A stretch of DNA of 61,611 nucleotides, filler included, from Pirum gemmata (GCA_002812295.1; 21 parts of 21 records of this genome joined end to end with filler, not necessarily neighbours in it); one strand, 5' to 3'; shown: positions 1 through 61,611, counted from the whole stretch's first letter. Made by a program: numbers and translations. Notes: a model not told the origin generated them from the letters alone.

Positions 1-1272
1 ATTATTATTATTATAAATGGAAATCTTCAATATAGCAAGCTAATATCACTTTACCAATTTCATAACGACTGCTAAATTACAAAAATATATTCACTATATT
101 AATATTATACAATGTTATTTTGTGACTTCTATCTTTTTCTGACATTCACCTTTAAGTTTCTGCTATTTATACATTTATAGCTCTATCACACTGAATTTAC
201 AATCTTCCAGAATATTCTGAATTCCTTCAACTTATCTTGTAATACTTGTTATCATCTTATCTTCACATGCAATGCCATATACACTCTCAATACACTCAGT
301 CCACCACTACAAGCTAATATTAACGTCCATACCTGTAAATATATCCCTTCAATAATAGGGCCACAGACATAAACACGAGCACCTTTATTAATTTTTGGCA
401 TTATTTTTTACTTAATAAAATCTTTATTCAATCGCTATGAAAATATTTTAATTAAAATTTCAAAATCACTGATTTTGACTTTCTGAAAAAAATATGATAA
501 TAAATATAAAAAAACCAGTGAATTTTCAAAAATTTGTTTTATTTACATTATGAGAGAGACTAAAATGATGCATCATTCAAGTTGAATGATGCATTAATCA
601 ATATAAATCACAAAGTTAAGTTAAAACATAGGGTCCGACGAGTTATCAATAACATGAGATTTTTATGTAAAAATAATTGCAAACATAATAATATTATATT
701 ATTATATTATCTTGTATTAATAAATATTTTAAATGTACCAAAAAATACTCAAAAAATATAAAATGACATTTAATTAAGTAACATAATTATAATTTGTACA
801 TTCAAAATTATGGTTTTTAGGTCAAAAACTTATTTTCTTTTTATTTTATTTTATTTTATGCATAGAAAAAATATAAATGAAATAACACTATTTTATATAA
901 AAATAAGACAAACTAATCAGAGTACCTAGTCAAAAATTTTTAAAAAAGTCAATGAAAATCGTGCAAATAAGACTAAAATAAGACCATGAGAGACTATTTA
1001 AAAAAGAATGCAAATAGTGTAAATACTCTTATTAATTAAACGTCTATACATATAATGCAGACTAAGGCCTTACACCCTCAAAAACAAAACAAACACAGCA
1101 TCCTAACCCGAACCCGAACCACTCCTAATCCCAGCCCTAACCCTATGAAAAGGTCGTTCATGATTAATTAAAAGCATAATTTCTATCATAATATAACTAT
1201 ATAATACTACAAATACGTACACAATAAGCCAGGTACAATATAACATTTGACTACATTTGTTAGCATAGTTAA

Positions 1273-1374
1273 TTAGCGTCCCCCACAACACATAGTACAC
1301 AAAGGATCTCCGGTATACGAATATGTACCTCCGGGGCAAAAATCACGGCAATAGCTCTTCTTGCTCTAACTAAC
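1273..1374 (-). pseudogene. Decayed tandem partial paralogue of the Cys-rich peptide gene
   Basis: Reads LVRARR / 1-nt deletion / YCRDFCPGGTYSYTGDPLCTMCCGGR*. No signal-peptide part. The 3' flank (acaatataacatttg...gcatagttaatta) is duplicated with it. Confidence 0.85.
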
Positions 1375-1424
1375 TAACTTACAAGATTCTACAATATAAC
1401 ATTTGTTAGTTTTTGCATAGTTAA

Positions 1425-1652
1425 TTAACGACCCGAACAACACATAGTACACCAGGGAACGCCAGTACACGAGGACGCATCTCCAGGGCAAAAATCTCCG
1501 CAATAAGCTCTTCTTGCTCTAACTAACCAAGCTTCTTTCGATTCCTCTTTAACCCCATCCTTGGGTTCTGCCACGCTTATTGTCTTAGAGTTTACATCCG
1601 AAATAACAAGAGTTGCTGTAAACAGACAAAGCACCCAACTGGAAAAATTCAT
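1425..1652 (-). CDS. Secreted cysteine-rich prepropeptide (toxin/defensin/peptide-hormone-like)
   Basis: Complete ATG-TAA ORF. Hydrophobic signal peptide, acidic pro-region, RARR convertase site, 27-aa mature peptide with C-x3-C-x6-C-x5-C-x2-CC ending in GR. Confidence 0.85.
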   Translation of the reverse strand: MNFSSWVLCLFTATLVISDVNSKTISVAEPKDGVKEESKEAWLVRARRAYCGDFCPGDASSCTGVPWCTMCCSGR

Positions 1653-2502
1653 TTTTTCGTCGATTCCCCTCTTTTTATTTATTATTATTATACTTTATTA
1701 TTGTTATTACAATATATATTAATAATATAATAATAGTTATTGATTTTGTCTATGTAACCTATGTTTCTTATAATAATATAATATTCAATAGTTGTTGTAT
1801 GTTATTTATTTATTTTTATTTTTTAGTTTGTTTTGATTTTTATCTGATTTTTTTATTTTATATATACCCATTTCTCTTTCCAGCAGCTCTTATTTTTTTT
1901 ATTTTTTGTTTATCGTGTTTTTCAATAGTGTTGTCCGGCTCAAAAACTGAATTAATTAAGCTTACCAAAATATAATTAATTGGTCATTTTTTAATTAATT
2001 TGATATTTTATAAAGTAATTTTATATTTATAAAAAAGTTCAATTATACAATTTAACGGTACCAAATTAAAGATAGAAAGGATATGTAGTTTCATACAATG
2101 TCACCTGATGGTTCTCAGTTAAATTTATTTTAAAAGACTTAAAATACCTCCGATGTATAGCTGGGTGTCCCACTTTTTTTTTTTTTTTTGTTTTTTTTTT
2201 TTTTTTCAAGGTTTCAGTAGCTAGCTCTAGGAGGTTCACACTATCTGGCCTACCTTCCTCCTACCCATTGAACTTGGGGTGGGTCCTCACGTTCCCTTTT
2301 AAAAAGCCTTTTAAGGTTCTATGATTAATGGGATTAGAGCTTCTTACATGGTTTTCTATTATGTATGTCTATGTCTTAGGAAGTTCACCCATTGTTAGCT
2401 ACATCTACCGCGACATTCGAGTTGGTTAATCATGTGTTAAGTGGAACTGTTAATTAACCTCTTCTTTTTGTTTCGACATCTAATAGACTATATAAATATT
2501 AT

Positions 2503-2744
2503 GGGGGCTGCGAACTTGTGCGAAGTGGCGCAGTGGTTATTTGGTTAACAACCTGGATCCAGATGTATAATGTATTGGGTTCGAATCTCTCTGACCAAGA
2601 CGAAGACCGTCCATAAATCCACACCAACCGTGTGTATCGTAGTTTCGCAAGAAGACTCATGTCTTGGTAGATTCTGCTGTTAAGTGTTAACCACTATCCC
2701 TCCCTGGTAAGCGACTGGATCTAGCACCACTTCTTTTTGTTTCG
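2503..2744 (+). mobile_element. tRNA-derived SINE
   Basis: A box TGGCGCAGTGG and B box GGTTCGAATC. Head repeated at 22693-22770; tail GCGACTGGATCTAGCACC..TTCTTTTTGTT repeated at ~10826-10857. Confidence 0.7.
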
Positions 2745-2804
2745 ATTGTGCTTTTCTTTTATTTTGTCACTCTGAATATTTATTTGGAGGGTTATAATCT
2801 TTAA

Positions 2805-2904
2805 NNNNNNNNNNNNNNNNNNNNNNNNNNNNNNNNNNNNNNNNNNNNTTAATTAATTAANNNNNNNNNNNNNNNNNNNNNNNNNNNNNNNNNNNNNNNN
2901 NNNN
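2805..2904. other. Artificial contig-joining linker (N44-TTAATTAATTAA-N44); first of 20 such linkers
   Basis: The same 100-nt cassette with six-frame stops recurs at ~5709, 8624, 11202, 14136, 17045, 21069, 23984, 26728, 29661, 32533, 35427, 38336, 41268, 44176, 47079, 49966, 52898, 55813 and 58698. Confidence 0.97.
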
Positions 2905-3064
2905 AACCCTAACCCTAACCCTAACCCTAACCCACGATAATAATTATTATCATACAAAAATGAAATTTGAAAATGCGGCCTGGTGGGATACTGAATTCCT
3001 CTAGCTAGCTAGTAGTAGTTCTATAGTCTATTAACTGTATCATAGCTTAGTTAGTAGCTAGCTA

Positions 3065-3425
3065 GGGGAACATTCATAATATTATAAAGGGCCGTCACTT
3101 ATTCTTTGATAGAAGTCATTGCCCGAAAGTATGACTTAAACTGTTTTAGGCAGTAATTAATTATTAAAATGAACTTTAAAATTATGACCAAAAGTGTTTT
3201 AGACAANNNNNNNNNNNNNNNNNNNNNNNNNNNNNNNNNNNNNNNNNNNNNNNNNNNNNNGCCGTCACTTATTCTTTGATAGAAGTCATTGCCCGAAAGT
3301 ATGACTTAAACTGTTTTAGGCAGTAATTAATTATTAAAATGAACTTTAAAATTATGACTAAAAGTGTTTTAGACAAAGAGAGAGGCATAGGTAAGATTAG
3401 GTGACGTTGTCTATGGATGATTCCC
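3065..3425. mobile_element. MITE with GGG..CAT(T/C)CATA..ACGTCAC TIRs (PIF/Harbinger-like); contains an assembly gap
   Basis: Inverted termini TAGGG...CCCTA. Reverse copies at 5189-5379 and 36059-36217; partial copy at 22503-22579. Confidence 0.75.
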
Positions 3426-3806
3426 TACTGTAGAACTACTCTAACTAGAGTTAGTTGGAGAAAACCAACCTAAAACGAAAAAGAAAGGGTGAAAAAAACC
3501 AAGCTAAGTCGACTATCATAGTATTATACTAGTATTATGATAATACGATACAAGGACTTGAATTCCTTGTATGATATTATGATACAAAAAAAAAAAAGCC
3601 CCCCAAAAAAAGTTTACTTCCTCCTTGGTTGTATGAACTTGTATCCTTGGTTCTTGAAAAAACTGAAAAAAGCAACTGAAAGTGAAAAACTGAAAAACTG
3701 AAAAAAAAAAAAAAGCTGAAAAAAAGTTGAAAAAGGCAACTCAACTAACTAACTCTCTCTGTCACTGAAAAAATGTGAAAATAGAAAAAGACTACTACTA
3801 GCAGTG

Positions 3807-4018
3807 AGTAGGGGTGAGATATCTACTGGAACTTTTTTCGAACAGATGCTTATCGAGCCAACCTTAGTTCCGTGTTCCTTACTAATAATAGCAAATCTAA
3901 TTATAGTAGTTACCGATTAAAGTAATAATATTAACATTAATAGTAATAAAAACCATAAAATCGGAAAAGTTCCGGCAGCTGCTCGGTAATAATAAAATGA
4001 CGTCATCTCACCCCTACT
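3807..4018. mobile_element. MITE with (C)AGTAGGGGTGAGAT TIRs
   Basis: TIRs visible. Near-identical reverse copies at 56182-56412 and 58357-58591; TA flanks some ends. Confidence 0.85.
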
Positions 4019-4207
4019 TAGCAGTGCTACTAGCTAGCTAGCTAGTAGTAGGTAGAGAGAGTACCACGCTAGCTAGTAGAGATTCTCTCTACTTTCTGAG
4101 TCTGTCTCTCTGTTGATTCTCTCTAGCTATCATAGTACTCTAGTAGACTAAGACAGTCTAGTACTCTAGTCTAGTCTAGCTAGACTCTAGTGTAACAAGT
4201 TTACTAC

Positions 4208-4271
4208 TAACCCTAACCCTAACCCTAACCCTAACCCTAACCCTAACCCTAACCCTAACCCTAACCCTAAC
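4208..4271 (-). repeat. Interstitial (TTAGGG)n tract
   Basis: About 10 perfect CCCTAA units inside a contig. Confidence 0.9.
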
Positions 4272-4307
4272 TAAAAAAATATATAACTGAAAAAAATAAT
4301 AGGTCTA

Positions 4308-4498
4308 CAGCGCTTTTCATTTATTTTGTCACTCCGAATATTTATTTGGTTGGTTATAATTTTTTAATTGACATTGTTAAATGAATAAATAGATAATAAA
4401 ATATACCAAATTAAATAAAATGGATTTATATTGTATTAATTTGGTACTCTTTATTGTATATTAAATTTTTTTGATGACAAAACAACTGAAAAGCACTA
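4308..4498. mobile_element. ~185-bp MITE, TIR GTGCTTTTCA(T/G)TT(A/G)TTTTGTCA, TA-flanked (Tc1/mariner-type)
   Basis: Full copies at 9272-9455 and 10086-10268. Deleted or partial copies at 2746-2804, 4888-4985, 6953-7075, 35526-35636 and 35731-35858. Confidence 0.88.
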
Positions 4499-4529
4499 TT
4501 AATAATTATTTCTTTTTATATATAGACTA

Positions 4530-5140
4530 TGGGAGAATTCAAATACTGCATAACCAAATACAGCTTCAAATACCCCCTACCTACCTACCCATTGACGTTA
4601 ATTTCCGGTCAAGTACAGCCTACCTACCTACACCTTGACATGACATATTATCCTATCGATATTATTATTATATGGGATCGTTTAATTACTGCGTAATGCC
4701 AATTTCCCGTCAAATACAGTATCAAATACCCTACCTCTTGACGTTAATTTCCGGTCAAATACCACCTACCTACCTACCCCTTGACGTGACTTATTATTTG
4801 AAATTATCTCCTTCACTCGGCGTGGGAGAAAGGTGTCTATCGATATTATAGTAACGTATTATAATAGTTCGTAATATATATATGATATTGTGCTTTTCAT
4901 TTATATCGTCATTCAGAATATTTATTTGGTTGGTTATAATGTTTAAATTGTCTTTTTTAAATGAATAAATAGATAATCAAGTTTAATTAAAGGGAGAGTT
5001 CAAATAATACGTCACGTCAAGGGGTAGGTAGGTAGGTGGTATTTAACCGGAAATTAACGTCGAGGGGTAGGTAGGTAGGAAGGAGTATTTGAAGCTGTGT
5101 GACCGGAAATTGGCATTACGTAGAATTTGAAAGTAACTCC
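4530..5140. mobile_element. Three copies of a GGGAGA.TTCAAATA-terminated element, two direct and one inverted
   Basis: ttgacgttaatttccggtcaa and (CCTA)n blocks at ~4530-4650 and ~4680-4811; reverse complement at ~4991-5140. Confidence 0.7.
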
Positions 5141-5808
5141 AACCAAGTCATGGAAATATATACTCTAGTAGCTAGTATTTCTAGCGTAGGAATCATCCAT
5201 ATAAAGGACATCACCTAATCTTACAGTAATCTTACCTATGCCTCTTTGCCCAAAACACTTTTGGTCATAATTTTAAAGTTCGTTTTTTAATAATTAATTA
5301 CTGCCTAAAACAGTTTAAGTCACACTTTCGAGCAATTACTTCTATCAAAGAATAAGTGACATCCTTTATGAATGTTTCCTAACTGGGTTAGGGTAGTGTT
5401 AGGGTTAGGGTTAGGGTTAAAGGTAGTGTGGGGATCGAATGTGTTTGTGAAAAAAAAAGAGACATTTCGAAAAAAGAAAGTATTTGGAACTACTTCCAAC
5501 CAGTAAAAAACCTGAAGATGGAAAAATCTGAAGATAGAATTGAATCTAGAAGGGTATTTTTGTCAACTAAGACATCTAGATTGGTATTTTTAGACCTTAA
5601 AACCATCGTTTGAATCCTGTTTGAATCGATATTTTTTTCGATCGTTCGAAAAATATTTTTTTTTCGTATTTTTCGGGTTTTTTAATAAATAAATATATTT
5701 GAATACTTNNNNNNNNNNNNNNNNNNNNNNNNNNNNNNNNNNNNNNNNNNNNTTAATTAATTAANNNNNNNNNNNNNNNNNNNNNNNNNNNNNNNNNNNN
5801 NNNNNNNN

Positions 5809-6587
5809 AAAAAAAAAATAAAAATAAAAATAATAATAAAAATAAAAATAATAATAATAATAATAATAATAACAATAAAAATAAACAAATAGACTACAAA
5901 TCAATTATAAATGACAATGATACCATCAGCATTGATAATAACAACAGTAACAATGATAATAAAAATATTATAACAAAGTCAAAATTTCTTGAAAACGATC
6001 ATGACAATTCTTCAGAAATCGATTTAAGCATTACAGATGACTCCGGTCAAGATTCAGATATTGAATTGGGCCTAGTAGATGAGGAATATTCCTACCAAGA
6101 ATCTGAAACTGAATTTACTTCTGATTTTAATTCTGATCATGAATATGATAACGATGATGATGATGATGATTTTGAAATAGTAGAAGAGAATTCAAATAGG
6201 GTTAAATTTGAAGAAAGTAAAAATATTATTTTCAAAACTTATAGTAAAGAACAATATGACCGAAAATACCATGCGGTTAAAAGAAGTAGAAGGGATGTGG
6301 TTAGTATTACAAATCAATTAGTCTTTTTTAAAAAATTTGAAATGAAGATTCACCCAAAAAGTGTAAAGTATAATAATTATCACAATAACAGCGAACTTCG
6401 TCATTATTATATTAATAAAAAATGTAAATTACTTCGGGTATGCAGTTTGCTTGAAGATATTGATGGTCGGATTTACACAGACCCTAAAGATTTGGAACAA
6501 GTCAATGCATTTCGAAAAGTCGTGTTGGATTTAGAAAAAGAATTTGTGGAAAACTTTCACATGTATGAATGTTTGAATTTGAATTAA
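5809..6587 (+). CDS. Phactr/Bni4-like PP1-binding protein with C-terminal extension (5' truncated)
   Basis: Frame is open back to the contig start. RVKF (RVxF), TYSKEQYDRK and ITNQLVFFKKFEMKIHPKSVKYNNYH match the Phactr/Bni4/neurabin PP1-binding consensus. Confidence 0.8.
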
Positions 6588-6852
6588 TTAAACTGACACT
6601 AATAATAATAATAATTAATAGTTATTAATAATAATATAATAATAATAATAAAGATATTTTAAAAAATTTAAAAAATTCCAAAAATTTATAATTTAATTGA
6701 AAGATATTTAATGTGTATTGATTATTATAATATTATATATAATTAACTTAAATTAATTACTATAAAAACTAACAAATAATTAATAGTATAAAATGTAAAA
6801 CTGTATTATTGTTAATATTATTATTATTATTATTATTATCGGATTATTTTAT

Positions 6853-7640
6853 TTTCCAAGTAAGTAATTTCATATTGCAAAAAAGTAATTTATAATACGT
6901 TTACATTTTCATGAAGAATCCTTTATTTTTTTTGCGACCAACAACTGGCAAGAAAGCTTTTTAGTTGTTTTGTCATCATAAAATATACAATAAATGATAT
7001 ATACCAAATTTTAATATAATATAAATCCATTTCAATTAATTTGGTATATTTTATTATATATTTATTTTTTTAAAAGTATCATTTTATTAAATATTAGTTT
7101 GGCAAATTTTAAGCTAGAAAACCTTTTCCGAAGTTTATATTCTGGTATGTATCATAACACTTTACCGAGGTTACTTAAAAATGATATTAATATTTCTATT
7201 TCTATTGGTTACAGTCGTAAATTAGATTTGTAAAACAGTCCTACAGTGAATTTCTTTCAATCAGAGTTATTAATATTAATAATATTGTTTTTTAAATTCA
7301 TATTTTAAAAAGAAGTAATACGTATTGTGATAAGCAGTTTTAAAAAATAAGTTTTTCCACTTTTCGTATTTTTTTCTTTTTTTAAATTGTATTCTATATC
7401 AATACATTAAATCTCTTTCAATTACATATGTAAATTGTTTCTTGCAAAATTGCAGATTTTTAATAAAGTTTTTCAAAAAGGTAATTTCTTCCTTTTAAAA
7501 TTTATTCTAGTGTTGTAATTGGGTTGCTTTTTCTATTATTTTAACATTAAAAATAATAAGATTTAATTAAAATTTAATATAATTAAATTACATAAAATCT
7601 CTTTCAATTAGATTTGTAAAATGATTCTTGCAAAATGGCA
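6853..7640 (-). pseudogene. Several decayed partial copies of the 3' end of the adjacent minus-strand Phactr-like gene
   Basis: tacattaaatctctttc.att...tgtaaa occurs at ~7403 and ~7589 versus 7800 in the gene; ttcatatt..aaaagaagtaatacgt occurs at ~7297 and ~6869 versus 7866. Confidence 0.7.
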
Positions 7641-7795
7641 GATTGTTAATTTTAATTAAAATAAAAGTTATTCAACTTGGTAGGTAATTTCTTCTTTTTA
7701 AATTTTATTCTATTGTTACAATTGGGTTACTTTTTGTTTAATTTTACAATTAAAAATAACATAATTATAAATTTTAATTAATTAAAATTTTATAT

Positions 7796-8623
7796 TTAAT
7801 ACATTAAATCTCTTTCGATTAGATTTGTAAATTGTTTCTTAAATTCAGTTTCCAAGAAAGTAACTTCATATTTAAAAGAAGTAATACGTTGTTGTGCAGA
7901 TTCATTATGATAGGCAGTTTCCAAAATCGTAGTTAATAAAGATTTTAAACTTAACAATTTAATCTTTTTGGTTCTATATATTTTTTTATAACCAACATTA
8001 TCATGAAAATTAATTAAGTGACAACTTTGTGGATGTACAACCATTTCAGTGCGCTTGAATCTTAATAATTGCTCTCGAATAAAAGACAATTCATCGTTGG
8101 ATTTAGACATAGATATTTCTTTACGAGAATATTCTTGACTTGAATAAGTAAAACTTAATACAACCTCTTCACAGAAGCGCACAGTCTTTTCATCATGACT
8201 ACTATGGTGTTGTTTTTGCTTTTGTTTTTGTGTATATTTGGTTACTAAAATTGAACTATATTGTTTTGCCTGTGGTTGTTGTTGCTGTTGGTCTTGTTCG
8301 TAATACTCACTATCTGAATCACTTTCATCACAATGATTGTTATAATAAGTATATTCAGAATCACTACTACTGCTGCTGCTACTATCAAGATCAATAACGT
8401 TATTGGTGGTTTGTTCTCTGTTATCATATTGATACCTATTAATGTTTTTATCATTAGTGTATTTGTAGTTAGAGAAATCAAAAGTACTTACTTGACTGAA
8501 AAATAAATGTATTTCATTTATTCTTACTTCTATATTTACAGCATAGACATTACTGTTATTATTACTGTTATTATCTTTTTCAGTACTAATATTATTTTCA
8601 TCAATATTATTATTATTACTATT
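7796..8623 (-). CDS. Phactr/Bni4-like PP1-binding protein, paralogue 2 (5' truncated)
   Basis: Frame is open to the contig end. KTVRF, TYSSQEYSRK and IREQLLRFKRTEMVVHPQSCHLINFH. C-terminal ~60 aa align with the plus-strand paralogue. Confidence 0.82.
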   Translation of the reverse strand, partial: NSNNNNIDENNISTEKDNNSNNNSNVYAVNIEVRINEIHLFFSQVSTFDFSNYKYTNDKNINRYQYDNREQTTNNVIDLDSSSSSSSDSEYTYYNNHCDESDSDSEYYEQDQQQQQPQAKQYSSILVTKYTQKQKQKQHHSSHDEKTVRFCEEVVLSFTYSSQEYSRKEISMSKSNDELSFIREQLLRFKRTEMVVHPQSCHLINFHDNVGYKKIYRTKKIKLLSLKSLLTTILETAYHNESAQQRITSFKYEVTFLETEFKKQFTNLIERDLMY

Positions 8624-10369
8624 NNNNNNNNNNNNNNNNNNNNNNNNNNNNNNNNNNNNNNNNNNNNTTAATTAATTAANNNNNNNNNNNNNNNNNNNNN
8701 NNNNNNNNNNNNNNNNNNNNNNNAATAATAATAATAATAATAATAATTAATAACAATAATAACAATATTTTCATATCATGTGTAATGATAATAATTTTAT
8801 AATTATTAATCTTGATATATAATAACTAACGTTTATTAATACTGGATTTATTATTATTATCGAAAGTATTATCATGTTATAAATCACAAAATAATAATAA
8901 TTTATAATATGCATAAACTTTATTAAAATACATTATAATTTTTGAAAAATGGAAAGTATTGGTATGATTGATGATTATCATATTTAATAATAACTATAAT
9001 ATTATAACAGTATTTATTTATTTATTAGCACATGTACTCATGATCATATATTGCTAATTTACTATTATTAATAATTATTAAAAAATACTAATTACTTTTA
9101 ATTCATTAGTATGTATAATATATATTATACGTATATGTAATTATTACTATATACATATTAACGTGTCTATATTTATTTATTTATTATAATAATAAGAAAT
9201 ATTATTACTGTATTATACATGCACGTTAGTTATTACTGTATGTCATTATCATTGTTATATGATAGTTACTATTGTGCTTTTCAGTAATTTTGTCATCATA
9301 AAATATACAATAAAGAGTACCAAATCAATACAATATGAATTTATTCTATTTAATTTGTTATATTTATTATACATTTATTCATTTAACAATGTCAATTAAA
9401 ATATTACAACCAACCAAATAAATATTCGGAGTGACAAAATAAATGAAAAGCGCGATAGTAGTAGACCCTGGGGGGGGGTCTACGGTCTACCAGGTAGTCT
9501 CTAGGTTGGTTATGTGGTGTGGAATCTGTGGATGTTCCATCATGTGCGTGACACAGTGCGTCCTTCATGTGCCCAGGTTGCCTCTGGCCAAGAACTAAAA
9601 TTAGACCCGGTCTATCAATAAAATTAAAAAATGGGGACTGTAATCTATACACCAATCTATGCTAAGAATCTCCCGATATGCTGTAATCTATGGTACTTAT
9701 ATGGTATATTTGATCCAAGTTAGGCTTCCCAAAATCTGAATTTTCAAGCCTTTTTAAATAAACCGAACGACGAACAAGTGACAATACATGTGTGATATCA
9801 ATCACTTCTGAATTTTTAAAAAATATATATCAAGCTTATTTAATAATTAAGAGAGTATTTAAAAAATATTTTTTTCGAATATGGAATTACTTTTCAAGGT
9901 TTTTTTCTATTGTACTTTTCGAGTTTTTTGCTTGAAAAATATACAAGCTCGAAAAATTATAACTTCTGGTGAAGTCTTTTTAATTTTAAACTTCAAAGCC
10001 CAAAAGAGCCAAAAAAGGCCAAAAAAGAGTCAAAAAATCTATAAAATGTTTTTTATTTATTATAAATAGTAGACTAATCTATAAATAGTGCTTTTCATTT
10101 ATTTTGTCACTCCGAATATTTATTTGGTTGTTTATAATATTTAAATTGATACTTTTAAATAAATAAATATATAATAAAATATACCAAATTAAATGAANGA
10201 TTTATATTATATTAATTTGGTATTTTTTATTTTATATTTTATGATGACAAAACAACTGAAAAGCACTAGCTAGCTAGACTATATTATCATATTATTATGA
10301 TTATAATATCTAGTCTAAACAATACAGCACTTCTACAGGTTACAGCTGTCAGTTTTTTTTTTTTTTTAA

Positions 10370-10596
10370 CAGCCAAGCCGGATAAAACTGTAGAAATCTT
10401 TTTTTTTTTAGACTTCTTTTCTAAAAACCTATATATTAACTAGCCAAATTATTTTTAAAAACTAGCTATTGGTTCATAATAGAGTATTTTTAGTTAAACT
10501 GTTTCTCACAAATTCAATCATAATTGGAGTCATTTTAGATTTTTTGGATTTTTGATCTCATATGGCGGATGTCAACATTTTTATCTGGCTTGGTAG
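10370..10596. mobile_element. TTAA-flanked MITE with CCAAG(C/T)C(G/A)GATAAAA TIRs
   Basis: Inverted ends. Copies at 13408-13620 (reverse) and ~25002-25245. Confidence 0.72.
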
Positions 10597-10860
10597 TTTA
10601 AAATATTTGATATTTGACCTATTCTAAAGCTAGTTATCCATACTTTATCCATGGACCATGGATTTCAGTTACAGGTATTTCAAATAATACGCCATATGAT
10701 AGATGTATCATATGTATAGCTATATGTATAATGTATATTAATATTTTTTTTTTTTTATTTATGTAGTTTTCGCACATCGTTCTCAGTTAAGTACCTCCGA
10801 TGTATAGCGGGGTGTCCCTCCGGTAGCGACTGGATCTAGCACCCTTTCTTTTTTGTTNCA

Positions 10861-10934
10861 GTGCTGGCAGCGGATCGAACCGCTAACCTTTAGGTTTTGA
10901 GACTCCGCTCTAAACCAAGGAGCCACATTTACCC
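10861..10934 (-). pseudogene. Degenerate tRNA-like sequence (tRNA-Met-derived pseudogene or SINE head)
   Basis: Reverse strand has TGGCTCCTTGG...AGTCTCAAAACCTAAAGGTTAGCGGTTCGATCC, resembling the elongator tRNA-Met anticodon and T arms. The acceptor stem does not pair. Confidence 0.55.
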
Positions 10935-11322
10935 CTAATATTATATTACTATTATATTATATATGCTATGATTTTTGTAACGAGTGATTTATCATATGAT
11001 ATAAATTTAATATAGTATTAGACTAGTCTACCTTTATTTATGATACTGTACATGAGTTGTACTTGCTACCTTTTTTTTTTTGTTGACATTTTTACCTTGA
11101 CATTTAATGATTTACATACTATTTACATTTTATCATACAAGATGACATACTTACTTACTTTACTGCTACCATCTACATAGACCATATGGGATTGATGTGG
11201 CNNNNNNNNNNNNNNNNNNNNNNNNNNNNNNNNNNNNNNNNNNNNTTAATTAATTAANNNNNNNNNNNNNNNNNNNNNNNNNNNNNNNNNNNNNNNNNNN
11301 NCTGGCACTTTTGTATGGATGG

Positions 11323-11516
11323 TGATCCGGGTCCCTAGACTTTCTTTAAACGCTCATATCTCCATTGTTGTTGCTGCTATGAAGATGATGATTATTATAA
11401 GTATAAAGATTAAGTAAGTGGTGTACTATAGCTATATAATATAGTTTTCTTAATAATCATTTTCATACAAACAATACTAATGGGGATATGAGAAGAAAGT
11501 CAAGGTACCCGGGTCA
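11323..11516. mobile_element. Single-copy MITE-like element with ~40-bp imperfect TIRs
   Basis: ccgggtccctagactttc..ctcatatctccatt versus aatggggatatgag..gaaagtcaaggtacccgg. Confidence 0.6.
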
Positions 11517-11789
11517 GGGGAGAATCATATGGGTCCGGCAACTCGCTCCGATGCTATCGTACCATCAAACCATTTATCTGTATCAAAAGTTACCATAGAC
11601 CTTCATCGTGTTCATTAATTATAATAAAGCAATCTGAATCTACTTCTTCAACGCAATTGAATATACCAGTGTATTGAGTATTAACAAAAACATTATCAGA
11701 TATGATATCATAACTGTTTTGTTTTGATAACGGTTAATTAATTAAAACTGTTTTGTTTTGATAACCTCTGATAACCTCTTCTGGGTAGT

Positions 11790-23765: not shown

Positions 23766-25711
23766 TATATCATTATTGGTAACGTTATTGTTATTGTTAT
23801 TGTTATCGTTATCATCATTTTTATCATTTTTCATCTATTACAATTTATATACGCCTCTGGCATATTGCTGGGAAATTTTAATAAAAAGATAAATTTAATA
23901 TCATGTCAACGGTATTTATTTCTCTTCTTTTTCTTTATTATTATTGTTATCATTATCATTATCATTATCATTATCATTATCATNNNNNNNNNNNNNNNNN
24001 NNNNNNNNNNNNNNNNNNNNNNNNNNNTTAATTAATTAANNNNNNNNNNNNNNNNNNNNNNNNNNNNNNNNNNNNNNNNNNNNTAAGATATTGTTTTATT
24101 GCAATAATAAAATTTACAGTACTAGTGTTTTCTTTTATTTCTTTCATTTATTAACGGTAAAATTATGGTTAGGGTAAAAGCAACATTAATATTATATTAT
24201 ATACTATTTTGTAATTTGAATTAAATTATTATTTCCATCCAACAATAATAAAATCAACAACAGAATAATAATACCATTAAACAATAATTACAGTAGCACT
24301 ATAGTATATCATCAACAATATACTATAATAATAATACATTGTTATTTAATATGTTACTGTTGAACACTAATATCAATGAGCTTTAGCTACACATAAAATA
24401 TGATTATTTTATTCAAAATTTTGTATTATTAAGATATTGTTTTATTGCAATAATAAAATTTACAGTACTAGTGTTTTCTTTTATTTCTTTCATTTTATTT
24501 GTTTCTTCTTTTTTATTCTTGTTTCTTCTTTTGTCAGGTGTTCTATTATTGTGCCTTTAAAAAAAAAGATAGGAGGAGGACGGGGACACCCTATTTACTA
24601 AGCCCATACACACCAAAACTAAACTAAAAAACTAAATAATAATAAAAAAATCCAAAATAATTTTCACTTTTTTTAATTTAACATAATATACCAAGTATAT
24701 CAAAAAATACAAAAAGAAAACAAAAAATGAAAGTACAGACCAGACTTTTTTTTAAAAAAAAAATAGATAGTACGTACAGACTATAACAGACTACGATACC
24801 TAATTTTGAGAAAACGCCTAACTAAGAAAACCACAACTTAACAATTTGCAACAATCAGAGCACCCTAACAACCTAACTGCCTCTTCGAATACTGGTACAC
24901 CAATAAAATTGAAGTGAACAAATAATAAAGTTTTACAGAATTCCCACCAAAACTGTGTAGTGGTTGAGTTGGAGGTTAGATCTAACATTGCATTTCTTTT
25001 TTAACAACCAAGTCGGATAAAACAGTATAAAACTATAGAAATCATTTTTTCTTTCTTTTCTAAAAAACCTTTCATGCTAACAAGCCAAATTATTTTTAAA
25101 AACTGGATATTGGTTCATAATAGAGTTTTAATAATAACATATTTCTCAAAATTTGGTAGTACTTAAATTAACATTGGATATTTTTAAAAGATTTTTTGGA
25201 TTTTTTAGCTTATATGGTGGTCGTCATTTTTATCCGGTTTGGTAAAAAAATAAAACAAAAAAATACAGCTTATGATGAGCGTTTACCCAATAATCTATCT
25301 TATGGTGAGCGATAACCCAATATTCTATCTCAAATAGTGAGGGTGACGTCATTTCCGTAAAGAAATTACTCCACCACTGATATGATACTACTCCCTATTC
25401 GTTATTAAAATTTTTTTATATTATATTGTTATATTTTTAGTTTCTTTCTTTGTATTATCATAATTATTATAATAGACTATATTATTATAAAAAAAAATGG
25501 CAATAATTCCTAGTAATTTCCTACTCCTTGAATAATAATTCCATGCAAAAAAAAAAAAAAAATGGTCATAATTCGCTGGGTATTTATTTCTAGGGTAGAA
25601 GTATAGTTTGTAAATGACAATATTTCTAGGGTAGAAGACTTAGTACAGCTTGTAAATGGCAATATAAAGTAAAGCTTATAACAGGCAATACTTCAATAGG
25701 GTAGAATTTAT

Positions 25712-25757
<46 letters not shown>

Positions 25758-26072
25758 TAAAAGAACTTTTTAAAAACTTTCTCATTGAAAAAAAAAACTT
25801 TCAAATTTATTATTAAAGTAAAAGAACTTTTGAAAACCTTCTCATTTAAAAAAAAGTTTCAAATTTATGTTCGAAATTTCAAATGAATAACGTTATGGGT
25901 AGAATACAGTATTTTGGGGGAAATTGTTATTTATTTATTTTTGAATAATGTATGGCAATATTTTGTAAAAGCCAATATATCAAGGATAGAAGTATAGCTT
26001 GTAAGGGCAATACTTCAAAGGTGGAATGGTTTTTATTATTACATCATTATAAACAAAGGAAATATAGTAATG

Positions 26073-26137
<65 letters not shown>

Positions 26138-26139
<2 letters not shown>

Positions 26140-26319
26140 GTTAAACTGAGCCAACAGGAATCATCCTGTTAGGACCCAGTTTATCTTGTACTTAAAAGGC
26201 TTTCACGTGCCCGCTCAACAACTACTACTACTAACCCTAACTACTACTAGTACTAGTACTACTAGTACTAGTACTACTAGTACTACTACTACTACTACTA
26301 CTGCTACTATTACTACTAC

Positions 26320-26367
<48 letters not shown>

Positions 26368-26727
26368 TTACTACTACTACAGTAAACTAATGTATTACTT
26401 CTGCTACCATAATGATCTACTACTACTACTACTACTACTACTACTANNNNNNNNTTTTTTTTTTTTTTTTTTTTAACCTGTGTGACTTTGCGGGAATCGA
26501 ACCTGGGACCTTTGGGTCACGTGACATTTATGACTGCGAATCTGTTAAACTGAGTTAAAAGGAATCATCCTGTTTGGACCCAGTATATCTTGTACTTAAG
26601 GCTTTCACGTGCCCGCTCAACAACTACTACTACTAACCCTAACTACTACTACTACTACTACTACTAGTACTAGTACTACTAGTACTACTACTACTACTAC
26701 TACTGCTACTATTACTACTACCTACTA
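26138..26727. repeat. Tandem duplication of a ~100-bp unit plus (CTA)n tracts, overlapping a tRNA-like sequence on the minus strand (26481-26562)
   Basis: ctgttaaactgag...gctttcacgtgcccgctcaacaactactac at 26138 and 26542. The reverse strand has TAACTCAGTTT...AAGGTCCCAGGTTCGATTCC. Confidence 0.7.
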
Positions 26728-27099
26728 NNNNNNNNNNNNNNNNNNNNNNNNNNNNNNNNNNNNNNNNNNNNTTAATTAATTAANNNNNNNNNNNNNNNNN
26801 NNNNNNNNNNNNNNNNNNNNNNNNNNNTTATTATATTATTATTATTATATTATTATTATTATATTATTATACTATTATCATTATTATTATTATTGGTATT
26901 GCTATTTTATTCGATACATTATAAATTTATAAAAGTTGTTATTTCAAAAATTCATTAATTTAAATATATACGTTAGTGTTGTACTTGTAGAAAGCATATT
27001 TGTAGAACTTCACAACGTTTATCATCTATTAGGTAAAGTGAAATTAGTTATCTTTATTTAATATAAGTAAATCCATGGTTGTGTAATTGTCTGATATTG

Positions 27100-28536
27100 A
27101 TGTCTACAAAAACCCAAAACATGTCTGCTCCTCGGAGTGGCTTTGTCACTCCACCGACTAGGTCACCCTTTGATTCTCCACCTATGTCAACAAAAAAATC
27201 AACACCCATTTCCAACAGTAAACTAGATAGTTCAATGAGATCTACATCGTTAGGCCGTGTTGAGGTTGGTATAATACCCCCTTCTGACTCATTTTTATCA
27301 GAGTTAATGAGTCAAAAAACATTTGCCAAGAAGTTTAAACAAGTCGAAGAATCTGAGGATGAGGAAGAGGATGACAGTGGTGATTTCCAAAATATACTGC
27401 AACAACAACAACAACATCCACCACCACATCATTCTGCAGAGTTCTGTGAAAAACAAAACCTTTTAGAACAAGAGCAAAAGTTACTACAAGAACAAAAGGC
27501 ATTGTTGGAACAACAAACAAAACAATTGCAATTGCAGCAAGAAGAATTTCAACGACAACAACAAAAATTTCAGGAGCAACAAAAAGTTAAAGAGAAATCT
27601 CCAATTCGCAATGTAATACAGGGAGAGACAAGATCAAGAACACAATCTGAAGGGAACATGTTAAAAAACAAAACTTCTGAAACTTCTGATTCTGATACGA
27701 GTGTTGGAAAAGGTTCCCGAAAATCTAGAGGGTCTAGAAGTAGTAAAGGGGGTATTGGTCGTTCTTTGTCGTTAAAAAAGATGAAAAAACCAAAAATATT
27801 ATCATCTACCTCAAAAAATGATAGTAGTAATGAAAATGAAAGTAATAATAATAATAACGAAACCAAAGTTGTTTCTATTAAAGAACAAGAAAAAAAGGAA
27901 AAAGAAAAGGAAAAAGAAAAAGAAGTAAAAGACCAAATACAACCCAAAGAAAAAGAAAAGGAAGAGAAAAAAGGAACAATAAGTAAAAAATTAAGTTTTA
28001 AAAAGGATCGAAGCGTAAAACGAAGAAAATCGGATGCAGACAAACATAGAGCGTTAAGAAAAAATAATAGTAATACTAGCGCTCAAAGTAATGAAAAAAA
28101 TAGTGATAATGATTCTCTCACTGACAGTAGTATGGTATCCGAGTTAAGCCTTGCCGACGTACAAAATAGAAGCAGTGGTTATCGTTATACCAGTGGCTCT
28201 ATGAGTAAGTCCAAAACCGAAGACAAGTTAAATATTGGTACTCTTAGAATTAGTAAAGCTAGTAAGGGCAATAGTGCAAGTGTCAATGACAGCATTGTTA
28301 ATTCTGATAAGAAAGAGAATGATAGTGAAAATAATGAAATTTCCAAACTCAAAGCAACAACTTCAGATCACCAAAGCCATCATGGTGTGGAAAAAAACGA
28401 AAGTAAAAGTGGTGAAGGCCAGGATACTAACAATATTAACGATAATGAAAATACCAACAATAACAACAACAACAACATTAATAACAATAACAATAACAAC
28501 AACAACAAAAACAATAACAACAACAACAACAACAAC

Positions 28537-28585
<49 letters not shown>

Positions 28586-29660
28586 GCGATAGCAATAATG
28601 ATAGTACCTGTTCTGTTACTTCTAACAGTGGATCCCCTCAGGTAGTTAGGGAAAATGGATTTTTTAAAGTACTCAATCCAGTAGAAATGGAAGTGGAGTT
28701 TACAAATATCGACGAAGACAAAAAGAAAAAGAAACGTCCGAGAGCAAAATCCAAAGATTCCTCTGATAGAATAATTAATAATTTTCCTCCATTGGGAGAG
28801 GAAAATTCAATGAGAAAATCTTCATTGTCGAACAAGGGTTCCAAGACCTTATCTTTTGGCAAAGGTAAAAAAGAGGAGAATAACAAAAATGATTTACTAA
28901 ATGCTAATCAAAAATACAAAAGTCTGGATGGGATGTTAGAAAATAATGCTTATAGTAGTATCAGTGAGATTGATGGTATTGAGAGTTATGGTAAGAACGA
29001 TAGTAACCAACAAGAGTTTTCTGAGGTTAGAAATCGAAAAAATAGTACGAGTAAAAACAGTAAAAAAAATAACAATAACCCTTGTGTTTGCGGTAAAGGG
29101 GCTGATGGTAGGTGTATTTATTGTATTATCAACCCTGTAGAATTAAGAACTCCGAGTCTAGATTTGGTTTTTTCAGACAAAGTCCGTTCAGAAGGTATGA
29201 CTTTGTCACACGCTTTGTCTTTGGGTCGCAACGACCGTTTGAGATGCTCTTCAGATGAAAATATACTAATAAGAAAAAATTCAAGTAGCGAATCTGAAAA
29301 CGAAGTTGACGAAGTAGCTGAAGACCGGGATAGTTACATTATTGATAATAACAGTGTGGATAACAGTAATACTTACAACGCTAATGTCTTATTGAATAGT
29401 ATATTTAATAGTAGTATTACAAAAACAACAGATATAAACGAAAATGGCCCCAATTATATTAAACCTCAAGTATATCGCTCAGGTTCTAATACGTCAACGG
29501 TATCTGACCATACTTCGGATACGGAAAACTATGCTGTTCAATCCACACCACAATTACAAACTCAATCACACACATTGTTAACAGGCCCACCGTTACACGT
29601 AGAAGAAACGAAAGAGAGTGGACATAGTGTCAATAATAATAATAATAATAATAATAATAA
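27100..29660 (+). CDS. Large low-complexity protein (Gln-rich coiled coil, Lys/Glu-rich and poly-Asn tracts), 3' truncated
   Basis: More than 850 open codons from the ATG at 27100 to the contig end; small CxCx7CxxC motif; no family recognised. Confidence 0.8.
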
Positions 29661-29884
29661 NNNNNNNNNNNNNNNNNNNNNNNNNNNNNNNNNNNNNNNN
29701 NNNNTTAATTAATTAANNNNNNNNNNNNNNNNNNNNNNNNNNNNNNNNNNNNNNNNNNNNCATTGTTTACTGTTTATTGTTTATTGTTTATTGTTTATTG
29801 TTTATTATTTATTGTTTATTATTTATTGTTTATTGTTGTTTATTATTGTTTATTGTTTATTGTTTATTGTTTATTGTTTATTGT

Positions 29885-32485
29885 TTATTGTACATAATCA
29901 TTAGTTTCATCATATTCAGGTTCATATGGTTCTTTGTAATTATTAGCCTCTAGATGTTCAGTATACTCATTATCATTAGCTTTATTAGCCAATTCACCAG
30001 CCATCACAAAATCATTACTGCTAACCCCATTTAACAAATCTTTTTCATTTTTCTTGCGCTTATAAATGTAAATTACAACAGCAGCTCCCACTAAAGCTAA
30101 CAAAACAACTGCACCAATAACTACTCCGATAATGATCCCCTTGTTATTATTGCCTTCTTCACTTTGAGTGTTCACAATTATATTACATGCTTTTCGTATG
30201 TACCCAAGCTGTCCGTTAGTATTAATATACTTACTGTTAACTTTACAATCAATGTCTATGTTAAAATCAAACAATTTTTCTATTTCAAGAGTACTAGAAC
30301 AACAGTCTATAGAGTTTTTGTTCAACATTAACTTGCTTGATGGCTTAAGTGATAAAACTTTGCTTACTTCGTTTTCTTCCAAATGAGTAATAGCATTATC
30401 GCTTAAATCCAAAGTTTGCAGTTTCGTTTGTAGGCTTTTTAGAAAGCCAAGACTTTGAATTGAGTTATTACTTAAAACTAAAGCCGTTAACGCTTGAAAG
30501 CTACTAAATACCTTAGCGTCAATGTTGGTAATGTGAGCATTTTTCAAATTAACAGTGTTACAACGATGCACAAAATCAAAAGCTTTGCCTTCTTTTTTGG
30601 ATAAGTATCCTTTAGGGTCGATTTTAAATGCATAAGAAGTACACTTAGTGTGGCCATCTAACAACAAAGAGCCGATGTTAAAATTAGGATTTTGGAAAAT
30701 TGGGTCAAAAACTTTAGGAGGAAGATGTGTAATGTTGTTCAGTGTCAAATTTAACCCTGTTAAATGCTTTAAACCATCAAACGTTCCTGATGCTATGCTT
30801 GAAATACTATAGTTAGACAAATCCAAGTATTTGCATTGTTTTAGATAATGATATTCAGACCCTTTTCTTCTTGAAAGCTCTCCGTCAGCACTAATTTTAA
30901 AACCAAGAATAGAACATTTTGTTTTGTTATCTAAGAATAAAGTTTTATCCATCAGTAATCCTGGGTGGTTGTCAAAACAGCCCGCTGGTACTCGAGTAAT
31001 ATTATTATTAGTCAAGTTTAAAAAATTCAAATTACCAAAACTGGTGAAAGTATTATTGGAAATAATTTTTATACCTTGAAATGTTAAATTAAAACTCTGG
31101 CACTGAGAAACAAACTTATAACTTTGGTCATCATTTCTTTGTAATTGGAAGCCTGGGGAAGTTATTCTGAATGCTTTTATATCGCACTTTTTTCTCATGT
31201 GGTTGGGGCACACTGAATCCAAAGCGCATTTTCCTTTGTTTATTCCATCTTCACAGTATTCTCCAGTGCATGGTTTGAGTTTACCTTGAGCGCATTCTAA
31301 TCCTAGTTTACAAGTAACGCATTGTGTTTGGGAATCATTAGGCATAAGAGTACCAGTACACCTAGTTGCATTCCCATTACTACAAATACTATCCATTGGA
31401 CATTTGGCTTCAGTACCATTATGGCAGTATGGATCAGGGCAGCTTATTTGTTTACCATATTTACATTTGTATCCTTGTGTACAAGGTACGCATTGTGTTT
31501 GCGAATCATTAGAAATAACAGTACCGTTACACATAGTAGCCTTTCCATTTTGGCAAACATGATCACTTGGACAAGCTTTTGTTTTTCCTGTGGCACCAAT
31601 GCATTGAAATCCCGCTGGACAGGATAATTCTGTGCCATTTGTACATAAGTGATTTATTTTACAATCTTTTTCCTTCCCACCAAAACAATTTTTACCTTCA
31701 CTGCAACCAATACAATTAGTTTGGGCTGGGTTTGGCTTATATCTATCAGCACACTTTTTCTTTATCCCTTGCACACATATGTAGTCCGGAGCGCAGGCAG
31801 ACTGAATCCCAGTAGTATTATCACACTGAAATCCCGCCGGACAGGGTGTTTCTGCACCATTAACACATAAATGGTTTACTTGACAATCTTCTTCTACTCC
31901 GTTTGGGCACTTTTTGCCATTACTACACTTTTCACAAACTAATTGGGTAGCATTTGGTTTATAACCACTCAAACATTTTTCTTTTTTTCCACTAGGGCAA
32001 ATATAATCAGTCGGACAAGGAACACAACTGGCATTCCCACCTTCTCCATGTTCTCCTGCCTTGCATGCAGTACAGCTATCCCATGATTTTACTCCATCGC
32101 CAAAAAAACCTTCTGGGCAGGGTTCACAAACAAAATGCTTGTCCGTATCCAGAGTACAATTACCATAACAAGCACCCTGACAATTAATTAAATTATTAAT
32201 ATTGGGAAAAAAAACACGGTTACGTTGGGCTTGGGTTTTATCGTGTGTGAAATCAAAATCAATCACACTTTTGGGTAGCTTTATTAAACCGTGTGGGAAA
32301 TAAACATCCATAATGCTTTTGGGTAGTTTTTCAAAATTTCCTGGAGATAAAACGATTAAATTCGAACTATCAAGCCGGATCTCCGGATAACGATATCTAC
32401 TGTTATTTCTGAAATTATCTACGAATTGTTTGAAAATACCAGCAGGGATACTTTTGCCATTAAGTTTGTCTAAACGAAACTCTCT
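29885..32485 (-). CDS. Single-pass receptor: LRR-like segment, GCC2/GCC3-like Cys repeats, LRR cassettes, LRRCT, TM, Tyr-rich tail (5' truncated)
   Basis: Frame is open upstream of 32311 (EFRLDKLNGKSIPAGIFKQF). CP.G..C..G repeats, LxxLxLxxNxIxxLP repeats, NSIDCC cap, GIIIGVVIGAVVLLALVGAAVVIYIY helix then KRKK. Confidence 0.9.
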   Translation of the reverse strand, partial: REFRLDKLNGKSIPAGIFKQFVDNFRNNSRYRYPEIRLDSSNLIVLSPGNFEKLPKSIMDVYFPHGLIKLPKSVIDFDFTHDKTQAQRNRVFFPNINNLINCQGACYGNCTLDTDKHFVCEPCPEGFFGDGVKSWDSCTACKAGEHGEGGNASCVPCPTDYICPSGKKEKCLSGYKPNATQLVCEKCSNGKKCPNGVEEDCQVNHLCVNGAETPCPAGFQCDNTTGIQSACAPDYICVQGIKKKCADRYKPNPAQTNCIGCSEGKNCFGGKEKDCKINHLCTNGTELSCPAGFQCIGATGKTKACPSDHVCQNGKATMCNGTVISNDSQTQCVPCTQGYKCKYGKQISCPDPYCHNGTEAKCPMDSICSNGNATRCTGTLMPNDSQTQCVTCKLGLECAQGKLKPCTGEYCEDGINKGKCALDSVCPNHMRKKCDIKAFRITSPGFQLQRNDDQSYKFVSQCQSFNLTFQGIKIISNNTFTSFGNLNFLNLTNNNITRVPAGCFDNHPGLLMDKTLFLDNKTKCSILGFKISADGELSRRKGSEYHYLKQCKYLDLSNYSISSIASGTFDGLKHLTGLNLTLNNITHLPPKVFDPIFQNPNFNIGSLLLDGHTKCTSYAFKIDPKGYLSKKEGKAFDFVHRCNTVNLKNAHITNIDAKVFSSFQALTALVLSNNSIQSLGFLKSLQTKLQTLDLSDNAITHLEENEVSKVLSLKPSSKLMLNKNSIDCCSSTLEIEKLFDFNIDIDCKVNSKYINTNGQLGYIRKACNIIVNTQSEEGNNNKGIIIGVVIGAVVLLALVGAAVVIYIYKRKKNEKDLLNGVSSNDFVMAGELANKANDNEYTEHLEANNYKEPYEPEYDETNDYVQ

Positions 32486-32499
32486 GCAGTTTTTATAAA

Positions 32500-32532
<33 letters not shown>

Positions 32533-32632
32533 NNNNNNNNNNNNNNNNNNNNNNNNNNNNNNNNNNNNNNNNNNNNTTAATTAATTAANNNNNNNNNNNN
32601 NNNNNNNNNNNNNNNNNNNNNNNNNNNNNNNN

Positions 32633-32674
<42 letters not shown>

Positions 32675-32812
32675 CTGCAGAAAGCAAACCAATATTAGAT
32701 TTAGTTATGAATATAACAGGAGGCCTAAATTTACAACTTCAACACCAACCAAACGACCTACTGACTAACCATATTTTTAACAATAACAACGTTACTCACA
32801 TTAACACTAATA

Positions 32813-32843
<31 letters not shown>

Positions 32844-34611
32844 TAATAATGTTGGACGTCAAAAATCAATTGACCAATCACCACAACTTCAACCGCAACC
32901 TCAACCTCAACCTCAACCTCAACCTCAACCTCAACCTCAACCTCAACCGCAACACAATTGCAATATACGGCATCAATTCGCTAGATCAAAACCCATGAGA
33001 TTTAGTGACGGGAATATAAATATAAATACAAAATCATTAATTCAAAATTCACCGACTCTGTCATCAACGTTGTCAATGGGAGATAATGAAAATGAAAGAA
33101 TTAATAGTCAGAATAATATAAATTTTAATAATAATCGTAAAAATAGTAGTAATAGTATTTACTTTGGGAGCAGTCCGAAGCAGCCAAACTTTTATCATTC
33201 TAATGTTAACCTTGACGCTTCCATCTTGCAAAACAACAACAACAACAACAACAACAATATCGAAGTTAACGTTAAGCCTACTGATAATGCTAATTATAAT
33301 AATGATAATAAGATCACAATCATGAAAGAACAAGAAGAAGAAATCGATATAGAAAATATTGAAACTATTAAAGGGATTAAAACAATTAAGGATTTATTAA
33401 TCATAACTACGCAACCTAATCAATTCGCGCGTTTTCGTTATCAATCGGAACAGCGCGACAAACCCATTGAAGGTGAAAGAAATGGCTACCCCGAAATTAT
33501 CATCAACCCCAAATATTATAAGTATTTAAATTTAAATGATAAAAGTTTAGTGTGTAAAGTTAGCCCAGTTACACTATCTACCAACAAAGAGGGTCAGCCA
33601 ATGCCACATTTTCACGAACTAAGTGGAACTTTGAAAACTGAGTTTAACACTGAAAAAACAGGCGAGAGCATTCTTTTCTCTAGTAGTAGCATTAACCCAG
33701 AGCATCGTCAACATACTCAGACCACTTGTACTACCCAACCCAACCATCATCACCATCCCCATCACCATCCCCACCAGCACCAGCACCAGCAAGGCCACCA
33801 AAATTTTCGTAATAACAATTTGGATTTTTACACCACTACTACTACCACTACTGGACCAATGTATCACCAGTTTAATAATGATAATGATAACAGTAATAGT
33901 ATTAATAGTAATACTAATCCCATTTCAGCGCTCTTTGATAATTTAATTATATTAATGTCAAAACATCCAACTGTACCTAAAGAAGATGACCCCAAACGAG
34001 CTAAAATCGACCAACGTGCTGTGCGATTAAAATTTGAATGTTCCTTTGAATACCTTGGAGAAAAATATTATTCAAGCATTGTTTCCCAACCTATTTTCAA
34101 CGCAAAATTAGCAATCAGTAAACTCTCGCATAACTCTGGTACCGTTGTTGGTGGTAATGAAGTTATCATTTTGTGCTCCAAAATCAGAAAAGGTACTACA
34201 ACTATATCGATAAGTGAATGCCCCTTTGACATTCCATTTAGCTCAGGTCACCGTAATAAAAAAAAGGGGATCGAGTTAGTCGAACCGAATACTATAATTA
34301 AAGGAAATGAGCGAAATTGGATAAAGGATCCCGAAACTAATAGACATGTTTGTATATTGCCTGTAAGATATTTAACTTTTCATCATCAATTTGCAATTGC
34401 TTTTGAAATACCTCCATTTCATAATCAAAATATTACTGAACCAACAAGGGTTACTATTCGGTTGGCTGACTTTGAGGATCAAACTGAATCACAACCTGCG
34501 TTTTACACTTATTTTCCAAAAGAAGAATTTTCACAACAAGGTTATGAAAATGAGAGAAAGAGAAAAATGGCGAAGGGCTTGAATGAATTTTGGTCACAAT
34601 TTAATCAGTAG
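32633..34611 (+). CDS. NF-kB: NF-kB/Rel-family transcription factor (RHD + IPT + NLS, no ankyrin repeats), 5' truncated
   Basis: LIITTQPNQFARFRYQSE..IEG..YP recognition loop; VRLKF..VSQPIFN linker; LAISKLSHNSGTVVGGNEVIILCSKI and HHQFAIAFEIPPF IPT motifs; RKRK NLS. Frame is open to the contig start. Confidence 0.95.
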
Positions 34612-34841
34612 TAAATGATTAATGATAATATAATGATTAATGATAGTGATTAATGATGATTAGTGATAATGATAATGATAATGATAATGATAATGATAAT
34701 GATAAATGGTCACAATAATAATTATAATGATGAAAATAATAATAAATAAATTTTTAAATAAAAGTAAAAAATAAAATGATAATAAATTAATAAAGTAATT
34801 TTATTAATAATTAAAATAATAATTTATGATTTTTGTTTTTC

Positions 34842-34875
<34 letters not shown>

Positions 34876-35015
34876 ATAATCATTATTATCATTATAATAA
34901 TTATTATTATTATTATTTATATATCTACGTAAATCATCACTAATACTAAATTAATAACATTATTATTATTATTATAATTATTATTATTATTTTATATATT
35001 ATTTTACTATATTAG

Positions 35016-35293
35016 TTATTTGGCCCATTGTGTAGTTTCTGGACTAAAATTAAAACCATCCGCAACAATAAAGCGCCGGTCGTAAGGGGTACGAACTGTG
35101 TTTGCGCAATTTCCGCCACTCCAATTATTCCAACCAGCGTAACCTTTTTCTCGAGCTTCGAACCCATCCCTAATTTTTTCAATGTTTTCAACTTCATTAC
35201 TAGGCATCGATCCACAATGTGGTAAATAAAGTTCGGCCGCAACTTCTAATGTTTGCGCATTTATTACAGATATAACTTGTGTATCAAATCCTC
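35016..35293 (-). CDS. Terminal exon of an unknown protein, convergent with NF-kB
   Basis: TTAG acceptor at 35294-35295, then GFDTQVISVINAQTLEVAAELYLPHCGSMPSNEV...PYDRRFIVADGFNFSPETTQWAK*; GC-elevated complex sequence. Confidence 0.7.
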
Positions 35294-35887
35294 CTAATAA
35301 TAATAATGATAATTAATTAATAATTAATTAATAATTTAATATTATTATTAATTATGATAATTAATAATGATAATTAATAATAATTAATAATACTTAATAA
35401 TAATAATCAATAACACTAAATAACANNNNNNNNNNNNNNNNNNNNNNNNNNNNNNNNNNNNNNNNNNNNTTAATTAATTAANNNNNNNNNNNNNNNNNNN
35501 NNNNNNNNNNNNNNNNNNNNNNNNNTATTTAATTTGGTATATTTTATTATCTATTTGTTAATTTAAAAATGCCAATGTAAATATTATAACCAACCAAATA
35601 AATATTCGGAGTGACAGAATAAATGAAAAGCACGATATATATATAAATGTCTACTACTAGTCTAGCTAGTCTAGCTAGCTAGTAGCAGACCACGGGGGGG
35701 TCTCAGTGGGGGGTTTATTGTGCTTTCTGATCGTGCTTTTCAGTTGTTTTGTCATCATAAAATATATAAAAAAGAGTACCAAATTAATACAATATAAATC
35801 TATTTCATTTAATTAACCAAATAAATATTCGGAGTGACAAAATAAATGAAAAGCACTACTACTAGACTACCAGTAGTGTATAAACGA

Positions 35888-35935
35888 AAACCACCAGGAA
35901 AACCACCAGGAAAACCACCAGGAAAACCACCAGGA
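35888..35935. repeat. 12-bp minisatellite (AAAACCACCAGG)x4
   Basis: Direct reading. Confidence 0.9.
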
Positions 35936-36259
35936 ACCCCCCTCCCCACCAATAGCCAATAGACCTACTTAGACAATGGACTTTAATTAACAAAAAACAT
36001 TAAAATTTGATCATAGACAGAAATACCTCATAATTTTTTCTGGATTAGGACAGCTATTAGGACGTCACCTAATCTTACCCATGCCCTGTTGTCCAAAACA
36101 CTTTTGGTCATAATTTTAAAGTTCATTTTAATAATTAATTACTGCCTAAAACAGTTTAAGTCACACTTTCGAGCAATGACTTCTATCAAAGAATAAACGT
36201 CCTTTATGAATGTTCCCTAATACACTGTTGAGCGGGCACCATGGCCCTGGGATTAAGCC

Positions 36260-36527
36260 TCTCCCAATTCTGCTCGAGCCCGAAAACTCAAATTTCTGCT
36301 GTCGAAAAAAAAGCCCAAATTCAGTCCTGTTCGAAAAATATTTTTTCCATTTTTTCGGGTATATAAATAAATAAATATACTTGAATACTTAAGTAACTGT
36401 TAGCTTAAAATTTTCGAACTTATTTAATTAATACACAGGCTCGAAAACTCGATATATAGGCTCGAAAATTCGATACATAGGCTCGAAAACTCGATTTTTT
36501 AAACAAAGCAGAATTGGGAGAAACCTG
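36260..36527. mobile_element. MITE with TCTCCCAATTCTGC TIRs (hAT-like CAGGT terminus on one side)
   Basis: TIRs visible. Second copy at 59645-59861; fragment at ~5640-5708. Confidence 0.8.
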
Positions 36528-37641
36528 TGTGAGAGAGGTTAGGGTTAGGGTTAGGGTTAGGGTTAGGGTTAGGGTTAGGGTTAGTGAACAAACACACCAA
36601 AATATTTTGATTATTATTAAAAGAAATCCTACCACAACAATATAAATTTTGGTATGGCATTAATATTGTAAGTAAAAAACAAATATTTATACTGTTATAA
36701 ATTAGTTTTAGATTCTATATACTATGGTAATTGTAACCAACAAAACTACCTCTACATTATAAGATTATCAGCCTATATTAATACAAACGTATGATGAAAC
36801 AAATCAATAAAATGTATACAAGCTTATAAATAACATGATTGGAAAATCACTATAATAATGATTTACACAAACTACATTATTACATATAATACAATGTCTA
36901 AAAGTTTCTGAAACACAATTTGGAGATATACATTTTTAAATTATTATTATTATTTATTACTGATACAATAAAAATAAAATTAAAGCTGAATAAAAAATAA
37001 TTAGTACTCTATACTATTCAAATAATATATTTTAAAATTGTGATTTATTAATTTGATTAAAAGGAGTGGTTTTTTAAAAAAATTCTTAAGTTATCTTGAT
37101 TATTAATATTAGTATTATTATTATTAAACTACGAATACTAATACTAATACTATGACTATAACTATTATAAACAAACGAAATAGCAATAGCAAAGCAAAAA
37201 GATTTTTTTTTTCTTAGTTAACAATAGATCTAAAATTAAAGTTAAATAAAAAAAAATAAATAAATAGCGTATTTTTTTACTAAATTACTATATACACTAT
37301 GGTTTAAAACATGTAAAACATTTACAACCCTAACTGTTTTAACGCTAATAAAGACTTATGTACCCAATGAAAATACAGGGTTTAAAAAAATACTAATAAG
37401 AGTACGTTCACTCTTCAATAAGAAGGCGCCAGATTGTTTCAAGCTCTTGTGTGAATGTCACATGGCAACGCATACGCGGTGGAGGCCAGTATATGAGCAG
37501 GTGTTTTGATAATACCTATTTCAAAATACTATGATTATTTTGTAAATCATTTTTCTTTTTTTCAAAAAAAAAAAAAAAAAGATTAAAAATAAAAAAAACT
37601 AAATAAATGATAAAAATTAAAACACTATTTCAAATTCTCTT

Positions 37642-38138
37642 TCACTTTTTTTCACCTATTATTTTGGATTTTTTTCGGATTTGTCGTTTCTCATCCACCC
37701 CCGTAAACATACATTTATCAACAGTCGCTATTTTATAGAACAAACCACAACTAAATAGCAATAAAAGACTAGTACCCACAATTGAAAAGTAGTAGGTAAA
37801 AGTGCTAGGAAATAAGTGTTCGGAAACGTAACAACGTTGAAGAACTAATATATGCAAGATTATTCTAGTAGTAACAAATGACAACACGAAAAATACAAGA
37901 TTAACAGTATAAAAGGGGTTATTGAGTTTAGGAAACTCTAATAGTAATGCTAACTTTCGGATATGTAAAAATATGTTGTTGAACTCGCAGAACAAAGCGA
38001 CACACAAAATAGGAGCAAACATCCCACCTTTATAAATTGATATAAAATAACCAGTAAGAACTAAAGAGTGGTGAAAAAATAGAGGAATATTTAACGTTCC
38101 AGTGATAATCAAATCCAGAAAATCGGCCAAAAAATATC
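37642..38138 (-). CDS. TLC (TRAM/LAG1/CLN8) domain membrane protein, terminal exon
   Basis: TACAG acceptor at 38139-38140. GYFLADF, FHH, EFNNIFLHIRK and FVTTRI motifs; multiple TM helices; Lys-rich C-terminus. Confidence 0.88.
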
Positions 38139-38436
38139 CTGTATAGTAAAATTAAAAAGAAAGATTGGAATTAATGATCAAGTAATATTCAGAAGTTTCA
38201 TAACATTTTATCCATTTACTTGTTTATTTATTAATTTACTTTTTATTTATTATTTATTATTTATTTATTTATTATTTATTATTTATTATAATTTATTTAT
38301 TATTTATTATTCATTATTTATTATTTATTATTTATNNNNNNNNNNNNNNNNNNNNNNNNNNNNNNNNNNNNNNNNNNNNTTAATTAATTAANNNNNNNNN
38401 NNNNNNNNNNNNNNNNNNNNNNNNNNNNNNNNNNNG

Positions 38437-38457
38437 GATAATAATAATAATAATACC

Positions 38458-38503
<46 letters not shown>

Positions 38504-38596
38504 GCGATGATAGTATTGGTTTTTCGGATAATAATACAACGGGTTTACTTTCAAACAAAGTAGACCAACCTGATATTAAGGAAAAATTAATAAATG

Positions 38597-38648
<52 letters not shown>

Positions 38649-39627
38649 ACCCTCCAATTGTAAAATAAGTAAAGAAGACTTTGATACAGGTGTAGATGAC
38701 GTCAAGCATGATATAAGTGATGACGAAATTAAAAACGATAGTTTCACTACTACGACTACTACTACCACTACTACCGCTACTACCACTACTTCCACTACTA
38801 GTCTTAGTACTACCGTAAGTAATAGTACAAATATATTAGAAAGGCATAATGTGAAAGCTAATAATGTTAACATAAATAATGTCGATGTTGTCGATGTTGT
38901 TGATGATCATAATAACTTACTGAGTGATAATGAGTTATGTAATAATCTTGACAATCTTCATTTTGATGATTATAGCAATAACCACTATAACCACAACAAC
39001 AATAACCACAACAATAACCACAACAATAACCACAACAATAACCACAATCACAGCAACCACAACAACCACAACAACAACCACAACAATAATAATATGGGTT
39101 GTTATGATCAACCTGCCAACCCTTCTTTTGAGCCATTACTCGAAGCTATTATTTTACTGCAAGGCGAAAAACGAAGGAAACCTGTGTTAATGGGTGATAT
39201 TGGGTCTGTTTTACGTCACAGTTACCAAGGTTTTTTGAAATTAGGCAAATATATTGAAGCAGCTGAAGCTAGAAAGTTGGTTAGAGTAACCCGGTCCGAA
39301 AAGGGAGTGTTAATGGTGTTTTTATTATCTGGTGCTTTAGAGCTTTTACAAAATAGTAGTAATGGTAGTAGTTCGCTCATGTATAAGTTTAAAGATTATA
39401 AGAATAATAACTCTACTACCCTTATTTCTACTGGGAGTAGTACTAATGGTATTATAAGTAGTATGACTAATAACATGAATACGAGCAATAATAATAACGG
39501 GTTAAAAAATAATTATAACAATAATAATTTTTATAACAACTCTGCTATTAATAATAATAATAATAATAGTAATAATACTAGTGGTAACAACAACAATAAT
39601 AATGTGCTTAATACTAGTATTAGTAGC

Positions 39628-39661
<34 letters not shown>

Positions 39662-40545
39662 GAAATTATTATTATTACAATAACAAAAGCTTTGAAAAAG
39701 TCTCTGATACATACAGACCACTTCTTAAAGTAATAGCTGAAAACGGCAGATATATGGTACCGAGTTCCGAGATTGGAGCCTACTTAAAAGGTAAATTCCA
39801 AGGCTTCACAAAGCTTAAAGAGTACCTTCAGGCGGCTGAACAAAACGGGTTAATTAAATTAGTTAATCTTGGGTGTGGTCAATTTTCGGTTCGAATTGTG
39901 GATGAGTTCGAGCCTTTAAGATGTGTAATTTTAAATTTTATGCGTCAAGGAATTAACCCTGTACCTTTGTTTAGAATCAAAAAGGAACTAAAAGGCAACC
40001 ATGGTAAGTTTAATACCTTTTCTGAATACGTAAAAGAAGCCCTTAAGCGAGGGTTAATTATGATTATTGATAGTGAAAGTTCTAGTGTATATCCTACTAA
40101 TATATGGGTTCGTGATATACCTAATAACGATGACAATAACAATAACAATAACAATAATAATAACAACAATAATAATAGTAATAATAATAGTAATAATAAT
40201 AGTCATATTGGTAAGGATTTAGAAAAAACGTCTAGTACTTTGTCAGTATTGGGTATGAGTAATGAAGATACTTCAGCTCCGTTTTCTACAGATTATGATT
40301 ATGCAAGTAAGTTTTTGTATAGTCGATCAGCGGGTGAGAGTACAGTTAACAGCGATAACGAAAACGACAAAAAGGAAAAACGAGGCCTTAGAATTAGTAA
40401 TTCTTTTGTAGATAAAACAGATGAAATAGATAGTATTATGGGGAGTTATAATAATAATAATAAGAATAATAATAATAATAATAATAATCAAGCATTCATC
40501 TATAGCGAAATATCAAAAACAATCAAATTAAATACACACCTCTAA
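38437..40545 (+). CDS. Protein with three OST-HTH/LOTUS-like winged-helix repeats (5' truncated)
   Basis: Frame is open from the contig start. Repeats (F/Y)xPL..I...PV...IG..L...QGF.KL.EY..AAE..GL(I/V) at ~39127, ~39712 and ~39907, separated by poly-Asn. Confidence 0.8.
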
Positions 40546-40665
40546 GTCTTAAAAAACTAACCAAGTGCAGTATGCTTTTACGCTGTATGTTGTAGTTTAC
40601 TATAAAGCGATCATCAGCAAGTTGCTGACCAGCAAATATTAGTCGTTGTTGGTCCGGAGGAATCC
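40523..40665 (-). CDS. Divergent ubiquitin-like exon (residues 35-76 equivalent); may be a pseudogene
   Basis: After a TATAG acceptor it reads [47 protein letters not shown], 31 of 42 identical to ubiquitin by manual alignment. Absent from the ORF track. Confidence 0.85.
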
Positions 40666-41368
40666 CTATATAACATTATGTTTATTATAATTAAAATTCT
40701 TATTATTATTATTAAATTCTTAATTAATATTGTTATTATTATTATTATTATTATTAATATTATTATGTATTATTATTATCAAAAACGTTCTTGTTGTTGT
40801 TCAAGGAAAAGTAGTATAAGTTGTAATGTAGCATTAGATATGGTAGTTCTATAGTAATAGTAGTATTGGTATAGTATGAAGTTATTAGTAGTATTAATAA
40901 TGTATGCTATTGTTTTAAATTTTACTTTGCGTTTTTAATACCATTACTATTAATTATTACTATATTACTAATACTATTATTACTAATACTATTACTATTA
41001 CTATCATTATTACTATTACTATCATTATTACTATTACTATATACTATTAATATTATTATTTATTATTATTCATTATTATTTATTATTATTCACTATTATT
41101 ATTATTTACTATTATTATTTATTATTTATTATTATTTATTATTATTATTTATTATTTATTATTTATCATTATTTATTACTATTTATCACTATTTATTATT
41201 ATTTATTAATATTTATTAATATTTGTTAATATTTGTTAATATTTGTTAATATTTTTTAATATTTGTTNNNNNNNNNNNNNNNNNNNNNNNNNNNNNNNNN
41301 NNNNNNNNNNNTTAATTAATTAANNNNNNNNNNNNNNNNNNNNNNNNNNNNNNNNNNNNNNNNNNNNT

Positions 41369-41737
41369 AATAATAATAATAATAATAATATTTCCGATAA
41401 TACTGATAAAAAACAACTGGTTCATGTGAAAGGTAAGATTAATAAAAACGTTTCACAAAAAGATCAAGATTTTTTTGATTTTGTTGTAAATCGACCACAC
41501 AAGTTTTTGGCTCAAAATGATGGCTCTCTTGCTTATTCTAGTTGGGGCAAAGAAGATCTTTGGGAATCGAAAAGCAGTGATTGTGTGAAGATTGACGTTG
41601 ACAAACTAACTATAAATATTTTTAACGAATTTTTAGACACAGGGAATATTAGTTTTAATCCCAATGACGTCATTGTGTTTGTACAACCAGAATACACAAT
41701 TGTGGATCATCACAACTTTATACTTTCAAAAAAATAG
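41369..41737 (+). CDS. Hypothetical protein fragment
   Basis: Complex ~120-codon frame at the contig start; possible frameshift continuation at the A-run near 41730; no family recognised. Confidence 0.4.
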   Translation, partial: NNNNNNNISDNTDKKQLVHVKGKINKNVSQKDQDFFDFVVNRPHKFLAQNDGSLAYSSWGKEDLWESKSSDCVKIDVDKLTINIFNEFLDTGNISFNPNDVIVFVQPEYTIVDHHNFILSKK

Positions 41738-41932
41738 AGCACAAACAAGTTTATGAGAATTGTTGGAAAGACATTGCTTCCCATCTGTGGCACAGTTTTT
41801 GTTTTTTGGCATTTGTGATGTGCAATCTTTGTATACCTAACCGTCACCATGTGTTCCAATAGGACATTTTCCACATTGGTGGGGGTTAGGTTTAGGTTTA
41901 GGTTTAGGGTAAACCTACTATATGGTGATGTA

Positions 41933-41973
<41 letters not shown>

Positions 41974-42238
41974 CAACAATATTAATAATAATAATAATAA
42001 TAATAAAAATAATATTTTTGCTAGTACGACTAAGAATACTAACACTAATAAAAATAAAAATATTAATACTAATAATAACAATAACCTAACTAAAAACAAT
42101 TTTACTTCTAAAAATAACAATATTAGAAAAAATAATCCTACTAATAACAATAATTATACTAACCACACGTCTACTAATAATAATGATACAAACAATAATA
42201 GTAATAATAAAAATAAGACTAATAATACTAATGCGCAA

Positions 42239-42706
42239 GAAGTAAGAGAAATTATCAAACTCTTAGAAAAAAAAGGTCGTAGCTCACCTGACCAGGACGG
42301 TATAACTTACAAAACACTACAGCTCTTGAGTAATAATATGATTGATCACTTAGTAACCATATACAATTACTCCTTATCAAAAGGGTATGTTTCTCAACAA
42401 TTCCAAGCCAAATAAGAATCACCGTCAACCTTCAAACTACAGACCTATTAGCCTTTTCAACACGCTATTGAAAATACTAGAAAAAATAACTCAAATAAGA
42501 TTGCTAAAACACCTAAACGACAACAAAATAATCAGCGACAATCAATCTGTATTCCTAGAAAAAAGACAAACAAGAGACATTTTATTTCAAATAATACAAG
42601 AAGGGGAATATACTATTAACCAAAAATCAAAAATCAAACAACAACAACGTTTTTCCTGGTCATGCTATATGATATCGAAAAGGCATTTGACAAAATATGG
42701 CATGCA
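42239..42706 (+). mobile_element. Non-LTR (LINE, Jockey-like) reverse transcriptase relic, frameshifted
   Basis: SPDQDGI, YRPISLFNTLLKILEK, NQSVF and DIEKAFDKIWH motifs split over frames; truncated before the YADD motif. Confidence 0.92.
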
Positions 42707-42839
42707 TATATAATATATATATATAGATAATATAATATATTGATATGCAAAAATATCAATTAATCAAAGACTTTCTAAACAATTCTTATATATGGTTTAC
42801 TTGATTTATTTGCAACTCAAATAAACAAAGAGTTTCCAT

Positions 42840-44096
42840 TTAAAACCAGTTCTTGTGGTTTACTTTTAGGTATTCCTTTATAAGGCTATCGCCATGATTT
42901 ATTTGCATTTCCAGTAAACAAAGAGAACCTCGATTGTGCGCATACCTAGGTTTCCCAGCAGCATGTTCCACAACCACGTTCTTTATTTGTTTGGTGTAAC
43001 GATCGCAATAGATATGTGATATCCAATCATCCATATACCAATCAGAAAACACAACTGGGTAATAAGTCGAATCCCGAAAAATCTTAAAATGAGTTCGATG
43101 AGTAAAGTCATGAGTTAGTATTCTCATATTATTCATTTTGGTACCTTCGTGTGTAGGACCCACGACACCAAAATTTGGCGGATCTCGCTCAGTTAAAGTG
43201 CTGACAAATTCCAATGCCCATTTTGAGCGAGGGATGGTGTCGTCATTTGTTCTATAAAAATAGTCAGAACCATCCTCATAGGCGGAATGTAGAGCAAAAT
43301 TAAATGCTGGACCGGGCTTTTTAGGTTTATTGTGAAAGTTTAACATATTCAACTGCATAATGACGTTTGCTTTACGCTTAGCTGGAACGGCTATGTGCTT
43401 GTTAAACCATTGATAAATACTAGCTAAATTAGCTTTATTGTCTAAAATAGGGTCACCTATATCGTATGAAATCACAAACCAATATTCAAAACCATTTTCC
43501 AAATATTTCAAGTAACCAGGTAAGGTTCTACTAAATAAAACGAAACGTTTGGAATTAAATATGTTTTTTATATTAAGCGACAAACCTCTGGTCGTTAGCC
43601 CCATGCAAATAGATATGACTGGAAGTTCAGTTTGTTTTGTTAAAATTAAAGATTTTGGTCTGTTTGCAACAAATATTTCAATTCCTTTTTTAGTGTAATC
43701 AGATAATTTCTCACTTTTAATCCACTCAGTTACCAATTTTTTGGCAGAAACACTAGACAATTTCATGTCTTTTGGTTCAATTATTTTTTTTTGAAAGCAC
43801 TCATGCAACCAATCAAAACGCTCTTTCATAGCTAAATTAAGCTTAAAATGTTTTCGAATATAATTAACATCTTTCACAGAAAAAAATTCTTCCCCACTCA
43901 CTGCCCCGGGCGATATTGATGTCAGATCCTTGGATTTAAAATTTTGGCGTACCAAATAATCCAATCTACCCCAACGTACAGTTATACCTACAGGTGTGAC
44001 TGTAAATTTAATTTGAGTGCTAACCAAAATTAACACAACAGCAACGAGGCAAAGAGCCCAGGCTCTCTTTTTGTAAACTATTTTAACTTTTATCAT
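42840..44096 (-). CDS. Type II membrane glycosyltransferase (GT-A fold)
   Basis: Short basic N-tail plus TM anchor; YDIGD, DYFYRTNDD (DxD-like), GVVGP, ILTHDFTHRTH and WYMDDWI motifs; complete and intronless. Confidence 0.85.
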   Translation of the reverse strand: MIKVKIVYKKRAWALCLVAVVLILVSTQIKFTVTPVGITVRWGRLDYLVRQNFKSKDLTSISPGAVSGEEFFSVKDVNYIRKHFKLNLAMKERFDWLHECFQKKIIEPKDMKLSSVSAKKLVTEWIKSEKLSDYTKKGIEIFVANRPKSLILTKQTELPVISICMGLTTRGLSLNIKNIFNSKRFVLFSRTLPGYLKYLENGFEYWFVISYDIGDPILDNKANLASIYQWFNKHIAVPAKRKANVIMQLNMLNFHNKPKKPGPAFNFALHSAYEDGSDYFYRTNDDTIPRSKWALEFVSTLTERDPPNFGVVGPTHEGTKMNNMRILTHDFTHRTHFKIFRDSTYYPVVFSDWYMDDWISHIYCDRYTKQIKNVVVEHAAGKPRYAHNRGSLCLLEMQINHGDSLIKEYLKVNHKNWF

Positions 44097-44704
44097 AAAA
44101 AATAATAAATAAGAATAAATAAGAATAAGAATAAATAAGAATAAACAAGAATAAAAAAAATAAAATAAAAAATAANNNNNNNNNNNNNNNNNNNNNNNNN
44201 NNNNNNNNNNNNNNNNNNNTTAATTAATTAANNNNNNNNNNNNNNNNNNNNNNNNNNNNNNNNNNNNNNNNNNNNTTAGGGTTAGGGTTAGGGTTAGGGT
44301 TACGGTTACGGTTTCGGTTACGGTTACGGTTACGGTTAGGGGCTAGTCTACAGTTAGGATTAGGATTGTGATTGGCATTTTCCTAGCCCCTAATGATTTA
44401 AAATAATGTATAACAGTATTATTAATAATGCTTTTGTTTTTTTATAAAAAAAAATAAAAAAAATTAAAAAACTAAAATAAAAAATAGAAAAAAAAACTGA
44501 AAAGAATTGACACTACAATAATATAATAATTATTGGTCAAAGACTCCATTTCTTTTTCCTGGAGCCTTTGAATTCATAAGACTTGATCGTGAGACTCGAA
44601 AAAAAAAAAATGAACATCATTTCAAAGTTGTCACTATTTAATAATTAAGATCGAGTTGTTTGATTCGATTATGTTTTCCCGCATCTCTTGCACCTTACCT
44701 TCTG

Positions 44705-45990
44705 GAACCCTAACCCTAACTGGTACGAAAGCACCAAATTTTAAATTATAACATTTCAAACCCTAACCCTTATCTTAACCTTAAACTTAACCTTAACCTT
44801 AACCCTATCCCATAATTATAACCCTTGCCTTATATTAATAACCTTAATAATTTACCTTGTAACTATAATTGTAGCCCTCATTATTTCTAACCCCCAACCC
44901 TGTATTAATACCTAACCTAACCTTAACATCTTAACACACTCTTAACCCTAGGTCTAGCCCTAGCTAGTATGTTAAATTAGCGCAAAATTATAAACCTTAA
45001 CCTTAACCCTAACCTTAACCCTAACCTTAACCCTAACCTTAACCCTAACCTTAACCTAACCTTAACCCTAACCTTGACCCAAACCTTAACCCTAACGCTA
45101 ACGCTAACCCTGGCACTTTAAATATAAATTATAACGCTGACCAAGGCCTTTAATTATAACCTCAGCCTTATAATTACAATTATATCCCTAATTATTAACC
45201 CTGTAGCTAACCCTGACCCTAACCCTAACCTTAACTCTAACCGTAATTCCAACCCTAACCCTAACCCTATTGCTAACCCTAATTATAACCCTATAGCTAG
45301 CTACCTAACTAATTATAACCCGAACCCTAACCTTAACCCTAAACCCTAAACCCTAACCCTAACCCTAACCCTAACCCTAACCCTAACCCTAACCCCTAAT
45401 TATAACCTTTTAACCCTAATTTAATTATAATAATAATAATTATAACCCCTAACCCTAACCCTAATATATAGCTAGCTACCTAACTAACCCTAACACTACC
45501 CCTAACCCTAACCCTAACCCTAAACCCTACCCCTAACCCTGACTCTAACCCTAAACCCTAACCCCTGATTATAACCTTGATCCTAATTTAATTATAATAA
45601 TAATTATAACCCCAACATCCCTAACCCTTATAATTATACAATATTATGATTAGTTATAATGTTATTTATAAATTCGAAAAAGTGTCATTTTATTTTATAG
45701 CTAACCCTAACCCTCTTAACCCTAACCCTAACCATAACCTTATACCTAACGCTAACCCTAATCCTAAACCCTAACCCTGAACCCTAACCCTAAACTCTAA
45801 CCCTAAACCCCTAATTATAACCTTAAAACCCTAATCCCTAACCCCTAATTATAGCCTTTTAAAACCCTAATTTAATTATAATAATTATTATAACCCCAAC
45901 ACCTAACCCTAACCCTAACCCTAACCTTATAATTATACAATATTAATTTTAATGTTAATTAAGTTCGAAAAAGAGTCATTTTATTTTATT
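44705..45990 (-). repeat. Degenerate (CCCTAA)n array with higher-order repeats
   Basis: CCCTAA/CCTTAA units. The block ccctaatttaattataataataattataacccc occurs 3 times and ttcgaaaaag.gtcattttattttat twice. Confidence 0.9.
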
Positions 45991-46072
45991 CATAAATTAC
46001 TGTAATCTTGTAAATGACTTTGATATTCAAGTAAATGAAAAGTAAGAGAACCAAAGTCTTGTTCTGATTGAA

Positions 46073-46165
46073 ATATATATAGCAAAAAAATGGTTATTTT
46101 CGCCATTCTAATAAATAATTACCTTTTTTGAATGGCGAAAATAACCATTTTTTTGCTATATATAT
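46073..46165. repeat. Perfect 36-bp inverted repeat with 21-nt spacer
   Basis: atatatatagcaaaaaaatggttattttcgccattc / gaatggcgaaaataaccatttttttgctatatatat. Confidence 0.9.
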
Positions 46166-46691
46166 ATATTATATATATCGTGTTTTTCAATAGTGTTGTC
46201 CAGTTCAAAAACTGACATAAGCTTACCAAATTATAATTAATTGGTCATGTTTTAATTAATTTGATATTTTATATAGTAATAAAAAGTTCAATTATACAAT
46301 TAAACGGTACCAAATTAAAGATAGAAAGGACAACTGTAATGAAATAAACAATATATTATATGGAACCAGATTTGGGTCTTTCGGAACTTTATAAAGCTCA
46401 ATTTATACTCTGGGTATTTTAAATCTCATTCTAGAAAATACAAGAAAACATAATCGAATCAAACAGCTCGATCCTATTTTTTTTTTCGAGTTTCAAGTTT
46501 TTTCTATGAAATTTCTAAGAACTTTTATTAAGAATTTTTTAATATCAAAAGTGAGCCAATACTTAAAATAAGATCGAACTATTTTGAAAGTTTCGAACTA
46601 GTAACTAGTCTCGCTTCGATGGGTTTTCCTGCATCTACCTGCCCAACCTTTTTAATGGGGTAGGATTTTTGAAAAAATAAAAGAATATTAA

Positions 46692-47007
46692 TGGGTTAGG
46701 TTTAGGGTTAGGATTAGGGTTAGGGTTAGAGTTAGGGTTAGGGTTAGGGTTAGGGTAGGGTTAGGGGAAAGGTTAATGTCAAGGTTAAGGTTAAGGTTAG
46801 AGTTAGGGTTAGGGTTAGGGCTAAAGTTAGGGTTGGGGTTAGCGTTAGCGTTAGCGTTAGCGTTAGGGTTAGGGTTAGGGTTAGGGTTAGGGGTTAGGGT
46901 TAGGGTTAGTAGGGTTAGTAGGGTTAGGGTTAGGGTTAGGGTTAGGGTTAGGGTTAGGGTTAGGGTTAGGGTTAGAGTTAGGGTTAGGGTTAGGGTTAGG
47001 GTTAGGG
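46692..47007 (+). repeat. (TTAGGG)n array with TTAGCG/TTAAGG variants
   Basis: Direct reading. Confidence 0.92.
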
Positions 47008-47444
47008 GTGATGGTGGGGGTGATGGGGTGATGGGGTGATCGTGGTGGGGATAATGGTACAAATGTGGATTAATTCATNNNNNNNNNNNNNNNNNNNNNN
47101 NNNNNNNNNNNNNNNNNNNNNNTTAATTAATTAANNNNNNNNNNNNNNNNNNNNNNNNNNNNNNNNNNNNNNNNNNNNATAATAATAATAATAATAAAGT
47201 TATAATGACAAAAGGGAAATTAATAAATAATAGTAATAGCAATAATACCAATAATAATAATAATATAATAATAATACAATAATAGTAACAATAATAATAA
47301 TAAAATTGATAAAATAATATTGAAAAACATTTCATGGGTATGTATTTACAATGACATTATTTTATATTAGTATATACTATTAACAGAATAATTAATAATA
47401 ATAATAATAAGAAAGAATAATTAAAATATATAAATAACAATATA

Positions 47445-49244
47445 ATGACAGCAACTACAATTTTACACAATCCTAGTTATTTAGGTAAAATAATTTATCA
47501 AAATGATTATCTCCGCAGTTCTATATTAAAATGTAGTTGGTCTTTAGAACAAGTTAATAATTGCGGTGATAAAGCTTTGTGGGTTCTGGAAAACCGTAGA
47601 GATATACAATGGGATAAAATACATATACCTGCTGAACAAATAAGTAACCTGGCTAGAAATGGAGACCTTGAGTTAATAAAATTTTATACCTGCCAAAATG
47701 TAAAAAGTAAGTTATTTAATTTGTATACGTATAAACAATAAATTCCAAAAGAATTTTTATTTATCATGATAGCACTAAGTAACAATAGAAATTTCAATAG
47801 TAATAGTAATCGTAATCGTAATATAAACTGTAATAGTATTAATATCTGTATTAGTATTAGCATTAGTATTAGCATTAGTATTAATAATAGTAATAGAAAA
47901 GTAATAGAAACATTATTAGTGTTAGTATTAAAAATAGTAATAGTAAAACTATTACCATATTATTAGTGTTCGTATTAAAAATAGTAATAGTAATACTATT
48001 ACCATTACTATTAATAGAAATAGTAATATTAATTGTAATAGTAATATTACTAGTAATAGTATTGGCAATATTAATAGTAATGGTAATAGTAATAGTAATA
48101 GTAATAGTATTAGTACTTGTTATAATTATAGGTATAGACGTAATAGTAACTGTAATCAAAGCGACAAAGCCATAATTATATAATTAGAAGTCATTATATA
48201 ATATAATAGTGGTATACTTATAATGTGGCAATAACCAAAATTTAATAGTAAAAAATAATCGATGGGTAATAATAACTATTTAATTAATATTTATTCTAAC
48301 TTTTTATCTTATTTTATTAATAAAAGGTGGTTTTTCAGAATTGACAATGGACATAGCCTCACAAGTAGGAAACTTGGAAATAGTGAAATATTTACACTTT
48401 AATCGAAAAGAAGGCTGTACGATTAACGCCATTGATTTTGCAGCAGAGGCAGGTCATTTAGAAGTCGTAATGTTTTTAAGTGAAAACCGCAACGAAGGTT
48501 GCTCAGAATTTGCTATGACCTGGGCTGCGCATAATGGACACACAGATGTTGTAAAATATTTGCACGAAAATCGTAACGAAGGTTGTGTAGAAATGGCTTT
48601 GAATTATGCCGTCAATAATGGAAAATTACATGTATTGAATTTTGATTGTGTGGCTGCAATGAACTGGTCAGCCAGCAACAGTGATTTAAAAGTTTTGAAA
48701 TTCTTATTCAAAGAAACTGAGCTACTGTCCCTGATTAAAGAAAAAGAGGATATTTTGTTAGATATTACGGTAAAAGATTTGAAAAATTTATTAGATGCTT
48801 TAGGATTAGAAAAATCGGGGCAAAAGCATGCTTTGATCAAAAGAATAACTGAATTTGCAATATACGGTCACAATAAACCACAAAATGAAAGTGTTAAAAG
48901 GAGGAATATGTATTTCATGGAGCAACAATACCAATATCATTATTATGGTCAAAGTAATGGTAGTCATAAAGTAATAAAACAAAGTTACCATGAACAAGAG
49001 CAGCAGCGCCAACAAGAACAACAAGAACAACAAGAACAACAAGAACAACAAGAACAACAAGAACAACAAGAACAACAAGAACAACAAGAACAACAGGATT
49101 ACCAACAGCTACAGCTACAACAACAACAACAACAGCAACAACAACAACAACAAAGTAATTATCAATACCAATACTATCAACAACAACGAGAACAACAAGA
49201 GTTTGAAAGGCTAAGAGAACAAAGAAACCGTAAACGCCGGGTAG

Positions 49245-49297
<53 letters not shown>

Positions 49298-49965
49298 AGA
49301 GAACAAGTACAGCAATACCAATTACAACTACAACACCGAGAGCAACAACAACAGCAACAAAGACAACAAGAACAACGATATCAATTACAGCTACAACAAA
49401 GAGAACAACTACAAAGAAACAACTCACAGCCACAGGTGCACATGGGTTTGTCTAAAAGTAGTCCAAATCTATCGTTTTATAAAAATGGCTCCAGTCAAGA
49501 CTCGAGCTCCCACGAGAAGGACAAAGGGGCAAGTCGCGCCTCTCTTTCCTCAGGTTTTATTCAGAAACGCAACAGTGAACCGTGTCTAGCAAGTTTTCGT
49601 AAAAGTATTTCAAATCAACCAAATTTGAAAACCGCGCTAAGTGAATTATCAACATATATCTCTCCTCAACAGCAAACTACTCAGCAGTCTGTTTCTCCGT
49701 CAACATCACCACCACCTTTATTGCAGCATTCGAATGAACAATGGAGTTGGGGAACAGAATTACAAAGTAAATTACAACAAAAAAAAAAACAACAACAACA
49801 ACAACAGCAGCAGCAGCAACACCAACAACAGCTGCAGCAACAACAACAGCAGCACCAACACCAACACCAACACCAACACCAATACCAACACCAATACCAA
49901 CACCAACACCAACTACAACAACACCAACTACAACAACTACAACTACAACAACAACAACAACAACA
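47445..49965 (+). CDS. Ankyrin-repeat + SAP-domain + poly-Gln protein; exon 1 47445-47706, exon 2 from 48327 (3' truncated)
   Basis: GTAAGT...AAAG phase-1 intron at 47707-48326 joins in frame (CQNVKSGFSELTMDIAS). Repeats of G(H/N)LE(V/I)VKYLHENRNEGC; SAP motif ITVKDLKNLLDALGLEKSGQKHALIKRI. Confidence 0.88.
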
Positions 49966-50208
49966 NNNNNNNNNNNNNNNNNNNNNNNNNNNNNNNNNNN
50001 NNNNNNNNNTTAATTAATTAANNNNNNNNNNNNNNNNNNNNNNNNNNNNNNNNNNNNNNNNNNNNTATTAATATTAATATTAACTTATATTAATATTATT
50101 ATTAATATTATAATAATAATAATGATATTCAATATTTCCATTAATTAATTTGCGGTTGGTTCAATTCCACTTTTACTCATATAAAAGTGTTCATCACCAG
50201 CTGGTACT

Positions 50209-50352
50209 TTATAGATTCTCGATTAAATTAGTTTGGCTATTACTACGACTTTCAATACAATTATCGCTCGAATTGTTATTAAACTGTTCATTATCAGTAT
50301 AGTCAATATCATGATTTTCGTATTCATCAATAACTTTACTATAATATTCCGG

Positions 50353-50405
<53 letters not shown>

Positions 50406-52874
50406 GATTTTGTTGATTTTGTTGTTTTTGTTGTTCTTTTTGTTCTTTTTGTTGTTGATGTTGCTGTTGTTGTTGTTGTTGTTGAGCCTGTTGTTGATGA
50501 TCTCGTTGTTGTTGTTGTTGTTGTGGTTGTTGTTGTTGATTAGTAGTAATAGATATACATTCACTGTAACCACCATTATCAAGAGGCAAAGCATGTGCGT
50601 AATTTTGAGAATCATATTGAGTTTCACATTCGTATTCATAATAAATAGAGTTAGAATTAGAGTTAGAGCTAGAGTAAGAGTTGGAGTAAGAGTTAGAGTT
50701 AGAGTTAGAGTTAGAGTTAGAGTTAGAATTAGAATTAGAGTTAGAGTTAGTAGGGTTATAATCAATTAAACCACTAATACTACTAATACTATTTTCACGA
50801 GAGTTTGAAGTTAAGTTAGTATATTCTTCATCAGTTTGCATTTCGTTTCTTAATTTATCATTTTCGCCTTGTACAAATTGTTCTACTGTCATTCCTAAAA
50901 ACTTTTTATCTCTTTTTTTCTTTTGATTTTTAGTATACATTAAAAAACTAACCACTGCACTAATAATAAATAACACTAACAATCCTAATATTAAACCTAC
51001 TAATGCACCTGTACTAATACTATTACTTTGATTGCTTGTATTAATAGATTGTACAGAAACACCTAATGAACATTGTAAATCATCATTTACTTTGCCATTA
51101 CAAAATAAACATGAATAAAGCTGGGTGATATTGTTATAAAAAAGAGCAAACCCATCTTTGCAACTTTTGCACTTTCTTTGTGGAGAATGATTATCCGCAC
51201 ATTGTTTATCAAAATGAATAATACAATCACTTATAACATCAGTACAAACCTCACAACTACTTAAATTGGTTTCATTATTATTATTATCATTATTATTATT
51301 ACTATTATCTATTTTGGTTTTTGGTTGTTGTAAATAATGTCCAGGTTGACATTCATTACATACTTTTTCAGTATGAAAAACACTATCACATTCTAATTTA
51401 TAACTACCACAATGCTGAGTGGATTCTGAACAACTTACACAAGTATTATTATTATTTAAATAATAACCCACACGACATAAATCACAAACCAAAGCATTAA
51501 ATATTGTACATTGTTGTTTATGTTCTGCACAATTAAAGTCAGTACTATGACAAGCAATACATTTTTTTTGATCAGAAGATAAATAATAACCATCATCACA
51601 CACACCACAAGTTCGATAATTTACTTCTGAAGTACAATTATGTTGAAATTGTTTACAATTTAAAATGTTTAATTGACAAGGTCTACATAAATTGTTATCA
51701 AGATCCAAAAAGTAATCACTCTCACAACTTTCGCAAGTATTATCAGTTGTCAATACTTTGTTTTCACTACAACTTTTACATAACATATAACCTGTTCTAT
51801 TAGAGTTATCACAAATGTTTTCATAATAAATTTGACAATCTTTAACTCCTTTTTCGCACGATTTACAAGTGTTAGTTAACTTATCTAACACTGATCCTTG
51901 TGTACATTCTAAACATGAACGTACTAATTGGTTGACACCTTGAAAAGAGTTTATAATACATGTTTTGCTATAATAAGAGCATTTATCTACTGCAGTACAT
52001 TTCTCACATTTATTTGTAATATTATTAAGCTGGAACCCAATTTCACATTCTAAACAAGTTTTACTTTTGTTAACATCATCCCCTTTACAATTAACATCAT
52101 GAAACAAACAATTATTAACATCAAAACATTCTGTACATTCGTTATTAGAGTTAAGTTGATATCCTAATTGACATTTACCACATGTTCTTTCATAAAATGC
52201 TACAGGGTTAGGGTTAGGGTCAGAGGCAGGGTTAGGGTTAGGGTTAGGGTTAGGGTTAGGATTAGGGCTTTTCTGAATGCATTCATTTTCATGGTACAGA
52301 CAAAAAGGTACCTCTGTGCACTTCTTACAAACTACACTATTGTTTACTAATTGATACCCAGCATTGCATTGATCACAAACACTATACTGATTAATACATT
52401 CTAATTCTGTATTAATATTTATACAATTAATATCAGTTATACATTTTACACATTGTTGTCGATTAGTAGATAAAGTGAAACCTGGATAACATTCTGAACA
52501 TAAACTTTGTCTATTATTACTAACCAAACAATCATCCTCATGTTTTTTGCAATTTTGTACAGATTTACCACAGAGTGTACTACATTGTTTATTAACAATG
52601 TAATATCCTTCATAACAATCAGTACAAATTCTTAAATTTGATTTAGGATCACAAACAAAAGAAGCAGTTTTACAATTAGCTTCAACAGAACAAGCCAACT
52701 CTAAAAGTTGATCGTTGGATTGTATAGTAGCCCATTTATTATTGTCAAAATAAACGGTGGCTCCAATACCATTTTGTAATTTTAAACGGCCACTGTCAAT
52801 GTTATAAAAAGAATTCAAACGTATAATTATTTTTGGGTTAACTTCTCTTAAAGTTTGAAAGCAAGTAGTATCAT
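50209..52874 (-). CDS. Single-pass receptor with furin-like/VSP-type CxxC repeats, TM and long Tyr-rich tail (5' exons missing)
   Basis: TACAG acceptor at 52875-52876. About a dozen CxxCxxG(Y/F)xL..CxxC units; GALVGLILGLLVLFIISAVVSFLMY helix then basic residues. Confidence 0.9.
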
Positions 52875-53287
52875 CTGTAATATATTATTTTATTATTNNN
52901 NNNNNNNNNNNNNNNNNNNNNNNNNNNNNNNNNNNNNNNNNTTAATTAATTAANNNNNNNNNNNNNNNNNNNNNNNNNNNNNNNNNNNNNNNNNNNNTTA
53001 GTATTAGTATTAATAAAAGTCGTGAAAGATGTGAAAATTAATTCAAGTATAACTTTGATCATGAGTTTAATGTTATTTGTTAAAAAATAATATTGCGATT
53101 ATGTAAATCTCGAAAATCTTTTCAATTAAAACAAGATTGGTTTTTTTGAAAAATATAATATTAATACCAAGTGAATAAACACCTTTATCTGCAAGTACTA
53201 ATTAAAGTTGTTATTGTGTCTTTGAAAAAATACCAAACAAGGTTGTAAAAAATACTAATTAAGGTTATATAAAGGCGTCTCTAATTG

Positions 53288-53589
53288 AAGAGGCTAATAC
53301 AGATGACATCACGTATATATATTTTTTTTCAACGCGTTTATCCACCTATAAATAAGTCGAACGAACCTCTTACGGATAAAATATACGAAACAAAAAAGTA
53401 AAAATAAGAAAAAAAGTGAATTGGATAAAGTTTTTAATTTTTTTTATATCTTATTAATATATATAATTTAAAAATAAAAAAAATGGAATAGTAATATTTA
53501 AATCTCTCGGGGTTCGCCTTAGGTTAGCTGACACGATGAAAAAAAAAATTTAAAAAAACGTAGTGCGATATTTTCTGTATTAGCCTCTT
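53288..53589. mobile_element. MITE-like element with 16-bp TIR AAGAGGCTAATACAGA
   Basis: Perfect inverted 16-mers ~300 bp apart; single copy in the window. Confidence 0.6.
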
Positions 53590-53696
53590 GATTTAGAATT
53601 CTTTAATTATACTTCATAGTGACTGCTAGTAGTAACCTTTCAAAACATTAATAATTCAAATAATAATACTTCATAGTGACTTAAAAAAAATACCAA

Positions 53697-55019
53697 TTAA
53701 TGTTTTACTTCATAGTAATGTTCTTGTTCAGGAAGCCCCAGATTTCGGGAATTTTCCTCATATGTCATGTATTTCTCTCCGTAGTAAATGTTTCGGGAAT
53801 TTTCTTCAAACGTGACGTATTCCCCTTCCTTGTCCACATTAATACTTTGAGCTGCTGAGAATTCTTTTATTTCGTAGCAAGTCTTGCTGTTAGTATAGTT
53901 TTTATCTTTATTTACTGTTGCTTTCTTAGTGGGCGTAGCATGGATGACAGGACCAGTAGCACTTTTAGTTACGTATTCGTATTCAGCGTCAGATTGCAAA
54001 ACAATGGCTCCCTCGTTGACAAATTCTTTTGGAGTTAATCCATTTAATTGATCTTTTTTTAATTCTTTAATTTTGCTATTTTTTCGGCAATAAACCACTG
54101 CTAAGATGATCGCAATAACCAAGACAGAAACAACTACGCCTACTATGATGCCAACAAGCATACCCACATTACTACTCCCACCGTTATCCCCACCACTATC
54201 ACTTTCTGAACTGGTTCCAGTACTAGTGGTAGGTATATTAGTAGTGGTGATAACAAAAGCATTATTAGGTAAAGAGGGATTAGCATCGTTTTGAGGAAGA
54301 TTGCTATTTTGGCACTGACCCATACCACCTTTAATAACATTTTGATAAATCCACTGCTGGTCAGCATCGTTAGACGCACAATTCTCGTTTAAATGAAAAT
54401 CGGCAGTGTAATGAAAAATGGAATCTTCCTCGGATATATAAAAGTGGATACACTTGTATTGTTGACTGGAATTGCTATAGGTAATGTTACTGGGAATTTG
54501 TATTATTGTGGGTCCAGTGAAAGTCGCCGCGAAAGAGAAATCTGTGCAATTAGTATCTTGATATAAAAAAAATCGAGTATACAATGGCAAAACAAACCAA
54601 CGTGTTTGAGAAAGAGGCCAGTTTGGAATTGTACTTTGGGTAGCTTCACTTGAAACTATTTGCATAGCATTGTTCATGTTTGGAAAATTGGTGCTGGTGT
54701 TAGTATGGCACTGTGACCTGGTTGCGCTAGAAGCGTGTATTGTAAATCGATCTTTGTCCCCAGAGTTACAAGAGGGTGACTTGTGGAAAATGGTCACATA
54801 CTGGTTAGACGATGTAGAGTAGAAAAAGTGTGCACATTGAAACGGGGAGGCATCAACAGGAAACATTTCAGGTTTGGCAAAATCATAGGTGAACGCTGCT
54901 GATGCATTACAATTGTTTTGGTTTAAATAAAATGACACTTTCACTGGAAATCCAGGAGGATTCCCGTTCACCCCAAGGTTTAAGAATGATAGTATGGAAT
55001 ATAAAAAAAATACAAACAT
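53697..55019 (-). CDS. Complete type I membrane protein: signal peptide, two tandem 4-Cys domains, Ser/Thr/Gly stalk, TM, Tyr-rich tail
   Basis: MFVFFLYSILSFLNLGVNG signal; internal duplication; MLVGIIVGVVVSVLVIAIILAVVYC helix; about 11 Tyr in the tail. Confidence 0.92.
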   Translation of the reverse strand: MFVFFLYSILSFLNLGVNGNPPGFPVKVSFYLNQNNCNASAAFTYDFAKPEMFPVDASPFQCAHFFYSTSSNQYVTIFHKSPSCNSGDKDRFTIHASSATRSQCHTNTSTNFPNMNNAMQIVSSEATQSTIPNWPLSQTRWFVLPLYTRFFLYQDTNCTDFSFAATFTGPTIIQIPSNITYSNSSQQYKCIHFYISEEDSIFHYTADFHLNENCASNDADQQWIYQNVIKGGMGQCQNSNLPQNDANPSLPNNAFVITTTNIPTTSTGTSSESDSGGDNGGSSNVGMLVGIIVGVVVSVLVIAIILAVVYCRKNSKIKELKKDQLNGLTPKEFVNEGAIVLQSDAEYEYVTKSATGPVIHATPTKKATVNKDKNYTNSKTCYEIKEFSAAQSINVDKEGEYVTFEENSRNIYYGEKYMTYEENSRNLGLPEQEHYYEVKH

Positions 55020-55128
55020 CCTTTCTAAAATTATTATTCTAAGGCCTCTTGGTTTTGTTTTTGTAGTTTACTAGTATTATTATTATTATACTACTTTCAC
55101 ATAAATTTCTAAATCTTTATAGACGGAG

Positions 55129-55812
55129 TACAGACCACTAACTTAAAACGACATTTGAAATCATAGAATACTAAAATAACAAAATGATATTAATTTAACT
55201 TTAAATTTGATCTTAATTTTATTTATAACAAGGATGAATAACGAATTTTAATGATTTTCTTGATTTTAGTTTTATCTTTAAGGAAAATATTATAATTATA
55301 TTTTTATCTAACTTCTTATTTTATTTTAAAAAATATAATAAGAATAAACCGATAAATATTGACCCTTCTTTTTTGTTTTTATTATTATTATTATAGTATT
55401 ATTATTATTATTATTTTTACAATAATATGATATTATGTAAAAAAAATAAAAAAATAAAAAAATTACTTTTTAAAAAATAAATAAGTTTTATCTTACTCAA
55501 CAAACATAAATTTTTAAATATTTATAATTATTTCTCCACTACAGATTACTAACTTAAAACGACATTTGAAATCATAGAATACTAAAATAACAAAATCAAA
55601 TTAATTTAACTTTAATTTGATCTTACTTTTATTTATAACAAGGACGAATGACGAATTTTAATGATTTTCTTGATTTTAGTTTTACCTTTAATAAGGAAAA
55701 TATTATAATTATATTTTTATCTAACTTCTTATTTTATTTTAAAAAATATATAATAAGAATAAACCGATAAATATTGACCCTTCTTTTTTGTTTTTATTAT
55801 TATTATTATAGT
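55129..55812. repeat. ~270-bp direct duplication upstream of the 53697-55019 gene
   Basis: 55129-55400 closely matches 55540-55812 with scattered differences. Confidence 0.9.
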
Positions 55813-56712
55813 NNNNNNNNNNNNNNNNNNNNNNNNNNNNNNNNNNNNNNNNNNNNTTAATTAATTAANNNNNNNNNNNNNNNNNNNNNNNNNNNNNNNN
55901 NNNNNNNNNNNNTTTTTTATTGCTTATTTAGAACGCTCTCGTCGAGCCCGACTGCATGACAGTTTTAGATTTTCGAAAAAAAAAAAAAAAGTGAACAAAA
56001 TCGCAAAAAACATGATTTTTTCGAACTCATAAAAAATTTATCCATTTTTTTAGTTTTTTAAAAAAAATGTTATGTATAGATTGCCCCACCATATTAGTAA
56101 AAAAACACTTTTTTTAAAAAACGATAATTAACCAATAAAATAAAATAAATAAAAAATAAATAAAAGTACTATGGTAAATTACAGTAGGGGTAAGATGACG
56201 TCATTCTATTATTACCGAACAGCTGCCGGAACTTTTCCGATTTTATAGTTTTTATTACTATTAATGTTAATATTATTACTCTAATTGGTGTCTACTAAAT
56301 TAGATTTACTATTTTAAGCTATTTAACTGCTATTATTAGTAAAGAAGACGGAACTAAGGTTGGCTCGATAAGCATCTGTTCGAAAAAAGTTCCAGTAAAT
56401 ATCTCATCCCTAGCTAGTTAAATTACCTTGATGAAACAGTTACAGATCAAAGAATTACCTTTGATTTTAAAAAACAAACCAAATAAGGTCACTGATGGAC
56501 CAGTTTTGGCTATTTTCATTGGTTCATTTTGTTCACTTATTCTATAATATTACCAAATATGGTGCTTTTTTTTTAATTAGTATTAGAACTCGAAATAACT
56601 TTTGAGCATTGCAAATGTATTAAAATAATATAAAGCTCGAAAGTCTGATTTCAAACAAAGCAGCTGAGATAGGTCTAGCTAGCTGAAAAAGGGAAGAAGG
56701 AAAGAAAACACC

Positions 56713-57085
56713 AATACTACTAATACTAATACTAATACTAATACTAATACTAATACTAATACTAATACTAATATTAATACTAATACTAATACTAATATTA
56801 ATACTAATACTAATACTAATACTAATACTANNNNNNNNNNNNNNNNNNNNNNNNNNNNNNNNNNNNNNNNNNNNNNNNNNNNNNNNNNNNNNNNNNNNNN
56901 NNNNNNNNNNNNNNNNNNNNNNNNNNNNNNNNNNNNNNNNNNNNNNNNNNNNNNNNNNNNNNNNNNNNNNNNNNNAATACTAATACTAATACTAATACTA
57001 ATACTAATACTAATACTAATACTAATACTAATACTAATACTAATACTAATACTAATACTAATACTAATACTAATACTAATACTAA
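56713..57085. repeat. (AATACT)n microsatellite with gap
   Basis: Direct reading. Confidence 0.95.
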
Positions 57086-57880
57086 CGTAGCTATTGGATT
57101 TTATGTTTAAAATAAATAAATAAATAAATAAATATTTAATTAAAAATATAAAAAAAAAAAATTAACGTAGGTAATTGGATTTTATGTTTAAAACAAACAA
57201 ACAAATAAATAAAAATATATAAAAAAAACCAACGTAGCTAATTGGATTTTATGTTTAAAATAAAACAAATAAATAAAAATATATATAATTATAAAAAAAC
57301 TAACGTAGCTAATTGGATTTTACGCTTAAGTATCGTATGTTCCTCCTCATCATAATCAACATGGTTTTCATTCTCAAAAAGTATTCTTTAATTCATCAAA
57401 CGTTGGTTCTTTCATATTCATATCCGTCCATTTATTTTTGGTAATAATCTTTTAAAGCTGATTGTAATTCGGAATTGTAATAACAATGAAACATAGTTTT
57501 TACATTATGATTATTTCTTTTAGCCAATTTACAATAATCGAAGAATAATGTTCCGATGTTAGTGTGCAATTCATGGATTGTGGCGTTAATAATTAACAAT
57601 AAGGTTTCTTAACAATAAGTTTTCTTAACACTCATCATTCATTTCTTCAATAATAAATATGTTCACGAAAATCCGTTTTAATAAATAAAAATGGATATCA
57701 GGAATTATAATAATGTATACCACGCGGTAATTCCTTACACGGATGAAAAATTATTTGATAAAACAAACCAACGTTAATATAATATCAAAATCCATGTGAT
57801 CATTCTCGAAAATACCGGGTGATGATGCCAATCTCCATTTCATGTATGGGGTTATAATAATTAACAAATTCAAACAAAGC

Positions 57881-57990
57881 AGCTGCGATTGGTCTAGCTA
57901 TCTAGCTGAAAAAGGGAAGAAGGAAAGAAAACTTGTAACTGGACAACGTTGTTGTAGTTGTAGTTGTAGTTGTTGTTGTTGTTGTTGTAG

Positions 57991-58058
<68 letters not shown>

Positions 58059-58182
58059 ATCATTATTATTATAGCTGCGATTGGTCTAGCTATCTAGCTG
58101 AAAAAGGGAAGAAGGAAAGAAAACTTGTAACTGGACAACGTTGTTGTAGTTGTAGTTGTAGTTGTAGTTTTTGTTGTTGTAG

Positions 58183-58262
<80 letters not shown>

Positions 58263-58265
58263 ATC

Positions 58266-58275
<10 letters not shown>
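57881..58275. repeat. Tandem duplication of a ~70-bp unit plus (GTT)n
   Basis: agctgcgattggtctagctatctagctgaaaaagggaagaaggaaagaaaac at 57881 and 58073; related copy at ~56660. Confidence 0.9.
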
Positions 58276-58298
<23 letters not shown>

Positions 58299-59046
58299 GT
58301 TGTTGTTAATGTTGTTGTTGTTGTTGTTATTGTTGTTGTTGTTATGTACCGTACTGAGTAGGGGCGAGATGATGTCATTTTATTATTACCGAGTAGCTGT
58401 TCGAACTTTTCGATTTATTATGGTTTTTATTACTATTACTGTTAACATCATTACTTTATTTGGTATTTATCATAATTCAAATTATCATTTTTAGCTATTT
58501 AACTTCTATTATTAGTAAGAAACACAGAACTAAGGTTGGCTTGATTAGCATCTGTTCGAAAAAAGTTTCAGTAGATATCTCACCCCTACTGTATATTATC
58601 ATATAATACTGCCAATTATTTAATAAGAGCGTTATGAAAGTTAATTTTTCTTGTCGTTTATTGTTTATTGTTTATTGTTTATTGTTTATTGTTTATTNNN
58701 NNNNNNNNNNNNNNNNNNNNNNNNNNNNNNNNNNNNNNNNNTTAATTAATTAANNNNNNNNNNNNNNNNNNNNNNNNNNNNNNNNNNNNNNNNNNNNTTT
58801 TTTGTTTTTGTTTTTTATCATATCATAAAGAAAAAAAAAACCTTATTTTCCGGAAATCCTTATTATGTTATTCAGTAATTACATAAGCAGTATTATGCCA
58901 GAGCTATGTAAGCATATTATTATATGATAACTAAGCTATATAATATTACGTAATTTTTTTAAAAAATAGCTTTATTATCCGGAAATCCTTATTGTTTTAT
59001 TCAGTAATTACATAAACAGTATTATGCCAGAATTATGCCAGCGTAA

Positions 59047-59078
<32 letters not shown>

Positions 59079-59952
59079 AATAACAAAAAAAAATAGCCTA
59101 TGATTTTTTTAGCTAACCAACCAAAAACTCTTTTGTATTTTTCACTTTGTGGAGATTGACCATAAAATCTATAATTTCAAATAGCAAAAACTCAATATAT
59201 ATTAGTCAATAAATACTCTTAATCGATAAGGAATGTCGGGACTAGAAACAAAGATCAGCCCTACAGACGAATCAACATGCGTTATTATTTACATATTATT
59301 TATTCGGCAAATAATTTTTTAGCTTGAACATCTCCTACCAAATCTTTTCTTTTTGTGACTTCGTTTAGTCACGAGAAATTTCTAAATCAGTCAGTAAGTA
59401 CAGGTCCATGGTTGTTATTGAAATAATTGAAATACTCATCACTTTTTTATTAGTTGTATCAATTTAAATAATAAATTGAAGAAAGAATATGAGTATATTT
59501 GCAAATAAACATTTAAACGCAAAACGAAAATGGTGAACTATTTACAAGACCCAGTTAAACAAACAAAAGAAATTATAAAAAGATAATAGTATAGTAGAAA
59601 ATTATTATAGCATAAATAGCTAGCATAATTGGGCCAGGCTAAACTTCTCCCAATTCTGCACGAGCCCGAAAACTCGAATTTCTGCTGTCAAAAAATTGTG
59701 CTTTGTTCGAAAACAAAATTTAAATTTTTTTTCAGGGTTATAAATAAATATATATACTCGAATACTTAACTGATAGCTTAAAATTTTCGAACTTACTAAA
59801 TTAATGCATAGGCTTGAAAATTGAAATCTCGATTTTTTAAACAAAGCAAATTGGGAGAACCTTCTGGACGCTGGTTGGGTGTTTATATCAAAAAAAGGGT
59901 AGAATAATGATAGTCTAATGTAAAAAAAAAAAAAGGTTTGGGTTTTTTAAAA

Positions 59953-60170
59953 GGTTAGGGTTAGTGTTTCAGGTTTAGGGTTAGGGTTAGGGTTAGGGTT
60001 AGATAGGGTTTTTTTAAGGTTAAGGTTAAGGTTAGAGGTAAGGTTAGGGTTAGGGTTAGGGTTAGGGTTAGGGTTAGGGTTAGGGTTAGGGTTAGGGTTA
60101 GGGTTAGGGTTAAGGTTAGGGTTAAGGTTAGGGTTAGGTAGGGTTAGGGTTAGGGTTAAGGTTTGGGTTG
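59953..60170 (+). repeat. Interstitial (TTAGGG)n array
   Basis: Direct reading. Confidence 0.92.
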
Positions 60171-60262
60171 TTAAAATTACACTTTCATATTTTTTTGGTT
60201 AAAAAGTTATCTGGGAGAGCAAGAAACACAAAGTGATCAAAAATATGAAAGTGTAATTTTAA
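60171..60262. repeat. 24-bp perfect inverted repeat at the edge of the TTAGGG array
   Basis: ttaaaattacactttcatattttt / aaaaatatgaaagtgtaattttaa; gggttaggg resumes afterwards. Confidence 0.85.
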
Positions 60263-60310
60263 AACAAGGGTTAGGGTCTAACGGTAGAGACGGTAGAGGT
60301 AGTGGTGCTG

Positions 60311-60565
60311 GGCTGTAAAAAAAGCTGTAAAAATAAGACTACCATCATATCAAATGAGGAGTATATTATAAGTTTGATTTTATAATAGCCTTGAAAAATT
60401 AGCTGTAAAAATAAAACTACCATCATAATATTATCAAATGACAGTTTGTAAGTTTGATTTTATAATAGTCTATGCTTGTAAAAAATAAACGTTTAGAACT
60501 AGTGTGAAAAGGCTGTCAAAAAAAGACTACCATCATATCAAATGACAGTTTATGTTTGATTTTTA
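60311..60565. repeat. Three diverged ~90-110-bp tandem units
   Basis: gctgt.aaaa..a.actaccatcata..tcaaatga....gtttgatttt repeated three times. Confidence 0.85.
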
Positions 60566-61611
60566 ACCAACGAAAAACTCAGAAACATATTTTGTGACCA
60601 ATTAATTTCTTTTTTATTTTTTAAAAAAATAATCAATTTACATGCAATATATTGGCTAATAAACGGTCAGTGAAATCTACATTTGGGTTTTTATATATTT
60701 TTTTATTTTTTTTTTATTTTTTTTTTTTATTATTTTTTTAATTTTAGTACAATATTCCCAGTAAACAACTAAACATTTCGATCAAGCCTAGACTATGTTG
60801 AGAAACAGAAACAGTGAGGAGAAACCCTAATCTGTGTAAAACTAGGAAAAAAAAAAAAAAAAAAATAGTAAAAGTGTTTGCCAGAACTTTGCCCAATAGA
60901 CCAACAACAACAACAAAAAAATTATTCAATTTTATATAATTTGAATTTATTATTATACTATAATAATATTGTATACGATAATAATAAATAATAATAGTAA
61001 AGTAAATTAAAATAAATAGGTAAAAAATTATTGCATAAATTTCAATATATACGCTTTTATGATCGAGTATGATCGTGAAATAAAATTATAAAATTTTAAT
61101 ATAAAAATTGATTGGTTAGCAAGGTTCTTCGTTATATAAATTATTGCTTTACAGTCTTTACACACTTCAACTCTACGCTATACCAATAGTCTCTTGTTAT
61201 ATATATAAATTACTTTACACACTTTATCTGTTACACAGTATTGTACGATGTCATTTTTTTCATTTTGACTGTAAGAATTTAAAAAGAGTTAGTTAGCTTA
61301 ATTTTTTCATATTTTCTTTTTAAAATCTATTATAATTACCAACATTAATGATTATTGTTGAAGTACTTTGGTTCAGAAAATTTAATATAGCCATAAAGTT
61401 GGCTTTAGCCTATAGGAGTTGCGAGTAGAAGTAGTAATAGTTGATTCATTATTATTATTGTTAATTAACGTTGTTTATTGGTTGGGTTTTAAAATGAGGA
61501 AAATATTATATTAAATTTAATGTTTCCAATTATTGAGGTCTCTCCACCTACCCGACCTACAACAACAAAACTTATTATTATTATTATTATTATATTATTA
61601 TTATTATTATT

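What the first reader, a model, noticed from the sequence alone, without database searches (positions are those of the whole stretch)
29885..55019. Undescribed kinase-less receptor family: three unrelated ectodomains share one juxtamembrane motif and multi-Tyr tails
Seen on three unlinked contigs, about 8-13 aa after the TM and a basic patch: DLLNGVSSNDFVMAG..NDNEYTE (29996-30040), KKFLGMTVEQFVQGE..TDEEYTN (~50863-50910) and DQLNGLTPKEFVNEG..SDAEYEY (54009-54053). Consensus is (L/F)(N/L)G(V/M/L)(S/T)xx(D/Q/E)FV-x9-12-DxEY. The ectodomains differ completely (LRR plus Cys repeats; furin-like CxxC; a novel double domain). The tails have no kinase, TIR or death domain but carry about 5, 14 and 11 Tyr in acidic contexts (YTNL, YENH, YEEN, YYEV). 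Established: acidic-context Tyr are Src-type substrates and SH2 docking sites, and animal cytokine and immune receptors recruit kinases through membrane-proximal boxes. Inference: a common docking box couples shuffled sensor ectodomains to one cytoplasmic kinase or adaptor. Three hits in 21 contigs suggest a large family.
Basis: partly seen in the sequence, partly recalled or inferred. Interest (0 to 1): 0.9.

Follow-up and report, generated by a model that had tools for sequence, protein, structure and literature searches.

The report
Kinase-less tyrosine receptors of ichthyosporeans
Two single-celled relatives of animals carry a family of surface receptors with very different outer parts, no enzyme domain and one shared short sequence box just inside the membrane, and these receptors likely signal as animal immune receptors do, by borrowing a cytoplasmic tyrosine kinase.

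Summary
Observation confirmed and extended. The motif lies 7-11 residues after the membrane helix in three ORFs and nowhere else in the window's six frames. A profile of these three plus one paralog, run over 1.84 billion proteins, returned 24 proteins with helix plus motif among 150 listed. All 20 traced are from Pirum gemmata or Abeoforma whisleri. None has a kinase, TIR or death domain. Ectodomains fall into at least six unrelated classes. The box is bipartite: D-x-L-x-G-x-[ST]-[PA]-x-[EQD]-F-V, then a Tyr 20-26 residues after the Gly in 27 of 27. Distal tails, outside the search profile, are enriched in Tyr and SH2-type motifs. Published RNA-seq gives Pirum 3 receptor kinases, 8 cytoplasmic ones and 45 SH2 domains (PMC4342544). 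Best reading: immunoreceptor-like signalling through a cytoplasmic, probably Src-family, kinase. No partner or phosphorylation is shown; R1's C-terminus could be spliced; the Monosiga RM1 motif could not be compared. An earlier scan note on this genome (e1-9893649) reported one kinase-less receptor, not this box or family.

The parts
29885..32530 (-). R1: 5'-truncated single-pass receptor (881-aa open frame); Cys repeats, LRRs, helix, 58-aa tail with 5 Tyr
   Evidence: (LRR_8 E 6e-24); probable acceptor AG at 32485-32484 (inferred)
31190..32182 (-). R1 Cys-repeat region; part of it matches the Abeoforma P0043 ectodomain
   Evidence: E 7e-18; limits approximate
30185..31108 (-). R1 LRR region, similar to Pirum P0031 and P0057
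   Evidence: E 1e-30, 2e-17
30062..30136 (-). R1 membrane helix
   Evidence: hydropathy 2.97
30005..30040 (-). R1 Box A (DLLNGVSSNDFV)
   Evidence: 19.3 bits with the database-only profile
29963..29974 (-). R1 conserved Tyr site (DNEY), Gly+21; degenerate Box B
29762..29891 (.). 7-mer tandem array (18.7 copies) that contains R1's stop codon and starts right after a GT: 3' UTR repeat or start of an intron
50209..52884 (-). R2: 5'-truncated single-pass receptor (891-aa open frame); CxxC repeats, helix, 240-aa tail with 14 Tyr and Asn/Ser and Gln runs
   Evidence: probable acceptor AG at 52876-52875 (inferred)
50932..51006 (-). R2 membrane helix
   Evidence: hydropathy 3.05
50872..50907 (-). R2 Box A (KKFLGMTVEQFV)
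   Evidence: 28.5 bits
50821..50835 (-). R2 conserved Tyr site (TDEEY), Gly+24
53697..55019 (-). R3: complete 440-aa receptor in one open frame; signal peptide, duplicated Cys domain, Thr/Ser stalk, helix, 129-aa tail with 11 Tyr
   Evidence: 74% identical paralog P0001 in Pirum gemmata
54294..54947 (-). R3 ectodomain: two diverged copies of a ~90-aa Cys domain with no known family
   Evidence: internal alignment score 75, maximum 62 in 2000 shuffles; no Pfam hit here; only P0001 found
54087..54158 (-). R3 membrane helix
   Evidence: hydropathy 3.48
54018..54053 (-). R3 Box A (DQLNGLTPKEFV)
   Evidence: 39.8 bits; predicted turn plus helix
53979..54005 (-). R3 Box B (IVLQSDAEY), Tyr at Gly+20

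Best explanation
These are members of a family of single-pass, kinase-less receptors, found in Pirum and Abeoforma, in which unrelated ectodomains sit on one membrane helix plus juxtamembrane box, and the box likely docks a cytoplasmic tyrosine kinase, most probably of the Src family, that would phosphorylate the tail. Shown: the family, the box, no catalytic domain in the available sequences, and SH2-type Tyr motifs in the tails. Inferred steps: (1) ligand binding clusters the receptor. (2) Box A, predicted to form a turn and an N-capped helix, holds the kinase or its adaptor near the membrane. (3) The invariant acidic Tyr 20-26 residues after the Gly is phosphorylated first. (4) The variable distal Tyr motifs then recruit different SH2 proteins, among them tandem-SH2 phosphatases, so the input (ectodomain) and output (distal tail) vary around one fixed coupling box.
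For: Family: 24 of 150 listed hits carry helix plus motif; 20 of 20 traced are Pirum or Abeoforma. Motif-only scores separate members from controls: 23 of 27 score 12.8 bits or more when left out; the best of 126 helix-only hits scores 8.5. Conservation in 27: Gly 27, S/T 26, F 24, V 22, L(-2) 22, D(-4) 20; Tyr at Gly+20..26 in 27, against mean 10.4 and maximum 19 in 2000 shuffles. No kinase, TIR or death domain in the 3 window proteins or 23 members scanned; P0001 has no precomputed Pfam hit; 15 of 24 database tails run 120 aa or more without one. Distal tails of 25 members, outside the profile: Tyr 6.3%, Phe 1.5%, Trp 0.07%; against block shuffles [DE]Y 56 vs 35.5, Yxx[LIV] 56 vs 25.4, YAx[LV] 12 vs 0.8 (each 0 of 1000), ITIM consensus 15 vs 6.1 (1 of 1000), Y[DE]xP 5 vs 1.0 (3 of 1000), YxN 29 vs 19 (9 of 1000); 17 patterns were tested. 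Tyr vs Phe+Trp 165:40 against 170:165 in 47 control tails. Context: Pirum has 3 Src, 1 Abl, 3 Csk, 1 Tec, 3 RTK, four SH2-bearing PTPs and 45 SH2 domains; Abeoforma has 5 Src, 8 RTK and 56 SH2 (PMC4342544). Precedent: acidic Tyr sites of Monosiga RM2 are phosphorylated by MbSrc1 and bind its SH2 (PMC3584944).
Against: No partner, phosphorylation or ligand is shown. Members carry the motif by selection; only their narrow taxonomy and distal tails are independent of the search. Four of 27 score 6.6 bits or less when left out. Full Box B is in 15 of 27 and R1 and R2 miss the strict pattern. None of the three window proteins has an ITIM or ITAM consensus. Yxx[LIV] is also the AP-2 sorting pattern (recalled). 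Control tails overlap member tails in Tyr share (0-10% vs 0-20%) and are not from the same organism. Six of 24 database tails are 70 aa or shorter and come from assemblies with broken gene models (PMC5560861). The kinase counts are from RNA-seq and may be incomplete. Src is chosen by availability and analogy; Abl, Tec, Csk or an RTK would fit as well.
Confidence: 0.6

Rival explanations
1. The box is a lineage-specific trafficking signal (export, endocytosis or recycling) shared by many surface proteins; the tails may or may not signal by phosphotyrosine.
For: D-L-L opens the box in many members and the box lies 9-27 residues from the membrane; Yxx[LIV] is enriched in the tails. A sorting signal would also be shared across unrelated ectodomains.
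Against: [DE]xxxL[LI] in 1 of 27, DxxLL in 2, NPxY in 0, first Tyr in a Yxx-hydrophobic context in 5. The most conserved residues (G, S/T, F, V, and E before Tyr) belong to no sorting motif I know (recalled). Tails hold up to 17 Tyr with acidic -1 residues.
Confidence: 0.17
2. The box joins receptors to each other or to a catalytic co-receptor (one of the few RTKs or a receptor phosphatase), and that partner phosphorylates the tail.
For: A predicted helix with a hydrophobic face close to the membrane; Gly-spaced membrane helices in the four seed sequences; Pirum keeps 3 RTKs.
Against: No kinase-bearing protein with the box among the 150 hits; the two kinase-bearing hits that looked similar fall outside the top ten controls, at 0.7 bits or less, with the motif-only profile. 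The Gly spacing was part of the search profile.
Confidence: 0.12
3. These are fragments of receptor kinases: the tails splice onward into kinase domains lost in fragmented assemblies.
For: R1's stop lies inside a repeat array that starts right after a GT, 125 bases from the contig end; its 58-aa tail is of juxtamembrane length. Six database tails are short. Published Pirum and Abeoforma gene models are partial.
Against: 15 of 24 database members and 2 of 3 window proteins have 120-293 aa tails without kinase motifs. R3 and its paralog P0001 end within three residues of each other after the same Tyr motif. RNA-seq found only 3 and 8 RTKs in the two species.
Confidence: 0.06
4. The box is a passenger: a helix-plus-tail segment was duplicated and shuffled, and the likeness is leftover ancestry without a present function.
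For: The segment is probably homologous across members (tree); turn-and-helix-cap patterns arise often (RuvA chance match, E 0.037).
Against: Distal tails align only between close paralogs, while the box keeps near-invariant positions across two genera and long branches (median end branch 0.91); the linker between Box A and the Tyr varies in sequence and length.
Confidence: 0.05

Closest known systems
[quoted passage not shown]
   Same: Diverse ectodomains, no catalytic domain, Tyr motifs in the tail, inferred dependence on Src-family kinases.
   Different: Found in unicellular ichthyosporeans; large LRR or Cys-repeat ectodomains; a shared non-Tyr box next to the membrane; canonical ITAM spacing in only 3 of 25; no sequence link to any animal family was found.
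Transmembrane adaptors and Tyr-tail proteins (LIME1, SCIMP, MUC1 tail, vaccinia A36R)
   Same: Nearest look-alikes by language-model features for R3's helix and tail (all scores under 0.9, leads only).
   Different: The adaptors have tiny ectodomains and palmitoylated Cys (recalled); here ectodomains are large and a Cys near the helix end is in 7 of 27.
Cytokine receptor Box1/Box2-JAK and CD4/CD8-Lck coupling (recalled)
   Same: A membrane-proximal motif shared by receptors without enzyme activity that is inferred to hold one kinase.
   Different: No proline box (1 of 27), no CxC clasp (0 of 27); Jak not found in the ichthyosporeans studied.
Monosiga brevicollis RM2 domain (PMC3584944, passages) and RM1 motif (Manning 2008, recalled, paper not held)
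   Same: Lineage-specific acidic Tyr modules in receptors of a unicellular holozoan; RM2 is phosphorylated by Src and binds its SH2. As I recall, RM1 is a short Tyr motif shared by unrelated membrane proteins.
   Different: RM2 is about 80 aa, disordered, and lies behind a kinase domain in RTKB only. RM1 could not be compared by sequence; no choanoflagellate protein was among the 20 members traced.
Ichthyosporean receptor tyrosine kinases, IchRTK1-20 (PMC4342544, parts 1-4 of 7 and supplement 2 part 1)
   Same: Shuffled ectodomains (LRR, EGF, TNFR-like Cys repeats) in the same clade.
   Different: They carry a kinase; the parts read describe no kinase-less receptors or juxtamembrane box ('juxtamembrane' 0 occurrences in the main text).

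Membership tests
NTR / immunoreceptor class | No intrinsic catalytic domain | tested here: met
   Pfam on 3 window proteins and 23 members, motif scan; R1 and six short tails could be incomplete
NTR / immunoreceptor class | Conserved Tyr motifs in the tail | tested here: met
   Tyr at Gly+20..26 in 27 of 27; enriched [DE]Y, Yxx[LIV], ITIM consensus
NTR / immunoreceptor class | Canonical ITAM or ITIM | tested here: inconclusive
   ITAM spacing in 3 of 25, ITIM consensus in 8 of 25, neither in R1-R3
NTR / immunoreceptor class | Phosphorylated by Src-family kinases | not testable with these tools
   Src paralogs are present in Pirum and Abeoforma; no assay
NTR / immunoreceptor class | Small (4-10 nm) ectodomains on leukocytes | tested here: not met
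   R1 and R2 ectodomain frames exceed 600 aa; unicellular host. Works like an NTR; not filed as one
Receptor tyrosine kinase | Cytoplasmic kinase domain | tested here: not met
   onward splicing not excluded for R1
Toll-like or TNF receptor | TIR or death domain | tested here: not met
   R1's LRR hits to Toll and Slit are 22-29% over longer stretches and none has the box near a helix
Cytokine receptor (JAK-coupled) | Proline-rich Box1 near the membrane (recalled) | tested here: not met
   1 of 27
Transmembrane adaptor (LAT/PAG/LIME type) | Very short ectodomain and juxtamembrane Cys pair (recalled) | tested here: not met
   large ectodomains; CxC 0 of 27; single Cys near helix end 7 of 27
Classical sorting signals | [DE]xxxL[LI], DxxLL, NPxY or Yxx-hydrophobic at the conserved position (recalled) | tested here: not met
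   1, 2, 0 and 5 of 27
Monosiga RM2 domain | About 80 aa, behind a kinase in RTKB tails | tested here: not met
   position and length differ; no sequence alignment to RM2 was run
Monosiga RM1 motif | RM1 consensus sequence | not testable with these tools
   paper not held; no held paper surfaced with the motif

The most novel reading that the evidence does not exclude
The Pirum/Abeoforma lineage independently built an immunoreceptor-like superfamily, possibly hundreds of genes, in which shuffled sensor ectodomains and variable SH2-motif tails are wired through one dedicated kinase-docking box, and this system took over from receptor tyrosine kinases in a single-celled relative of animals.
Probability: 0.35. 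Interest if true: 0.9.

Novelty: new variant of a known kind. Interest (0 to 1): 0.75.

Why it matters
Receptors that have no enzyme and borrow a cytoplasmic tyrosine kinase are a hallmark of animal immune and cytokine signalling. Surveys of unicellular holozoans counted kinases, phosphatases and SH2 domains and so could not see such receptors. This family offers an explanation for why Pirum and Abeoforma have few RTKs (3 and 8) but several Src and Csk paralogs and 45-56 SH2 domains, while Creolimax and Sphaeroforma have 30-37 RTKs and one Src (PMC4342544). That contrast rests on two related species and Amoebidium has many of both. It also gives a 25-residue handle for finding the partner, and Abeoforma can be transfected (PMC11286789), so the question of whether kinase-borrowing receptors arose outside animals is directly testable.

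Tried and rejected
No whole genome is held for this window, so family size in the genome was not counted; 3 hits in 59,422 bases give 10-148 per Mb, which I reject as an estimate because the window was picked for these hits. Word-indexed homolog searches found only P0001 or generic LRR proteins. Viral and metagenome contig scans with the four-sequence alignment found no relative; the 25-sequence alignment was too divergent for that tool. Sequencing runs: no RNA holder listed. Contigs of X1-X3 laid on 53540-55200 show at least two close copies of R3 and one joint only (a replaced stretch at 53778-53780); a contig of X3 bridges the stop codon, but X3 being RNA is a guess and that contig looks like the paralog, so this does not prove the transcript end. 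AlphaFold of R3 from two sequences was unusable (pLDDT 31.6); no fold search was run. The complex predictor was not available, so self-association is untested. PDB sequence search: helix-only matches with the full profile; only RuvA at E 0.037 and two weaker chance hits with the motif profile. Pfam on motif segments: three single weak hits in 25. Atlas: no useful hit for full R3. Dropped from the 45 rows printed: 21, among them P0061 (94 aa, partial likeness, source not traced), P0062 (sea-urchin repeat protein, no helix before the match), and P0055 and P0069 (protein kinases). The tree (27 rows, none left out, 71 columns) has 2 of 24 branches well supported; the 15-row group with full Box B has 90/92 support and is partly circular, so no order of events is claimed. 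Manning 2008 is not held. Literature searches listed no paper on this family; most subscription papers are not in the library.


Full report
Setting. The window is 21 AT-rich contigs of about 2.8 kb joined by N spacers; no whole genome is held. A Rel-homology hit on contig 12 and the relatives below place it in Holozoa. The closest relative of R3 is a 74% identical Pirum gemmata protein, so the organism is inferred to be Pirum gemmata or a close relative. R3's exact sequence is not in the collection.

Observation. A class-based pattern occurs 3 times in 123,218 six-frame positions and in 3-11 of 100,000 tail shuffles; it was written after seeing the motif, so the database test below carries more weight. 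R3 is complete, with a signal peptide and an ectodomain of two diverged Cys domains (score 75, maximum 62 in 2000 shuffles). R1 and R2 begin at probable splice acceptors and lack their 5' exons. R1's stop codon lies in the first unit of a 7-mer array that follows a GT and runs to the contig end, so onward splicing of R1 is not excluded. R2's 240-aa tail is open and Tyr-bearing to its end but was not checked against reads.

Family. A 73-position profile of helix plus motif from R1-R3 and P0001 was run over 1.84 billion representatives: 162 hits at E 0.001 or better, 150 listed. I printed the 45 that reached the motif columns or matched a loose pattern and kept 24 by eye. Of these 24, 20 were traced: 17 Pirum gemmata and 3 Abeoforma whisleri; P0032, P0035, P0038 and P0142 were not traced. 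This narrow range among 1.84 billion proteins cannot come from the way the profile was built. A motif-only profile from the 23 new members finds R3, R2 and R1 at 39.8, 28.5 and 19.3 bits; the next six-frame hit in the window has E 0.12. Leave-one-out scores are 12.8 or more for 23 of 27 and 6.6 or less for four; the best of 126 helix-only hits scores 8.5 with the full profile. Absence from other holozoans is not shown, because the seed profile was small and Pirum-based.

Anatomy of the box. With the Gly as position 0 (27 of 27): D-4 20, L-2 22 (F or I in the rest), S/T+2 26, P/A+3 23, E/Q/D+5 24, F+6 24, V+7 22. The Gly lies 9-27 residues after the helix, mostly 9-17. A Tyr follows at +20 to +26 in all 27 (shuffle mean 10.4, maximum 19). 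In 15 of 27 it sits in a fuller Box B, hydrophobic-x-hydrophobic-x-[STN]-D-x-[EDQ]-Y; these 15 include all three Abeoforma proteins and most ectodomain types, whereas most of the other 12 are LRR-type. AlphaFold on the 25-sequence motif alignment gives a turn at L-x-G-L and a helix at PKEFVN (pLDDT 85 for that block, pTM 0.31): a short capped helix, which is a modest prediction for a 39-residue peptide. The box matches no Pfam family and, in the PDB, only RuvA at chance level.

Ectodomains. LRR (R1 and six members by Pfam), LNR/Notch repeats (P0026), a PAN-like domain (P0024, just under the cut-off), CxxC repeats (R2, P0019, P0029, by eye), Cys repeats (P0043), the R3 double domain and an unassigned type (P0037). 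BLAST links only the LRR group, P0043 with R1, and close paralogs. R1 is a mosaic: its Cys repeats match Abeoforma P0043 and its LRRs match Pirum P0031 and P0057. Shuffling onto a common helix-plus-box segment is the simplest reading (inference).

Tails. No kinase, TIR or death domain was found in R1-R3 or 23 members; 15 of 24 database tails are 120 aa or longer, six are 70 or shorter. Beyond the searched region, tails align only between close paralogs, yet in 25 members (two close paralogs dropped) Tyr is 6.3% against Phe 1.5% and Trp 0.07%, and [DE]Y, Yxx[LIV], YAx[LV], ITIM consensus, Y[DE]xP and YxN exceed block shuffles; YxxQ is depleted and several patterns are not enriched (17 tested). 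Member tails are richer in Tyr than 47 control tails (p 0.002) but the ranges overlap and the controls are not from the same organism. R1-R3 themselves have no ITIM or ITAM consensus.

Mechanism. Suga et al. (PMC4342544; parts 1-4 of 7, passages with Table 1, supplement 2 part 1 of 4) report for Pirum RNA-seq 11 kinase domains (3 Src, 1 Abl, 3 Csk, 1 Tec, 3 RTK), 16 PTP, 45 SH2 and 0 PTB domains, and no Jak or Syk in the ichthyosporeans studied. The writers and readers that such tails need are thus present and expanded while RTKs are few. In Monosiga, acidic Tyr sites in RM2 are phosphorylated by Src and bind its SH2 (PMC3584944, passages). I therefore commit to this: Box A docks a cytoplasmic kinase or its adaptor, the conserved Tyr is the priming site, and distal motifs recruit SH2 proteins (0.6 overall; about 0.75 that the tails signal by phosphotyrosine, about 0.4 that the Box A partner is a Src-family kinase itself). 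All three steps are inferred. Rivals are a sorting signal (0.17), receptor-receptor coupling (0.12), truncated RTKs (0.06 for the family, higher for R1 alone) and a passenger segment (0.05).

Comparison and novelty. It works like animal non-catalytic tyrosine-phosphorylated receptors (PMC11399299, passages) but is not filed as one: ectodomain size and host differ and phosphorylation is untested. It fails the tests for RTK, Toll/TNF, JAK-coupled receptors, transmembrane adaptors and classical sorting signals. Ten literature searches (listings only, apart from the papers named) showed no description of the family. PMC8662651, PMC5876402, PMC5560861 and PMC11286789 were seen as passages. The main gap is Manning 2008 (not held): from memory its RM1 motif is a Tyr motif shared by unrelated Monosiga membrane proteins, which would be a conceptual precedent; the unread parts of the Suga supplements could also bear on this. 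Verdict: a real, apparently undescribed family and motif using a known signalling logic; new variant of a known kind; interest 0.75.

Noticed in passing
window 32635-34608 (+): Rel-homology (NF-kB/NFAT-like) protein fragment; RHD_dimer E 2.4e-16.
   Followed up: partly
window 5811-6584 (+) and 7799-8623 (-): Two convergent paralogous ORFs on contig 3 share a C-terminal region with R-V-x-F followed by T-Y-S-x-x-x-Y-x-R, which resembles neurabin-type PP1-binding motifs (recalled; seen).
   Followed up: no
window 38437-40542 (+): Low-complexity protein with two or three repeated small domains; weak winged-helix hit below cut-off (E 3.5e-5); may be LOTUS/OST-HTH-like (guess).
   Followed up: partly
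window 42843-44174 (-): 444-aa open frame with an N-terminal hydrophobic stretch and no Pfam hit; looks like a type II membrane glycosyltransferase (guess).
   Followed up: partly
window 48284-49963 (+): Ankyrin repeats plus SAP domain plus Gln-rich region.
   Followed up: partly
window 37645-38151 (-): TLC-domain exon after an AT-rich intron-like stretch.
   Followed up: partly
window 2905-2935 and 44276-44340; also inside R2: TTAGGG-type repeats at the starts of contigs 2 and 16; a Pro-Asn run in R2's ectodomain frame may come from the same hexamer.
   Followed up: no
window 55130-55812: A stretch of about 270 bases upstream of R3 occurs twice in near-identical copies.
   Followed up: no
P0062 (sea urchin LOC754335): Repeat protein whose units contain a Box A-like stretch after a basic run but no membrane helix; scores 4.7 bits, probably chance.
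   Followed up: partly
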